Source of the DNA: Candidatus Fermentibacteraceae bacterium
Lineage (GTDB): Bacteria > Fermentibacterota > Fermentibacteria > Fermentibacterales > JCC-6
DNA length: 59,013 nucleotides
Assembly (NCBI GenBank): GCA_046485185.1
Contig: JAWOHL010000045.1
Span: 1 to 59,013 of the forward strand
Direction: 5' to 3'
Notes under the pieces: model-generated
The model's database searches: none
Seen by the model: the letters and a program-made list of their open reading frames with translations, nothing else
Told to the model about the DNA's origin: nothing
Position numbers and translations under genes: made by a program
Part shown: positions 1 to 59,013 of the stretch, in pieces
Numbering within the stretch: the stretch's first letter is position 1
How the letters are laid out: every line of letters starts with the position of its first letter

Positions 1-59
1 GAGGATAAATAAGGCGATCATTATTTTGATCTTAACCCTTGTTTGTTTAGCAGGTTTGA

Positions 60-1520
60 ATGACTCCCTCCCTCTTACCCTCAGGCGCCCACCCCGACCA
101 GGCCGGCCTCGAGGCCGCATGCCGGGGGCTGGTCCCGTCCGATGCCCTGACCGCTGCGGTTTTCACTGACAGCGCCGGCGTTCCGCTTTATGCGTGCCCC
201 GATCTGAGCCCCGAAGAGCTGGCCTCAGGGAACTGGGTCTACATCTCTGCCCGAACATTCGGGTCAGTGGGCGTTCTTCGCGCTGAATCCCCCGCCATCT
301 CATTTGCTGAGCCCATAATCTACGGCCTTGGGGTGATCTGCCTCGCGCTCGCCCTGACAGCGCTTCTCATGCCCGCATACCTTCGCTCGAGGGTGATCGA
401 TCCGCTCAGAAGGCTGCTCGTCCAGGCCGACAGCTACAGAAGCGGCAGCGGGAACGATCCCGTTACCGCGTCGGTCTCATTTCACGAACTGGTCGAACTG
501 CTAGCCCGCCGGGAAAGGGAACTGGAGAACATGCGGGAGCGGGCCGTGGCAAGGGCGGACCTTGCCGAAAGCAGGGCTGGCGCCGTTCTGGAAACCCTTG
601 ATTCCGCAGTTGCGGGTGTTGACTCGTCAGGAGCGCTTCTTCTAATGAACGCCAGGGCAAAGGAGCTTTACGGCCTTACGGAAGAGGACAGGGGCAAACC
701 ATTCCCGTACTCCCGAACACCCCTGGGCGTTGCCTCGGGAACTCCCGGCGGGGAGGTGGAGTTTGATGGAAGGTCGTTCAGGGTCAAGACACTTACCCAC
801 TCGGGAGGCGAGCTCATCGTGACCGCCACCGACATCTCGGAGGAATTGCTTCTTGAAAGACGGCTGGCGGAAGAGAGGGCTCTGGCGGATCTGGGAGCCT
901 TTTCGGGCGGAGTCGTCCATGAGATCGGGAACACCCTTTGCGCGGTAAGGGGTTTTCTTGATCTTTTGAGCCGGGGCGCGCCCGACGAAAGGTCAAAGAA
1001 GCTCATAGACGAGGCAAGGCTCGAGCTGGATTCGGCAAGCTGCGTCGTTGATGCTTTCAGAACGCTGGCCAGGGGCGGCGAGGGGCCAAGGTTCATACCC
1101 GTCCCGGGTGAGGAGATCGTTTCATGCGTCAGACAGGAGTGCATCAATTCAGGTGTTTCCTTCCGGTGCGCCTGTGCGTTTGATGGGTTCTACCGCACCG
1201 ATACGGTCCTTCTTGCACGGTGCGTCAGGAACCTTCTGGAGAACGCCCTCGAAAACTGCGGAAAGGAGGAGGTCACTGTAACGGTGGAAGGCCCCGGACC
1301 GCTCACCATCCAGGTCCTGGACACGGGCCCCGGTCTTCCCGACCCGCCCGAGACCGTTTTCAGGCCGCTTTACTCCACGGGAAGGGACAAGGGGCACATG
1401 GGAATAGGACTGACAGTGAGCAGAAGGATAATCCTTGCCATGGGCGGTAGAATGACCGCGAAAAACACCGGCACAGGGGCTTCCTTTGTCATAACCCTTC
1501 CAGGGGAGGATTCCCGGTGA
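60..1520 (+). CDS. Membrane sensor histidine kinase (HAMP/PAS-like, HisKA, HATPase); N-terminus probably disrupted or incomplete
   Basis: H-box GVVHEIGNTL, N-box NLLENA, G1 DTGPG, G2 GIGL; TM helix IIYGLGVICLALALTALL; overlaps the downstream response regulator (GTGA). Confidence 0.9.
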   Translation: MTPSLLPSGAHPDQAGLEAACRGLVPSDALTAAVFTDSAGVPLYACPDLSPEELASGNWVYISARTFGSVGVLRAESPAISFAEPIIYGLGVICLALALTALLMPAYLRSRVIDPLRRLLVQADSYRSGSGNDPVTASVSFHELVELLARRERELENMRERAVARADLAESRAGAVLETLDSAVAGVDSSGALLLMNARAKELYGLTEEDRGKPFPYSRTPLGVASGTPGGEVEFDGRSFRVKTLTHSGGELIVTATDISEELLLERRLAEERALADLGAFSGGVVHEIGNTLCAVRGFLDLLSRGAPDERSKKLIDEARLELDSASCVVDAFRTLARGGEGPRFIPVPGEEIVSCVRQECINSGVSFRCACAFDGFYRTDTVLLARCVRNLLENALENCGKEEVTVTVEGPGPLTIQVLDTGPGLPDPPETVFRPLYSTGRDKGHMGIGLTVSRRIILAMGGRMTAKNTGTGASFVITLPGEDSR

Positions 1521-2773
1521 GACGCATTCTGCTGGTGGAGGACAAGCGGGGCATGAGAACCATGCTCCGTACGGCCCTCGAAGAGGACGGCTGGGAGGTG
1601 ACCGAGGCCGGGAACACAGAGACCGCTCTCAGGGAACTTGCTTCCGCCACCTTCGACGCTGTTCTCACAGATGTCTGCCTGCCCGGTGAGAGAGACGGCC
1701 TGGTGGTTCTTTCCAGAACACCTCCGGGTACACCGGTAATGCTCATGACCGCATACGGAACCATCGACATGGCCGTCGAGGCCATGAAGGCGGGCGCCCG
1801 CGATTACATCACGAAACCCTTTGAACTCGCCGACCTGCTTTCGAGACTGTCCGGCCTCGGAACCGGTTCCGGCCACGAGATGATCGGCAGTGATCCCGTT
1901 CTGCTGGCTGTTCTTCGAAGGGCCGACTCCGCCGCCGCCTGCGACCTGAACGTTCTTGTAACAGGGGAAAGCGGCACGGGCAAGGAACTGCTGGTGGAAA
2001 GGATCCACAGAATGAGCCGCAGGTGCGCGGGTGCCTTCATACCCGTGAACTGCGCAGCGATCCCGCGGGACCTTCTTGAGAGTGAGCTTTTCGGCACGGA
2101 AAAGGGAGCCTACACAGGGGCGTTCGAAAGCAGGGCCGGAAGGTTCGAGATGGCTTCGGGCGGAACCATTTTCCTTGACGAGATAGGGGATCTCGATCTG
2201 ACGCTTCAGGGAAAGCTTCTGAGGGTTCTTTCGGGAAGCACGTTCACCCGTGTCGGGGGCACGAAGCAGATCCGCAGCGAGGCCAGGGTTCTGGCCGCAA
2301 GCAACAGGGACCTTCTTTCACTCTCCCGGGACGGCTGCTTCCGGGAGGACCTGTACTACAGACTGAGCGAGTTCACGATAAACATTCCGCCCCTTCGTGA
2401 CCGCCGTGACGACATACCACTTCTGACCGCGCACTTTCTGGCGGGCAGAGGCGAACTGGCCCCTGACACCATGGAAACCCTGATGAACTGCAGCTGGCCC
2501 GGCAATGTGAGGCAGCTCAGGAACATCCTCCTCAGGGCCGCCGTCCTTGCGGAAGGAAACCTCATAACCCGTGAGATGCTGGAGGTTCCCGACGAAGCCG
2601 CCCGCGAACGCTCCATGCTCACAGAGTCGGCCAGAGTATCACGTGAACAGGAGCTGAAAATGATACACGACGCCCTTTCGCGCTGCGACGGCAACCGTTC
2701 GAAGGCCGCGAAAATTCTGGGTATCAGTTATCGCACCCTGCTCAACAGGCTGAAGGGCCACGATCAGGTTTGA
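1517..2773 (+). CDS. Sigma54-dependent NtrC/AtoC-family response regulator
   Basis: Receiver domain (LLVED, D in LTDVCLP, KPF), Walker A GESGTGKE, ESELFG..GAYTGA, FLDEIG, WPGNVRQL, C-terminal Fis-type HTH. Confidence 0.95.
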   Translation: MRRILLVEDKRGMRTMLRTALEEDGWEVTEAGNTETALRELASATFDAVLTDVCLPGERDGLVVLSRTPPGTPVMLMTAYGTIDMAVEAMKAGARDYITKPFELADLLSRLSGLGTGSGHEMIGSDPVLLAVLRRADSAAACDLNVLVTGESGTGKELLVERIHRMSRRCAGAFIPVNCAAIPRDLLESELFGTEKGAYTGAFESRAGRFEMASGGTIFLDEIGDLDLTLQGKLLRVLSGSTFTRVGGTKQIRSEARVLAASNRDLLSLSRDGCFREDLYYRLSEFTINIPPLRDRRDDIPLLTAHFLAGRGELAPDTMETLMNCSWPGNVRQLRNILLRAAVLAEGNLITREMLEVPDEAARERSMLTESARVSREQELKMIHDALSRCDGNRSKAAKILGISYRTLLNRLKGHDQV

Positions 2774-4454
2774 CGGCTTCGAGTGCCTCGAGAGCTGTGA
2801 GTCCGGGATCCCGCGTTAGGGTGTCGAGAAGCATCTGAGCCCCCCTGGGGCTGATGCGCTGTTCACTGGCCCATACCATTGTCCCGGTCACCATTTCCGT
2901 TCCGAGGACCCCGTACCAGTCAAACCCGGCCCTTTTCGATGCCCTTGACCTGTCCGCGAGCAGGTTTGCCAGGGCGGAAGGCTTCCAGTCCACCTTCGAA
3001 AGAAGCGTCTCGAACTCGTCCCCCAGTTCGAGGTTCAGAAGTCTGTCAACCAGATGTTCACTGACGCCGAGCAATCGCCATGTCTCACGGCGTTCCCAGG
3101 GAGGGCGGGGGAGGAGTGCCTTGAGTTTCTGGAAAGTATCGGGACTGATTGGCTCGGGGGGGAGATCGGTATCGGGATACATGCGGTCAGCGCCGGGAAG
3201 GATCCGTTCAAAAGTTGTCCTGCCGCCGGGAAGGGCCTGCCTGGTTTCGGCGGGAACACCCTGAAAGGCTTCGGATACTCTGGCGTTGATCTCTTTGGCC
3301 GTGGTTTCAAGGTCTTCCGGCGTACCCCTGAACGCAAGGAGGGCGTCTTCGGGGGTCAGACCGAAGCTTGCGCGGAGCCTCTCCGAGCCGGGAATCACAG
3401 TTGGATTGCCCCCGATGCAGGCGATGACCCTGACCCTTCCATCCAGCTCGTCGAAGAATGACAGACCGGGCTGCGTGTACCGGAACAAAAAGGGAGCAAA
3501 ACCCCTGAGGACAAGAGCGGCGGCCCGCTTTGTGCCATCATTGGGAGGGAAGCCCTCGTCAGCGGCCTGCTCGTCCGAGAGAAGCGCAGGAAGGGCATTG
3601 AAGCCGTCGGGGCGGAGAGAGGAGGAGACCAGGTCGGCCCTGAGGTCGAGAAGGGCCTTCTGCCGGTACGCTTCGATCCGGCAGAGGGGTTCGATCATGG
3701 CAATTCTGGGGACACCCTTTATCTCGACCCTGTGTCCCCCGCTGATGGATACGTTCACGTCCTGCCGGACACTGCCTATGCCCCTTCTTACAAGATGGGT
3801 GGAACGCATGGTCTCACCTATGAGCTTTGCCGCCAGAGCCATCTCCAGTGGTGTAAGGAGTTCGGGGGCGGTAACCGGTTCCACCAGTGGAATACTGAGG
3901 CGGTCAGTCCTGAACCACACGTGATGCCCGATATCGGAAACCTCGCGACAGGCGTCCTCCTCGATGCTCATCTGAATGAAGTGCAGTTCCCGTCCGAGAA
4001 AGGGAATGCTTCCGTTGACACCGACGATGGCTGTTCTCTGGAAACCTGTTGGAATGCTGCCGTCGAGGTACTGCTTGCGGGTGATGTGGATCTCGTCCAC
4101 CAGTGACATGTTGAACATCATGGCCAGACGGAGCGCTATGGAAACGGCCTCGGGGTTGGCCTTGAACGGTGGTGTGTCATCCATTTCGTAGGTACAGACC
4201 GAATCGTTGTAGAGAAGGTAGTGAACCTGTTTCTTTGTCTTGAATTCCATCAGAGCGGTTCCGTCGTACTCACCGAACTCGCTGAGGGTGGGACGCATGT
4301 GCCTGAGGAGCTCCTGGTGGTGCTCGTCGTTCCGTATCAGCGCCGGGCAGCGGCAGAAGAGCTTGCCGCTCGTGGCAAGCTGCTGGTGTGTCTCCAGGCC
4401 GCCTTTGAAACCAATTTCCCTGAGTTCGGTATAGTCGTGTTGGTGGGGCTTCAT
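2742..4454 (-). CDS. gatE: Glu-tRNA(Gln) amidotransferase subunit E (archaeal-type GatE)
   Basis: GLETHQQL..KLFCRCP, MRPTLSEFGEYD, CTYEMDDTPP, DGSIPTGFQRT, EEDACR, RRGIGSVRQDVNVSI..RVEIKGV, LPGADRMYPDTD; ATG at 4454 with GGAGG upstream. Confidence 0.88.
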   Translation of the reverse strand: MKPHQHDYTELREIGFKGGLETHQQLATSGKLFCRCPALIRNDEHHQELLRHMRPTLSEFGEYDGTALMEFKTKKQVHYLLYNDSVCTYEMDDTPPFKANPEAVSIALRLAMMFNMSLVDEIHITRKQYLDGSIPTGFQRTAIVGVNGSIPFLGRELHFIQMSIEEDACREVSDIGHHVWFRTDRLSIPLVEPVTAPELLTPLEMALAAKLIGETMRSTHLVRRGIGSVRQDVNVSISGGHRVEIKGVPRIAMIEPLCRIEAYRQKALLDLRADLVSSSLRPDGFNALPALLSDEQAADEGFPPNDGTKRAAALVLRGFAPFLFRYTQPGLSFFDELDGRVRVIACIGGNPTVIPGSERLRASFGLTPEDALLAFRGTPEDLETTAKEINARVSEAFQGVPAETRQALPGGRTTFERILPGADRMYPDTDLPPEPISPDTFQKLKALLPRPPWERRETWRLLGVSEHLVDRLLNLELGDEFETLLSKVDWKPSALANLLADRSRASKRAGFDWYGVLGTEMVTGTMVWASEQRISPRGAQMLLDTLTRDPGLTALEALEAVKPDRGPSAC

Positions 4455-4541
4455 GTCGCTGCCTCCGAAAAAGGATTGGAAGAAGAAAGGGTTCACTGGT
4501 GAACAGCGGCAAAGATAACCAAAGAACAACCCCGGGGGGAG

Positions 4542-4571
4542 TTGACACTGCACGAATCACACCGTCATAGT
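4542..4571 (+). promoter_or_regulatory. Putative sigma70 promoter for the hpf-hprK-ptsH-ptsI operon
   Basis: TTGACA (4542-4547) - 18 nt - CATAGT (4566-4571) in a divergent intergenic region. Confidence 0.55.
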
Positions 4572-4587
4572 TGTTTCGTGACATCGA

Positions 4588-4651
4588 ACAGAAAACAACC
4601 GCGTGAAGTCTGTCGAAACCCGCGACAGTTCATGCGGTTAGTCTTTTCTGT
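4588..4651 (+). promoter_or_regulatory. Long imperfect RNA hairpin in the hpf leader (possible attenuator or cis-regulatory element)
   Basis: ACAGAAAA/TTTTCTGT, AACCGCGTGAA/TTCATGCGGTT (one G-U) and CTGTCG/CGACAG pair around a 7-nt loop. Confidence 0.6.
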
Positions 4652-4675
4652 CCGGGAAAACAGGGAGGAGTCGAG

Positions 4676-5218
4676 ATGAACATCGAAATCAGCGCCAGGC
4701 ACTTCGATCTGACCGACGCGCTCAGAGACCACATCGACGGAAAGCTTTCCTCACTGGAGCGGTACTACGATGGGTTGGACGATGTCCAGGTAATTCTGGA
4801 GCTGTCCAAGGGGGTGTGCTCCACCCACGTCCAGATGAGGGGGGATCAGCTCCGTCTCGACGCCAAGAACAGGGGGCACGACATGTACGCCTCCTTTGAC
4901 GATTGCGTGTCCTCACTCGAGGGCCAGCTCCGCCGTTTCAAGGAGAGGCGCCACAATCACCCTCACCGCGACACGGAAGATACAGCCGCTCCGGTATCCC
5001 TTTACGAACCCAGTGCCGAATCTGAACTCAGGGGGCCGATCACCATCGAGAACCACGTCAAGCTCAGATCCCACTCCACCTATCAGGCCATGGTGGAACT
5101 CGAAGTGAGCGGGGATGAAATGCTGGTCTTCTACAATGAGGAAACTGGAGTGATCAGCGCGGCTTACCGCACGGGGACAGGCTCGACATCCGTCGTGGAA
5201 CTTCACAAGATCGGGTGA
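4676..5218 (+). CDS. hpf: Ribosome hibernation promoting factor (long HPF/RaiA)
   Basis: MNIEISARHFDLTDALRDHI, DMYASFD..LEGQLRRFK; C-terminal extension typical of long HPF; GGAGG RBS. Confidence 0.92.
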   Translation: MNIEISARHFDLTDALRDHIDGKLSSLERYYDGLDDVQVILELSKGVCSTHVQMRGDQLRLDAKNRGHDMYASFDDCVSSLEGQLRRFKERRHNHPHRDTEDTAAPVSLYEPSAESELRGPITIENHVKLRSHSTYQAMVELEVSGDEMLVFYNEETGVISAAYRTGTGSTSVVELHKIG

Positions 5219-5224
5219 AAAGCG

Positions 5225-6199
5225 ATGCAGGACCGTTATCCGGAATCATCGGGAATGAACATCGAGGATCTTCTGGGTCACGTCGGCCTGCGGCTTGGGC
5301 TGCAGTGCCTGACAGGACGGCTTGGCTTCGACAGGCTGCTGACTTCACCTGACGTGAGCAGGCCCGGGCTCTGCCTTACCGGTTACACCCACAAGTTTTT
5401 GAGCCACCGGATACAGATCTTCGGTGAAACCGAGATAACCATGCTTTCGGAAATGAACCCCGGAAAGAGGAACAAGGCGTTGTCCAATGTTTTCTCCTTT
5501 CCCGTCATGGGCTCGATCGTGGCCAAGGGCCTCGAAGTGCCTCCCGAACTGCTCGATGCCTCCGTGAAGGCAGGGGCAGCGCTTTTCCGCAGCCCCCGCG
5601 ACACGACTCCCCTCATAAACGACCTCACCGCTTTCCTGAACGAGGTTTTCGCTCCAAGGGAGGTCCTCCACGGAACGCTGGTGGATGTTTTTGGAGAGGG
5701 CGTGCTCTGTGTCGGCCGCAGCGCGATAGGAAAGAGCGAGGCGGTTCTGGGCCTTGTCGAACGGGGACACCGGCTGATCGCAGATGACACGGTGAGCGTT
5801 CGCAGGAACGGAGACACGCTGCTGGGCTCCGGCGACCCCCTGATCGGATACCACATGGAACTCAGGGGGCTCGGATTCGTGAACGTTCCCGAGCTTTTCG
5901 GAGTGGGAGCCGTGAAGGAGAGACAGCAACTCGACCTGGTGGTGAGACTCGTGGATGCTGACCGCATGGGTGAGATGGATCGGTCCGGGCTCGAAACCCT
6001 CACCACTGAGATCCTTGGCCTGAGCGTTCCCATGCTGGAGATCCCCGTCCTGCCCGGGCGCAACCTGACGGTCCTTCTCGAGGTGGCGGCCATGCTGAAC
6101 ATCCGCAGAAAGAACACGGGCTCCACATCATCCGAACAATTGAACCAGACACTCCTTGAAAAGCTGCAACAGAGGAGAGGACCGGATTATCCGCCATGA
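5225..6199 (+). CDS. hprK: HPr(Ser) kinase/phosphorylase
   Basis: RPGL..G, RIQIFGETE, HGTLVDVFGEGVL, GRSAIGKSE, GHRLIADD, MELRGLG, PGRNL. Confidence 0.96.
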   Translation: MQDRYPESSGMNIEDLLGHVGLRLGLQCLTGRLGFDRLLTSPDVSRPGLCLTGYTHKFLSHRIQIFGETEITMLSEMNPGKRNKALSNVFSFPVMGSIVAKGLEVPPELLDASVKAGAALFRSPRDTTPLINDLTAFLNEVFAPREVLHGTLVDVFGEGVLCVGRSAIGKSEAVLGLVERGHRLIADDTVSVRRNGDTLLGSGDPLIGYHMELRGLGFVNVPELFGVGAVKERQQLDLVVRLVDADRMGEMDRSGLETLTTEILGLSVPMLEIPVLPGRNLTVLLEVAAMLNIRRKNTGSTSSEQLNQTLLEKLQQRRGPDYPP

Positions 6200-6468
6200 A
6201 AACCAGAACGCTCACTGTTCCCAACAAACTGGGGATCCACGCCAGACCAGCCGCTCTCATAGTCAGAAAGGCATCCGAGTACAGAAGCGAGGTTTTCATC
6301 TCAAACGGCGTGGACGAGGTGAACGCAAAAAGCATAATGGGCGTCATGACCCTGGCTGCTGCGGGCGGAACCAGGATATCCATCTCCACTGACGGGCCCG
6401 ATGAAGACTCGGCCCTCGAAGGCGTGTGCGCCGTCATAGAAACCGGCTTCGGCGAGGAAATGCTCTGA
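6196..6468 (+). CDS. ptsH: Phosphocarrier protein HPr
   Basis: GIHARPA (His15) and NAKSIMGVM (Ser46). Confidence 0.97.
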   Translation: MKTRTLTVPNKLGIHARPAALIVRKASEYRSEVFISNGVDEVNAKSIMGVMTLAAAGGTRISISTDGPDEDSALEGVCAVIETGFGEEML

Positions 6469-8222
6469 TGAGGCTTCAGGGAGTTCCGGCATCTCCCGGT
6501 ATCGCCATCGGCCCGGCTTTCCTTTTGAAAGTCAGGGACTTCAGGGTCGTTCGCCGGGTACTCACCTCCGACGAAGAGGCTCTTGCTGAACTTTCAAGGC
6601 TAAGGGATGCAGTAGATTCCGTGGATGACGACCTTTCCAGGCTTGCCGACGAGATCGGGCATGTGGTCGAGGGCAGGCAGATCCTTGAATTCCTCAGGCT
6701 TCTTCTTCGAGACCCCATGATCCACAGGGATGTCGAGGAGCGCATCCGCCCGGGGATGGAATGCGCCGAGTACGCTGTCAGCACAGTGCTTCAGGAGGTT
6801 CTTTCCAGGTTCATCGAGCTTGACGACCCCTACATGAGGGAACGGGTCGCTGATGTGAGGGACATCGGCCGCAGACTTCTGGAGAAACTCCTTGGCACCG
6901 AGAAGGAAGCCCTCGCCAGGTCGGGGGAACCACTGGTCCTTGTCACTGAAGACCTTGACCCGTCGGATACGGCCAGCATCGACACCAACCTGGTGGCGGC
7001 CATTGTCACCGACAGGGGCGGAAGCACGTCCCATACCGCGATCCTCGCGCGGAGCATGGGTATTCCGGCCGTTGTGGCCCTTGGCGACATAACTGCCGTC
7101 GTGAGCCCCAGAGACATCATTGTTGTTGACGGCATACACGGCCAGGTGATCGTGAATCCCACCAGAACCGAGCTGGATTTCGCCCGTGAGATCAGGGCGA
7201 AGTACATCGAAGCCGAGAGAAGCATCTCCGAGAACGCCCTGAGCCCGGCGGTTACCGCAGACGGGGTGAGCATAGAGCTTTCGGGCAACATCGAGTTCCC
7301 GCAGGAAGCTGAGCTTGTGAAGAAGTACGGAGGCAAGGGGGTCGGGCTTTTCAGAACCGAGTTCCTCAGGGCGCTGAACAGGGGCATGGAAACCGAGGAA
7401 GACCATTTCAGGGTTTACGACGAAGTCGCAGCGATCCTGGCCCCCGACCCTCTTCTGATAAGGACCTATGACATGGGCGGTGACAAGTTCAAGCCCGGCA
7501 TGGCCCATGAGGCCAACCCATTCCTGGGCTACAGGGGCATCAGGATCTGTCTCGACAACCCGGTTGAGTTCACTGATCAGCTCAGGGGCATAATGAGGGC
7601 TTCCAGGAACGGGAACGTACGGATGATGTTCCCCATGATCACCCATGTTGAACAGATGGTCAGGATCCGGCAGCTCCTTTCCGGAATAGGCGAAGATCTG
7701 CGTCGTGACGGGATACCCTTCGACGAGGAGATGCAGGTGGGCTTCATGGTGGAAACGCCCGCAGCGGTCACCGCTCTCGACCTCCTGCTGCCCTACGCCG
7801 ATTTCGTATCCATAGGCACGAACGACCTTACCCAGTACACCCTTGCTGTTGACCGGGGAAGCCCGCTGGTGGCGGATCTCTACGACCCCTTCCATCCCGG
7901 GGTGCTGCGCCAGATCGATCATGTGGTGAAGGTGACCCACGCCCACGGCAAATGGGTAGGTGTATGCGGGATCATGGCCGGCGATCCCCTGGCCGTCCCG
8001 ATCCTGCTGGGACTGGGGGTGGATGAACTGAGCGTTGCATGCTCGCTGATCCCGGAAGTAAAGAAGATGATCAGCGTTTTCACCTGTGAGTCGGCGGCTG
8101 AGATAGCCTCGAACGCCCTCACGCTTGCAACTGGCCGGGACATCAGGGCCATGGTATTCTCCCAGGTCACGGGGAGGTATCCTGATATCCTCCTTGACGA
8201 AAGCCTGGGCATCAGGAAGTAG
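6468..8222 (+). CDS. ptsI: PTS enzyme I (PEP-protein phosphotransferase)
   Basis: GVPASPGIAIG, TSHTAILARS, GLFRTEF, EANPFLGYRGIR, SIGTNDLTQY; start taken at the TGATG overlap with ptsH. Confidence 0.97.
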   Translation: MRLQGVPASPGIAIGPAFLLKVRDFRVVRRVLTSDEEALAELSRLRDAVDSVDDDLSRLADEIGHVVEGRQILEFLRLLLRDPMIHRDVEERIRPGMECAEYAVSTVLQEVLSRFIELDDPYMRERVADVRDIGRRLLEKLLGTEKEALARSGEPLVLVTEDLDPSDTASIDTNLVAAIVTDRGGSTSHTAILARSMGIPAVVALGDITAVVSPRDIIVVDGIHGQVIVNPTRTELDFAREIRAKYIEAERSISENALSPAVTADGVSIELSGNIEFPQEAELVKKYGGKGVGLFRTEFLRALNRGMETEEDHFRVYDEVAAILAPDPLLIRTYDMGGDKFKPGMAHEANPFLGYRGIRICLDNPVEFTDQLRGIMRASRNGNVRMMFPMITHVEQMVRIRQLLSGIGEDLRRDGIPFDEEMQVGFMVETPAAVTALDLLLPYADFVSIGTNDLTQYTLAVDRGSPLVADLYDPFHPGVLRQIDHVVKVTHAHGKWVGVCGIMAGDPLAVPILLGLGVDELSVACSLIPEVKKMISVFTCESAAEIASNALTLATGRDIRAMVFSQVTGRYPDILLDESLGIRK

Positions 8223-8234
8223 AGGCAGAGAAGT

Positions 8235-9218
8235 ATGCACTGCATAATCCCCGCGGCGGGCATGGGCACCAGAATGAGACCCCACACCTGGTCTGTTCCC
8301 AAACCCCTTCTGCCGGTGGCCGGAAAGCCCATCCTCGCCCATCTCATTGACTCTCTGACCAGTGTTGGGGTTGACAGGCTGACACTTGTGACGGGATACC
8401 TGGGAAGCATGCTGGTGGATTGGACCAGAAACGCCTATCCCGGTCATACCGTTGATTTCGTTGAACAGAAGCACGTCAGCGGTCTCGGTGCGGCCGTGGG
8501 CCTCGCCAGGGACCTCGTCGACGACGGCCCCGTCATGGTCGCCCTTGCGGATACTCTTTTCGAGGCGGACCTGGGGATTCTGAGGAATTGCCCCGTCAAC
8601 ATGCTGGCGGTCTGCCCCGTGACGGAACCCGAGCGTTTCGGGATCGTTGTGACGGATCCCAACGGAAGGGTTCTCAGACTGGTGGAGAAACCGAAGGAGC
8701 CTGTGGGCAACCTGGCCATAGTCGGAGTTTACTACTTTGCTCAAGGTTCTTCACTGATGCGTGCATGCGATGAGCTCTCGCGCCTCGGGATAACTACAAG
8801 GGGCGAGTATCAGCTCACCGACGCCATGCAGCTGATGCTGCAGGGAGGTCAGCCCTTCGAAACCATCCCGGTCGAGAAATGGTACGACTGCGGCACCACA
8901 GAAACCCTTCTTTTTACGAACAGGGCCCTCCTCGACTCAAGGGGCGGCACCGGAACACCTTCGCTCGAGAACAGCGTTGTCGTTCAGCCCTGCGCTTTTG
9001 GACAGGGCGTGGTCCTGAGAGACTCGGTAGTGGGCCCCCACGTGAGCGTCGGGGATGGCGCTGTCATCGAACGCTGCGTGATCCGCGACAGCGTGCTGGG
9101 GGCGGGTGTCCGTGTCAACGGAGGTTCCATGACCGGATCGATGCTGGGGGCGGGGACGGTTGTCCGCCAGACTCCTAAATCGCTATCCATCGGAGATGAC
9201 TGCTCACTTGAAATATGA
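8235..9218 (+). CDS. Sugar-phosphate nucleotidyltransferase (long glucose-1-phosphate thymidylyltransferase-like, C-terminal beta-helix)
   Basis: PAAGMGTRMRPHT..PKPLLPVAGKP, LVEKP, GEYQLTDA, WYDCG; hexapeptide-like C-terminus. Confidence 0.88.
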   Translation: MHCIIPAAGMGTRMRPHTWSVPKPLLPVAGKPILAHLIDSLTSVGVDRLTLVTGYLGSMLVDWTRNAYPGHTVDFVEQKHVSGLGAAVGLARDLVDDGPVMVALADTLFEADLGILRNCPVNMLAVCPVTEPERFGIVVTDPNGRVLRLVEKPKEPVGNLAIVGVYYFAQGSSLMRACDELSRLGITTRGEYQLTDAMQLMLQGGQPFETIPVEKWYDCGTTETLLFTNRALLDSRGGTGTPSLENSVVVQPCAFGQGVVLRDSVVGPHVSVGDGAVIERCVIRDSVLGAGVRVNGGSMTGSMLGAGTVVRQTPKSLSIGDDCSLEI

Positions 9219-10230
9219 CGGCAAAGTTGCCATTTACGCTGCGGGAGCAGGAAACCGCGGCGGAACCGGAGTTTACATTCAACGGCTTCTGGCCGGGCTT
9301 GCCGGGGCCGGACTGGACTGGGTGCTTCCCCTTGGGGGAGAGTGTCGCGGAACACTCTCAAGGGTGCTGAGCGACTACATTTCCGTTCCCTTGTCCGCCA
9401 GGGGCTTCAGTGTTGTCCACCTCCCTTCGTTCGCCGGTTCGGTGCCTCCAGGTGTTAAAACCGTGGTAACCGTTCATGATCTGGCGTTCCTTGCCAATCC
9501 GGGATGGTTTCCGTTTCTGAAACGCCATTACTACAGGCTTCTTTTCCCCCGGATAGCCAGGGGCGCCTGCAGGATAATAGCGGACAGCAGCTTCACGGCC
9601 GGGGAGGTGGTGAGGTTGCTCGCGATCCCGGAAGACCGTGTCAGAACGGTTTACCTGTCCCATGGCAGCCCCCGCAGTGATGAACTCGCTGATTTCCGTG
9701 GAGCCCGGGGGCTGGTTGGCGACTACGCGGTCTGCGCCTGCACCCTCGAACCCAGGAAGAACATTGCGGCCCTGCTGGAAGCATGGAGGCTCCTGCAAAG
9801 AACAAGACCGGGTTCCACCCTCGTCATCGTGGGACGATGGGGATGGGGAAAGCGTGAACTCAGGGATGCCTTGGGAAACTCACCGGGCGTCATCTGGACC
9901 GGCCCCCTTTCAAGGCGGATGCTGAATTCAGCGGTGGCCCAGGCGAAATTCCTTGTCTACCCCTCCGTCTACGAGGGCTTTGGCCTTCCTCCGCTCGAGG
10001 CCGCCGCCCTCGGAGTGCCCTCGGTGCTCGGGCCTGCCCTTTCACTGAGAGAGGTATACGGTTCCGTTGCAAGGTTCTCTGATGGCGACCCCTCTTCCCT
10101 CGCACGCGCAATGCTTGAGGAATTCGATTCAAGCCGTTCTTCAGAGGATCTCATGGATTTCGCGGCATCGTTCTCCGAACTGAAAATGGCCCGGGACACG
10201 GCCGAAGTCTACCGGGAGTGCCTTCAATGA
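9196..10230 (+). CDS. GT4 family glycosyltransferase
   Basis: TVHDLAF, EPRKN, YPSVYEGFGLPPLEA; start uncertain. Confidence 0.9.
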   Translation: MTAHLKYDGKVAIYAAGAGNRGGTGVYIQRLLAGLAGAGLDWVLPLGGECRGTLSRVLSDYISVPLSARGFSVVHLPSFAGSVPPGVKTVVTVHDLAFLANPGWFPFLKRHYYRLLFPRIARGACRIIADSSFTAGEVVRLLAIPEDRVRTVYLSHGSPRSDELADFRGARGLVGDYAVCACTLEPRKNIAALLEAWRLLQRTRPGSTLVIVGRWGWGKRELRDALGNSPGVIWTGPLSRRMLNSAVAQAKFLVYPSVYEGFGLPPLEAAALGVPSVLGPALSLREVYGSVARFSDGDPSSLARAMLEEFDSSRSSEDLMDFAASFSELKMARDTAEVYRECLQ

Positions 10231-11312
10231 GGATACTCCAGGTCTACAAAGATGTTTTCCCATTCACCAACGGAGGCATTGAGAGGTACATCCATGACCT
10301 CTCGAGTTTCCTTGCACAGAGGGGACACGAGGTTGCCGTGCTCACGGCCGGGTCGGGGTTAAGGCAGAAGTCAGCGTCCGTCTCTGGCTTCACTGTCATC
10401 GAGCTTCCCGCCCTCGGAAGAGTTCTTTCGAACCCTATCTCCCTTTCGTACGGAAGGGCCATGAGGCGGTGGAGGCCCGATGTTGCGCACTTTCATCTTC
10501 CCCTCCCCACGGCCGAGGTGGCCAGACTGATGGATCCCGGTGAAACTCCATTCATCGCCACTTATCACAGCGACATCGTGAGGCAGGCATTTCTGCTTCC
10601 CCTGTACGGACCGCTGCTCAAAAAATTCCTCAAAAGGGCCTTTCTTGTTCTGGCCACCAGCGGTCGCTACGCCCGGACGTCGCCCTATCTTAAAGGGCTC
10701 GACAACCTCAGGGTCGTTCCCATAGGGGTGGACTTGTCCCATTTCGCCCCCGGAAGCGAAGGGCGCGCGGACCACTTCCTCTTCGTAGGAAGGTTCAGGT
10801 CCTACAAGGGGATCCAGATACTTCTCGACGCATGGAAAGCGATGGCAAGCCCGCCGCCCCTGGTCCTGGCGGGCGGGGGTCCCATGGAGGGATGGATCAG
10901 GGAGAGGATCACGGCATTGCCGGTACGGATCATCCTAAACCCCACTGATGATGAACTCCTGGCGCTCTACAGAACGGCGGCAGCCCTTGTCCTGCCGTCT
11001 GACAGGAGAAGTGAGGCTTACGGAATGGTTCAACTCGAGGCCATGGCCTGTGGAACCCCCGTGATATCCACCAACCTTCCAACTGGTGTACCCTGGGTGA
11101 ACCGCCACATGAAGACCGGTCTGGTGGTGCCTCCTGGGAACGCCACGGCCCTGGCCGAAGCGGTTGCCCGCATCAGGGACGATGGCCCGCTGAGTCAGGA
11201 GCTTTCCAGGGGCGCTCTGGAAAGGGCGCAGCGAACATTCGACAGCAAAAGGCTGTTCCAGGAGGTGGAGAGTTGTCTGACCGAGGCGGCATCCCGCTCA
11301 CCGCGGCGCTGA
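10227..11312 (+). CDS. GT4 family glycosyltransferase
   Basis: GGIERY, TYHSDIVRQ, FVGRF..YKG, RSEAYGMVQLEAMACGTP. Confidence 0.92.
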   Translation: MRILQVYKDVFPFTNGGIERYIHDLSSFLAQRGHEVAVLTAGSGLRQKSASVSGFTVIELPALGRVLSNPISLSYGRAMRRWRPDVAHFHLPLPTAEVARLMDPGETPFIATYHSDIVRQAFLLPLYGPLLKKFLKRAFLVLATSGRYARTSPYLKGLDNLRVVPIGVDLSHFAPGSEGRADHFLFVGRFRSYKGIQILLDAWKAMASPPPLVLAGGGPMEGWIRERITALPVRIILNPTDDELLALYRTAAALVLPSDRRSEAYGMVQLEAMACGTPVISTNLPTGVPWVNRHMKTGLVVPPGNATALAEAVARIRDDGPLSQELSRGALERAQRTFDSKRLFQEVESCLTEAASRSPRR

Positions 11313-11785
11313 TAATGCTCGCGGTGAGCCTTGGTGTCGTCGATGCGATGATTCCGCGCCCCGTGCCGTTCATGAAACTGGGTCTTGCAAACCTTCCGGC
11401 GGTGATATGCTCCGTGCGCCTGGGCTTTCGCCGCACGATGGCACTCAACACCACCAGAGCCCTCGCAGTTGCTCTTTTAACGGGAAGCCTCGCCACTCCG
11501 ACATTCCTTCTATCACTTGCGGGAGCGGTGGCTTCAGCGCTTGTGATGAGTGCCGTTTCACGGGGGTATCCATGGTTTCTCTCCCTGACCGGCGTCTCGA
11601 TCTGCGGGGCGTGCGCGTCGGTGTGGAGCCAGTTGTGGGTAGCTTCCCTTGTACTCCCGGGTCTGCCGCTGCAGGCTCTTGTAATGCCGGTCACTCTCTG
11701 GGGAGTCGCGTCCGGAACCGTTGTGGGGTTGGCGGCGGGGCTTGTCGACGGACATCTGGCACGGCACGGCGTATTGTCGCGGTGA
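11273..11785 (+). CDS. Gx transporter family (heptaprenyl diphosphate synthase component I-like) membrane protein
   Basis: IPRPVPFMKLGLAN motif; highly hydrophobic; GVSICGA. Confidence 0.75.
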   Translation: MSDRGGIPLTAALIMLAVSLGVVDAMIPRPVPFMKLGLANLPAVICSVRLGFRRTMALNTTRALAVALLTGSLATPTFLLSLAGAVASALVMSAVSRGYPWFLSLTGVSICGACASVWSQLWVASLVLPGLPLQALVMPVTLWGVASGTVVGLAAGLVDGHLARHGVLSR

Positions 11786-11802
11786 GGCTTATCTTTTAGT
11801 AT
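11774..11802 (+). promoter_or_regulatory. Putative sigma70 promoter for the DUF4321-tatA-mglA unit
   Basis: TTGTCG - 17 nt - TAGTAT. Confidence 0.45.
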
Positions 11803-11828
11803 AGCGTGAAAAGAAAAAGGGGGACGCG

Positions 11829-12101
11829 TTGCTTCATGACAGACCCGCCGGATTCTGGGTGTTCCTCGCGGTGGCTGGCATGGTTTGCGGAACAGTTTTT
11901 GGAGAAGCCGTTTCTGCGCTGCTTCCTGACACATCCTACGCACTGCGGCAGTTTTTCTCCGGAAGTGCCGGAATTTCTCTGGGTCCCCTCGGTTTCGACC
12001 TTTTCATACTGAGTTTTCGCCTGGAAGAGATTGCGTTCAGGGTCAACATAATGACCTTTGCGGGTCTGCTGATTGTGGGCTTTCTGTACAGATGGTTCTG
12101 A
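11829..12101 (+). CDS. Small membrane protein, DUF4321-like
   Basis: N-terminal TM (G.V.G...GE), F..G....GP..FDL segment, C-terminal TM. Confidence 0.65.
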   Translation: MLHDRPAGFWVFLAVAGMVCGTVFGEAVSALLPDTSYALRQFFSGSAGISLGPLGFDLFILSFRLEEIAFRVNIMTFAGLLIVGFLYRWF

Positions 12102-12128
12102 CGGAAAACCTTCCGGTTTGGAGGTAAG

Positions 12129-12317
12129 ATGGGCCGGGTTGGACCTCTTGAACTTATACTGATACTGGTGGCGCTGCTGCTTCTTTTTGGCGCCAGAAGG
12201 ATTCCCGAGATCGCCAGGTCCCTGGGCAGGGCCATAAGCCAGTTCCGGCGGGGAATGCGTGATTCCATGTCGGACAACAACGAAAACAACAGTGATACGG
12301 AAGACCGGAACGAATAA
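12129..12317 (+). CDS. tatA: Twin-arginine translocase TatA/E
   Basis: GPLELILILVALLLLFGARRIPEIARSLGRAISQFR; GGAGG RBS. Confidence 0.95.
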   Translation: MGRVGPLELILILVALLLLFGARRIPEIARSLGRAISQFRRGMRDSMSDNNENNSDTEDRNE

Positions 12318-12919
12318 TGGCAACTGTCAGCTACACAGCCCGGGAAATTGACTGCAAGATAGTTTACTGCGGGCCTGGTCTTTCAGGGAAGACCACCAAC
12401 GTGAAGTACATTCACACGCAGGTATCCCCTGACTCCAGGGGAAAGCTGATTTCCCTCGCCGCGGGCAACGAGCGTACTCTGTTCTTCGATTTCCTTCCCA
12501 TCGACTCCGGGGAGATCAACGGTTTCAGAGTAAGGCTTCACCTTTACAGTGTTCCCGGGCAGGCCATGTACTCGGACAGCCGAAGGCTCATACTTCAGGG
12601 CGTTGACGGCATTGTCTTCGTCGCCGACTCCCAGGAGGGCAGGATGGAAGCCAATATTGCAAGCCTCAGGGACCTGAAGGAAAACCTCAGGGTCCAGCGA
12701 AGAAGGGGAGTCAGTCTGGTCCTTCAGTGCAACAAGAGGGATATGCCCGACGCTGTTCCCGTTTCACAGATCGTTTCCGAGCTGGGGCTTTCCAAGGTTA
12801 CGTGCCTTGAGGCTGTGGCAAGCACCGGCAAGGGTGTTTTCATCACCCTTCGTGCGGTGAGCAGGCTGGTCCTGACCAGGCTGCACCGCCAGTTCGAGAT
12901 ACTGGAGGGGAGGGCATAA
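12317..12919 (+). CDS. mglA: MglA-family small Ras-like GTPase (copy 1)
   Basis: REIDCKIVYCGPGLSGKTTN, ERTLFFDFLP, LYSVPGQ, GVDGIVFVADS, NKRD. Confidence 0.92.
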   Translation: MATVSYTAREIDCKIVYCGPGLSGKTTNVKYIHTQVSPDSRGKLISLAAGNERTLFFDFLPIDSGEINGFRVRLHLYSVPGQAMYSDSRRLILQGVDGIVFVADSQEGRMEANIASLRDLKENLRVQRRRGVSLVLQCNKRDMPDAVPVSQIVSELGLSKVTCLEAVASTGKGVFITLRAVSRLVLTRLHRQFEILEGRA

Positions 12920-14358
12920 TGAGCGATCCGCAGGTTGATCTGCTTCTTGTGAGACTTGGCGGAGACGAGGAGAAGAAGAAGGTTACGAGACTTCTCGTCA
13001 CCGAGCTTGACATGACCGTCTTAGAGGCGGAGAGGGCTGTCGAGAACTCTCCCGTTGTTCTCAGGGAATCTGTTCCCATCGGCGAGGCCAGGATCATCCA
13101 GAAAAACCTGTACCCGTACATCGACCTTCTTCCAAGGCTGGAGGATGAACAGGTGTCCACCCTGAAACAGAAGGTGCAGTTCGTCACCAGCCCCGTCGAT
13201 GACTTCGCGGTCGACGAAGACGCGCCGGAAGCCGGCGGCACTTCAGTGGACGACGAGGAATACTTCGGCGGTGAGGCCGGCGTGAAGCCCGCTCAGGCCG
13301 AAGAAGACGATGTTGATGATGATGACGACGAAGGAACCGGCGGCTTCCGTCTTACAACCGCCAGCGACGAGATGCTCGCCATCGAACGCTGCCACATCTG
13401 CGGAAAGACCCCGGTGGGAGGGGAGAGGCTCGCTCCCTGCAGGGCATGCGGAGACCTCACTTGCCGCGAATGCTTCGACAGGACCGCCCATGTCTGCCAC
13501 AAATGTGCCGCAGACGGCCATATCGTTGACAGACCCGTGGCGTCCAAAAGCCCCGGGAGCAGGAAGGGCTCCTCAGCCGTTAAGGAACCCGCAGAGACCA
13601 CCCATTCGCCCCGCGACACGACAGGCCTGCGGAAAGCCTTGCTGGCGGTGATGATCTGCGCGGTGCTGGCACTCTTGTATTTCGTTGACCCCCTCGACCT
13701 TTTCAAGACCGAACCGGAAAACGTTCCGCTCACCGGAACAGCTCCCGACACTTCCATTGTCGCGCCGCCCGACACCGCCGACAGCCAGACCACTTCCGAA
13801 TCACCCGACACTCTCGCGACGCTCGAAACCACGCCGGTTTCGGACCCTCTGGGCATACTGGCCCTGTCCCTGCCGGACTCCCTCATGACAGGCGCTTCCT
13901 CACAGGTGACCGAAGCCTACACCAGCGTCCCCCCGGGCAGCGGGGCCGAAAGCGCCACGGATGAGCTCAACGCGCTTCTTCCGCAACTCAAGGCCCTTGC
14001 GGGAAACACCGGCATCCTCCTCGACAGGGCTGCCCTGCTGATCTACGGCGACCGCACCAAGACCGACCATTTATCCGTCCTGGTCCTGGCGGTGAATCAC
14101 CCTGAAAACAACGAAACAAGGTTCGCCTTCATGGCCTCCGTCGCGGGATGGCTCGTCCCCGGCGGAATTGATCAAATGGTTCTCTGCTACCGTGAGACAC
14201 GGTTCCACGACCCCCAGCTCTTCAGCTACACCAGCCTTCACTTCCCCGAGCTGTCCGGGGCCTTCACCCCGGCGGAATTCAGGGACCTGGCCGGCACCCA
14301 CGACACGGTGTGGGGCAGCATTTCCGGCCCGGTGAAGGATTGGATCTGCGGGATGTAA
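12919..14358 (+). CDS. Bitopic membrane protein: L7/L12 C-terminal-like domain, acidic linker, 8-Cys zinc finger, TM helix, Pro/Ser/Thr-rich linker, periplasmic domain
   Basis: KKKVTRLLVTELDMTVLEAERAVENSPVVLRESV; EEDDVDDDDDE; CHIC-CRAC-CREC-CHKC; ALLAVMICAVLALLYFV; TAATG overlap with mglA. Confidence 0.8.
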   Translation: MSDPQVDLLLVRLGGDEEKKKVTRLLVTELDMTVLEAERAVENSPVVLRESVPIGEARIIQKNLYPYIDLLPRLEDEQVSTLKQKVQFVTSPVDDFAVDEDAPEAGGTSVDDEEYFGGEAGVKPAQAEEDDVDDDDDEGTGGFRLTTASDEMLAIERCHICGKTPVGGERLAPCRACGDLTCRECFDRTAHVCHKCAADGHIVDRPVASKSPGSRKGSSAVKEPAETTHSPRDTTGLRKALLAVMICAVLALLYFVDPLDLFKTEPENVPLTGTAPDTSIVAPPDTADSQTTSESPDTLATLETTPVSDPLGILALSLPDSLMTGASSQVTEAYTSVPPGSGAESATDELNALLPQLKALAGNTGILLDRAALLIYGDRTKTDHLSVLVLAVNHPENNETRFAFMASVAGWLVPGGIDQMVLCYRETRFHDPQLFSYTSLHFPELSGAFTPAEFRDLAGTHDTVWGSISGPVKDWICGM

Positions 14359-14404
14359 CTATCGGGGCCGCTTCTCAATCCAACATCGTCCGACTGGGGA
14401 AAAC

Positions 14405-16597
14405 ATGGGTTCCAGAAGAAAACTGCTCATAATCGAATCGCCCGCGAAGGCAAAGGCTCTTAAAAGCTATCTCGGTCGCGATTGGACCGTTACGGCTTCA
14501 ATGGGTCACGTGAGGGATCTTCCGCTCCACAGGATCGGCGTGACCGGCGAAGAGTTTCAACCCGCTTACACGATCCTCCCGGAGAAGAGAAAGACCCTCG
14601 CGAAGCTCAAAAAAGACGCAGAGGGGTTCGAAACCATCTTCCTTGCCGCAGACCCTGACCGCGAGGGTGAGGCCATCTGCTGGCACCTGGCGGAACTCCT
14701 CGCAGACGGAACCAGGGTTTTCAAAAGGCTCAGGTTCAACGCAGTGACCCGGGAGGCCGTGACAAAAGCGGCGGCGCACCCGGGCTGCATCGACATGAAC
14801 CTTGTGAACGCCCAGCAGGCAAGACGGGTAATGGATCGCCTGGTCGGCTACAGGATCAGCCCCTACCTCTGGAGAACCCTCGGAAAGGGGCTCAGTGCGG
14901 GAAGGGTGCAGACCGTTGCCCTCAGGCTCATCACGGACCGGGAAGCCGAGATCACGGCGTTTAAAAGCGCTGAGTACTGGCAGGTGACAGCGGACTTCAA
15001 ACAGGGGGATTCGCGGTTCACTGCCCTGCTTCACAGGATAGGCGGAAGAAGGGCCGACGGCGCACGTTTTGCGCCGGGAACCCGGGAGCAGGTCGAAGAG
15101 ATCACACCGGCCATCAGAACCCGGGACTGGGCCGTCATATCGGTTGACCGGGCAAAGAAGGTCAGAAAACCGTCACCACCGTTCATCACAAGCACGCTTC
15201 AGGCGGCGGGTGCAGGCATATCGATGAGCCCCGGGACCGTTATGAGACATGCGCAGCAGCTCTACGAAGGCGTTGAACTCGACGGTGAGTCCGTGGGGCT
15301 CATAACCTACATGCGTACTGATTCGGTCCGGATAAGCCCCGAGGCCGTTGACCAGTGCAGGGAAGCCGTCGTCGGCATCTTCGGTGACGGGCTTCTCAGC
15401 CCCTCACCCAGGCGGTTCAGGGCTTCGGGCGGCTCACAGGACGCCCACGAAGCCATACGCCCCACCGACATGAACAGAACCCCCGATTCCCTGGCGGGCA
15501 GGCTCGACCCCGGCCTCCTCAAGCTTTACACGATGATATGGAACCGTTTCGCCGCCACCCAGATGGCCGATGCCGAAATAGAGGAGACCTCCGTCACCTT
15601 TCAGGGCGGTGAATTCGTTTTTCTTGCCACGGGAGGCCGGCTGACCAAGCCCGGTTTCAGTGCGGCGGACCCGACCCAGATAAGGATCCCCAGACCCATA
15701 GCCGCCGCGGAGAAGGGAAGGGCCGACCTGCTCGACCTGAGGGCGGAACAGAAATTCACAGAACCACCGGCCCGTTTCGGTGAGGCATCGCTGGTCACTG
15801 AGATGAAGAAGCAGGGCATTGGAAGGCCATCGACTTATGTGGCCATCCTTTCCACGCTGAAGAAGAGGGGTTACATAGACCTGAGGGAAAAAAAGCTGCA
15901 TCCCACGGATCTGGGCGTTCGAACCGTGGAACTGCTTGTGGGGCTGTTTCCCCACCTGTTCGAGGTGGGTTTCACCGCAGGCATGGAGCAAACCCTCGAC
16001 ATGGTCGCTGCGGGAGAGATGGATTACGTCTCGGCGGTGAAAGGTCTTGCGGTTCCGCTGGAAACGTCGCTCACACACGCCATGACAAAACTTCCCGAGG
16101 TGCGGCGCGAGCTGACCTCCCAGACCGATCAGACCTGCCCCCAGTGCGGAAAGCCCCTTTTGGACAAATGGGGCAGATTCGGAAGGTTCCTGGCGTGTTC
16201 CGGATACCCGAACTGCCGCTATACGAGACCCGTCGAAGAAGAAGGGACGCAGGGAAACACCGCCGCGCCGGTCCGGGAGTGTCCCGACTGCGGTTCCCCC
16301 ATGACAGTCAGGAGCGGGAAGTTCGGAGCTTACCTGTCATGTTCGAGCGCATCATGCGACAGGAAGTCACCCATGCCCACAGGGGTCCACTGCCCGCTTG
16401 ACGGCTGTTCGGGTGAACTCGTGACAAGACGCTCCCAGAAGGGGCGGACCTTTTACTCCTGCAGCAGATACCCCGATTGCGATTTCGCGATGTGGAACCC
16501 CCCCATGGACACCCCCTGCCCCAGGTGCGGGTTCCCGATTCAGGAGAAGAAGGCGAAAGGCGTTTACTGCCCGAGATGCAAGAAAAAAACCGATTGA
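14405..16597 (+). CDS. topA: DNA topoisomerase I with C-terminal zinc ribbons
   Basis: IESPAKA, DPDREGEAI, SAGRVQT, LITYMRTDS, QDAHEAIRPT, GIGRPST, several CxxC ribbons. Confidence 0.98.
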   Translation: MGSRRKLLIIESPAKAKALKSYLGRDWTVTASMGHVRDLPLHRIGVTGEEFQPAYTILPEKRKTLAKLKKDAEGFETIFLAADPDREGEAICWHLAELLADGTRVFKRLRFNAVTREAVTKAAAHPGCIDMNLVNAQQARRVMDRLVGYRISPYLWRTLGKGLSAGRVQTVALRLITDREAEITAFKSAEYWQVTADFKQGDSRFTALLHRIGGRRADGARFAPGTREQVEEITPAIRTRDWAVISVDRAKKVRKPSPPFITSTLQAAGAGISMSPGTVMRHAQQLYEGVELDGESVGLITYMRTDSVRISPEAVDQCREAVVGIFGDGLLSPSPRRFRASGGSQDAHEAIRPTDMNRTPDSLAGRLDPGLLKLYTMIWNRFAATQMADAEIEETSVTFQGGEFVFLATGGRLTKPGFSAADPTQIRIPRPIAAAEKGRADLLDLRAEQKFTEPPARFGEASLVTEMKKQGIGRPSTYVAILSTLKKRGYIDLREKKLHPTDLGVRTVELLVGLFPHLFEVGFTAGMEQTLDMVAAGEMDYVSAVKGLAVPLETSLTHAMTKLPEVRRELTSQTDQTCPQCGKPLLDKWGRFGRFLACSGYPNCRYTRPVEEEGTQGNTAAPVRECPDCGSPMTVRSGKFGAYLSCSSASCDRKSPMPTGVHCPLDGCSGELVTRRSQKGRTFYSCSRYPDCDFAMWNPPMDTPCPRCGFPIQEKKAKGVYCPRCKKKTD

Positions 16598-17475
16598 TGA
16601 TCGAAGAGTATTCACGGGAGCTCAGGTTCGGCAGGAACCTCTCACCCGAAACGGTAAGGGCGTACGCCGGGGATATGGGCAGGCTTGCGGAGTGGTTCGA
16701 CGGCGCTCTTTCCGAGGCGACCCGAGAGGTCCTGAGAGGGTTTTTGATGCACGAGACCGCAAGGGGGCTCGACTCCCGAAGCCTTTCCCGGCTGGTGAGC
16801 GCCATGCACTCATTCGGCTCCTGGCTTTCGGAGACAGGCAGGGCCGGCGCCGACCCCTCCATCGGAATCAGACCACCGGCAAAATCCCGGAAGCTTCCCG
16901 GTTTTCTTTCGGTCAGGGAAGTCCTGGCGGTTCTGGACGTGTTTGACGGCAAAACCCCTGTCGCGGCGCGAAACAGGGCTTTGCTCGAAATACTTTACGG
17001 CTGCGGGCTCAGGGCCTCCGAGGCCGCCGGCCTCACCGTTACAGCACTCAGCCCCGCAGAGCGGACCCTCAGGGTCACCGGAAAGGGCGGCAGGACCAGG
17101 ATATCGCCGCTGCCAAGCGGAACGGCGGTTCACCTTGAAAACTGGCTTTCACAGAGACACCTGCTTCTGGGAAGCCGTCAGGACACCGGACACGTCTTTC
17201 TGAGCGTGAGGGGCAGGAAGCTTGACCCCCGTGACATCAGGCGTATTGTTGCGGCAGCGGTTGACGGGGCTGCGCTTTCAGCGGGTGTTTCCCCGCACAC
17301 TTTCAGGCACAGTTTCGCAACCCATCTCCTTGAGAGGGGCGCCGGCCTCAGGGAGGTTCAGGAGCTTCTTGGTCATGCCGGCCTTGGCACAACACAGATA
17401 TACACCCATCTCACCGGGGAGAGGCTGCGGAAGTCATACCAAAACGCCCACCCGAGGGGGAGGAGCGCCCATTGA
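16597..17475 (+). CDS. xerC: Tyrosine recombinase XerC
   Basis: RNRALLEILYGCGLRASE, GKGG, SPHTFRHSFATHLL, LLGHA..TTQIYTH; topA-xerC-hslVU context. Confidence 0.9.
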   Translation: MIEEYSRELRFGRNLSPETVRAYAGDMGRLAEWFDGALSEATREVLRGFLMHETARGLDSRSLSRLVSAMHSFGSWLSETGRAGADPSIGIRPPAKSRKLPGFLSVREVLAVLDVFDGKTPVAARNRALLEILYGCGLRASEAAGLTVTALSPAERTLRVTGKGGRTRISPLPSGTAVHLENWLSQRHLLLGSRQDTGHVFLSVRGRKLDPRDIRRIVAAAVDGAALSAGVSPHTFRHSFATHLLERGAGLREVQELLGHAGLGTTQIYTHLTGERLRKSYQNAHPRGRSAH

Positions 17476-20312
17476 ACAAAGCGAGTAACGATCCGCTCAA
17501 GGTCGCTGTCCGGACGGACAGGCTGCTGGCTGCCATGGTTTCAGCCGCTGCGCTGATCGTGTACGTACTGACCCTTGCGCCGACGGTCAGCTTCTGGGAC
17601 AGCGGAGAGTACATCACATGTTCGTATGTGATGGGCATACCCCACCCTCCGGGTGTGCCTTTCTTTGTTCTCATGGGGCGTTTCGGCACCCTGATCTTCG
17701 GGTTCATCCCCGAGATCGCTGCAAGGGTGAACCTTCTCTGCGGTCTGGCAGGAGTTGTTTCGGTCGGGCTTATAACCCGTCTCGTTCAGCGGTGGTGTAA
17801 CCGCCTGCGCTTCGAGAGCGGTTTCTACAGACCCGTGTCGGTAACGGCGGGTCTTCTTGCCGCTTTCAGCTACACCATCTGGCGGAACAACAACTCAACC
17901 GAGACTTACGCGATGGCTCTAATGCTGAGCATGCTCATCCTCTGGGTCTTCGACATGTGGATTGAAAGAAGGTTGAGGGGTGTTGCGGCAGGCAGGCACC
18001 TCCTTCTGGTCGGCTACCTCATGGCCCTGTCCATAGGCAATCACCTGAGCGCTCTGATCGTGGTTGGTCCCATCGCTCTGATGTACCTTCTCTACGCGTT
18101 CCGGGGCTGGGCGCACGAGTGGAGAAAGCCCGGCTTCATCCTGAGCTTCGCGGGCCTTCTGATGCTGGCTTTCAGCATTCACCTCTACATGCCCATCAGA
18201 GCGATCCAGCAGCCCGAGGTAAACGAGACCAATCCCTCGAGGTTCACGGAATTCAGTGACGCTCTGGAACGGAAGCAGTACGGCCAGGTCTCCATCTTCG
18301 AGCGCAAAGGGCCTTTCATTGAGCAGTTGGCCCTCTTCGGCGAGTACCACTCCTGGCAGGTTGGCCGTCCCGAAGCGTGGCAGCGGGCTCTCGGGCAGGG
18401 CGGTCAGCTCCCCGGAACCACTCTCTGGATCGTCATGTCCATGGCAGGGCTTCTGGGCCTTGTCGTTCTTGGCGCGAGAAGACCCGACCTCCTGCTGCTC
18501 GTGGGGGGAACCTTCTTCATGGCCAGCTTCGCCTTCGTGGTTTACCTGAACTTCAAAACGGGACCCGAGGGCACCCTTCTGGGGGAGGTCCGCGAACGCG
18601 ACTACTTCTTCGGCGCGTCCTTCGCCCTGTCCGCGATACTCGTGGCTCTCGGGGGAGGCACCCTCATCCGGTTCCTGGGGGGACGAAGGTCCCTGTGGGC
18701 GATGCTTCTCATCCCGTTGGCTGCAATTCTGGTCAACTGGCACTTCTGTGACCGGTCCGGCGATTTCGTCGCCCGCGACTACGGAGTGAACCTTCTCGAG
18801 AGCTGCGCACCCAACGCGGTCCTCATAACCAACGGCGACAACGACACATTCCCACTCTGGTTCGCCCAGGGAGTGCTCGGGGTGAGACGCGACGTTGTGG
18901 TTTCCAACCTCAGTCTCATGAACACTCCATGGTACACCCATCAACTGATGGCCCGTGATTCCCTTCTTCTGAGCTATCCCGTGCCACTGGTGGACTCGCT
19001 CAGGCCTGTTTTCATCTGGGGTCCCAACTTTTTTCATGTCTCGTCCGAGGGCATGCCAGAAACGGACATAACCGACAGGGATATCCTCGACCTTACGTTC
19101 ACCGGATCGTGGCCCTGGAACGTGTCATCCGGTGACCTCTGCATCGCCGTGCCTTCAATGGGTCTTGGCTCACAGGGGTCACTGGCCATGCAGGACCTTC
19201 TTCTTCTGGACATGATCAAGAGGGTTCCAATCCACGGCAGACCGGTCTACCTTGCCGGAACGGTCTCCCGGGACAACAGGGTGTACATCGAGGACTATCT
19301 GCTCATGGAAGGCATCGCCTACAGGGTCATGGACACGCCCCAGGTATCCCAGATCGACCCGGAGAGGTCATGGTCACTCGTGAACGGCTACCGGTACACC
19401 GGTCTCCAGGATCCCGGCGTGCACAAGGACGACCAGGCCGTACAGATAGCCAGGAACTACATGGGGGCATGGAACGCCCTGGCCAACCACTACCTGGCCG
19501 TGGGAGACGCACAGGGCGCCCGCATGGCCCTCGACGGGGGAGCGGCTATCTTTTCCGCAATGCCGGAGGAGTGGATGCTGATATTACCGCTCCATATCTA
19601 CGCTGAAGCCAGGCTCATCGGAGGCGTCGACGGCCCTGAAGCCGCCGCCGGCTACCTTGTGGCAATGGCGGATTCTCTCATGGCCGGCCATTCCGGCGCT
19701 GGCATTCAGGATTTCGGCCGTCAGCTGCAGATGCTTTCCGATGAACTTCTTCAGCAGGGAGCGCTGCTTTCATTCGCGGATTCCATATCCGACGGAACTC
19801 CTTTAGAGGAATGGCTTCTCATCGAAGTGGAACTGGCCTTCGGCAACTTTCTCGGCGCCCGGAACAGGTTCGCGGGCGTACAGTTTGCGCATCCCTCCGA
19901 TCCGGCGCTCCCACTCATGAGCAGAACCCTGGACACATTCACCGCCGACCTCAGTTCCTCGGGCGGGATCTTCCCCCAGGAGACCGCTTTGGCAGAGGTC
20001 CTCTCATTCATGGAAACCTCTCCCGAGCCCACATCTGACGACATCACGCTAAGAATGGCTGATCTGGCTTCCGCGGGAAGGCCCATGACCGCAGCCTGCT
20101 TCGGAAGCGTTATGGCGTCACTCTACCCCGGCTCGGGCTTTGCGGCCTTATCCTACGCATCCCGGATACTCGAGAACCCCGATGACCATGTCAGGCTGGC
20201 CTACTGGTATTCAATGGCTTCCCGCAGCCTGCCCGAAGGGGCGCTCGCAGAATTGTGCAACGCGTCAGGTCTCCCCGAGATTGCCCAGGCTCTCGGCATG
20301 GAACGGCGGTAG
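17472..20312 (+). CDS. DUF2723 / TMEM260-like GT-C membrane glycosyltransferase with long periplasmic C-terminus
   Basis: LAPTVSFWDSGEYI..GIPHPPG, ETYA, NHLS, VRERDYFF, GDNDTFPLW, NLSLMNTPWY, EGIAYR; many TM helices. Confidence 0.88.
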   Translation: MNKASNDPLKVAVRTDRLLAAMVSAAALIVYVLTLAPTVSFWDSGEYITCSYVMGIPHPPGVPFFVLMGRFGTLIFGFIPEIAARVNLLCGLAGVVSVGLITRLVQRWCNRLRFESGFYRPVSVTAGLLAAFSYTIWRNNNSTETYAMALMLSMLILWVFDMWIERRLRGVAAGRHLLLVGYLMALSIGNHLSALIVVGPIALMYLLYAFRGWAHEWRKPGFILSFAGLLMLAFSIHLYMPIRAIQQPEVNETNPSRFTEFSDALERKQYGQVSIFERKGPFIEQLALFGEYHSWQVGRPEAWQRALGQGGQLPGTTLWIVMSMAGLLGLVVLGARRPDLLLLVGGTFFMASFAFVVYLNFKTGPEGTLLGEVRERDYFFGASFALSAILVALGGGTLIRFLGGRRSLWAMLLIPLAAILVNWHFCDRSGDFVARDYGVNLLESCAPNAVLITNGDNDTFPLWFAQGVLGVRRDVVVSNLSLMNTPWYTHQLMARDSLLLSYPVPLVDSLRPVFIWGPNFFHVSSEGMPETDITDRDILDLTFTGSWPWNVSSGDLCIAVPSMGLGSQGSLAMQDLLLLDMIKRVPIHGRPVYLAGTVSRDNRVYIEDYLLMEGIAYRVMDTPQVSQIDPERSWSLVNGYRYTGLQDPGVHKDDQAVQIARNYMGAWNALANHYLAVGDAQGARMALDGGAAIFSAMPEEWMLILPLHIYAEARLIGGVDGPEAAAGYLVAMADSLMAGHSGAGIQDFGRQLQMLSDELLQQGALLSFADSISDGTPLEEWLLIEVELAFGNFLGARNRFAGVQFAHPSDPALPLMSRTLDTFTADLSSSGGIFPQETALAEVLSFMETSPEPTSDDITLRMADLASAGRPMTAACFGSVMASLYPGSGFAALSYASRILENPDDHVRLAYWYSMASRSLPEGALAELCNASGLPEIAQALGMERR

Positions 20313-20315
20313 CCC

Positions 20316-20870
20316 ATGGAAAACCTTTTCCGGGCCACGACTGTCATCGGCATGGTTCGCGACGGCAGGGCCGCCATGGCCTCCGACGGCCAGGTGACAC
20401 TGGGGGACACAGTGGTCAAGCAGAACGCAAAAAAAGTGCGTCTATTGTGCGGAGGGTCAGTTCTCGTAGGTTTCTCCGGGGCCGGCGCCGATGCCTTCGC
20501 ACTGGTGGAGAGGCTCGAGGAGAAACTCGACGGTTTCAGGGGCAACCTTCCCAGGGCCGCTGTTGAACTCGCCCGTGAATGGAGGTCGGACCGTTACCTT
20601 CGCGAGCTTCAGGCAATGCTGGCCGCCGTTGATCGAAGTCACGCCCTGCTCATCGGCGGATCGGGGGAGGTCGTGGAGTCACCGGACGGGATAGTCGCCG
20701 TGGGTTCAGGATACCCATACGCACTGGCAGCGGCCAGGGCACTGGACAGGCACACCAGGATGGGTCCGGGCAGGATCGTCCGGGAAGCCATAAGCATTGC
20801 CTGTGACATCTGCATCTACACCGGAGGCAGCATCCAGTCGGAGGAGATATGTCCACAGCCCGAAGCCTGA
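20316..20870 (+). CDS. hslV: ATP-dependent protease peptidase subunit HslV
   Basis: ATTVIG, DGQVTLG, GFSGAGADAFAL, WRSDRYLR, GSG, DICIYT. Confidence 0.96.
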   Translation: MENLFRATTVIGMVRDGRAAMASDGQVTLGDTVVKQNAKKVRLLCGGSVLVGFSGAGADAFALVERLEEKLDGFRGNLPRAAVELAREWRSDRYLRELQAMLAAVDRSHALLIGGSGEVVESPDGIVAVGSGYPYALAAARALDRHTRMGPGRIVREAISIACDICIYTGGSIQSEEICPQPEA

Positions 20871-22159
20871 CGCCAACCGAGACCGTTCAGTGGCTGGACA
20901 AGCATGTGATCGGTCAGACAAAGGCGAAGAGAACGGTTGCCATCGCCCTCAGGAACCGCCACAGGAGGAAGATGGTGCCCGAGCCGGTGCGCTCCGAGAT
21001 ATACCCTTCGAACCTGATAATGATGGGCCCGACCGGTGTGGGAAAGACTGAGATAGCAAGACGCATGGCCACCCTTGTAGGCGCTCCGTTCGTGAAGGTC
21101 GAAGCAACCAAGTACACCGAGACCGGCTATGTCGGCCGTGATGTGGAAAGCATGGTCCGCGATCTCGTGAGGCAGGCGGTCAACCTGTCCGCCGGTATGG
21201 CCCGCGAGGCCAAGTTCACCGAGGCCATGGCCCGGGTCAACGCCAGGCTCACCGAGGCCCTCCGGAAATCGGGGGACGACTTCGGCTCCGATGCTGAACT
21301 GCATAGGATGCTGGAAAGCGGGATCCTCGACGCAAGGGAGATCGAGCTTTCCGTATCAGAGAAACCCACGCTCGAGGTCCTTCCCATGATGCCCGGGATG
21401 GACAACTCCGCCGGCGAACAGCTCAAGGGAATGTTCGAGAAGATCATGGGCCAGCGCAGACGCAGGGCGAGGCTTTCGGTATCCGAAGCCAGGGCCAGGC
21501 TGATGGACGAGGAGACATCGCTGCTTCTCGAGGGCGGCGATCACGTTCAGGAAGGCCTCCGCCTGGCGCAGGAAGAGGGCATAATCTTCATCGACGAGAT
21601 AGACAAGATCATTGGCGCGGACGGGGGAGCGGGGCCCGATGTTTCCCGGATGGGAGTCCAGAGGGACCTTCTTCCCATTCTCGAGGGCTGCACCATCGCC
21701 ACCAGGTACGGTCCCGTGAAAACCGACCACATCCTCTTCATTGCGGCGGGTGCTTTTCACGGAAGCAGCCCCTCCGACCTGATACCCGAGCTTCAGGGAA
21801 GGTTCCCGCTGCGGGTGTCGCTCGATCCGCTGGGCAGGGATGAACTGCTTCGCGTACTTACTGAACCCGAGGGCTGCCTCCTCAAGCAGTACACCGAACT
21901 TCTCGCGGCGGACGGAGTTCACCTGAAGCTCGAACCTGAAGCCTGCGCGGCTGTTGCGGAAACCGCTCAGATACTGAACCAGGAATTGGAGGACATCGGG
22001 GCAAGGCGCCTCAGACCCGTTCTTTCATTCCTTCTGGATGATTATCTTTTTGGTGCTCCCGATGTTTTCACAGGAAAGGCCCGCATAACGGGAAAGGTCG
22101 CCCAGGATAAACTGGCGGGTCTTGTTGAAAGGCGGACTGAAGATAACTATATTCTGTGA
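20849..22159 (+). CDS. hslU: ATP-dependent protease ATPase subunit HslU
   Basis: GPTGVGKTEIARR, KVEATKYTETGYVGRDVESM, IFIDEIDK, GVQRDLLP, ELQGRFP, IGARRL. Confidence 0.97.
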   Translation: MSTARSLTPTETVQWLDKHVIGQTKAKRTVAIALRNRHRRKMVPEPVRSEIYPSNLIMMGPTGVGKTEIARRMATLVGAPFVKVEATKYTETGYVGRDVESMVRDLVRQAVNLSAGMAREAKFTEAMARVNARLTEALRKSGDDFGSDAELHRMLESGILDAREIELSVSEKPTLEVLPMMPGMDNSAGEQLKGMFEKIMGQRRRRARLSVSEARARLMDEETSLLLEGGDHVQEGLRLAQEEGIIFIDEIDKIIGADGGAGPDVSRMGVQRDLLPILEGCTIATRYGPVKTDHILFIAAGAFHGSSPSDLIPELQGRFPLRVSLDPLGRDELLRVLTEPEGCLLKQYTELLAADGVHLKLEPEACAAVAETAQILNQELEDIGARRLRPVLSFLLDDYLFGAPDVFTGKARITGKVAQDKLAGLVERRTEDNYIL

Positions 22160-22195
22160 ACTTTTACCGTTCGCGTCTTTCGAAACGGAGGGCTG

Positions 22196-22774
22196 ATGCA
22201 CCGCTCGGGTAACGATGTCGCCTACAAGATCGTCTACTATGGCCCCGGTCTTTCGGGCAAGACAACGAACCTGAGGGGGATCAGGGATCTCGTTGCCCCC
22301 GAGAACAGGGGGCGTCTGGTAACGCTTTGCACAAGGTGCGAACGAACGGTGTTCTTCGACTTCCTTCCGGTGAACTTCGCCCGCATCGGAGACACCAGGG
22401 TCAAACTTCACCTTTACTCTGTGCCGGGGCAGGCCTACTACGCCCTGAGCCGCAGGGTCATCCTCGACGGCGTCGACGGGATCGTGTTCGTGGCCGACAG
22501 CCAGAAGGAACGCACCGAGGCCAATCTGAACACCATGGACGATCTGGAGCACAACCTCTCCTCGTACGGGCTCGACGCCGGCCGGATTCCGCTGGTCCTT
22601 CAGTTCAACAAGCGCGACCTTCCAGGGATCATGCCCGTGGAACAGATGAGCCGCGACCTCAACAGGCACGGATGGCCCACTGTCGAGTCCGTCGCCCTGG
22701 GCGGCTCAGGACCGACGGAAACTCTGAAGGAGATCGCCAGGGTGATGGCCAGGCGCCATGGCGCGCTGGTCTGA
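22196..22774 (+). CDS. mglA: MglA-family small Ras-like GTPase (copy 2)
   Basis: KIVYYGPGLSGKTTN, ERTVFFDFLP, LYSVPGQ, GVDGIVFVADS, QFNKRD; GGAGG RBS. Confidence 0.9.
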   Translation: MHRSGNDVAYKIVYYGPGLSGKTTNLRGIRDLVAPENRGRLVTLCTRCERTVFFDFLPVNFARIGDTRVKLHLYSVPGQAYYALSRRVILDGVDGIVFVADSQKERTEANLNTMDDLEHNLSSYGLDAGRIPLVLQFNKRDLPGIMPVEQMSRDLNRHGWPTVESVALGGSGPTETLKEIARVMARRHGALV

Positions 22775-24914
22775 ACCTTTTTCCTCCTCCATAGCCCGTT
22801 TCGCGACCCTTTTCCTTTTCATGGGCGCTGCGCTGGCTTTCAGGGCGTTTTTTTCCGTCCAGGTAATGCCCCCTCCGCTTCTGATGCAGGGAGAGGCGAC
22901 CCAGGCCTACAGGTATTCCGCAATGATCTCACGGGGGGAGGGGATTCCCCGGATCGATCCCATGTCCATGCACCCCGGGGGCTTCCAAACGGGGCAGAAC
23001 AGCATATTCGAAGAGTACATCGCCGGTGGCCTCCACAGGGTTTTGGGAGGGGACTTCGACCGTTTCATGCGCCTGTTCTGCCTGGTGTTCCCGCTTCTTG
23101 CCATTCCCGGCATCTATCTGTGGACGGGCGCCGCTGGGTTTTGCCGGCGGACCGCCCTGTCGGCATCAGCTCTGTACGGAATCCTCCTTCCCGCCATCCT
23201 CAGGGCAAGGGGGGAAAGCCTTTACCGCGAGACGGTCGCCCTGCCCCTTATCATCTTTCTGGGATGGACCCTCGAACGTGCCCTGAGGACTGAGTCCGGA
23301 AGGCTGCGCCCGGCCGTTGCATCCGGCCTTCTTCTTTTTGCGGCCCTGGCATCCTGGAAGGTAACGGGGTTCCTCGCCTTGTTCATCTTCGCGTACCTGC
23401 TCTTTTCCCGAAGCGTTCCGAGGGATCCCGCACTCATCGTTCCCCTTGGCGCCGCACAGCTTCTGGCAAGCCTGTTTCTCTCCCACATGAGGCACGACAC
23501 GGCAATTTTATCGCCCGCGTCGATCCTTGCAGTTGCCGCCATGCTTTCGTGCTTCGCCCCGGCACGGCTGCGAAGGGCGATCCCCTGGGCTGGTGTCCTG
23601 GCGGCCGTCGCGGCGGCGGTGCTGCTTCCCGGCGAAGGCGGTCATGTGACGGCTGTTGCATTGGCCAAGATAAGGTTCCTTTTCAGGCACCCGGCCGATC
23701 CACTGCTTCTGTCCCCTGATGCCCGACTGTTCTGGGTCGGGGGCTACACGAGCCCCACTCCGGGCGAGTTCATCTGGCTCTTCGGTCCGCTTGTCCTTGC
23801 GGCAATACCCGGGATCGCCCTCTTTCTCAAACAGGCCCGGGGCCGCCTGATGGTCCCTTTTCTCTTCGTCTCCATGGCGGGTTACCTCTTCTTCGACCGT
23901 TTGCACGTCTTTCTGGCGGTGGCGCTGGCGCCGATCCTGGCGCTTTATGCCCGTAAAAGAGCCCTTCTGCCGGTCGTTTTTATATTGGCGGGGGCGCACT
24001 CGGTTTTCGCCCCTTCACTGGGACAGCGGCTTTCGGAGGCGGGGCTTTCATTCCGCCCCGGCGCATCCCTTCTCACAGATAACGAGGTGGACGGTTATCT
24101 CCGGTGGGTCAAAGCATCATCCGACTCCACCGGGGCCTTCCTGGCGTACTGGCACGTCTCAGGTCTGACCAGCGCGTACGGGGAGAGGCCAACGGTCCTT
24201 CACACGTTCTTCGAGAACCGTCTGAACCGTGACAATATCGTGGAGTTCTCGGCAGGGCTCTTCCAAACCCCGGAGGAACTGGTCTCCTTCATGGAGGAGA
24301 AGGAAGCCCGCTACCTTGTGTACCAGGCGGATTTTCTGCTTGACCTCTCATGGCAGGGCGCTGCTTACCTGGGAGGGGTGACCGCCCCACACGACTCGTC
24401 CGCCGCTTTCCTGATGCACTACATGCCGGAGCACCTGGAACGCCTTGCCCTTGTCTGGCAGGGAGCATCCATTCGCGTTTTCGAGCTCGACGGCACTGCA
24501 GTCACCCTGCCACCCAACCCCCTGTTCATTCTCAGGTACAAGCCTTTCTTTGACTATGAGACCGCCCTCGGTTACATATCCGATCCTGTTGGGACGGCCC
24601 TTGCGCTCGGCTCCTCGGGCCTTGCGCACCGCGACCCAAATGCCGCATCCGCCGCTCTTCTGATGCTGTCTGAAAGCCCGGCCGATGTGCCCGCCCAGGC
24701 ATCCGTCGGCCTGCTGCAATTTCTTGTTGAAGCCCATCTTGCTGGTGCTTATCACATTCTGGACCTTGAGGGGGATTTCGAGGCCTACCTTGCGGCCTGG
24801 GGTCCCGACCGCGAGGTGAGGCTTGACCTGGTGCGTCTTCTGGAACGGGCTGGTCTTCGGGACAGGGCCCTTCACCAGTATGGGCTGGCTTTTGAGGAAG
24901 GAGGTGCCCTGTGA
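22758..24914 (+). CDS. GT-C fold membrane glycosyltransferase, DPY19-like (C-mannosyltransferase-like)
   Basis: Polytopic; collinear DPY19-like motifs QGEATQAYRY, R..ESLYRETVALP, SWKVTGF, GHV....AK, DRLHVFL, WVK..S, GERPTVLHTFFEN..NR; no WWDYG. Confidence 0.65.
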   Translation: MARWSEPFSSSIARFATLFLFMGAALAFRAFFSVQVMPPPLLMQGEATQAYRYSAMISRGEGIPRIDPMSMHPGGFQTGQNSIFEEYIAGGLHRVLGGDFDRFMRLFCLVFPLLAIPGIYLWTGAAGFCRRTALSASALYGILLPAILRARGESLYRETVALPLIIFLGWTLERALRTESGRLRPAVASGLLLFAALASWKVTGFLALFIFAYLLFSRSVPRDPALIVPLGAAQLLASLFLSHMRHDTAILSPASILAVAAMLSCFAPARLRRAIPWAGVLAAVAAAVLLPGEGGHVTAVALAKIRFLFRHPADPLLLSPDARLFWVGGYTSPTPGEFIWLFGPLVLAAIPGIALFLKQARGRLMVPFLFVSMAGYLFFDRLHVFLAVALAPILALYARKRALLPVVFILAGAHSVFAPSLGQRLSEAGLSFRPGASLLTDNEVDGYLRWVKASSDSTGAFLAYWHVSGLTSAYGERPTVLHTFFENRLNRDNIVEFSAGLFQTPEELVSFMEEKEARYLVYQADFLLDLSWQGAAYLGGVTAPHDSSAAFLMHYMPEHLERLALVWQGASIRVFELDGTAVTLPPNPLFILRYKPFFDYETALGYISDPVGTALALGSSGLAHRDPNAASAALLMLSESPADVPAQASVGLLQFLVEAHLAGAYHILDLEGDFEAYLAAWGPDREVRLDLVRLLERAGLRDRALHQYGLAFEEGGAL

Positions 24915-25735
24915 GTTTCGAGTTCACGAAGATGAGCGGCGCCGGAAACGACTTCATTGTTCTGGACAGCACTGACAACCCCGGTTCCCGGGGGCCTTCC
25001 CGCGACTTCATCGCCGGGGTCTGCCGCCGGGGGCTGGGGGTGGGCGCTGACGGGCTGCTCGAACTTCTGCCACCGATGGGCGGTGAAGCCTTCCGCATGA
25101 GCTACTTCAACTCGGACGGGGGCCGGGCTTCAATGTGCGGGAACGGGGCCAGGTGCATCTGCACTTTCGCCTTCTCCCGGGGGCTCGTGAAGATGGGGGA
25201 GCCCTTTGATTTCACCTCCGACTCCGGTCTGCATCACGGGCTGGTGCTGACACCCGATTCCGCCAGGATATGGATGACTGAACCGACTGTTTCGTTCCTC
25301 GGCAAATCCCTGGGTCCCGGTATGAGTTGGCCCGTGAGCCTTGTGGACACGGGCGTCCCTCACGCGGTGGTCCTTCGGGAACGGCTTGACGACGGCACCT
25401 TCGAGAAGATGGCGCCCGTTCTCAGGCGCCACACCGGGACCGGCCCCGCTGGCGCCAACGCGAACTGGGCAATGGTGCTGCCCGATGGTTCCCTTTCCCT
25501 CAGGACGTTCGAGCGGGGAGTGGAGGGGGAAACCCTGGCATGCGGCACCGGCGCGGTAGCCGCAGTTCTGGTCTGCCTCGAAACGCTGCCCGGTTTCACT
25601 TTGCCGGCCTCTGTCCGCGTGGCCAGCGGGCTCTCTCTCACCGTGGGTCGTGACGGCCGTGGATGGTGGCTTTCAGGCGAGGCCCGGGCGGTTTACAGGG
25701 GGGTTCTGCTTCCCGAAAACGAACCCGAAGCTTGA
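24911..25735 (+). CDS. dapF: Diaminopimelate epimerase
   Basis: FTKMSGAGNDF, GVGADG, NSDG..SMCGNGARC, TGVPH, RTFERGVEGETLACGTG. Confidence 0.97.
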   Translation: MSFEFTKMSGAGNDFIVLDSTDNPGSRGPSRDFIAGVCRRGLGVGADGLLELLPPMGGEAFRMSYFNSDGGRASMCGNGARCICTFAFSRGLVKMGEPFDFTSDSGLHHGLVLTPDSARIWMTEPTVSFLGKSLGPGMSWPVSLVDTGVPHAVVLRERLDDGTFEKMAPVLRRHTGTGPAGANANWAMVLPDGSLSLRTFERGVEGETLACGTGAVAAVLVCLETLPGFTLPASVRVASGLSLTVGRDGRGWWLSGEARAVYRGVLLPENEPEA

Positions 25736-25760
25736 CGATGGAGCCCCCTGTGAATATCTA
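25732..25760 (+). promoter_or_regulatory. Possible promoter for tRNA-Gly
   Basis: TTGACG - 17 nt - TATCTA, 16 nt upstream of the mature tRNA 5' end. Confidence 0.4.
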
Positions 25761-25776
25761 TCCCGAGCTTTCCGGA

Positions 25777-25852
25777 GCGGGCATAGCTCAGTTGGTAGAG
25801 TGTCAGCTTCCCAAGCTGAATGTCGCGGGTTCGACCCCCGTTGCCCGCTCCA
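25777..25852 (+). tRNA. tRNA-Gly (anticodon CCC)
   Basis: Acceptor GCGGGCA/TGCCCGC, D-arm TAGCTCAGTTGGTAGAG, anticodon arm TCAGC-TTCCCAA-GCTGA, T-loop GGTTCGAC, discriminator U, encoded CCA; 76 nt. Confidence 0.97.
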
Positions 25853-25880
25853 AGCCTTTCCCCATACGGGAGCAGTACAC

Positions 25881-26411
25881 ATGATCTTTCTTGCCTGCAT
25901 CCTGCTTTCCACGGGATCCGACGCCATCTGGCTGCTCAGGGCGGGTTTCGACGCCGGGTCTACGAGCTCCCATTCCACGAACGTGCACGTCTACCAGAAC
26001 ACCGGCGGAAGGGTTCCGGAAGATCCCTCTAAGCTGCCGCTCGAGACTTCCCTGCTCATCTGGAACGGAGACCCGTACGGCGCCTCGGTACAGTGGATGA
26101 TAGGCGGCAGGGATGTTCCGGCCACCCGGAACGACCTTCTGGGAGCGATGGTCTGGTTTGGCAGGTCACTGCTCACTACACACCTCGGCCTTGGTTACAC
26201 CCCTCCCGCCGACATGGTTGACAGCAGGTATCCGACACACTCTGCGGTGGTCCTTCAACTGGGCTGGATGGCCGGAATGCCCGATGGCCTTTTTCACCCC
26301 GAGTTCAGGCTCGGCAGGGCCGATCTGAAGCTTCTCGGGCTTCCGGACGCATCAGCCGCCCACGCGGGAAGGTCGGCCATCGATGCACCGGTAGAGGCCA
26401 TGTTCAGATGA
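25881..26411 (+). CDS. Exported hypothetical protein with an SLH-like motif
   Basis: ATG at 25881 after GGAG; hydrophobic N-terminus; LGWMAGMPDGLFHPEFRLGRAD resembles an S-layer homology repeat. Confidence 0.55.
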   Translation: MIFLACILLSTGSDAIWLLRAGFDAGSTSSHSTNVHVYQNTGGRVPEDPSKLPLETSLLIWNGDPYGASVQWMIGGRDVPATRNDLLGAMVWFGRSLLTTHLGLGYTPPADMVDSRYPTHSAVVLQLGWMAGMPDGLFHPEFRLGRADLKLLGLPDASAAHAGRSAIDAPVEAMFR

Positions 26412-27019
26412 GACATCACGAACAGAATCCCCTCCAGTTTCTGGAACGCATCAAAAAAGCGCAGGAGAGAACCCCGGTATTACCCGGACTTATCAGCTGG
26501 TTTCGCATCGTTCTGGCGCCTCTGGCAGTTCTGGCCCTCATCAGGGGAAGTTACGGCACACTGTTCTGGATGGTGGTTGCCGCGGCCCTCAGTGACTACG
26601 CGGACGGTCTGGTGGCGAGAAAGCTCAAAAAAACCTCGTATCCGGGTAAGATCCTCGATTTCCTGGCGGACAAGTTCTTTCTTTCCATCCTGCTTGTCAT
26701 GCTGGAGAGAACCGGCGCCATGAACTCAATCAGTTCGATGATCACCGCATGGTATCACATTGGGGTCCTGGCCGCGTCGGCGATGCTCTCCTGGAGCGTC
26801 AGGCTCCCGGTGGTCGCCGTGCCGACAAGCGAAAAGCTGGTGATAGTGACCAGCTACTCCTTTGTCATTGTGGCCTGCGGAGTGCTGGCATTCCCCTGGA
26901 AGGCCGTCTTCACAAATCTTCTCTGGGTTCTCAGCATAATCACTCCCGTTTCCGTCCTTTTCGGCGTCGTGGCCTACTTCCGCATCTCCAGAAGAGTGCT
27001 CTCGAGGTTCCTGGCATGA
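26408..27019 (+). CDS. CDP-alcohol phosphatidyltransferase (PgsA-like)
   Basis: SDYADGLVARK....GKILDFLADK signature; multiple TM helices. Confidence 0.9.
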   Translation: MRHHEQNPLQFLERIKKAQERTPVLPGLISWFRIVLAPLAVLALIRGSYGTLFWMVVAAALSDYADGLVARKLKKTSYPGKILDFLADKFFLSILLVMLERTGAMNSISSMITAWYHIGVLAASAMLSWSVRLPVVAVPTSEKLVIVTSYSFVIVACGVLAFPWKAVFTNLLWVLSIITPVSVLFGVVAYFRISRRVLSRFLA

Positions 27020-27690
27020 CACATCTGCTCGTCATGGTCCTTCTTGCCGCATCCCCGTCCGAGCTCGAGGCATCGGGGCTCCTGCCCGAGGCCGGAATCG
27101 CCTGGGAAGAACGTGGAAATGTCCCCGGACAGCTCCGGATCATGACAACGATGCTCGAGGATGCCCTCTATTCCGCCGATGTGCGCAGGGCCTGGCTTCT
27201 CGCGGGTGAGCTTTCCCAGCTTGGCGCAGAAGACGCTCTGCTGGATTTCTGGCTCGCCAGGATCGCCTGGGGCTCGGGCCTTCGCACTGAGGCCTCAGAT
27301 GCCCTGGCACGCCTCGAAACACCTGACCCCTGGCTTCATCACAGGGCCAGAGGGCTTTCACTGCTCTATGGCGGCAACCCCCGGGAAGCAGTTACACAGC
27401 TTGCGCTTTCGGTCTCGGCGGCGGGAACCGCGAGGCGGGGTTTCTACGCTTCACTTGACCTCTCCTGCGCCCTCATTGCGTCGGGAGAGACTACTAAAGC
27501 CCTCGAGGTGTCGGAACTTCTCTGCGCGATGTTCCCCAACGACGCTCTGGCCAGAGTGATGAAGGGGCTCTGCCTTCAGCTTTCCGGTCAGAGCGCTGCA
27601 GCTGCCCGCGAATTGTCGTCACTTTCGCCAGGGCACCCCCCGGGGGCGAGGAACATGGCCGCAAGGCTCATGAGGGAGTTCACTGAATGA
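27016..27690 (+). CDS. Exported TPR-like helical protein
   Basis: Hydrophobic N-terminus MTHLLVMVLLAAS; Ala/Leu/Gly helical repeats; ATGA overlaps at both ends. Confidence 0.6.
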   Translation: MTHLLVMVLLAASPSELEASGLLPEAGIAWEERGNVPGQLRIMTTMLEDALYSADVRRAWLLAGELSQLGAEDALLDFWLARIAWGSGLRTEASDALARLETPDPWLHHRARGLSLLYGGNPREAVTQLALSVSAAGTARRGFYASLDLSCALIASGETTKALEVSELLCAMFPNDALARVMKGLCLQLSGQSAAAARELSSLSPGHPPGARNMAARLMREFTE

Positions 27691-28586
27691 ACCTGAGCCC
27701 CTTCGCGTGGTTCTCGAAAAAGCGGCTCGAAAGAAGGGTGGAGAAGAGCTGGGAGACGTTCCGTTTTCCCGGCGTCTTCGAAAACCCCCCGAATGTCACG
27801 GTTTACTGCGGGCCGGGCCTTGCGTCCACCTGGCCCGGCATCTACCTGGCGTGTTCACTTCAGAAGTTCTACAGGAACTCGACCCATCACCTGATCCTTC
27901 ATGAAAACCTTGCTGACCTGGCTTCCACACTTCCGTGGCAACCGGCTCTGCACACGTATACGGCCCAGACCGGACAGTTGTCCCAGGAGATACCGGCGGG
28001 GTCGCTTCTCTTTAACGCCACCACCGATGCCACAGGGCTCGCCGAGGTTGTCCTGGCGATATCCCCTGCCCTTTCCGTAGCGCCCGAGGGGTGCGATTCG
28101 GCCAACGTGAGGCTGAGGGTGCACACCGACCGCTACCCCGAAAGGGTCTTCGGGATCTGTCAGGCCCTGGGAATACCGCCCGACACGAAATGGCGTCCAT
28201 CGGTTCCCTCAAGACTCAATGAGGCCGCTTCCAAAATACTTGCCCCCGTCAGTCACAGGTCGCTTCCCTACATTCTCGCCACATCCCAGGCCGCGGCCGT
28301 TCTCGAGAGAAGGAGGGCCGAACTTCCCCTTCGTCTGGTGATCCTCGACGGCAAGGGGAGGGACATCCCCGAGGGAATACCTGAAGGCGTTCTCATGGCA
28401 TTGATCTCCGGCTCGAGCGCCGTGATAACGGACAGAGACAACATCTGGGTCCATGCCAGCGCCCTGGGTGTTCCGGTACTGGGATACGATCGCCGGGGTG
28501 TCTTTCAGCCATGGGGAAAACCGCCCCCAAGGGGCGAGACAGGGCTTCTGGATGAGTGGGCGGAACTGCTTCGCAGGGGCTGGTGA
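27687..28586 (+). CDS. Hypothetical protein, divergent GT9 (heptosyltransferase)-like
   Basis: C-terminal AVITDRDNIWVHASALGVPVLG resembles the GT9 ..NDSG..HLA.A.G.P motif; adjacent to a GT9 gene. Confidence 0.5.
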   Translation: MNLSPFAWFSKKRLERRVEKSWETFRFPGVFENPPNVTVYCGPGLASTWPGIYLACSLQKFYRNSTHHLILHENLADLASTLPWQPALHTYTAQTGQLSQEIPAGSLLFNATTDATGLAEVVLAISPALSVAPEGCDSANVRLRVHTDRYPERVFGICQALGIPPDTKWRPSVPSRLNEAASKILAPVSHRSLPYILATSQAAAVLERRRAELPLRLVILDGKGRDIPEGIPEGVLMALISGSSAVITDRDNIWVHASALGVPVLGYDRRGVFQPWGKPPPRGETGLLDEWAELLRRGW

Positions 28587-29451
28587 GCCCTTGCTGGTGC
28601 GAACCCCCAACTGGCTGGGCGACTGCGTGATGGCCCTTGAAAGCATTGCGGGGATACTGAAAAAGCATGGAGGAACAGCCCTCTGGTGTCACCCACGGGT
28701 CATGGGGCTCTTCGCCTTCTTCTTCCCTGAAACCGCACTCATACCCCTGGGCGCCCGGGTTCCCCGTTTCAAAAGGCTTCTTCTCATGACTTCTTCCTTT
28801 CGGTCGGCGTATCTTGGAGCGTTGACCGGTATCCCGGAGAGGACCGGTTACAGTCGCGGAGTTGGAAGCGTTTTTCTGACAGATGTCATTCCATTCCACG
28901 ATGACCGTTCAAGGCACCACAGCCTCGCGTACGAAACCCTCGCAATGGCAGTGGGGTGCGCTCCGGTCCCCATAACCCGTCCCATTCCCGCGCCGGAAGA
29001 GCACCTCGCAGTCTTCGCGGGGGCCCGTTACGGAAGCGCCAAACGCTGGAACGGCTTTCCCGAAGCGGTAAATCTTTTGGGAATGCCCTCGGTTTTTTAC
29101 GGGACCGGGGAGGAGAAGGCCGAACTCGCCCGCATGGCGAACCTCTGCGGGGGCAGGTGCGAGACAGGTCTGTCGCTTCCCGATCTGGCGCACAGACTTC
29201 TCACGGCCCGCGCATGTGTGGGCAACGATTCGGGTGGCGTACACCTGGCCGCAGTGCTTTCAGTCCCGACGGTGGCCGTGTTCTGTTCAACGAGCCCCTT
29301 CTGGACGGGTCCCAGGGGAAGCAGGACCGGTTCGGTCGTCACTCGGGCGGGCTGTTCGCCCTGCTTCAGAAGAAAGTGTGGATCGAAGAACTGGTCATGC
29401 ACCCGTGACATCACACCCTTTGACGTGGCCGAGGCGGTGAGAGATGTCTGA
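28552..29451 (+). CDS. waaF: GT9 LPS heptosyltransferase (WaaF/RfaF-like)
   Basis: LVRTPNWLGDCVM, GARYGSAKRW, VGNDSGGVHLAA, CSPCF..C; start uncertain (28552 or 28591). Confidence 0.82.
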   Translation: MSGRNCFAGAGEPLLVRTPNWLGDCVMALESIAGILKKHGGTALWCHPRVMGLFAFFFPETALIPLGARVPRFKRLLLMTSSFRSAYLGALTGIPERTGYSRGVGSVFLTDVIPFHDDRSRHHSLAYETLAMAVGCAPVPITRPIPAPEEHLAVFAGARYGSAKRWNGFPEAVNLLGMPSVFYGTGEEKAELARMANLCGGRCETGLSLPDLAHRLLTARACVGNDSGGVHLAAVLSVPTVAVFCSTSPFWTGPRGSRTGSVVTRAGCSPCFRRKCGSKNWSCTRDITPFDVAEAVRDV

Positions 29452-32083
29452 TACGACAGTGCTTCTCGTTGACTGCATGGGAATCCTTTACCGCGGTCAC
29501 TTCGCCCTGTCACGAAGACCCCTGGTCTCCCCGGAAGGGGTTGTAACCAGCGGTCTTCACCATCTTGTCACCGAGCTTCTCAGGCTTCTCGGGAAACACC
29601 GGCCCTCCTACTGCGCAGCAGTCTTCGACGGTGTCATACCGAGCTTTCGAACGCAGCTCTACAGCCAGTACAAGGCTAACAGGCCGCCCATGCCTCCTGA
29701 GCTGGCGCTCCAGGCAGATCTGGCAAGGAAACTCGTGCCCGCTCTCGGCATACCCCTCATCCAGCGGGACACCCTGGAAGCCGACGACCTGATAGCGGGT
29801 CTTGCGAGGCAGGCCTCCGCGAAGGGGTACCAAACTATCATCCTCTCATCCGACAAGGACCTTCTGCAACTTGTCGACGACCGCACGTCGGTGTACAGGC
29901 CGGGCAGGCCCGGCAGCCCGGGCAGGCTCGTGACACCCGCCGGGGTGCCGGAAGAGATGGGAACGACCGCCGAAAAGATACCGCTGCTGCTGGCACTGGC
30001 GGGTGACAGCTCCGACAACATCCCGGGCGCCCGCGGCATCGGCGAAAAAACAGCCCTGAAGATCATCGAAGGGGTTGCGAGCCTCGAGGAGCTTTACGCC
30101 TCGGTTCCCGGAATGCCCACCTCGCTTGCGGCGAAGCTGTTGGAATCAAGGGGGATGGTGGAGCTGTCCCTTGAACTTGTCACCCTCAACGTTCCGCTTC
30201 CGAGCGACATTGTTCTCGAGGACGCTGTCAGGAGAGCCGTAACAGCTGAAGCACCCGCTCTGCTGAAATCCCTGGGAATGAACAAAGTCATCGAATCCCT
30301 GGGCATCCCCATGGAGAACATCCGGCGGGACGCTTACGGCTGCTGCTCCATCATACCCGGAGAAGACGAGCCACTGCCCCTGGAAGCAGACCTGCCCGTG
30401 GCCCTCGACACCGAAACCGACTCGAGAAACCCCCTTCTTGCGAGGCCCGTTGGGATCTCCCTGTGCAACTCACCGGGAAGGGCATTCTACATTCCGCTGC
30501 AAAAAGGCCTCGGCAGCAAAAGACGGCAGGCCCTTGCAGCGATCATGGAGAAGAACGGCTGGACCGCACAGAACGCCAAATTCGACCTTCACGTACTGAG
30601 ACGGCTTGGTCTCAGGCCGCCCCCCCCCTCCGGCGATCCTTACCTGGCCGACTACCTGCTTCGCCCTGAAGAGCCCGGCCACGGGCTGAAAGCCATGGCA
30701 CTGCACTGGCTGGGCAAAAAGATGGAGACCTTCGAAGAGGTCACAGCGGCTGGCGCACTTGCCGAACTGCCGACGGAGAGGGTTGCGGAGTACTGCTGCG
30801 CTGATTCTTCGGCGGCCCTTGAACTCGAGGTTTTCCTTTCGGAGAAGCTGGAGAGTGACGGCAGGCTCCTCGATGTCTACAGAAACGTTGAGCTTCCTTT
30901 GGTCAGCGTTCTGGCCGACATGGAGGAGAGGGGGGTCGGGCTCGATACCACCGCCCTCGCAGGAACCGGGGCGGAACTGAGGGAACGGCTTTCAGAGCTT
31001 TCATCCCTTGGGAACGAACAGGCCGGAAGGCCAGTCAACCTTGCCAGCCCCGGCCAGGTCTCGGAAGTGCTTTTCAACGAAATGGGCCTGCAATCAGCCC
31101 GCAAAACACCAAAGGGAGGCCTTTCGTCCAGCATGGGAGTCCTGCTCTCCCTCGAGGGTTCACACCCTTTCGTGGGCACGGTCATCGAGTTCCGGGAACT
31201 TTCGAAGCTGCTCAACACCTATGTGGAAAGCCTGCCCCGGTTCATCAATCCGGAAACGGGCCTGCTGCACACCAGTTTCAACCAGGCCGTGACATCCACC
31301 GGAAGGCTGAGTTCAGCGGACCCCAACCTGCAGAACATCCCCATCAGGTCCGTCCGCGGAAAGAGAGTGAGGCGCTGCTTCATCCCCTCCGCTCATGGAA
31401 ACATCTTCATCTCCGCCGACTATTCCCAGATAGAGCTCAGGGTTCTGGCACACCTGGCGGGGGAAGGTGCGCTGCGCGAGGCCTACAGGAAAGGATTGGA
31501 CATCCACGCCGCAACAGCCCGGGCGGTTTTTGGCGACCTCACCCCTGAAACGAGGCGGAAGGCCAAGGAGGTTAACTTCTCCATCATCTACGGAATAAGC
31601 CCTTACGGGCTCTCGGGAAGGCTCGGTGTTTCCAGGGGCGAGGCGGCGGGGATCATAAACAGATACTTCGAAACGTATCCGGAGGTGGACGCCTTCTACA
31701 GAAACACAGTGGACAGGGCGGAGCAACAGGGTGAGACCCGGACCGTCCTTGGCCGCAGAAGGCGCTTCCCCGAACTGGCGGGAGCAAGGGGACAGAACCG
31801 CAAGCATATGGAGCGGATGGTGGTCAACACCACCGTTCAGGGTTCTGCGGCGGACATCGTGAAGCTGGCCATGCTGGGGGTTCATCGCAGGCTTTCGGCG
31901 GATCTGCCGCGGGCTCATCTGGTACTTTCGGTTCATGATGAGCTTCTTGTAGAGTGCCCGCCCGAGCTTTCGGACGCGGGTGAAAGGGTTCTGCGTGAGG
32001 AAATGGAAGGCGCCTTTCCTCTGGAGGTGCCCCTTTCCATCGAGACCGGCAAGGGTGGGGACTGGCTCGCCGCCGGCCACTGA
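29444..32083 (+). CDS. polA: DNA polymerase I
   Basis: 5'-3' exonuclease (YKANR, EADD, DKD, GDSSDNIPG), 3'-5' exonuclease (DTET, NAKFD), polymerase (TGRLSS.DPNLQNIP, ADYSQIELR, VHDEL). Confidence 0.98.
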   Translation: MSDTTVLLVDCMGILYRGHFALSRRPLVSPEGVVTSGLHHLVTELLRLLGKHRPSYCAAVFDGVIPSFRTQLYSQYKANRPPMPPELALQADLARKLVPALGIPLIQRDTLEADDLIAGLARQASAKGYQTIILSSDKDLLQLVDDRTSVYRPGRPGSPGRLVTPAGVPEEMGTTAEKIPLLLALAGDSSDNIPGARGIGEKTALKIIEGVASLEELYASVPGMPTSLAAKLLESRGMVELSLELVTLNVPLPSDIVLEDAVRRAVTAEAPALLKSLGMNKVIESLGIPMENIRRDAYGCCSIIPGEDEPLPLEADLPVALDTETDSRNPLLARPVGISLCNSPGRAFYIPLQKGLGSKRRQALAAIMEKNGWTAQNAKFDLHVLRRLGLRPPPPSGDPYLADYLLRPEEPGHGLKAMALHWLGKKMETFEEVTAAGALAELPTERVAEYCCADSSAALELEVFLSEKLESDGRLLDVYRNVELPLVSVLADMEERGVGLDTTALAGTGAELRERLSELSSLGNEQAGRPVNLASPGQVSEVLFNEMGLQSARKTPKGGLSSSMGVLLSLEGSHPFVGTVIEFRELSKLLNTYVESLPRFINPETGLLHTSFNQAVTSTGRLSSADPNLQNIPIRSVRGKRVRRCFIPSAHGNIFISADYSQIELRVLAHLAGEGALREAYRKGLDIHAATARAVFGDLTPETRRKAKEVNFSIIYGISPYGLSGRLGVSRGEAAGIINRYFETYPEVDAFYRNTVDRAEQQGETRTVLGRRRRFPELAGARGQNRKHMERMVVNTTVQGSAADIVKLAMLGVHRRLSADLPRAHLVLSVHDELLVECPPELSDAGERVLREEMEGAFPLEVPLSIETGKGGDWLAAGH

Positions 32084-32094
32084 GGGAGGGTTTT

Positions 32095-33399
32095 TTGAAC
32101 AAGGCGATGCTGATGCTTGCGCTGGGGTTTCTGGCCTGCGGAGGGCCGGCCCGGCAACGCCCGAACGTTCTCGTCATCCTCATGGACACCATCAGGGCGG
32201 ATCATCTGGGATGCATGGGCTACCACAGGAACACCACACCCACCATAGACAGTCTTGCGGGTGAGGGAACCCTTTTCACGGCGTGCCAGGCGCAGTCCTC
32301 ATGGACGCTTCCGGCAATGACCACCATCCTTTCCGGGCTCAATGCCCGTGAACACGGGGCTGGCCGACGCTACGACGCCCTTTACGGAGTCTCCGACGAC
32401 ATCCCCTGGATGCCCCATCTCTTCAAGATCGAAGGCTACGAGACCGGAGCCTTCTTCAACGTTATCTTCATGAGTTCCGACTTCGGCTTCCACAGGGGCT
32501 TTGACCACTTCGACTGCCCCGCCCCGGTCGCCGGGTCACCCTCCCGGAACGCCGGGGAGACCGTGGACGCTTTTCTTCGGTGGCTGGAGGAGGTTCCGGA
32601 TGGCACGCCATTTTTCGCCGCCGTTCACTTCTTCGACCCCCACATCACCTACGACCCGCCCGAACCCTGGAACACGCTCTTCACTGACCCCGGCTACGAA
32701 GGCGAGTACAACAACCTCTGGGGCGGAGTTCCACAGCTCAACGCGGTGCACTTCGGACGCGACACCATCCCCCCCGAAGGCCTCGCGAACCTCCAGGCCC
32801 TCTACGACGGCGAGATAGCCTACACCGACATGCAGCTCGGAAGGCTGCTCGACCGGCTCTTGGAGATGGGTCTTTCCGAAAACACGCTGATAGTGGTGGT
32901 GGGGGACCACGGCGAGGAGTTTCTGGAGCACGGCGGGATGGATCACGGCAGGACCCTTTACCAGGAGATCTGCCATGTTCCCCTTGTCTTCTGCGGCCCG
33001 GGAGTCCCCCGGGGACAGGTAGTGCAGACCCTGGTGGCCCAGTTGAACGTTCTGCCCACGGTCCTTGAACTGTCCGGAATCGACCCTGCAGCGCCTTCGC
33101 TCTTCTCGCCCGACTTCACACCGGTCCCCGTTCCATCGGGCGACGTGCTCTGGCGGGAGGGCGACCTGGCAAGTCTGGTGTTCGACGGAAAAAAACTGAT
33201 CTGGGGAGTGGATGAGGACTTCACTGAGCAGTACGATCTCTCGCTTGATCCTGGTGAGACGGTCTGTCTTCCGGTTGACTCGGTCATGCTGGGGGAGCTG
33301 GAGTGGTACTTCGGCACTCCCGCGCTTGCCGAGGCGCCCTTCGTCGACGTGGAGGGAAGCATGCAGCAGGACCTCAGGAACCTGGGTTACATCCGCTGA
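32095..33399 (+). CDS. Sulfatase-like hydrolase, predicted lipoprotein
   Basis: Lipobox FLAC; PNVLVILMDTIRADH, SSWTLPA, FDPH, YDGEI, GDHGEEF..H. Confidence 0.88.
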   Translation: MNKAMLMLALGFLACGGPARQRPNVLVILMDTIRADHLGCMGYHRNTTPTIDSLAGEGTLFTACQAQSSWTLPAMTTILSGLNAREHGAGRRYDALYGVSDDIPWMPHLFKIEGYETGAFFNVIFMSSDFGFHRGFDHFDCPAPVAGSPSRNAGETVDAFLRWLEEVPDGTPFFAAVHFFDPHITYDPPEPWNTLFTDPGYEGEYNNLWGGVPQLNAVHFGRDTIPPEGLANLQALYDGEIAYTDMQLGRLLDRLLEMGLSENTLIVVVGDHGEEFLEHGGMDHGRTLYQEICHVPLVFCGPGVPRGQVVQTLVAQLNVLPTVLELSGIDPAAPSLFSPDFTPVPVPSGDVLWREGDLASLVFDGKKLIWGVDEDFTEQYDLSLDPGETVCLPVDSVMLGELEWYFGTPALAEAPFVDVEGSMQQDLRNLGYIR

Positions 33400-33862
33400 G
33401 CCTTCGCCTGAGTATCTCCCAGCCCACCATTGCCGCCGATGATGCGACATTCACGCACTTTCTTTCGCCGGCCTGGGGAATGACAAGAACCCCGGGGGAC
33501 AGGTCCCATACACTCCGGGACACACCCTCGGCCTCGTTTCCGAAGACCAGCGCTGATGACACGGAAAAGCCGGCCCTGTGCAGGGGAACGGCATCGGGGG
33601 TGTTCTCAACCACGAAGAGTCCGAAACCCGCCACGACGGCCCATGACGATGCCTCGAAGGCGGTGGGAAACCATCTCCAGGGTACAGTGGCATGGGTTCC
33701 CCTGGAAGTGTGCCCGACCTTCCTGCCACCGGGAAGAGCGGAGATACCGCAGGGAAACACTGCGGAGGGAAACACGGCTTCGGCTGTCCGAAACACCGCC
33801 CCGACGTTGTAGGCGCTTCGAAAACCGTCAAGGATGAAGATCGTCGTTCCCTTTGGAAGCAT
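33374..33862 (-). CDS. TrmH/SpoU family RNA 2'-O-methyltransferase
   Basis: ILDGFRSAYNVGAVFRTA, LVFGNEAEG, IPQAG..CVNVA. Confidence 0.88.
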   Translation of the reverse strand: MLPKGTTIFILDGFRSAYNVGAVFRTAEAVFPSAVFPCGISALPGGRKVGHTSRGTHATVPWRWFPTAFEASSWAVVAGFGLFVVENTPDAVPLHRAGFSVSSALVFGNEAEGVSRSVWDLSPGVLVIPQAGERKCVNVASSAAMVGWEILRRRLSGCNPGS

Positions 33863-33940
33863 TCAGGGAATGTACCCTTTTTCAGGCCGGCGGAAAACCC
33901 CGCCCTTGAAAACAACCCTTCCGGGGCCGTACTTCAGAGC

Positions 33941-35074
33941 ATGAAACTCAGGGGTTGGGTGATCGCAGGTTGTTTCCTTTTGCTGGCCGTTCACTACAAT
34001 AAAGCCTCTCCGCTGCCTGAACCCACCGGGCAAGAGACAGGTGTCTGGCGGGGAGCAGTCTCCACGGTCACCGCCAGAGGGGCCATGCTTTCCGGTCTGT
34101 GGGTGTCCTCTCCCGAACTCGCGACAAACGTCGAGCGGGGGGATTCACTCATTGTCCTCGGATACCGGCGGGGCATGTACATAACCCCCTGGTGCATCAG
34201 GATGAAACCTGCCCGGGGCTTCTTCCACCGCGCAAGAAGGGCGCTTCTGAACCGTTTCACCCGGTTCATTCCCGACAGCCTCGCCCTGGGCATCTCGACA
34301 GCGGTCATCCTCGGCGCCAGAGGGAGGGTTCCGATCTTTGCCGCCCGCGCTTTCCAACTCTCGGGAACGGCGCATCTTCTGGCCCTTTCCGGCATGCACA
34401 CGGGCATGGTGGCGGGTTTCATCCTGCTCCTGTCAAGGCTTTTATTCGGCAAAAGGCTTATCGGCGCCATTTCCGCGGTTGCGGCCATAGCGGTGTTCGT
34501 GGCGCTCACAGGGGGAAGGGCCTCCACAATCCGGGCGGGTATCATGGCCGGAACCGTGATTCTCTGGGCGGCACTCCGCGGCGGCCGCGTGCATCCGCTC
34601 TCGGTCTGGTGCGTGGCCCTGCTCCCCGCCGCCCTTGACCGGTCTCTCCTCTCCGATGCCGGCGCCCAGATGTCATACGGGGCGGTGCTTTCCCTGATCC
34701 TTCTGGCCAGGTCCTGGAACGGGCTGGTCGGCAGGTTTCTGACGCCATTATGGGCCGGGGTCGTTGTGATCACCGCGCTTGCTCCAATCAGCGTATCAGT
34801 TTATGGCGGTGTGAACCCGGCGGGCGCAGTGAGCACCGTACTGAGCGTTCCATTGATGACGGCGGTCATGGCCCTCGGGGTGCTCGCCGCCGCAGGCGCC
34901 GGCAGCGGTCTTCTGGCCTGGCTGTGCGAAAGGTGGCTGTGGATACTGGGCTTTTTCACAGGCTTCACCGTTGAAGTGACTCCCGACACTTCACTGGTGT
35001 TGGTCTGGCTGGCATTGGTCGGGGTTCTGTTCGTGGTGAAAAGGGTCAGGAACTACGAGAAGAGGTTCAGATGA
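33941..35074 (+). CDS. comEC: ComEC/Rec2 competence-domain membrane protein (no metallo-beta-lactamase domain)
   Basis: FQLSGTAHLLALSGMH, STIRAGIM, DAGAQMSY; start set at ATG 33941. Confidence 0.85.
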   Translation: MKLRGWVIAGCFLLLAVHYNKASPLPEPTGQETGVWRGAVSTVTARGAMLSGLWVSSPELATNVERGDSLIVLGYRRGMYITPWCIRMKPARGFFHRARRALLNRFTRFIPDSLALGISTAVILGARGRVPIFAARAFQLSGTAHLLALSGMHTGMVAGFILLLSRLLFGKRLIGAISAVAAIAVFVALTGGRASTIRAGIMAGTVILWAALRGGRVHPLSVWCVALLPAALDRSLLSDAGAQMSYGAVLSLILLARSWNGLVGRFLTPLWAGVVVITALAPISVSVYGGVNPAGAVSTVLSVPLMTAVMALGVLAAAGAGSGLLAWLCERWLWILGFFTGFTVEVTPDTSLVLVWLALVGVLFVVKRVRNYEKRFR

Positions 35075-35846
35075 TGTAGTCTTCCACGAAGTCCGCGTTC
35101 TCTTCCTGATGATCGGGGAGTGGTTCGGGCTGGTCTGGAACCGTCTCGGGGGTCAGGATGCCGGATACGGAACCGCCCTCTCTGTTGAAGCGCAGAAGCA
35201 CCGCTCCCGAGTTGTCAAGAGCGCTTTCAAGGTCATCGAGACCCACGGCTTCAAAAACTGCGCCAAGGGGAAGGTTCACCTTCAGTGTGTCGCCGGGGAA
35301 CAAGACCCAGCCCTGTCTGACACCGCCGGGAGAGTGGCTTATAAGAACGGTAAGGCCGTCGTATCCGTCAAGGCCTTCGTCGGCTGCGACAACCATGTAG
35401 GCCCCGACGGGAATCGAAACCGACCTTGACCTGTCCAGCACGGCCAGGTTGTAGGCGCTTGAAACGGTGATGGTAGGCGTGACCTCGCGGATGACGGGAA
35501 GGAAACTGATCGAGTCCGCCATTGTGGGAGTGGTCATCCAGACCGTCACCGAATCGGTGAAACCAGACTCGGCCTTCCAGGTGACGCTTCTTCCGGTTGC
35601 ATCCTGATCGCCCGACTCGAGAAAGGTTCCCGACGAGCACCTCCAGACCGCCTGGGTACCGTCCGGAACAATGGTGGACAGGTAAGCGGTTCCGTCGCCG
35701 GAGGGGTCGATGGAGGCGAGGATCTGTACGGGATCGTTCACCTGGCCCCGGGACTGGGTGACAATCCAGGTTGCAAGGACCGCCAGGGGCAGAAGGAACG
35801 GAAACCCCACGGAGACAAGCTTCCTTAAAGTACTTTTTCTTATCAT
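35067..35846 (-). CDS. Membrane-anchored hypothetical protein (beta-rich periplasmic domain)
   Basis: Basic N-terminus plus TM helix; W.C..G and VTWKA segments reminiscent of PKD/Ig-like folds; fills the gap between comEC and the peptidase. Confidence 0.65.
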   Translation of the reverse strand: MIRKSTLRKLVSVGFPFLLPLAVLATWIVTQSRGQVNDPVQILASIDPSGDGTAYLSTIVPDGTQAVWRCSSGTFLESGDQDATGRSVTWKAESGFTDSVTVWMTTPTMADSISFLPVIREVTPTITVSSAYNLAVLDRSRSVSIPVGAYMVVAADEGLDGYDGLTVLISHSPGGVRQGWVLFPGDTLKVNLPLGAVFEAVGLDDLESALDNSGAVLLRFNREGGSVSGILTPETVPDQPEPLPDHQEENADFVEDYII

Positions 35847-35873
35847 GACGGTAATATTGCCTTTCCACGGGGT

Positions 35874-35902
35874 TTGCCGCCAGTGACGGTCCGGGCTATC
35901 TT
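35874..35902 (+). promoter_or_regulatory. Putative promoter for the M42 peptidase
   Basis: TTGCCG - 17 nt - TATCTT. Confidence 0.5.
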
Positions 35903-35929
35903 CCCCGCCAGAGGAAAGGAAACCGCAAC

Positions 35930-36958
35930 ATGATCGATATACCGAGTTTTCTCATGAAACTTCTTTCCACCAGGAGCGTTTCGGGCCACACCCGGGAAGC
36001 CCTGGCGCTGGTCGAGGCCGGATTCGCCGGGCTGTCCGTCCCCTTGACGACCCGGACTACGTTGAAGGGCTCATTCATTGCCACGATACAGGGTTCCACC
36101 CCCGAGGGGATCGTGCTGGCGGCCCACCTCGACACCCTCGGAGCAATGGTCAGCAGAATATCCCCCGACGGTACACTCCGCTACAAAACGGTCGGGGGCT
36201 TCACAGCGGGCAGCATCGAAGGCGAGTACTGCCTGGTCGAGACCTTTCAGGGAGAGTTCATCCCTGGCACCATCCTGTTCGACAGAGCTTCCGTGCACGC
36301 GTACGGACAGGAAAAAGCGGCCGCCAAAAGGGAACACGCCGACATGCGCATAAGGCTGGACATGGATGTTTCGGGTGCGGACAACGTGAGGGACCTGGGA
36401 GTTTCAGTGGGGAACTACGTCCATTTCGACCCCAGACCTGTCCTGACAGGTTCGGGCTACATCAAGGGCCGCCACCTCGACGACAAGGCCGGGGTCGCGG
36501 CGCTTGCCGCGGCGGCGGTGGAAATCGCTCAGAGCGGGGAGATACCCCGCAGGACCCTTCACTTCATGTTCACCTCCCATGAAGAGGTGGGGCACGGCGG
36601 AGCGGGATGGTTCCCGCCTGGAGTCAGCGAACTCATCGCCGTGGACATGGGTGTAATGGGCAGCGAGCAGACCGGTTCGGAGAAGAAGGTTTCCATCTGC
36701 ATGGCAGACAGCAACGGTCCGTACAACTACGAGCTCTCACGGCGGCTTATCGATCTGGCGGTAGAGAACGGCATCCCCCACGCGGTGGACACGTACCCGT
36801 TCTACGGTTCCGACACCGCCGCCTCTCTCAGGATGGGGCTGGACGTCAGGCACGCCCTTTTGGGCCCGGGAGTGGACGCAAGTCACGCCGTTGAAAGGAC
36901 CCACCTCGAAGGGATTGCTGCCACCGCAAGGCTTGTGCGCCTTTACTCGCTTTCGTAG
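35930..36958 (+). CDS. M42 family metallo-aminopeptidase
   Basis: AAHLDTLGAMV, RHLDDKAG, HEEVGHG, AVDMG, YGSD, SHAVERTH. Confidence 0.93.
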   Translation: MIDIPSFLMKLLSTRSVSGHTREALALVEAGFAGLSVPLTTRTTLKGSFIATIQGSTPEGIVLAAHLDTLGAMVSRISPDGTLRYKTVGGFTAGSIEGEYCLVETFQGEFIPGTILFDRASVHAYGQEKAAAKREHADMRIRLDMDVSGADNVRDLGVSVGNYVHFDPRPVLTGSGYIKGRHLDDKAGVAALAAAAVEIAQSGEIPRRTLHFMFTSHEEVGHGGAGWFPPGVSELIAVDMGVMGSEQTGSEKKVSICMADSNGPYNYELSRRLIDLAVENGIPHAVDTYPFYGSDTAASLRMGLDVRHALLGPGVDASHAVERTHLEGIAATARLVRLYSLS

Positions 36959-37506
36959 CCCAGGATAAGGTCTGCCGCCGAACCAAGGTCTTCACTTACG
37001 AAATCGGGACGCGGGCTGCCGTCCCTGATTATCTGATCGAGCTGTGCGCCACCTCTGCCGGTGAGGACCAGCACCGTCCTGAGACCGGTCCTGCGGCCAA
37101 GTTCCATGTCAGTTTCAGCGTCGCCCACGATCCAACCGGACCGCTCAGGCAGGGAGAGGCGCATCAGTGCCCTGTCTATCAGCCCCGTTTCGGGCTTTCT
37201 GCACGCGCAGCCGTCCCAGGGGGCGTGGGGACAGTATTCGATCCCTGCGAAGCTGCCGCCTGCACTGCGCATCATCGTGTTCATCCGGTCGTGGATCTTC
37301 GTCAGTTCGGCCTCATCGAAAAAACCCCGGGCTATGCCGGACTGGTTGGTGACAACGATAAGGGGATGTCCCGCAGAACAGAGCCTTGCCATTGCCTTGA
37401 AAACACCGGGCAATGGTATCCACTGCGAAAGGGACCGGACGTAGTCCCTCCGGTTCTCGTTGATCACGCCGTCGCGGTCGAGGAATACGGGCTCGGCTGA
37501 GATCAA
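36943..37506 (-). CDS. gmhB: D-glycero-D-manno-heptose 1,7-bisphosphate phosphatase
   Basis: VFLDRDGVIN, VTNQSGI, CPH....CACRKP, VGD..TD; TTG start overlapping the upstream stop. Confidence 0.92.
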   Translation of the reverse strand: MISAEPVFLDRDGVINENRRDYVRSLSQWIPLPGVFKAMARLCSAGHPLIVVTNQSGIARGFFDEAELTKIHDRMNTMMRSAGGSFAGIEYCPHAPWDGCACRKPETGLIDRALMRLSLPERSGWIVGDAETDMELGRRTGLRTVLVLTGRGGAQLDQIIRDGSPRPDFVSEDLGSAADLILGYESE

Positions 37507-38435
37507 ATGCGGCTCCGGTGGTAGGCGACAAGGTCTTTGAGTCCCTCCTCGAAGGGAATTGTCGGGTTCCACCCGAGGACAGTCCGGGCATGCGTGGCAT
37601 CGAGGCTGACCTTCAGTATCTCTTCGGGAAGGGGAGGACCGTACTCGGGTTTAAGAGCGGTACCTACCAGATCGCGGATCAAAGCATCGAGTTCCTTCAC
37701 GCTGCGCCCCTGACCCCAGCCAATGTTGAATATGCCCCCGGAAAGCCCGGGACGGGAAAGATCCAGGGCGAGGACGTTGGCTCTGGCGATATCGGTGACA
37801 TGTACGTAGTCGCGGAGCTGATCGCCGTCGCCGTTTATCCGGGGAGGAGTTCCGCTGAGGTACTTCACGGTGAAGATGGCGGTGACGCCGGCTTCGCCCC
37901 ACGGGTTCTGCCTTGGGCCGTAGACGTTGGGGTACCTGAGAACGACATAGCCCAGTCCGTAGAGGTGCCTGTAGAGGAACAGGTAATGTTCGACAGTGTG
38001 CTTGCTGACGCCGTAGTGGCAGATCGGGTTCACGGGGTGGTCCTCGCGGACCGGGATGTACTCGGGTTCACCGTAGACCGCGCCGCCGGTGGAGGCGTAG
38101 ACCACCCTTTTGACCCCGGAGGCTCTGGCGGCCTCGAGAATGTTCAGCGTGCCACCGATGTTCACGGACGAATCGAAGACCGGCTCGCGGACCGACCTGC
38201 GAACATCCATTTGCGCCGCATGATGGCAGATCGCGTCGAACCCTCCGGCAAGGACTGCCTCGTGGGCTTCGCGGGTTCGGATGTCCATCTCGAGGAAGCC
38301 CGCCGCCGGATTGATGTTCCGGGCGAAACCCGTGGACAGATCATCCATCACAACAACGTCATGGCCAAGACCAAGCAGGTGGTCGGTGATGTTGGAGCCG
38401 ATGAAACCCGCCCCGCCCGTGACAAGGATACGCAT
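37503..38435 (-). CDS. NAD-dependent epimerase/dehydratase (UDP-glucose 4-epimerase-like)
   Basis: MRILVTGGAGFIGS, ASTGGAVYG, YGVSK, NVYGPRQ; GGAGG RBS. Confidence 0.93.
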   Translation of the reverse strand: MRILVTGGAGFIGSNITDHLLGLGHDVVVMDDLSTGFARNINPAAGFLEMDIRTREAHEAVLAGGFDAICHHAAQMDVRRSVREPVFDSSVNIGGTLNILEAARASGVKRVVYASTGGAVYGEPEYIPVREDHPVNPICHYGVSKHTVEHYLFLYRHLYGLGYVVLRYPNVYGPRQNPWGEAGVTAIFTVKYLSGTPPRINGDGDQLRDYVHVTDIARANVLALDLSRPGLSGGIFNIGWGQGRSVKELDALIRDLVGTALKPEYGPPLPEEILKVSLDATHARTVLGWNPTIPFEEGLKDLVAYHRSRI

Positions 38436-38475
38436 GTTGTAAACCTCCCTGGTGCAATGGGCGAAGATAAGCAAG

Positions 38476-38504
38476 TGGACAGCGCGTGGCCAAACGGTCA
38501 TCTT
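38476..38504 (+). promoter_or_regulatory. Putative promoter for the ddl-lpx operon, overlapping a divergent one
   Basis: TGGACA - 17 nt - CATCTT; TATCTT on the minus strand at 38469-38464. Confidence 0.45.
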
Positions 38505-38527
38505 TGCCCAATACCACGGAGGTGTTC

Positions 38528-39541
38528 ATGAATGTGCTTGTTGTCTCCGGCGGAAGGTCAGCGGAGAGGGATGTTTCTCTGGTATCCGGCGCCTGGGTGC
38601 GAAAAGTTCTTGCCGAATCCGGCCATTCTGTGCTGGATCTGAGGATCGGTCCCGGGGGCGATTGGACCCTCTACGGTGAACCTCTGTCCATCTGTGCGGG
38701 GGAATGTCCCTGGAAGCTCTTATCCGACGGGTCCGAGTTGCCTTTCGATGTGGTCTTCCCGGTACTGCACGGCCCGTTCGGCGAGGACGGTACCGTCCAG
38801 GGGCTCTGCGAAACTGCGGGATGGCCCTACGCAGGTGTTCCGGTGATGGGGTGCGCCGTTGCCATGGACAAACAGACAATGAGGCTTCTGGCCCGTGATG
38901 CGGGCCTTCCCCTTTTGCCCTGGGTTTTCACCGACGGGTCGGAGGACCTGCTGCTCTTCGTCGAGCAGGCCATGCACCTGGGATCGACCCTGTTCGTGAA
39001 GCCCTCCAGAATGGGCTCGAGCGTGGGGATAAGCAGGGCCGAAGGCAGGGATCAGCTCCTTGCGGCCATCGAAGCCGCTTCGCGTTACGATGGAAGGATA
39101 GTCGTGGAGCGTGCTCTCTCATCCCCCAGGGAAATAGAGGTGAGCGTGCTTGGAACCGGGGAACATGTTGAAGCGTCGGTTCCCGGCGAGATCGTCCCCG
39201 GGAGGGAATGGTACGACTACAGCGCCAAGTACCAGTGTGACGACTCAAGACTTGTTATCCCCGCCGACCTTCCGGAAACCACGGCCCTGAACCTGGGGCT
39301 GATGGCCCGTGCCGCCTTCAGGCTTCTGGGCGGCACCGGTTTCGCGAGGGTGGATTTCCTTGTGGACAGGGTCACCGGCGAGGTCTTCTTCAACGAGGTC
39401 AACACCATCCCGGGCTTCACCTCCATAAGCATGTTCCCAAAGCTCTGGAACGCTTCGGGGCTCTCCTCCGGAAAGCTTCTCGACGCCATTCTCTCCGAGG
39501 CCATTTCCCGGCCGCTCACCGGAACTGCGGCGAAACCATGA
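38528..39541 (+). CDS. ddl: D-alanine--D-alanine ligase
   Basis: GGRSAERDVS, LHGPFGEDG, MDK, GSSVGI, WYDYSAKY, NEVNTIPGFT. Confidence 0.96.
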   Translation: MNVLVVSGGRSAERDVSLVSGAWVRKVLAESGHSVLDLRIGPGGDWTLYGEPLSICAGECPWKLLSDGSELPFDVVFPVLHGPFGEDGTVQGLCETAGWPYAGVPVMGCAVAMDKQTMRLLARDAGLPLLPWVFTDGSEDLLLFVEQAMHLGSTLFVKPSRMGSSVGISRAEGRDQLLAAIEAASRYDGRIVVERALSSPREIEVSVLGTGEHVEASVPGEIVPGREWYDYSAKYQCDDSRLVIPADLPETTALNLGLMARAAFRLLGGTGFARVDFLVDRVTGEVFFNEVNTIPGFTSISMFPKLWNASGLSSGKLLDAILSEAISRPLTGTAAKP

Positions 39542-40566
39542 GAACCATCTGCGACCTTCGAAGCGATACAGTCAGTGTTCCCTGCGAGGCCATGCGCAGG
39601 GCAATGGCTGAAGCCCCCGTGGGGGACGACGTCTTCGGCGAAGACCCCAGTGTGAACCTTCTTGAATCGAAAACGGCAGAGCTTCTGGGCAAGGAGTCCG
39701 CCGTTTTCGTGCCCACGGGCACAATGGCGAACGGGATCGCCGTGCGCGCGCTGGTCTCACCGGGTGACGAGGTCCTGTGCGGGGCCCGAAGCCATGTCTT
39801 CAACTTCGAGGGAGGGCAGTTCGCCCTGAACGGCGGAATTCAGCTCCACCCCCTTGATGAGACGCCCGGGGGCACTCCCGAACCTTCCATTATCGAAGCG
39901 CTGCTCGGCCGCAGGACCGACATCCACAACGCTCCCCGGACACTGGTGGCGCTGGAGGACACGCACAACATGCTCGGGGGGGTCATCTGCTCACGGCACT
40001 CCGTTGAACGTATTCGCCTTGCCGCCGTTGAGGCGGGCGTGCCGCTCTACCTCGACGGTGCCAGGTTCTGGCACGTGGCAGAGCCTTCCGAGCTCGCTGC
40101 ACTCGCCGCGGCTTTCACAGGGCTCTCAGTTTGCTTCTCCAAGGCTTTGGGCTGTCCCGTTGGTTCCATGGTGGCCGGTCCCCCGGCCTTCGTGGAAAGG
40201 GCTCGCTGGTTCAGAAAGAGGATGGGGGGCGGAATGCGTCAGGCCGGGATACTGGCCGGAGCCTGCCTCTGGGCGCTCGACAACAACCTGCCCAGGCTCC
40301 CCGAGACGCACGGAATGTGCTCACGGCTCGCCCGGGCCGTCAATATGTCGAAGGTGCTCTCGTGCGATACGAAGCTCTTTCCCACTAACATCCTCATGGC
40401 CGATGTCATTTCGGGGAACGCCATGAAGGCAGCTCTTGACCTTGAAAAAGCGGGAGTCCGGGTGCTGCCCGTGGGTCCCAAAAGAATAAGGCTTGTCACA
40501 CACCTGTCTCTCGGTGAGCTCGAGATCTCGCACGCCGAAGAGGTCCTGTCAGGTTACGGAGGTTAG
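39538..40566 (+). CDS. ltaE: Low-specificity L-threonine aldolase
   Basis: DLRSDT, VGDDVFGED, GTMAN, LDGAR, FSKALG (PLP lysine), GGGMRQAG. Confidence 0.93.
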   Translation: MRTICDLRSDTVSVPCEAMRRAMAEAPVGDDVFGEDPSVNLLESKTAELLGKESAVFVPTGTMANGIAVRALVSPGDEVLCGARSHVFNFEGGQFALNGGIQLHPLDETPGGTPEPSIIEALLGRRTDIHNAPRTLVALEDTHNMLGGVICSRHSVERIRLAAVEAGVPLYLDGARFWHVAEPSELAALAAAFTGLSVCFSKALGCPVGSMVAGPPAFVERARWFRKRMGGGMRQAGILAGACLWALDNNLPRLPETHGMCSRLARAVNMSKVLSCDTKLFPTNILMADVISGNAMKAALDLEKAGVRVLPVGPKRIRLVTHLSLGELEISHAEEVLSGYGG

Positions 40567-40567
40567 G

Positions 40568-41494
40568 ATGAGGGCGGGAGTCGCGGGGGTAGGTCACCTT
40601 GGTTTTCACCATGCAAGGCTTCTCAAGGGGATAGCGGATCATGTAACGGTTTTCGACACCGATCCGGAGAGGCTTTCGAAGGTCTCTTCCGAACTGGGTG
40701 TGGAAGCCGCGGGAAGCCTTGAAGAGCTGATGCGTTCGGTCGATGCCATGGTGGTGGCATGCCCGACCGTCGGGCACCATCAGGTTGCCCGGAAAGCGCT
40801 GAGCATGGGTGTTCCGGTTCTGGTTGAAAAGCCGGTGGCCGCCACTGTGGCCGAAGCGGCTGATCTCGTGGCCCTTGCGGCGAATTCGGGGCTGGTTCTC
40901 GCCGTGGGTCATGTGGAGCGTTTCAATCCAGCCATGACAGCCGCCATGGAGCACATTCACAGACCTCTCTACATCGAGGCCAACCGCCTTTCCCCCTTCA
41001 CTCCCAGGTGCACCGACGTCAGCGTCGTGATGGACCTGATGATTCACGACATCGACCTCGTCCTCAGCCTGATAAGGTCCCCGGTGGCGGACATTCAGGC
41101 TTCCGGCGTCCCCGTCCTGACCGGAACGGTTGACATCGCAGGCGCCCGGATCGCCTTTCAGGACGGCTCTTCAGCCGTGATCAACGCCAGCAGGATCTCC
41201 CTTGAACAGGTCAGGAAACTCAGGGTGTTTCAGGAGGGCGGCTACGTTTCAGTGGACTTCGGTGCCAAGACCGTTCACGCCCTCTCCATTTCGGGGGGGG
41301 CCATCATTCCCGTACCAGTGGTGGTGACCGATCACAACGCCCTGGAGATGGAACTCAGGGATTTCCTGATGGCCGTGGAGAGCGGCGGGGAACCGGCAAT
41401 AACGGGCGCCGATGGCCTGAGAGCCCTGGAAACCGCCGAAACGGTGCTCAGAAAATCCGCCGAGAGCTTTCAAAGGATACGGGAGTCCAGATGA
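40568..41494 (+). CDS. Gfo/Idh/MocA oxidoreductase, GnnA-like (UDP-GlcNAc 3-dehydrogenase candidate)
   Basis: GVGHLG..H, VEKP, VGHVERFNP, DLMIHDID, ASRIS; directly upstream of lpxB. Confidence 0.85.
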   Translation: MRAGVAGVGHLGFHHARLLKGIADHVTVFDTDPERLSKVSSELGVEAAGSLEELMRSVDAMVVACPTVGHHQVARKALSMGVPVLVEKPVAATVAEAADLVALAANSGLVLAVGHVERFNPAMTAAMEHIHRPLYIEANRLSPFTPRCTDVSVVMDLMIHDIDLVLSLIRSPVADIQASGVPVLTGTVDIAGARIAFQDGSSAVINASRISLEQVRKLRVFQEGGYVSVDFGAKTVHALSISGGAIIPVPVVVTDHNALEMELRDFLMAVESGGEPAITGADGLRALETAETVLRKSAESFQRIRESR

Positions 41495-42570
41495 GACTGC
41501 TGATGTGCGCCGGCGAGCCATCCGGCGACATCAGGGGCGGCGAACTGCTCAGGGCGCTCAGCTCTGGAACGGCCGTTGAAGCCTTCGGGATGGGGGGCGA
41601 TTCGATGGCTGCGGAAGGGATGGAAACTGTCCTGAACATCAGGCAGCTTTCCGTCATGGGCTTCACCGAGGTGTTGCGCTCACTTCCCAGGGTGTTTGCC
41701 GCGGAAAGGGAACTCAAGCGTCTGGTCCTTTCAAGGAACCCCGACGCACTGGTACTGGTTGACTACCCGGGCTTCAACATGCGTCTCGGCGCGTGGGCCC
41801 GGGCAAGGGGCATACCTGTGGTGCAGTACATCGCCCCCCAGACGTGGGCATGGGGAGCGTGGAGAACCCGAAAACTGGCGAAGTCCTGCAGCCTGCTTCT
41901 CGTGATACTTCCCTTCGAGGAGGATTATTTCAGGCAAAGGGGGATCAATTCCCTGTACACGGGGCACCCGCTGGCCGACCAGATCCCGGTTACCTTCCCG
42001 GAACCCCGGGGGGCCGTACGGATAGCCCTGCTGCCGGGAAGCCGTGGACAGGAGGTGACCAGGCTGCTTCCGGAGATGGTTGCCGCCTTTCGAATACTTC
42101 AGGCCGGGGGTGAGGTTTCGGGCGCCTCGATCGCCGTCTCGGAATCGGTCGATCCTGGCGCCTACCCCTCGCCCGGAAACGGGCTCGAACTGGCGGGGGG
42201 AACCGCCGGAGCCCTTCAGAACGCATCGGCCGCCCTGGTGTGCTCCGGGACGGCAACCCTCGAAACCGCCATGCACGGAGTGCCCCAGGTCATCTGTTAC
42301 AAAACTGGGCGGGTGAACTTCCTTCTCGCGAAGCTGCTGGTCAGGGGCGTGGGCAGGATAGGGCTCGCCAACCTTGTGGCGGGGGCCGACATAGCTACAG
42401 AGCTCCTGCAGGGCAGTGCGACAGCGCGAATCATGGCACAGACCCTGAGCGAAACCCTCCGCGATCCTTCCCGCCGCAGCGCCACCGAAACGGTCAGGCT
42501 CAGGCTGGGCCCTCCGGGCGGGGCCGGCAGGGCAGCCGAAGCGGTGATCCGTTTTCTGGAGTCGGGATGA
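41491..42570 (+). CDS. lpxB: Lipid A disaccharide synthase
   Basis: AGEPSGD, VMGFTEV, DYPGFN, PQTWAW, ILPFE, GHPL, LPGSR, SGTATLE. Confidence 0.96.
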   Translation: MRLLMCAGEPSGDIRGGELLRALSSGTAVEAFGMGGDSMAAEGMETVLNIRQLSVMGFTEVLRSLPRVFAAERELKRLVLSRNPDALVLVDYPGFNMRLGAWARARGIPVVQYIAPQTWAWGAWRTRKLAKSCSLLLVILPFEEDYFRQRGINSLYTGHPLADQIPVTFPEPRGAVRIALLPGSRGQEVTRLLPEMVAAFRILQAGGEVSGASIAVSESVDPGAYPSPGNGLELAGGTAGALQNASAALVCSGTATLETAMHGVPQVICYKTGRVNFLLAKLLVRGVGRIGLANLVAGADIATELLQGSATARIMAQTLSETLRDPSRRSATETVRLRLGPPGGAGRAAEAVIRFLESG

Positions 42571-44339
42571 GGTTCCCGGTCACCGCCGCCCGGATACTTG
42601 TGACCCTTCTCGGCAGGACGTGGCGCATTGAGACACTGAAAGCCACTGCGGACCTGCCCGGTGAAAGGGTTCTCTATTCGCTGTGGCATGGCAGCCAGCT
42701 CCCGCTTCTTTTCACTCACAGAGATCAGGGGTTGAAAGTACTTGTCAGTCGAAGCCGCGACGGCGGGATCCTGGCGGCTCTGCTCCACTCCATTGGCTAC
42801 GGGACGGTCAGGGGCAGTTCATCCAGGGGAGGGGCTCAGGCAGTGGCGGACCTCTGCGCAGCCCTGCAACTGAAAACCTGCGCCATTACGCCGGATGGCC
42901 CCAGGGGTCCCCGGGAGGTCCCGAAAGACGGGCTTTTCATTGTGGCTAAAAGGGCCGGCGTCCCCGTGAAGGCAATAGGGGCCGCAGCTTGGCCGGCCCT
43001 CAGGCTTTCAAGCTGGGACAGGTTCCTTGTTCCTCTGCCCTTCTGCAGGGTGACTGTGGCCGAGGGTGTTCCGATCCCTCCTGGAAGGCTTTCCCGCGTC
43101 TCGGTCAACGCGGAGATGGGCAGGGTCTCAGCCCTTGCGGAACTCGCGGTCTCACCCGTGGCCGGAATCCAGGCGTTCGCGGCGGGAGCCGCAGCGGCAC
43201 TTGCGCTTCCAGTCCTCTGCTTCCGCCCCCGCCGTGAGCGGAAGGAAAGGCTCGGGTACGCGCCGGTTGGCACTTCCAGTCCCGCATGGCTTCACGGCTC
43301 ATCGCTCGGGGAGCTGAGGGGGCTTCTTCCCGTGGCTTCCATTCTGGCCTCCCGGGGAGTGCCGGTGCATGTCACATGCTTCACCCCCTCCGGAAGGGAT
43401 TTCATTGACCGAGAGGGGTTCACAGGCAGCTTCCTTCCGCTTGACACCCCATCGTGCGTCCGGAGGTTCCTCTTCCGCGTGAAACCCAGGTGCCTGATCC
43501 TCGCCGAGACCGAATTGTGGCCCTGCCTTCTCAGGGAAACCGTGCTTGCCGGCATACCCGCAGGCATGGTAAACGCCAGGATGGGAAGCAAGGGTCATAA
43601 ACGGTATACCCCCATAAGAAGAACACTTGCCGGTTCCCTCTCATGCTTTGCCGGAATACTCGCCCGCACCGATAACGACGCAGCGGCATTCAGGAGCCTG
43701 GGGGTCAGACCGGGGATAGTAACCGTTGCGGGCGATGGCAAGGCCGCGGTGGCTCCCGAAGGTCCCGAACCCTGCTGGAGCCGAATGCTGCTTCCAGACC
43801 GTGATTATGTCGTTGCAGGTTCAACAAGGCCCGGCGAGGAGGAGTTCGTCCTCAAAGCAGCTGCTCTGGCCGGGATGGGGGTCATTCTGGCTCCAAGACA
43901 CGCGGAAAGGGTCGGGGAGGCCCTTGCGGCAGCCACAGCCCTGGGATTCACGCCGGGGCTCTTCAGCCGGGCGGACGGTCCCTCAGATTGCATGGTGATA
44001 GACACACAGGGAGTGCTTTCGCGAGTTTACGCGCTGGGTAAGGCAGCTTTCCTCGGGGGTACGGTCGCACCCGTCGGCGGCCACAACATACTCGAGCCGC
44101 TGAGCCAGGGTCTTCCGGTCGTTGTGGGCCCCCATCACGGCAATCACGGTATGATTGTGGCGGAAGGTGTTGAACGCGGTATCGTGGGGGTGGCGCTCAC
44201 CCCCGAAGAGATGGCCGGCATCCTCATGAAATGGAGCGGGTCGCCGGACCTTTCCGGTATCGCGGTTGAACTGGCTTCGGCCGGAAGCCTTCATTTTCAG
44301 CGCGAATTGTCAGCCCTGCTGGAAGGATTGATGCTTTGA
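42567..44339 (+). CDS. waaA: Fusion of DUF374 (acyltransferase-like) and Kdo transferase WaaA
   Basis: N-terminal WHG, SRSRDG, RGSSSRGG, TPDGPRGP, SWDRF..P.PF; C-terminal WLHGSSLGE, ETELWP, AGST, APRH, GGHNILEP; one uninterrupted frame. Confidence 0.88.
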   Translation: MRFPVTAARILVTLLGRTWRIETLKATADLPGERVLYSLWHGSQLPLLFTHRDQGLKVLVSRSRDGGILAALLHSIGYGTVRGSSSRGGAQAVADLCAALQLKTCAITPDGPRGPREVPKDGLFIVAKRAGVPVKAIGAAAWPALRLSSWDRFLVPLPFCRVTVAEGVPIPPGRLSRVSVNAEMGRVSALAELAVSPVAGIQAFAAGAAAALALPVLCFRPRRERKERLGYAPVGTSSPAWLHGSSLGELRGLLPVASILASRGVPVHVTCFTPSGRDFIDREGFTGSFLPLDTPSCVRRFLFRVKPRCLILAETELWPCLLRETVLAGIPAGMVNARMGSKGHKRYTPIRRTLAGSLSCFAGILARTDNDAAAFRSLGVRPGIVTVAGDGKAAVAPEGPEPCWSRMLLPDRDYVVAGSTRPGEEEFVLKAAALAGMGVILAPRHAERVGEALAAATALGFTPGLFSRADGPSDCMVIDTQGVLSRVYALGKAAFLGGTVAPVGGHNILEPLSQGLPVVVGPHHGNHGMIVAEGVERGIVGVALTPEEMAGILMKWSGSPDLSGIAVELASAGSLHFQRELSALLEGLML

Positions 44340-45412
44340 ACCTGCAGCGCATCCACGGAAGAATAGCGCGGAGGGAGGGCCGATGGGCGTACCTCGTCTG
44401 GCTTCTGGCGCCCCTTTCCTGGGCATGGAGCGCGGGCAACCGCGCGGCCAGGTTCCTGCGAGACATCCATCCGTCGGGCGCCACACGCATTCCAGCAGTC
44501 GTCGTCAGTGTCGGGAACATAGAAATGGGCGGAGTGGGTAAAACACCGGTCACCATGTGGCTGGGCGAGAGGCTCTCCAGAATGGGCATCAGGACGGCGA
44601 TCGTGGCCAGAAACCTTGCAGTGTCCCGGGGGCGGCCCGTGGCGGTCCTGCCCGGTTCGTCAGGCGGAGGCGTTCCCCTCAGTGACGAGGCTCTTATGAT
44701 GGGCGCAAGGCTCCATCCACGGTGCAGGGTCTTCGCCGGTCCCGACAAGACCGAAACCGCGCTCAGGGCCTTTCACGAGACCGCTCCCCAGGTGATAGTC
44801 ATCGACGACGGCTTTCAGCACTTGGGACTTCACCGAGACCTGGAAGTTGTGGTCCTCAACGCCCGGCACCCTTTCGGCATCGGGGGCGTCTTTCCACTTG
44901 GAACCCTCAGGGAACCTCCCGGAGTGATATCGCGGGCGGATTTCCTCTGGCTTAACAGGGCTTCGAGCGGAGCCACCGAGAAACTGGCGAGAAGGCTTTC
45001 CGCACAGAGGAACTGGAAAGCTCCATTCATAGCGAGCACGGTGGTCCCCCAAAAGCCCAGGGAACCTGACGGAACCGATGCCGCTCCCTGCAGGGTCGTG
45101 GCATTTGCCGGGATCGGAAGGCCCGAGTCCTTCCGTGAGACCCTTGCGGAGGCTGGGTTCGAGGTGGCGGAATTCTTTGAGTTTCCCGATCACTGGAACT
45201 ATACCGCCGATGACACGGGTACTCTTCTTGAAGCACTCAGGATTGCCCGGGCCGATCGGCTCGTGACAACGGAAAAGGACGCCGCCAGGCTGGGCAGGAA
45301 GGGGTTGCGGCTTTTGAACCCCCTGGTGCTCCCGGTAACCCTCTCGGTTGATGGCGCCGGGGAAGAACTGCTTGGGCGGATCCTTGACCTCGTGGAGGAA
45401 AGGGAGCGTTGA
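44336..45412 (+). CDS. lpxK: Tetraacyldisaccharide 4'-kinase
   Basis: SVGNIEMGGVGKTP, DE, IDDGFQH, G.LRE, GIGRP..F, FPDH, TTEKD. Confidence 0.95.
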   Translation: MNLQRIHGRIARREGRWAYLVWLLAPLSWAWSAGNRAARFLRDIHPSGATRIPAVVVSVGNIEMGGVGKTPVTMWLGERLSRMGIRTAIVARNLAVSRGRPVAVLPGSSGGGVPLSDEALMMGARLHPRCRVFAGPDKTETALRAFHETAPQVIVIDDGFQHLGLHRDLEVVVLNARHPFGIGGVFPLGTLREPPGVISRADFLWLNRASSGATEKLARRLSAQRNWKAPFIASTVVPQKPREPDGTDAAPCRVVAFAGIGRPESFRETLAEAGFEVAEFFEFPDHWNYTADDTGTLLEALRIARADRLVTTEKDAARLGRKGLRLLNPLVLPVTLSVDGAGEELLGRILDLVEERER

Positions 45413-46995
45413 TGACTCACTGTGACGTTCTTGTGGTGGGCGGCGGAATGGGTGGACTGATGTGCGCTCTCACGCTTCCAAAAGAGCTTTCAGTGACGGT
45501 TCTCAGCAAAGTGCCCCTCCCCACGGGCAGCACTTATCTGGCACAGGGCGGAATTGCCGCTGTGACTTCCAGTGGCGACAGCCCCGAAATGCACCTGCGG
45601 GACACATTGCTGGCCGGGGCGGGGCTGGTGCACGAAGAAACCGCCATGGGCATCATCAGGATGGGCGGAAGCCTCATCGAGACACTGGGAACACTGGGAA
45701 TTCCGCTCGAGGGCGCAGGTGACGGTGTGGCAGGCATCGAGGGGGGGCACTCCTACAGAAGGGTGCTTCACTACTACGACCGGACCGGGCGCTTCATAAG
45801 CAGAAGACTGGCGCAGATATGCCGGGCGAGAAGCAACATCACGATAATCGAGAACGCTTTTGCCATCAACATCATCACAGCCTCCCGTGAAGCCCCCGAT
45901 ACCGCGTCCGGAGCGGGAGACAGCTGCCTGGGCGTCTACGTGCTTCACGAAGGCAGGGTCAGGACAATGCTCGCCCGGGAGACCGTAATAGCGACCGGAG
46001 GCGCCGGAAAGGCCTACAGGTACACGTCCAACGACGATTCCGCCACGGGTGACGGCATAGCCATGGCGTACAGGGCAGGCCTTCCGGTGAGGAACATGGA
46101 GTTCTACCAGTTCCACCCGACATGCCTTTTTCACCCCGATTTCAGGAACTTTCTGATCACCGAGGCCCTCAGGGGAGAGGGAGCGTACCTGGTTGACCAC
46201 CAGGGCACCCGTTTCATGCGGGACTACGATGCCGAAAGGATGGAGCTTGCCCCGAGGGATGTGGTGGCACGTGCCATCGACAGCCACATGAAGCAGCAGG
46301 GGACCGATCATGTGTTCCTTGACGCGACCAGGCTGGGTGAGGCTTACCTCAGAAACCACTTCCCCGAAGTCACATGGGGAGTCATGAAGGCGGGCATAAT
46401 CCCCTGGGAAAAACCGATACCCGTTGTTCCCGCGGCCCATTACTGCGTGGGAGGGGTAGTTGCGTGGATCGACGGCTCAACGGAGATGAAGGGACTGCGG
46501 GTGGTGGGCGAGGCCGCCTCGACAGGTCTTCACGGAGCCAACAGGCTGGGAAGCAACAGCCTGCTTGAAGCAGGCGTCATGGGCATGGAGGCCGCGCGAC
46601 GCATCGGGGGAGACATAAGCGGAGACGCAGTGAAAAAGGTCAGGGACTGGTACTACGGAAGGGCCAAACCCCTTGAGGAAAGCGTGCTCGTGGACCACTC
46701 CTGGGCAAGCCTGAGAAGCGTGATGTGGGACTACGTAGGCATAGTGAGGACGGACAAGCGTCTGAGGAGAGCGCTCAGACTGCTCGAAGTCCTCTCCGAA
46801 GAAACCGAGGAGGACTACTGGAACCTGCTTCCCTCAAGGGAACTCCTTGAGCTGCGAAATCTGTGCACCGTCAGCACCCTGATGGTCAGATCAGCCCTTC
46901 GGAGAAGGGAGAGCAGGGGCCTGCATTTCCTTCAGGACTGCCCCGAAACATCCTCCACGCCCCGTGACACGGTCCTTCGAAAGGGGCTTTCTTGA
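45412..46995 (+). CDS. nadB: L-aspartate oxidase
   Basis: AQGGIAA, EGGHS.RR, MEFYQFHPT, LITEALRGEG, ELAPRD, PAAHY, GLHGANRL.SNSL, ESRG.H. Confidence 0.93.
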   Translation: MTHCDVLVVGGGMGGLMCALTLPKELSVTVLSKVPLPTGSTYLAQGGIAAVTSSGDSPEMHLRDTLLAGAGLVHEETAMGIIRMGGSLIETLGTLGIPLEGAGDGVAGIEGGHSYRRVLHYYDRTGRFISRRLAQICRARSNITIIENAFAINIITASREAPDTASGAGDSCLGVYVLHEGRVRTMLARETVIATGGAGKAYRYTSNDDSATGDGIAMAYRAGLPVRNMEFYQFHPTCLFHPDFRNFLITEALRGEGAYLVDHQGTRFMRDYDAERMELAPRDVVARAIDSHMKQQGTDHVFLDATRLGEAYLRNHFPEVTWGVMKAGIIPWEKPIPVVPAAHYCVGGVVAWIDGSTEMKGLRVVGEAASTGLHGANRLGSNSLLEAGVMGMEAARRIGGDISGDAVKKVRDWYYGRAKPLEESVLVDHSWASLRSVMWDYVGIVRTDKRLRRALRLLEVLSEETEEDYWNLLPSRELLELRNLCTVSTLMVRSALRRRESRGLHFLQDCPETSSTPRDTVLRKGLS

Positions 46996-47573
46996 GAACC
47001 CGCACGGCTCTTTTGACCGGTCTTCTACTTCTGGCCCAGGGCTGCGGAAGCCTTCCTGTTTACAGGGGCCAGGGCATAACATGCAGGGGACCATCGGGCA
47101 TCCCCGTCGAGGTCGCCCGGGGATCCGGAACCACCGGTGAAGGGGGCACCCGGACACAGGGTGGGAGCGAGGCCGGCGTAAGCCGGGTCGAGGTGCCGGC
47201 GTCCGGCGCGGCCCAGGTCATCCTTGACGAGGTCGGGCGCTGGTACGGAACCCCATACGTCTATGGCGGCTCCACGAAGAACGGCACGGACTGTTCGGGG
47301 TTCACCCAGTCCGTCTACCGCACAGTTGGGATCGAGATACCCAGAAGGGCATCGAGACAGGCCGCGGCCGCGAGGAACGTTTCCAGGGGAAGCCTCAGAC
47401 CGGGGGACCTGGTGTTCTTCAACACCTCGGGATCGGGCATTTCCCATGTTGGCATATACCTGGGAGACGGCCACTTCGCCCATGCGGCCACATCGAGGGG
47501 AGTGGTGCGGGAATCACTGTCGCACCCCTACTACACCACCCGGTTCGTTCATGGCGGCCGGTTCCTGGACTGA
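46992..47573 (+). CDS. NlpC/P60 (C40) peptidoglycan endopeptidase lipoprotein
   Basis: Lipobox AQGC; GTPYVYGG, DCSGF, GDLVFF, HVGIY, FAHA. Confidence 0.93.
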   Translation: MRTRTALLTGLLLLAQGCGSLPVYRGQGITCRGPSGIPVEVARGSGTTGEGGTRTQGGSEAGVSRVEVPASGAAQVILDEVGRWYGTPYVYGGSTKNGTDCSGFTQSVYRTVGIEIPRRASRQAAAARNVSRGSLRPGDLVFFNTSGSGISHVGIYLGDGHFAHAATSRGVVRESLSHPYYTTRFVHGGRFLD

Positions 47574-47579
47574 GGAAGA

Positions 47580-48107
47580 ATGAGCCTTTTTCAGCTGCTG
47601 CTTCTTTCCCTCGCCCTTTCCGCCGACGCATTCGCCGTAAGCGTCTGCAGGGCGAAGGGGCGAAGGTCCGCCTTTGTCCTGGCGTCCGCCTTCGGCTTTT
47701 TTCAGGCCGTAATGCCGGTGATGGGGTGGCACGCCGGATCCGCACTCAGAACCGTCCTGAGCCGTGTCGCGCCCCTTGCGGCCTTTCTGATACTCTTCCT
47801 CGTCGGGGGCAGGATGCTCTGGAACGCCGTGCGGGACCGGAAGAACAAAACCTGCGAGACCACAGACAAGGCCCTTGTCCTGTCCCTTGCCTTCGCCACC
47901 AGCCTCGACGCCTTCGCGGCGGGGATATCCATCTCCCTCATCGGCTCCGGCATCTGGCTGCCGGCAGCCGTCATAGGCTCAGTGACGTTCGCGGTGTGCC
48001 TGGTGGGGGCCGGAATAGGCTCAATGGCCGGTGCGAGACTGGGGTGGCACCTCGAGGCAGTGGCGGGACTGGTTATCATGGCACTGGGTGTGAAAGCTCT
48101 GGTCTAG
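47580..48107 (+). CDS. mntP: Manganese efflux pump MntP
   Basis: ALSADAFAVS, FGFFQAVMP, ATSLDAFAAG. Confidence 0.9.
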   Translation: MSLFQLLLLSLALSADAFAVSVCRAKGRRSAFVLASAFGFFQAVMPVMGWHAGSALRTVLSRVAPLAAFLILFLVGGRMLWNAVRDRKNKTCETTDKALVLSLAFATSLDAFAAGISISLIGSGIWLPAAVIGSVTFAVCLVGAGIGSMAGARLGWHLEAVAGLVIMALGVKALV

Positions 48108-48108
48108 G

Positions 48109-49182
48109 GTGAGGACGAGGTTTGCCGCCCTCTTCACTTTCATTGTTCTGGCCGGGTGCGGGGAGAACCCACTTCCACAGCAGCAGGAAAACAGACGGGA
48201 GTTCCTTCCCCAGTCGCCCCCGGACATAATCTGGGTGTTCAGCACCGGCGGAATGGTGGGTGCGTCACCGGTGATCGCTTTCGGATCGGTGTATTTCGGG
48301 AGTTGGGACGAACAAATCTACTGTGTCGACGCGCTTACCGGCGGCCTTCGCTGGAGCCGCCACATCGAGGGCGGAACCTCGACTTCCCCTGTTTTCACCC
48401 CCACAACGCTGATATGCACCTCACTGAGCGGAGTTCTGCTGGGACTCAACCCTGAAACCGGCGAAGAACTCTGGCGTGTTCCCCTGTCCGACGGAGCGCC
48501 CGGCTTCCCCTCGGTTGCGGGCGGGGTCGTCTACATCGGCGGTGAGAGCGGTCTTCTCGCAATCGACCTCTCAACCGGAACCCGTCTCTGGAGCTTCTTT
48601 ACAGGTGCTGCAGTCACCGCGGCCCCGGCTTTGCGCGACGGTACCGTTTACGCTGCCTGTCACGACGGCGCGGTCAGGGCTCACGACGCCTCGAGCGGCA
48701 AGGTTGAATGGCTGTTCCGCAGCGGTGCGCCGGTGCTTTCGGGAGTGGTGGTGGACGATGGGTCGGTCTTCTTCGGCTCCTGCGACTCCTGCGTCTACAG
48801 TCTCGACGCCCAAACGGGAGAACTGAACTGGAGGTTCGAGACCATGGGGCAGGTCACAGCATCCCCGGTCCTGTCGGAAGACCTTCTCCTGGTGGGCAGC
48901 GTTGACAACAGGCTCTACGCAATCGAGCGTGAGAGCGGCGCTGAGCGATGGCGCTACGCAGCCGACGGCTGGATATGGTCGGCACCCGTGGTCGCAGGGG
49001 AAACTGCGGTCTTCGGCAGTTATGACGGCTGTCTTTACGCCGTGAACACCGGGACGGGCAGGGAGGTCTGGAGCCTTCAAACGGAAGCGATCATTCACTC
49101 ATCCCCGGTGGCCGCAGCGGGAATGCTTTATTTCGGAAGCCTCGACGGCGGGCTCTACGCCCTCAAAATGCCTACTCCCTGA
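48109..49182 (+). CDS. PQQ-like beta-propeller repeat lipoprotein (BamB-like)
   Basis: Lipobox LAGC; repeated ~40-aa SP...G.V..GS.D..LYA.D..TG...W units. Confidence 0.88.
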   Translation: MRTRFAALFTFIVLAGCGENPLPQQQENRREFLPQSPPDIIWVFSTGGMVGASPVIAFGSVYFGSWDEQIYCVDALTGGLRWSRHIEGGTSTSPVFTPTTLICTSLSGVLLGLNPETGEELWRVPLSDGAPGFPSVAGGVVYIGGESGLLAIDLSTGTRLWSFFTGAAVTAAPALRDGTVYAACHDGAVRAHDASSGKVEWLFRSGAPVLSGVVVDDGSVFFGSCDSCVYSLDAQTGELNWRFETMGQVTASPVLSEDLLLVGSVDNRLYAIERESGAERWRYAADGWIWSAPVVAGETAVFGSYDGCLYAVNTGTGREVWSLQTEAIIHSSPVAAAGMLYFGSLDGGLYALKMPTP

Positions 49183-49906
49183 GAAGCATCTCCATGGCCA
49201 ACAGCCTGATGTGGGATGGGGCATCCGGGTCTTCAAGTATCTTCCGCCACGCCTGCGACGCCAGGTAGATGTCACCCGTTACGGTGTACATCACACCGGC
49301 GGCTGCCAGGGTTTCCGGGGGAGGATCGGGTTCGGCCATGGCCTCTGAGATCCTTACCATGGCGGATTCCGTGAGTCCGTCCTCCCAGTCCAGCATCGCC
49401 ATGAGAAGGGCCGGGGTATACTTGTGGGCCACGGGAGCCAGAATGCCCGCGGCGCTCTGCCGGTCACCGGATTCGAAGTACATGATGGCCATGTCGGTCC
49501 GGGGTACGGACCAATCCGGGTCTTGAGCCACTGCCGCCTCGAGAAGTGCCATCACGCCATGGTCCCCCTGTCGCCGCATGACCGAGGCATCCCTGACCAG
49601 CCTGGCGGAGATGAGCCTTCTCTCGAGGGCAGCCTCCATATCGGCGGAAAGGGGAAGACCAACCCTGGTTCCGGGCGCCGGAAGGCTGTCGGGAGTGTAA
49701 CCGGCGGCCATGGCCAGTACGCCCGAGGCGGAAGGGTCGGATAAAAGGGCCCACGCCAGGAACTCCCAGTAATCTCCGGAAGCCCATGTCATCATGCATC
49801 TCTCGCCGGCATGCACGGTGTTGAACGAGAAAGGTCCCGTCACAGTGGTCCGGGTCACGCATCCCGTGAACAGAACAAGTACGGAAACGGCAACAGCGCT
49901 TCTCAT
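49172..49906 (-). CDS. Lipoprotein with degenerate LysM-like domain and TPR-like repeats
   Basis: Lipobox FTGC; SGDYWEFLA..L.D...LA..G..P.PGT...LP resembles LysM; helical C-terminus. Confidence 0.6.
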   Translation of the reverse strand: MRSAVAVSVLVLFTGCVTRTTVTGPFSFNTVHAGERCMMTWASGDYWEFLAWALLSDPSASGVLAMAAGYTPDSLPAPGTRVGLPLSADMEAALERRLISARLVRDASVMRRQGDHGVMALLEAAVAQDPDWSVPRTDMAIMYFESGDRQSAAGILAPVAHKYTPALLMAMLDWEDGLTESAMVRISEAMAEPDPPPETLAAAGVMYTVTGDIYLASQAWRKILEDPDAPSHIRLLAMEMLLRE

Positions 49907-50862
49907 CGGTCCTGGCGCCCCCATATCAGTTCCTCGGCCTCGTCGGCCAGTTCCAGCACATCACCGGGGGAAGCCACCCTAACAACCCTGTCCCGCAGGC
50001 AGGCTGCGCCGGGAAAGCCCTTCATGTAGTGGACAAGGTGCCCCCGCATGGCATTGAATATGCAGGGTTGCGGGCATTCGGCCAGCATGAGTTCCAGCTG
50101 TCTGGCTATGACCTGCCTCAGCTCGCCCGGGCCGGGTTCGGAAGGGCCGCCCGAGAGTGCCCTGAATATCCAGGGGTTGCCCAGGGCGCCCCTGCCCACC
50201 ATCAGCCCGGTGACCCCTGCGAGCGATAAAAGCCTATCCCCGTCCGCTGCGCTTTTCACGTCTCCGTTGGCCACCACGGGAACCGGTGAGTTGCGGGAGA
50301 GCCTCGCGATGCCTTCGGGGTTGACCGTACCCCCGAACATGTCGGACCTGTAACGACCGTGAATGGTCACCGCCGCCGCTCCCGCAGCGCTGAGCATCCC
50401 GCATGTCCCCTCGGGAAGAGGCTCGTCCGGGGAGAAACCCAGCCTGATCTTGACCGTTACCGGAAGGTGGGTTGAGGCAACCGTCGCCCTTACTATCTCG
50501 AGCAGCCTGGGCAGGTCCCGCAGCAGGGCTGCGCCGGAGCCGCTCGAAAGAACTTTCCTGACGGGGCATCCCGCGTTGATGTCGATGAACGAGAAACCAA
50601 GACCGCTCACGAGCTCGGCGCTCCTTGAGAAATCTGCGGGCCTTGCCCCGAAAAGCTGAACACCAAGAGGCTTCTCCTCCGGAAGGTATCTGAGGTAACG
50701 GATGGACTTCACCGACCTGCGGGAGACACCGGCTGCGGTCACCATCTCCGTCACCAGGCCCGTAGCGCCCAGCGCCCGGCAGACAACGCGGAAAGGGCTT
50801 CCGGTGTACCCGGCCATGGGCGCGAGGGCCAGGCCGTGCGTGTAACAGGTGATATCGCTCAA
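49903..50862 (-). CDS. dusB: tRNA-dihydrouridine synthase
   Basis: LAPMAG, TEMV, QLFG, DINAGCP, GSGAAL, TVKIRLG, IHGR, NGD, GRG..GNPW; TTG start overlapping the lipA stop. Confidence 0.92.
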   Translation of the reverse strand: MSDITCYTHGLALAPMAGYTGSPFRVVCRALGATGLVTEMVTAAGVSRRSVKSIRYLRYLPEEKPLGVQLFGARPADFSRSAELVSGLGFSFIDINAGCPVRKVLSSGSGAALLRDLPRLLEIVRATVASTHLPVTVKIRLGFSPDEPLPEGTCGMLSAAGAAAVTIHGRYRSDMFGGTVNPEGIARLSRNSPVPVVANGDVKSAADGDRLLSLAGVTGLMVGRGALGNPWIFRALSGGPSEPGPGELRQVIARQLELMLAECPQPCIFNAMRGHLVHYMKGFPGAACLRDRVVRVASPGDVLELADEAEELIWGRQDR

Positions 50863-51707
50863 AGAAGCTCCGAAGCGTATGAGTCGGCGTGAAAGCTGCT
50901 TCTCACCAGAGGCCCTGAGGCCACCGTCAGAAAACCCATTCCAAGGGCTTCCGTGCGCCACTGTTCGAACTCGGCCGGGGTGATGAAACGGTGGACGCGT
51001 GCGTGCTCCTTCGAGGGTTGAAGGTACTGCCCCAGAGTGAGCATGCTGACGCCCGTTTCCCTCAGGTCCGAAAGGGCGCGGCGGATATCGGGGGCGGTTT
51101 CTCCAAGCCCAAGCATGAGGCCGCTTTTAACCGGAATGCCCGTGTTCATGGCTGAGAAGTCCAACAGGACCTTCAGGGACCGGCTGTAGTCGCCCCCGGG
51201 TCTCAGCGCGGGAAAGAGGGTCTCCACTGTTTCGAGGTTGTGGTTGAAGATGTGGGGGGAGGCCGCGGCCACGGTTTCGAGGGATTCGGTCCTGCCCATG
51301 AAGTCGGGGGTGAGAACTTCCACCATTATGCCGGGAACCCCCTCCCGCAGAGCGCCGACCACACGGGCAAAACACTCAGCTCCGCCGTCAGGCAGGTCGT
51401 CGCGGGTGACGGACGTCACCACGACGAACCGCAGACCCATGGCAGAAGCCGCTTCCGCGAGCCTATGGGGTTCACCGGGATCGGGGGGAAGGGGTTTGCC
51501 GTGGTCGACGGCGCAGTAGCGGCAGTTCCTGGTACAGACAGTGCCCATGATCAGAAAAGCGGCGGTGTTCCGCTGGTAGCAGTGCCCCCTGTTGGGGCAG
51601 CACGCCTCGCTGCAGACGGTGTTCAACCCCAGGCGTTCCAGTACACGGCGTGTTTTCCCCGCCGAAAAACCGCCGGTCACGGGGGCCTTGAGCCACGAAG
51701 GCCTCAC
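50859..51707 (-). CDS. lipA: Lipoyl synthase
   Basis: CSEACCPNRGHC (CX4CX5C), CTRNCRYC (radical SAM), TSVTRDDL, NHNLETV, GQYLQP, VRSS. Confidence 0.97.
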   Translation of the reverse strand: MRPSWLKAPVTGGFSAGKTRRVLERLGLNTVCSEACCPNRGHCYQRNTAAFLIMGTVCTRNCRYCAVDHGKPLPPDPGEPHRLAEAASAMGLRFVVVTSVTRDDLPDGGAECFARVVGALREGVPGIMVEVLTPDFMGRTESLETVAAASPHIFNHNLETVETLFPALRPGGDYSRSLKVLLDFSAMNTGIPVKSGLMLGLGETAPDIRRALSDLRETGVSMLTLGQYLQPSKEHARVHRFITPAEFEQWRTEALGMGFLTVASGPLVRSSFHADSYASELL

Positions 51708-52498
51708 AGCTCGTACTCCCGTGTCATTTCCGAAAGCTCCCGTGCGGGTATGACACCGAAATCCGCCGGAACGGCCCGAACTCCCCAATAGCCCATGAAA
51801 GCCTCCTGAAGGGGACGCACAAGGTCACCGGGAGAAGCGCCCGGGCAGTATTCACGCACAGTTCCCGTTCCCTCGAAAAGCTTTTTCCGAAGGGCTTCCA
51901 GGGAGTCTTCAGAGCCTTCAGGGGTGATGGTGTAGTCAAGCAGCCTGGGCTGGTCGTTGTCGAAGAGGATCGAGCCATGCTCGAGAAAAGCGCCCCTTGT
52001 CCGGGCCTGTGCGCTTCCCACGAGCTTCCTGCCGTCATGCGTCATCACCTCGAACCTGCCGTGACTGACGAAGCATGGTCCCCTGCCGAAACCTTCGCCG
52101 GAACGGCCCGCCCTGTTCATTACCGCCGGAACTCCGATCGCGTTCAGCGCCGTCACGAGAACTGCTGCCACTGCACCCAGGCTCTTCTCTATGCCGTCGG
52201 CGTAGAGCGGATGCCGGGAGCCGGCGGTCACGGAGTAGGTCAGTTCCCTGCCGTGCCAGACCGCCCGCCCGCCCGTGGGGCGCCTTACCAGCCCGAAGCC
52301 GTGGGCGTTGAGCTTCCGGCGGTCAATCCCGCTCACACCCTTCTGAAGGCGGCCCAGGGACACCGTGTGAGGCTCCCATGTGTACGTGCGAAGGGCGATG
52401 TCGAACTCGTCCCTTTCAGCCATGCGTACCAGGCAGGCGTCGACCGCCATGTTCTCGGGGCCGGGAAGCCCGGGATCATCGAGGATCAGTACCTTCAA
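51704..52498 (-). CDS. Lipoate-protein ligase family protein (LipM-like octanoyltransferase)
   Basis: NMAVD, LRTYTW, VRRPTGGRAVWH..ELTYS, KLVGSAQ, EHGSI; coupled to lipA. Confidence 0.88.
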   Translation of the reverse strand: MKVLILDDPGLPGPENMAVDACLVRMAERDEFDIALRTYTWEPHTVSLGRLQKGVSGIDRRKLNAHGFGLVRRPTGGRAVWHGRELTYSVTAGSRHPLYADGIEKSLGAVAAVLVTALNAIGVPAVMNRAGRSGEGFGRGPCFVSHGRFEVMTHDGRKLVGSAQARTRGAFLEHGSILFDNDQPRLLDYTITPEGSEDSLEALRKKLFEGTGTVREYCPGASPGDLVRPLQEAFMGYWGVRAVPADFGVIPARELSEMTREYEL

Positions 52499-52506
52499 GG
52501 CCTTCC

Positions 52507-52535
52507 TTTCCGCCGGGGTCGAAGTCTAATATAAT
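52507..52535 (+). promoter_or_regulatory. Putative promoter for the porV-surE operon
   Basis: TTTCCG - 17 nt - TATAAT (52530-52535) in a divergent intergenic region. Confidence 0.45.
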
Positions 52536-52577
52536 CCGGCCTGGAACCGCCATTCCAGAAAACGATACAGGTGATGT

Positions 52578-53501
52578 ATGAAACAGACACACGGTTTTAC
52601 GGTCATCAAACTCCTGCTCCTCATGGTGCTCTTCCTTACGGGCGCGTCTTCAGCCGAGGCAGTGTACCGTGACGCAGGCGCGGCTTCATGGCCATTTCTG
52701 AAAATGGACATCGGGGCAAGGGCCGCCGCTCTCGGTGGAACGGGGCTTCTCAATTCCGGCGCCCTCGCCATTTTCGCCAATCCGGCCCTTCTGGCCTTTC
52801 AGGAGGCTTCGGTCACCGCATCGCACAACTCATGGTACGGCAAGACCGATCAGCAGGTGCTTTCCGCCGTATTTCGCCGGGGTGACCGCCTGGGCGCTTC
52901 CCTGGCCTTTCGCGTTCTTAACACCAGCGGGCTCGAGTACCGCGAAACCCCCTCCTCTGAACCGCTCGGAACCTTCGACGTCACCGACCTCAGTCTCAAC
53001 GCCGCCGTGGGTTTGCGAATCGGCGGCAGCTTCGCTGTGGGAGCAGGGGTCAAGTTCATTCGGGAAAAGGTGTGGATCGAGGAGAGCTCCGGGTTCTGTT
53101 TCGATATCGGGCTTCTCTCCACACCTGCCAGGGGACTGGTCCTTTCCGCCGCCGTACAGAACATCGGGCCGGGCGCGGTCATGGCTTCACGCGAGTACAG
53201 GCTTCCCAGGACAATCAGGGCGGCAGCCGGTTACACCGTTCCATCACCGGTTGGTTCCCTGACGGTATCCACCGAGATACAGAAACCCATCGACAACAGC
53301 CCAAGGGGAGGAGCCGGCCTCGAGTACCAGCCGCTTTCATGGGTCGCCCTCAGGGGAGGATACCGGTTTAACGACCCATCGAGCACCATCACCACGGGGA
53401 TGGGATTCTCACAACGCGGCTGGGTGCTCGATTACGCTTATGTCCCGGGGACTCACTCCCTGGGGGACACTCACAGGTTCACCCTGACCCGCGCGCTCTG
53501 A
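52578..53501 (+). CDS. PorV/PorQ-family outer-membrane beta-barrel
   Basis: Signal peptide; FLKMDIGARAAALG, FANPA, QNIG, LRGGY, DYAY..LG.THR; alternating beta-strands. Confidence 0.82.
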   Translation: MKQTHGFTVIKLLLLMVLFLTGASSAEAVYRDAGAASWPFLKMDIGARAAALGGTGLLNSGALAIFANPALLAFQEASVTASHNSWYGKTDQQVLSAVFRRGDRLGASLAFRVLNTSGLEYRETPSSEPLGTFDVTDLSLNAAVGLRIGGSFAVGAGVKFIREKVWIEESSGFCFDIGLLSTPARGLVLSAAVQNIGPGAVMASREYRLPRTIRAAAGYTVPSPVGSLTVSTEIQKPIDNSPRGGAGLEYQPLSWVALRGGYRFNDPSSTITTGMGFSQRGWVLDYAYVPGTHSLGDTHRFTLTRAL

Positions 53502-53512
53502 GTTCCGCTTCA

Positions 53513-54241
53513 ATGCTTATCCTTCTTGTGAACGACGACGGCATCCACGAGCCGGGGCTTCTGGCACTTGAGAGGGCACTCTCCGGATACGAGACATTCA
53601 CCGTGGCCCCCATCGGGCACTGCTCGGGCGCCGGAATGTCGCTCGGGCTCTACGCGCCGCTGTCCGTCGTGCCATGTGGTCCCGGCCGGTACGCCGTCAC
53701 CGGAACGCCTGTAGACTGTGTCAAGATAGCTCTCGCCGAGCTGCTGCCCGAAAAGCCCGACCTTGTCATTTCGGGGATCAACCCCGGGGCGAACCTCGGC
53801 AACAACATCTGGTACTCCGGCACCGTGGCCGCGGCCACTGAAGCTTCGTTCTGGAACGTTCCCGCAATGGCGGTCAGTGTTGAGCACTCGGTTGAGCCGG
53901 ATTTCGGTCACGCGGCCGAACTGGTCGGGCGGATGGTCGAACGGGGCGTTCACAGGGCCTTGCCCCCGGGCATGATGCTCAATTTGAACCTCCCTCCCGG
54001 CGCCCCTTCGGGACTGAAGCTGACAAGACCAGGCAGTTTTCGAAGAGAGGTGCCCTTCCTCAAGCACCCCGACGGCTCCTTCTCCTACGGTCCCTACGAA
54101 CTCCAGGGAACAAGGGAGTCAGGGGGGACCGATGTCCACGCGATCCTTTCGGGTTACGGATCGATCTCCGTCCTCAGACCCGGAAGGGACGCCACACCCG
54201 CGCCGGAGGAACTGGAGGACTGGTGCCTGACGCTGTTCTGA
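53513..54241 (+). CDS. surE: 5'/3'-nucleotidase SurE
   Basis: LVNDDGI, GTPVDCV, SGINPGANLG, YSGTVAAA.E, LNLN.P. Confidence 0.96.
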   Translation: MLILLVNDDGIHEPGLLALERALSGYETFTVAPIGHCSGAGMSLGLYAPLSVVPCGPGRYAVTGTPVDCVKIALAELLPEKPDLVISGINPGANLGNNIWYSGTVAAATEASFWNVPAMAVSVEHSVEPDFGHAAELVGRMVERGVHRALPPGMMLNLNLPPGAPSGLKLTRPGSFRREVPFLKHPDGSFSYGPYELQGTRESGGTDVHAILSGYGSISVLRPGRDATPAPEELEDWCLTLF

Positions 54242-55932
54242 CCGCCCTCCTTCTGGGTCTCATTCCCGACCTTCCGGACGCAGTCTTCGTTCAGAACTCC
54301 GTCACTGTCCAGATCGATTCGGTGTACACTGAAACCACCGAACTGGTCGTTATCCCCCTCACCGGGCGGGGGGTTGCACGGTTCACCACACTCTCTGTTC
54401 CCTTCCGTACGGGCTGGGAAACGGTGGAACTGCTGGAAGCCAGAACCGGGTTGTGGAGGAGCGGCAGACGGGGCTCCGACGCCGTGGTCACGGAACGGCC
54501 CCATCATGCACTGGCGGGTCAGTCCCGTCTCGAGTCGTCCATGCGGGAACTTCTCCTGACAATGCCCGGCCTCGAAACCGGAGACACGGTCGTGGTCCGG
54601 ACCCGCCGGGTCATTCAAAGACTCCCCCTCGCGGACTGCTACAGCTACCACTTCAGCCCCTGGTGCCGGGACAGTGTCATCGCAGGGGAGTTCACAGTCA
54701 TCGACATGAGGAACTCCGGGCTTTTTGTTGAATGGTCTCCCGAATTCGGTCCTCCCGACACCTCGGGATGCACCCTGAGGTGGAGCGTCGGCCCCCTGAG
54801 CCCCCTTTACGACCACCCGCTCGCCTTCTGGAACAGGCCGTACGCGGTCGTGGCATCGCATGACGGGCAGTCGGTCTCACGCGAGCTTCATGCGGCACTG
54901 GATATCCCCTACAGCACAGACTCCGGGCTGCTTTCGGAGGTGGCGGCAGTGACCGGCCCGACTCCGGATGACATGCGTGACTGGATAGCCGGGAACATCG
55001 AGTACACAGGCGCCGACATAGGGGACTGGCCCGGCTTCACCCCAAAACCGCCCCGGGAAACCCTCGATGATGGGGCGGGTGTCTGCCGTGACACTGCGAT
55101 TCTCCTCGTCAACCTGATCCGTGCCACGGGCGGGGAGGCATGGCTCGCGATGCTGGACACAACGGGGGGCATACCCGGGCTGGTGGGAAGCAGGAGCTTC
55201 GATCACATGGTTGTCGCTGTCCCTCATGGGGAAGGTTTCAGAGTGCTCGACCCTTCGGCAAAGGGTGTGGCGGACGGACACAGCTACGGGCTTCGGGGAA
55301 CACGGTTCCTTCCCCTGACGCCCTGGGGAACACCCCTTCAATCGATCCCGGTCGACGGCTGGGAAGACAGCCTCAAACTCGTGTTGATGGGCACCCTTGG
55401 CGACGGCTTCGTCTCCGGAAGCCTCACAGTAACCGCCTCCGGAGCCCCGGCCGAACTGCTCGGCACCATTATGGAAAGATCGCACGACGCTTACAGGATC
55501 ACTCTGCTTTCAAGGTTCTTCGGCGCCGAGAGCATTTCGGCGGTCTCCAGCGCGGGGGACACCCTCTTCATCTCAGGGGAGTGGAGCGCACCCGGCGGGG
55601 AGGGGGCGGTGTTGCTTCCCGGCCTCAGGGACATCGCCTTTCCGGGCACAAGGGCCGCCCACCTTCTGATACCGGCATGCCCCGGCAGCATCGAGCTTGA
55701 CGCGCCTGCTCACGAGAGCCTCACCATGGTTCTGGCCCACAACGGCAGGGCAGTGATCCCTCCCGCTCCGGTGACCACCGATGGCTATTCATGCAGCATT
55801 TCCATCCACGGCGATTCCCTTTTCATGCGGGAAACCGCCCGTGTGCTGCCCCTTCGCCCCGAACCGGGGCGCATCCTCGAAACCCTCCTCTTACGCTCGG
55901 GCTCATCAGCGAGAACGGTTCTGACGCCATGA
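54223..55932 (+). CDS. DUF3857 plus transglutaminase-like domain protein (catalytic triad intact)
   Basis: MPGLETGD (DUF3857-like); GVCRD, FDHMVV, LDPS (Cys-His-Asp). Confidence 0.82.
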   Translation: MPDAVLTALLLGLIPDLPDAVFVQNSVTVQIDSVYTETTELVVIPLTGRGVARFTTLSVPFRTGWETVELLEARTGLWRSGRRGSDAVVTERPHHALAGQSRLESSMRELLLTMPGLETGDTVVVRTRRVIQRLPLADCYSYHFSPWCRDSVIAGEFTVIDMRNSGLFVEWSPEFGPPDTSGCTLRWSVGPLSPLYDHPLAFWNRPYAVVASHDGQSVSRELHAALDIPYSTDSGLLSEVAAVTGPTPDDMRDWIAGNIEYTGADIGDWPGFTPKPPRETLDDGAGVCRDTAILLVNLIRATGGEAWLAMLDTTGGIPGLVGSRSFDHMVVAVPHGEGFRVLDPSAKGVADGHSYGLRGTRFLPLTPWGTPLQSIPVDGWEDSLKLVLMGTLGDGFVSGSLTVTASGAPAELLGTIMERSHDAYRITLLSRFFGAESISAVSSAGDTLFISGEWSAPGGEGAVLLPGLRDIAFPGTRAAHLLIPACPGSIELDAPAHESLTMVLAHNGRAVIPPAPVTTDGYSCSISIHGDSLFMRETARVLPLRPEPGRILETLLLRSGSSARTVLTP

Positions 55933-57329
55933 CCGCCGGCATTCTCCTCTGCGTTGCGGCTTCGCTCTCCCGAACCGTTTTTCTCGACATCGAACTCTTC
56001 AGGGAACAGGACCTCACCCGCGCCGTTTTCACGGTAACCGGCTTGCAGGGCGATGACATGAGGTTTTCAAGGGTATCGCAGGACTACGACCCCGAATACA
56101 TGTCCGTGACCTTTCTCGGCGCGAGCCGCGAGGTTCCGGTTTGGGGGGTGGACACCCTGACCGGCGCGGGCGGCTGGCCCAGGACCCTGATGGTCGCCAT
56201 GCCCGGCATAGAACCGGGAACCGGGGTGACGTGGACCTTCAGTGCCGAAGAGTTCGGCGAAAATGCCAGGAAGGGCTTCTGGTGGCACTGGAGCGGAACA
56301 CCCGGACCCGACTCGGTGAGGGTGTCGGTCCATTCTTCGCAGGAGTACGGTGTTCATCTCCGGGGCTTCACCGAAGTCGAGCCGGGAGTTTTCGTTTCCC
56401 TTTCTGAGAACACCCGGGCAATATGGTTGGGTTCTCCATCCACCTGGCGTGAAACAGGGGGGATGGTGATGGGCGCAGCCCTTTCAGTGCTTTCCGCAGG
56501 TGATCCCTTTCCGCCCGACCTCACCGAAGCCGTGATCCAGGCAGGAGCGGCAGGCGTCTCGGTGGACCTTTTTCTGGGCAGGGCGAGGACACTGATCTCA
56601 GACAACATCCGCGTCATATCGCCCAGGGGGGAAGCCGCGCTCAGGGTGAGGTCTCTTCAGGCCATACTCGACACCAGGTACGCCACGCCTCTGGAAACGG
56701 CCATGCTTTTCTGCGCCATGGCCAGGCGGGCCGGACACGAAGCCCGTCTGGCGGCGGCCCGCAACGACCTTCCGCCATTCCCGTACCCAATAGGCTGGAA
56801 CAGGTTTCTCGTCAGGGTGGACACCCCTGACGGCGCCCTGTGGTTCGAGCCTTCGGCGCCGCTGTCACCCGCCGGTTACGTGGAATCATCCGACACACTG
56901 TTCGTTCTGGTCGAGGGGATGGACCAGGTCCTCACCATCGACCCGAACCCGGGAACGGGCAACCTCTGCCGCGAAAACTGGACGATGGACCCTTCGGCGG
57001 GAACCTTCACACTGACCCTGGACTGCAGGGGAGGGTTCGACATGGAACTCCGGGAACGGCTCGGAGGGATGCCCGCGCGGGATGCTCTGCTGGCGCTCTC
57101 CGATTGGTTCCGTGTCTCGGGGATACACCTTTTCCCCACATCCTGCGTCACATCGGACTTTTTCGATCTGGCAACCCCCGCGACCCTCACAGTGAACGGT
57201 GTGCTTTCGGGATCTTCTTCGCCCGTTTACGAAAGGGTTCCGGAACTCGCATGGCGAAGCCCCGGCGAAAGGGTGGTCGAGGTCAACGGTTCACCGGTTC
57301 TGGGAAAGGTCCTTCTGAGGATTGAATAG
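55929..57329 (+). CDS. DUF3857/transglutaminase-like paralog with degenerate triad
   Basis: MPGIEPGT; ILDTRYATPLE, WNRFLV, WFEPS at the triad-equivalent positions; ATGA overlap with the upstream paralog. Confidence 0.7.
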   Translation: MTAGILLCVAASLSRTVFLDIELFREQDLTRAVFTVTGLQGDDMRFSRVSQDYDPEYMSVTFLGASREVPVWGVDTLTGAGGWPRTLMVAMPGIEPGTGVTWTFSAEEFGENARKGFWWHWSGTPGPDSVRVSVHSSQEYGVHLRGFTEVEPGVFVSLSENTRAIWLGSPSTWRETGGMVMGAALSVLSAGDPFPPDLTEAVIQAGAAGVSVDLFLGRARTLISDNIRVISPRGEAALRVRSLQAILDTRYATPLETAMLFCAMARRAGHEARLAAARNDLPPFPYPIGWNRFLVRVDTPDGALWFEPSAPLSPAGYVESSDTLFVLVEGMDQVLTIDPNPGTGNLCRENWTMDPSAGTFTLTLDCRGGFDMELRERLGGMPARDALLALSDWFRVSGIHLFPTSCVTSDFFDLATPATLTVNGVLSGSSSPVYERVPELAWRSPGERVVEVNGSPVLGKVLLRIE

Positions 57330-58731
57330 GCTTCTCGCTGTTCTGCTCGTTGTCATTGCCGGGGCCACGGTCAGGATCGTCCTTTACCGGGCGAACGAAG
57401 ACCTCTTCGCACACCCGCAGGTGGATGAACTTGAATACCTCGAACCTCTTTCCACGCCCTTCGAAAGGCCTCCCGGAACCTATTTCGCCGCCAGGCTTCC
57501 TTACGCCCGAGTCGCCGTTTCCGTCATCTCGCTGCTTCCCTCCCTGTTCTTCCTTCTCGCGCTTCCGCGTACAAGGAGAAACCTTGTGCTGTCGGGGCTT
57601 CTGGCCGTTGAGCCTACACTTGCCCTCAGCGGGATTCAACTGCTCCCCGAAGCTCCAGCGGCGGCCCTCACGGCCCTCTGCCTCGTGCTCGCGCACAGTG
57701 GCCGCAACAGGATGGCAGGCTTCGTTCTGGGCGCCGCAGCGCTCTTCCGGGGGGAACTGCTGATCCTGCTGCCGCTGCTGCCCATCCTGGGCAGAAGGGG
57801 GAGGACCATGGCCCTCTTCGCCCTGGCCGCGGTGGCTCCGGTCGTTGCGGTGAACATGGCTTCCGGCGGCCCCCCCTCGGTGGCATCCACGGGCGGGATG
57901 AACCTGTGGATAGGTTCTGACTGGAGCCTTCTTTCGACCCCACCGGGAGTGGAGTTCGAACAGCTCATGGAGGTGCGGCCGGGGCACTCGTTCACCGAAA
58001 GGGCCGTGTCCATTATCGGGGAAGACCCAGCGGGATGGGCTTTAAGAGGGATGACGAAGTCTCTTGCCTTCTTCACGCTGCCGGGTCCGGGGCGCAACAT
58101 AGACTCGGGCGAAGCCCTGAAACCGCTCATCGTGCTTCTGGGGGTGACTGCCCTTTTTCTGGCGGGCGCGGCCGGCATCCGTCGCGATCTCGCGTCGTTG
58201 CTCATGCTTTCCGGAGTCCTGAGCGCCTTTCTCTTCTTCCCGTCCGTTCGCTACAGGGTTGTCTTTCTGCCCGCCTTCGCCCTGACCGCGGCCGCCCTTC
58301 CCTGGAGAAGGCTGCTTTTTGCGGTGCCCGCCGTTCTTGCCCTCAGCCTCTTCCTTCAATACCCGGGCCATGTCAGACCCGGGCTCAACACACTGCTGAC
58401 CGCTCAGAACGCCCTTCGGGAAAACGATGCCGCAGGGTGCCTGGCGCTGCTCGATGAAGCAGGGCAACAGGGCTTCGAGGGCGCGGACATCCACAATATC
58501 AGGGCATCCGCAATGGCAATCGAGGGCAGGGAGTTCCGGGATGTGCTGCTGGAGTTCGGACTGGCGCTGGAACTGGCTCCCCGGTCCCCGACGGTCTGGA
58601 GGAACATGGCGGCCTTCCTGTGGAACTACGGCAGGACGCAGCATGCACGGGAAGCCGCGCAAACTGCCGTGCGCCTCGATCCCGGGCTCGAAGCAGAGCT
58701 TTCTGAGATACTCTCCTCCCCGACGGAATAG
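57322..58731 (+). CDS. GT-C (PMT/ArnT/TMTC-like) membrane glycosyltransferase with C-terminal TPR
   Basis: Acidic loop VDELEY after TM1, RPPG, GGMNLWIG, RYRV..LP; many TM helices; TPR-like ALELAP...WRNMA..AVRLDP. Confidence 0.7.
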   Translation: MNRLLAVLLVVIAGATVRIVLYRANEDLFAHPQVDELEYLEPLSTPFERPPGTYFAARLPYARVAVSVISLLPSLFFLLALPRTRRNLVLSGLLAVEPTLALSGIQLLPEAPAAALTALCLVLAHSGRNRMAGFVLGAAALFRGELLILLPLLPILGRRGRTMALFALAAVAPVVAVNMASGGPPSVASTGGMNLWIGSDWSLLSTPPGVEFEQLMEVRPGHSFTERAVSIIGEDPAGWALRGMTKSLAFFTLPGPGRNIDSGEALKPLIVLLGVTALFLAGAAGIRRDLASLLMLSGVLSAFLFFPSVRYRVVFLPAFALTAAALPWRRLLFAVPAVLALSLFLQYPGHVRPGLNTLLTAQNALRENDAAGCLALLDEAGQQGFEGADIHNIRASAMAIEGREFRDVLLEFGLALELAPRSPTVWRNMAAFLWNYGRTQHAREAAQTAVRLDPGLEAELSEILSSPTE

Positions 58732-58782
58732 TCCGGCACCCTTTTTTGTAGAACCTTCGAACCACATCTGAAGGGAGATGGA

Positions 58783-59013
58783 ATGGTTTCCATACTGGCT
58801 CTGATGGTCATGACGGCCCTGAAGGGGGCCTCCGATTACGACGCGGTTGTTGAGCGGGTGTCCGGTATGACGTGGGACAGTGAGTTGACCCGTGTCTGCG
58901 ACCGGTACGGGCTCAACGTGGTGAACGTGACCTGGGAGGACACCGGGAGGTATGCCGGCTCCTGCTGGGGTCCCAACATCTCCGACCTGACCATACAGGT
59001 CCAGCACGGCACC
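58783..59013 (+). CDS. Conserved exported hypothetical protein, truncated by the window end
   Basis: Not in the ORF track; GGGAG RBS; MVSILALMVMTAL...GLNVVNVTWEDTGRYAGSCWGPNISDLTIQV; frame open to the edge. Confidence 0.75.
   Translation, partial: MVSILALMVMTALKGASDYDAVVERVSGMTWDSELTRVCDRYGLNVVNVTWEDTGRYAGSCWGPNISDLTIQVQHGT

Follow-up and report, generated by a model that had tools for sequence, protein, structure and literature searches.

TMEM260, DPY19 and TMTC are regarded as enzymes of the eukaryotic ER. Human TMEM260 is the protein O-mannosyltransferase for IPT domains, and C. elegans DPY-19 (CeDPY19) and human DPY19L1-4 (PF10034, PDB 7zlg-7zlj) are tryptophan C-mannosyltransferases. 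The oligosaccharyltransferases STT3, AglB and PglB (PF02516) carry a C-terminal domain marked by a WWDxG motif. For the PMT and ArnT enzymes, the acceptors are protein and lipid A, respectively. Among bacterial systems, the O-glycosylation of Bacteroidota uses the sequon D(S/T)(A/I/L/M/T/V), with DS(L/I/V) as the preferred form in P. intermedia (available text of PMC10897501). The O-oligosaccharyltransferase that moves its lipid-assembled oligosaccharide was described as still unknown in 2022 (available text of PMC8729774).

The window, by which we mean the whole 59,013-nucleotide stretch analysed, comes from an uncultured bacterium of the phylum Fermentibacterota. An earlier note had reported in it three different eukaryote-like GT-C glycosyltransferases and had read them as one multi-enzyme periplasmic protein glycosylation system. 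The assignment to three different GT-C families stands, with all three ORFs intact on the plus strand and their catalytic residues kept (Table 1). Our preferred reading, to which we give a probability of about 0.6, is that they are three independent, intact GT-C glycosyltransferases, most likely acting on exported or envelope proteins, and not one operon-encoded pathway.

Table 1. Positions of the three GT-C genes and their neighbours in the window
Feature	Position	Strand	Details
topA + xerC, upstream flank	14405..17475	+	Topoisom_bac E 6e-101, Phage_integrase E 8e-38
TMEM260/DUF2723-like GT-C glycosyltransferase	17472..20312	+	946 aa; PF11028 E 1.3e-34
hslV, proteasome-like peptidase subunit	20316..20870	+	PF00227 E 7e-19
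hslU, AAA+ ATPase	20849..22159	+	AAA_2 E 1.6e-27
MglA-family small GTPase, paralog 2	22196..22774	+	E 8e-56 to M. xanthus MglA
DPY19-like GT-C glycosyltransferase	22758..24914	+	718 aa; transitive and profile evidence
dapF, downstream flank	24911..25735	+	DAP_epimerase E 1.1e-31
Two transglutaminase-like/DUF3857 genes	54223..57329	+	Transglut_core E 5.5e-5, DUF3857 E 5.6e-4
PMT/ArnT-class GT-C with three TPRs	57322..58731	+	469 aa; model pLDDT 90

The TMEM260-like protein scored 120 bits against PF11028, the family it has in common with human TMEM260, where the cut-off is 24.2, and covered profile positions 1-172 of 179; PF11028 was present in 61/61 Fermentibacterota genomes. The solved human TMEM260 (9rql) matched the protein with an E of 1.8e-18 over stretches 22-152 and 331-494, placing D43-S-G-E opposite D52-S-G-E of the human chain (9rql_A). 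The D52A substitution is reported to abolish TMEM260 function (available text of PMC10214176). Similar to the human enzyme, the bacterial protein consists of an N-terminal membrane GT-C module (~1-430) followed by a large extracytoplasmic domain, here of ~500 aa. It is longer, however (946 aa versus 707-729 aa), and its C-terminal ~450 aa do not align with human TMEM260, the alignment stopping at residue 494 and only a trace of TPR_14 (E 2.2) being detected in that domain. Because the protein is bacterial, a polyprenyl donor is expected, as opposed to the dolichyl donor of human TMEM260, and it also differs in having no known IPT-domain client. Our literature search found no published function for a bacterial TMEM260/DUF2723 member, and the available text of the TMEM260 paper mentions just 'distant homologs in bacteria' (PMC10214176).

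For the DPY19-like protein, no Pfam or NCBIfam family was found even at E<=10, and a PF10034 search of the whole genome gave no match. PF10034 was matched by 52 of 62 sampled homologs of the protein (best 6.6e-28), and a profile of the family matched the solved C. elegans DPY-19 (7zlg_A) with an E of 1.5e-26. A second family profile also had CeDPY19 as its top match (E 2.2e-21), with STT3 weaker and partial in comparison (2.7e-13, N-terminal membrane part). Judged by this transitive and profile evidence, the name DPY19-like is right for the product of 22758-24914. The gene was found in 59/61 Fermentibacterota genomes, usually with one match per genome. The predicted model (pLDDT 94.5) superimposed equally well on CeDPY19 (Z 26.0 over 540 residues, with 14% identity in the structural alignment) and on STT3/AglB (Z 26.6 over 534 residues), a tie between the two. 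It comprises a membrane part (~1-430), an alpha/beta 'dome' (~436-580) and a TPR-like helical repeat (~590-718). The repeat has no counterpart in CeDPY19, and TPRs were carried by 37 of the 62 homologs. Model residues 436-578 matched the AglB C-terminal domain with a Z of 14.5, indicating that the peptide-covering dome is kept, as it is in CeDPY19.

One further reading is that the DPY19-like enzyme is itself a true tryptophan C-mannosyltransferase, which would place C-mannosylation in bacteria; we regard this as very improbable. In CeDPY19, E71 is the catalytic Glu and R211 and R471 are the phosphate-binding Args (PMC10154233). R149 and R381 of the DPY19-like protein align with R211 and R471 in significant stretches, and E46 aligns with E71 in a weak stretch (-2.0 bits) that is not significant alone. 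Across 62 sequences, all three residues were at least 90% conserved: E occupied position 46 in 57 sequences (D in the other 5), R149 was present in 58, and position 381 was R in 56 and K in 6. The family therefore keeps the Glu/Arg/Arg set that CeDPY19 uses for metal-independent C-mannosylation, and the E/D alternation at position 46 is the same as that reported for DPY19L4. Together with the profile homology to CeDPY19, the lack of the oligosaccharyltransferase motif also favours C-mannosylation: WWD, including WWD(Y/W)G, occurred in 0/62 family members, the window's own protein among them, although the fold class is common to STT3/AglB/PglB. Against C-mannosylation stands the peptide sensor, since Tyr578 of CeDPY19 is replaced by Phe485 (51 F and 7 Y among the 62); the second sensor residue, Tyr395, falls in an unaligned stretch. 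The equal closeness of the fold to oligosaccharyltransferases also argues against it, as may the protein inventory, which showed no notable WxxW excess (211 versus 185 +/- 11, within the range of 153 to 240 of other spacings, a count that leaves room for single sites) and no TSR-like WxxWxxW proteins (7 versus 3.9 +/- 2.0 for the motif).

PMTs have a DE motif in loop 1, as does the third GT-C protein. The Pfam scan of this protein gave only a weak TPR_2 match, with no PMT_2 or DUF1736 match at E<=10, and Foldseek by itself returned TPR matches only. Its predicted model, with a membrane core (~1-350) followed by the three TPRs (353-469), had yeast Pmt1-Pmt2 as its best structural match (Z 17.3, rmsd 3.8, 285 aa), followed by ArnT (Z 16.1) and Pmt4 (Z 15.2), at 11-17% identity to Pmt1/Pmt2, Pmt4 and ArnT. 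Atlas models placed it at TM 0.77-0.85 to bacterial PMT_2+TPR clusters. V34-D35-E36 was invariant in 30/30 aligned relatives, and for PMT1 itself Asp77 is cited in PMC10214176 (available text). Unlike yeast Pmt1/Pmt2 and Pmt4, the protein has no MIR domain. Animal TMTC1-4, which are protein O-mannosyltransferases, likewise have a small GT-C domain, an acidic pair in loop 1 and C-terminal TPRs (available text of PMC7801869), and the TPRs of both face away from the cytoplasm. The third GT-C differs from them in having DE instead of DD, three TPRs only and no DUF1736, which all human TMTCs match at E<1e-30 (available text of PMC7801869). The earlier description of a DE-motif PMT/TMTC-like TPR protein is thus borne out by the PMT/ArnT-class core, the VDE motif and the TPRs, with the likeness to TMTC being one of architecture only. 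All 57 sequence matches were from Fermentibacterota, where the gene was found in 54/61 genomes; it was found in 0/5 genomes of one genus, in which the other two GT-C genes are both retained.

As the note had described, the TMEM260-like and DPY19-like genes do flank hslVU-mglA in a single same-strand run, in which successive stop and start codons overlap or nearly touch. The TTG start of the TMEM260-like gene overlaps the xerC stop (TTGA junction), the gap between this gene and hslV is 3 nt, mglA ends 17 nt into the DPY19-like gene, and the GTG start of dapF overlaps the DPY19-like stop (GTGA junction). This arrangement is compatible with the reading in which the three enzymes, together with hslVU-mglA, form one co-expressed, functionally coupled periplasmic protein glycosylation system. 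Conservation within the phylum also speaks for coupling: the order TMEM260-like...mglA-DPY19-like was kept in 12/12 Fermentibacterota loci, and in all 12 mglA immediately precedes the DPY19-like gene. The two GT-C genes became near-neighbours in the three loci where hslVU was missing between them (present in 9/12), and the TMEM260-like protein, the DPY19-like protein and an ArnC-like donor synthase are all phylum-core.

However, dapF was kept downstream in 12/12 loci, and in the 11 loci that extend far enough topA-xerC preceded the TMEM260-like gene, giving a conserved housekeeping array of topA-xerC-[TMEM260-like]-hslVU-mglA-[DPY19-like]-dapF. The whole ~20-kb stretch was equally collinear, including topA, dapF, polA and a sulfatase, and we therefore attribute the adjacency of the two GT-C genes to general collinearity. 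In other phyla, mglA, a TMEM260-like gene or hslVU was a neighbour in 0/34 DPY19-like loci, and 107 neighbour proteins from 18 of these loci were heterogeneous, with no recurrent glycosylation partner. PF11028 was over the cut-off in only 2/5 DPY19-bearing genomes of other phyla. The third GT-C gene lies 32 kb away in a separate conserved operon, with the order PorV-like-SurE-transglutaminase-transglutaminase-GT-C/TPR kept in 9/10 Fermentibacterota loci. In the window, the second transglutaminase-like gene, a weak match in Pfam (E 0.0089), overlaps the GT-C start (TTGA). The similar distance of the third gene from the others in many genomes is accounted for by general synteny, and the gene was not found in the genus mentioned above. 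Co-occurrence and adjacency of the first two genes hold up within Fermentibacterota, but the claim of a single coupled multi-enzyme system is not supported; we consider such a system quite improbable.

The number of GT-C genes in the window also has to be set against the genome as a whole. We counted ~13 GT-C candidates, comprising nine PMT_2 matches, two PF11028 matches and two missed by Pfam. Poisson arithmetic gave ~0.005 for three GT-C genes in a given 59-kb window and ~0.17 for some window of the genome, so that three in one window is only weakly above chance.

As to the donor, the note had stated that the window holds no GT2 polyprenol-phosphate-mannose synthase and that the donor pathway must lie elsewhere. 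Both statements agree with our data: 0 of the 24 PF00535 (GT2) matches of the genome fell on this contig, in keeping with what Pfam found among the ORFs of the window, and ~8 of the 24 resemble polyprenyl-phosphate-sugar synthases. One is of the ArnC/GtrB type, with a full-length match to solved ArnC (E 1.3e-44), and was found in 59/61 Fermentibacterota genomes; another is of the Dpm1 type, with P. furiosus DPMS as its best PDB match (E 1.3e-9). The suggested genome search therefore recovered both types of GT2, but for a GtrA flippase only a weak match below the cut-off (best E 0.02). The ArnC-like GT2 lies in an operon with a GT4, an epimerase, an LPG_synthase_TM protein and a 753-aa multi-pass protein, and may serve its own operon partner, not the three GT-C enzymes.

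Genomic context is also relevant to the possibility that some or all of the three enzymes act on lipid A or LPS core, a glycolipid, peptidoglycan or a surface polysaccharide, as the GT-C arm of a three-component route, a reading that we find possible but somewhat unlikely. Periplasmic TPRs occur in polysaccharide export machines too. Genes for LPS and the envelope (LpxB, KdtA, LpxK, GT9) abound in both window and genome, and the window also has dapF, ddl and a CDP-alcohol transferase. ArnT, which came second among the structural matches to the third GT-C, modifies lipid A. Systems consisting of a GT2 synthase, a flippase and a GT-C are a common route (available text of PMC11127046), and other GT-C genes of this genome adjoin Dpm1/AglJ-like GT2 genes (contigs C10 and C35). 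None of the three genes studied here, however, has a GT2 or a flippase as a neighbour, their neighbours being housekeeping or transglutaminase-like. In addition, all characterised STT3/DPY19-class members among the matches act on peptides, as TMEM260 does on protein, and the presence of TPR or dome domains likewise argues against a non-protein acceptor.

A further argument against a non-protein acceptor came from the composition of exported proteins. The Bacteroidota tripeptide D[ST][AILMTV] occurred 403 times in 307 putatively exported proteins, versus 311 +/- 13 expected (ratio 1.30), whereas 428 cytoplasmic proteins showed 205 versus 205 expected. The bias was strongest for DS[LI], enriched 2.4-fold in putatively exported proteins only; DSL occurred 101 times versus a first-order Markov expectation of 46.5, with no conserved flanks, and among all 20 residues in first position D was the most specific to exported proteins. 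A genome of a second Fermentibacterota family (G004) gave 1.38-fold for the sequon and 2.21-fold for DS[LI]. The bias was thus seen in 2/2 Fermentibacterota genomes and in 0/3 controls (Desulfosudaceae 0.87, Elusimicrobia 0.58 and Armatimonadota 1.08), counts that come from crude ORF calls and a crude hydropathy-based 'exported' class, with 99, 33 and 15 exported proteins in the three controls. The Bacteroidota system is known as glycosylation, while the likeness of Fermentibacterota to it is one of sequence bias, which leans towards protein glycosylation in the phylum and does not point to the responsible enzyme. The Elusimicrobia control has both TMEM260-like and DPY19-like genes and yet no bias, indicating that the bias does not track these enzymes.

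A more specific proposal, which we hold to be unlikely, is general O-glycosylation at D-S/T-(L/I/V) with the TMEM260-like protein as the transferase, to which the DPY19-like protein would add a C- or O-linked hexose modification. The TMEM260-like protein is proposed as the sequon reader because, of the three families, only its own was also found in Bacteroides thetaiotaomicron, the sole match in a PF11028 search of 14 control genomes. If true, this would put forward a candidate for the O-glycosyltransferase that has been the missing piece of the Bacteroidota system since 2009 and would place a DPY19-type reaction in bacteria.

Returning to three independent enzymes, for which sugar, donor lipid, acceptors and enzymatic activity are what we infer, family membership suggests that each would take one sugar from a polyprenyl-monophosphate-sugar at the periplasmic face of the inner membrane. 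A first-loop carboxylate (D43 in the TMEM260-like protein, E46 in the DPY19-like protein and D35/E36 in the third) would transfer the sugar, with R149 and R381 of the DPY19-like protein assisting E46 by acting on the phosphate. Acceptor choice would fall to the periplasmic helical-repeat, TPR or dome domains, with exported or envelope proteins as the most likely acceptors. The three would work in parallel and may draw on a common donor pool, like TMEM260, DPY19 and TMTC in the ER of animals, and the donor could come from the ArnC/GtrB- and Dpm1-like GT2 enzymes. The TMEM260-like and DPY19-like genes are phylum core genes inserted into an old housekeeping array, with the third gene closing the PorV-like-SurE-transglutaminase-transglutaminase operon.

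Intact bacterial counterparts of two animal enzymes are near-universal in a phylum with their catalytic residues kept, which points to an important role at the cell envelope. If proteins are glycosylated, bacterial protein glycosylation would be broader than the PglB, PglL and Pmt systems, prokaryotic relatives of the eukaryotic enzymes would become available for expression and crystallisation, and the export-specific D-S-(L/I) bias would become a testable sequon tied to the Bacteroidota O-oligosaccharyltransferase. If LPS or another polymer is decorated instead, the genes would represent an ordinary but well-conserved envelope-modification set. Finally, the MglA-family GTPase encoded upstream of the DPY19-like gene also matched T. 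thermophilus MglA (E 2e-54), and its P-loop, PGQ and NKRD motifs were invariant.

Analysis of the three proposed GT-C glycosyltransferases confirmed that the window encodes a TMEM260/DUF2723-like enzyme, a DPY19-like enzyme and a small PMT/ArnT-class enzyme with C-terminal TPRs (the third enzyme). All three open reading frames claimed in an earlier note were present, and its family assignments were borne out by sequence, profile, fold and motif evidence. The genome is 2.40 Mb and 98.6% complete. The window has a G+C content of 60%, with the majority of its genes on the plus strand, and the source names attached to the proteins' close homologs include Candidatus Fermentibacteria, Sabulitectum and Aegiribacteria; in the nearest ESM Atlas cluster, the commonest phylum was Fermentibacterota, to which the organism therefore probably belongs. 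Five sequencing runs contain this stretch, all recorded as DNA, with no RNA run among them.

Features of the window, followed by two features on other contigs of the same genome (C25 and C6)
Feature	Coordinates	Strand	Length (aa)	Description
Nucleotidyltransferase-GT4 genes	8235-11312			Sugar-1-phosphate nucleotidyltransferase with hexapeptide tail, then two GT4 glycosyltransferases
Membrane protein	11273-11785			Heptaprenyl-diphosphate-synthase-component-I-like; next after the GT4 pair
Second MglA paralog	12317-12919			About 50% identical to the other MglA
Second MglA and downstream gene	12317-14358			Downstream protein of 479 aa, at a one-base overlap
TMEM260-like enzyme	17472-20312	+	946	GT-C
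MglA	22196-22774			Between the two GT-C genes
DPY19-like enzyme	22758-24914	+	718	GT-C
DUF374-Kdo transferase	42240-44339		699	N-terminal DUF374 and Kdo transferase domain (Glycos_transf_N), inside an lpxB-kdtA-lpxK run
Third-enzyme run	52578-58731			Conserved, operon-like: PorV-like outer-membrane protein, SurE, two transglutaminase-like/DUF3857 proteins, GT-C/TPR gene
Third enzyme	57322-58731	+	469	GT-C with TPRs
C25 operon	G000:C25:4360-10450 (L095:360-6451)	-		Headed by ArnC/GtrB-like GT2
GT-C candidate	C6:20880-22439			C-terminal TPR

The TMEM260-like enzyme matched the Pfam TMEM260-like family (E 1.3e-34) and the solved human TMEM260 (E 1.8e-18, over stretches 22-152 and 331-494), with D43-S-G-E aligned onto D52-S-G-E of the human protein. 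The D52A substitution destroys TMEM260 function according to PMC10214176, which also mentions 'distant homologs in bacteria'. A Pfam scan yielded no fold for the C-terminal ~450 residues. A literature search, exclusive of supplements, turned up no work on the function of DUF2723 or DPY19 homologs from bacteria, and a search for Fermentibacteria glycosyltransferases returned no paper.

Single-sequence searches with the DPY19-like enzyme returned nothing from Pfam, NCBIfam or PDB, and the Dpy19 family (PF10034) had no match anywhere in the genome. An exhaustive phmmer search recovered 561 cluster representatives at E<=0.001; among 62 homologs sampled from the best 150, 52 matched Pfam Dpy19 (best 6.6e-28), 37 contained TPR_2 and three matched STT3. 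A profile of these 62 sequences matched the solved C. elegans DPY-19 (CeDPY19) at E 1.5e-26. A 23-member, mostly TPR-free profile also placed DPY-19 at the top (E 2.2e-21) and matched STT3 at 2.7e-13 over the N-terminal part only. The alternative that this enzyme is an STT3-type oligosaccharyltransferase (OST) fits its confident AlphaFold model (pLDDT 94.5, pTM 0.92) equally well, with Foldseek TM scores of 0.60-0.63 for DPY19 and OSTs alike and Z scores from a second aligner of 26.6 for STT3B, 26.5 for AglB and 26.0 for CeDPY19. Thus, structure cannot separate the two classes, whereas profiles and motifs do. The OST signature WWD occurred in none of the 62 family members, and residues E46, R149 and R381 aligned with CeDPY19 Glu71, Arg211 and Arg471, although the stretch bearing E46 was not significant alone. 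The available text of PMC10154233 describes Glu71 as the catalytic base and both arginines as phosphate ligands. All three positions are conserved across the 62 sequences (57 E and 5 D at E46; 58 R at R149; 56 R and 6 K at R381). A second caution, besides the weak stretch at E46, is that Tyr578, the CeDPY19 'peptide sensor', is Phe in this family. A WxxW/TSR search gave no signal. The predicted complex of MglA with the DPY19-like enzyme scored 0.02 against a mark of 0.32, a value that is evidence for neither binding nor its absence.

The third enzyme had 57 relatives, all within the phylum, and Pfam assigned no family to the membrane part of any of them; V34-D35-E36 was invariant in all 30 aligned relatives. 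Its GT-C fold (model pLDDT 90) was recovered by an all-against-all aligner and not by Foldseek against PDB, which returned TPR proteins only. In the all-against-all comparison, Pmt1-Pmt2 (Z 17.3), ArnT (16.1) and Pmt4 (15.2) led for residues 1 to ~355, and TPR proteins led for residues 353-469. ESM Atlas gave TM scores of 0.77-0.85 to bacterial PMT_2+TPR clusters. The description of this protein as PMT/TMTC-like therefore stands for the PMT/ArnT core and the TPRs and fails for TMTC membership: TMTCs are defined by a DUF1736 segment in the available text of PMC7801869, and a Pfam scan found none here, making the third enzyme TMTC-like in architecture only. Its gene is the last in its run, whose order was retained in nine of ten loci.

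The TMEM260-like and DPY19-like genes flank hslV, hslU and a true MglA, and the junctions of this array are tight (TTGA, a 3-nt gap, a 17-nt overlap and GTGA). The order topA-xerC-TMEM260-like-(hslVU)-mglA-DPY19-like-dapF-...-GT9-polA-sulfatase was kept in all 12 loci compared, from 12 genomes in three families of the phylum. In three of these (L049, L050 and L058, from genomes G004, G001 and G007), hslVU is missing from this position and mglA alone separates the two GT-C genes. The second MglA gene and its 479-aa neighbor, which had no Pfam or PDB match, also lie upstream of topA in all three phylum loci extending there. Because these regions are collinear throughout, adjacency alone says little about function.

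Synteny did not extend beyond the phylum: none of 34 DPY19-like loci there had an mglA, TMEM260-like, hslVU or dapF neighbor, five had a XerC-like neighbor and one a GT2. No recurrent glycosylation partner appeared among 107 proteins flanking 18 of these loci, which comprised one PMT_2, one GT2 and otherwise peptidases, SurA-like isomerases, a cobalamin adenosyltransferase and others. The 34 loci were located with a tight eight-sequence subgroup that sampled mainly Elusimicrobiota, so this result rests on that clade and a few further loci (one each from Armatimonadota, Planctomycetota, Desulfosudaceae and Clostridia, two from Omnitrophota and one unclassified). Across a sample of 61 genomes of the phylum, 46 of them high-quality, the TMEM260-like family (PF11028) matched in 61 (46 high-quality), the DPY19-like family in 59 (46) and the third enzyme in 54 (42), with none in the five genomes of one genus. 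PF11028 exceeded its cut-off in two of five DPY19-bearing genomes of other phyla. Given this general collinearity, the lack of shared neighbors outside the phylum and the location of the third enzyme in a separate run, the proposal of a single coupled multi-enzyme system is not supported. Our data are most consistent with three enzymes that would act in parallel, each dependent on a polyprenyl-phosphate-sugar, with active sites predicted to be periplasmic and acceptors that are probably exported proteins.

In agreement with the earlier note, no GT2 is encoded in the window; all 24 GT2 (PF00535) matches in the genome lie on other contigs. Eight resemble polyprenyl-phosphate-sugar synthases, all scoring under NCBIfam strict equivalog cut-offs, so that the lipid-linked donor pathway, whose absence would speak against protein glycosylation, has candidate synthases elsewhere in the genome; the accompanying search for a GtrA flippase reached only E 0.02, below cut-off. 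The contig C25 GT2 gave a full-length match to solved ArnC (E 1.3e-44) and also matched GtrB (6.6e-22) and archaeal DPMS (1.5e-18); 59 of the 61 phylum genomes contain it, with identities of 60-94%. Its operon continues with genes for a GT4, an epimerase resembling RmlD, an LPG_synthase_TM protein and a multi-pass protein of 753 aa lacking a Pfam match. The last of these may be a YfhO-type GT-C, and the operon is probably a three-component glycan-modification set. The idea that this GT2 is dedicated to the three window enzymes was dropped, as its gene is grouped instead with that of the large multi-pass protein in a separate operon. For a 232-aa GT2 on contig C10, which has a PMT_2 gene nearby, the best match of known structure was P. 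furiosus DPMS.

The genome contains nine PMT_2 matches, seven over cut-off, and two PF11028 matches; re-scanning confirmed PMT_2 in five of eight open reading frames, and one further frame had a TPR. Some ten other GT-C candidates, identified by PMT_2 or weak TMEM260-like matches, lie on contigs C3, C4, C6, C10, C12, C29 (a truncated PMT_2 match), C35, C64 and C103, some adjoining Dpm1/AglJ-like GT2 genes. With ~13 candidates in total, including the DPY19-like and third enzymes, three within 59 kb is by our arithmetic mildly unusual at most.

Finally, we compared the Bacteroidota O-glycosylation sequon, D[ST][AILMTV], with within-protein shuffles. Genes were called crudely as longest ORFs, and export was assigned by a rule based on hydropathy. 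In this genome (G000), 307 putatively exported proteins contained 403 sites versus 311 +/- 13 expected (ratio 1.30), and 428 cytoplasmic proteins contained 205 versus 205 +/- 15. The reversed motif, D[ST][KRHWY] and N-x-S/T showed no excess. D was the most export-specific of 20 first residues, L (2.04-fold) and I (1.43) were highest at the third position, and DSL occurred 101 times versus 46.5 expected under a first-order Markov model, with no conservation of its flanks. At least one site was present in 179 of the 307 exported proteins.

Observed/expected ratios in exported proteins (G004 data from stretches L136-L175)
Genome	D[ST][AILMTV]	DS[LI]	Exported proteins
G000	1.30-1.32	2.40	307
G004 (second family of phylum, 0.8 Mb)	1.38	2.21	82
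Desulfosudaceae	0.87	1.00	99
Elusimicrobia	0.58	0.15	33
Armatimonadota	1.08	0.61	15

Thus, the sequon, chiefly DS(L/I), was in excess in exported and not cytoplasmic proteins of two phylum genomes, and in none of three genomes from other phyla, of which the Armatimonadota control (132 kb) carries little weight because of its size. The bias was kept in G004, which belongs to the genus with no match to the third enzyme; the Elusimicrobia control has TMEM260-like and DPY19-like genes yet no bias. The preferred form resembles the DS(L/I/V) reported for glycosylated P. intermedia proteins in PMC10897501, and the Bacteroidota O-oligosaccharyltransferase had yet to be found in 2022 according to PMC8729774. 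With controls few and small, this sequence bias is a lead towards protein glycosylation, not proof. Within the third-enzyme run, the first transglutaminase-like protein, 569 aa long, has eight matches to D[ST][AILMTV].
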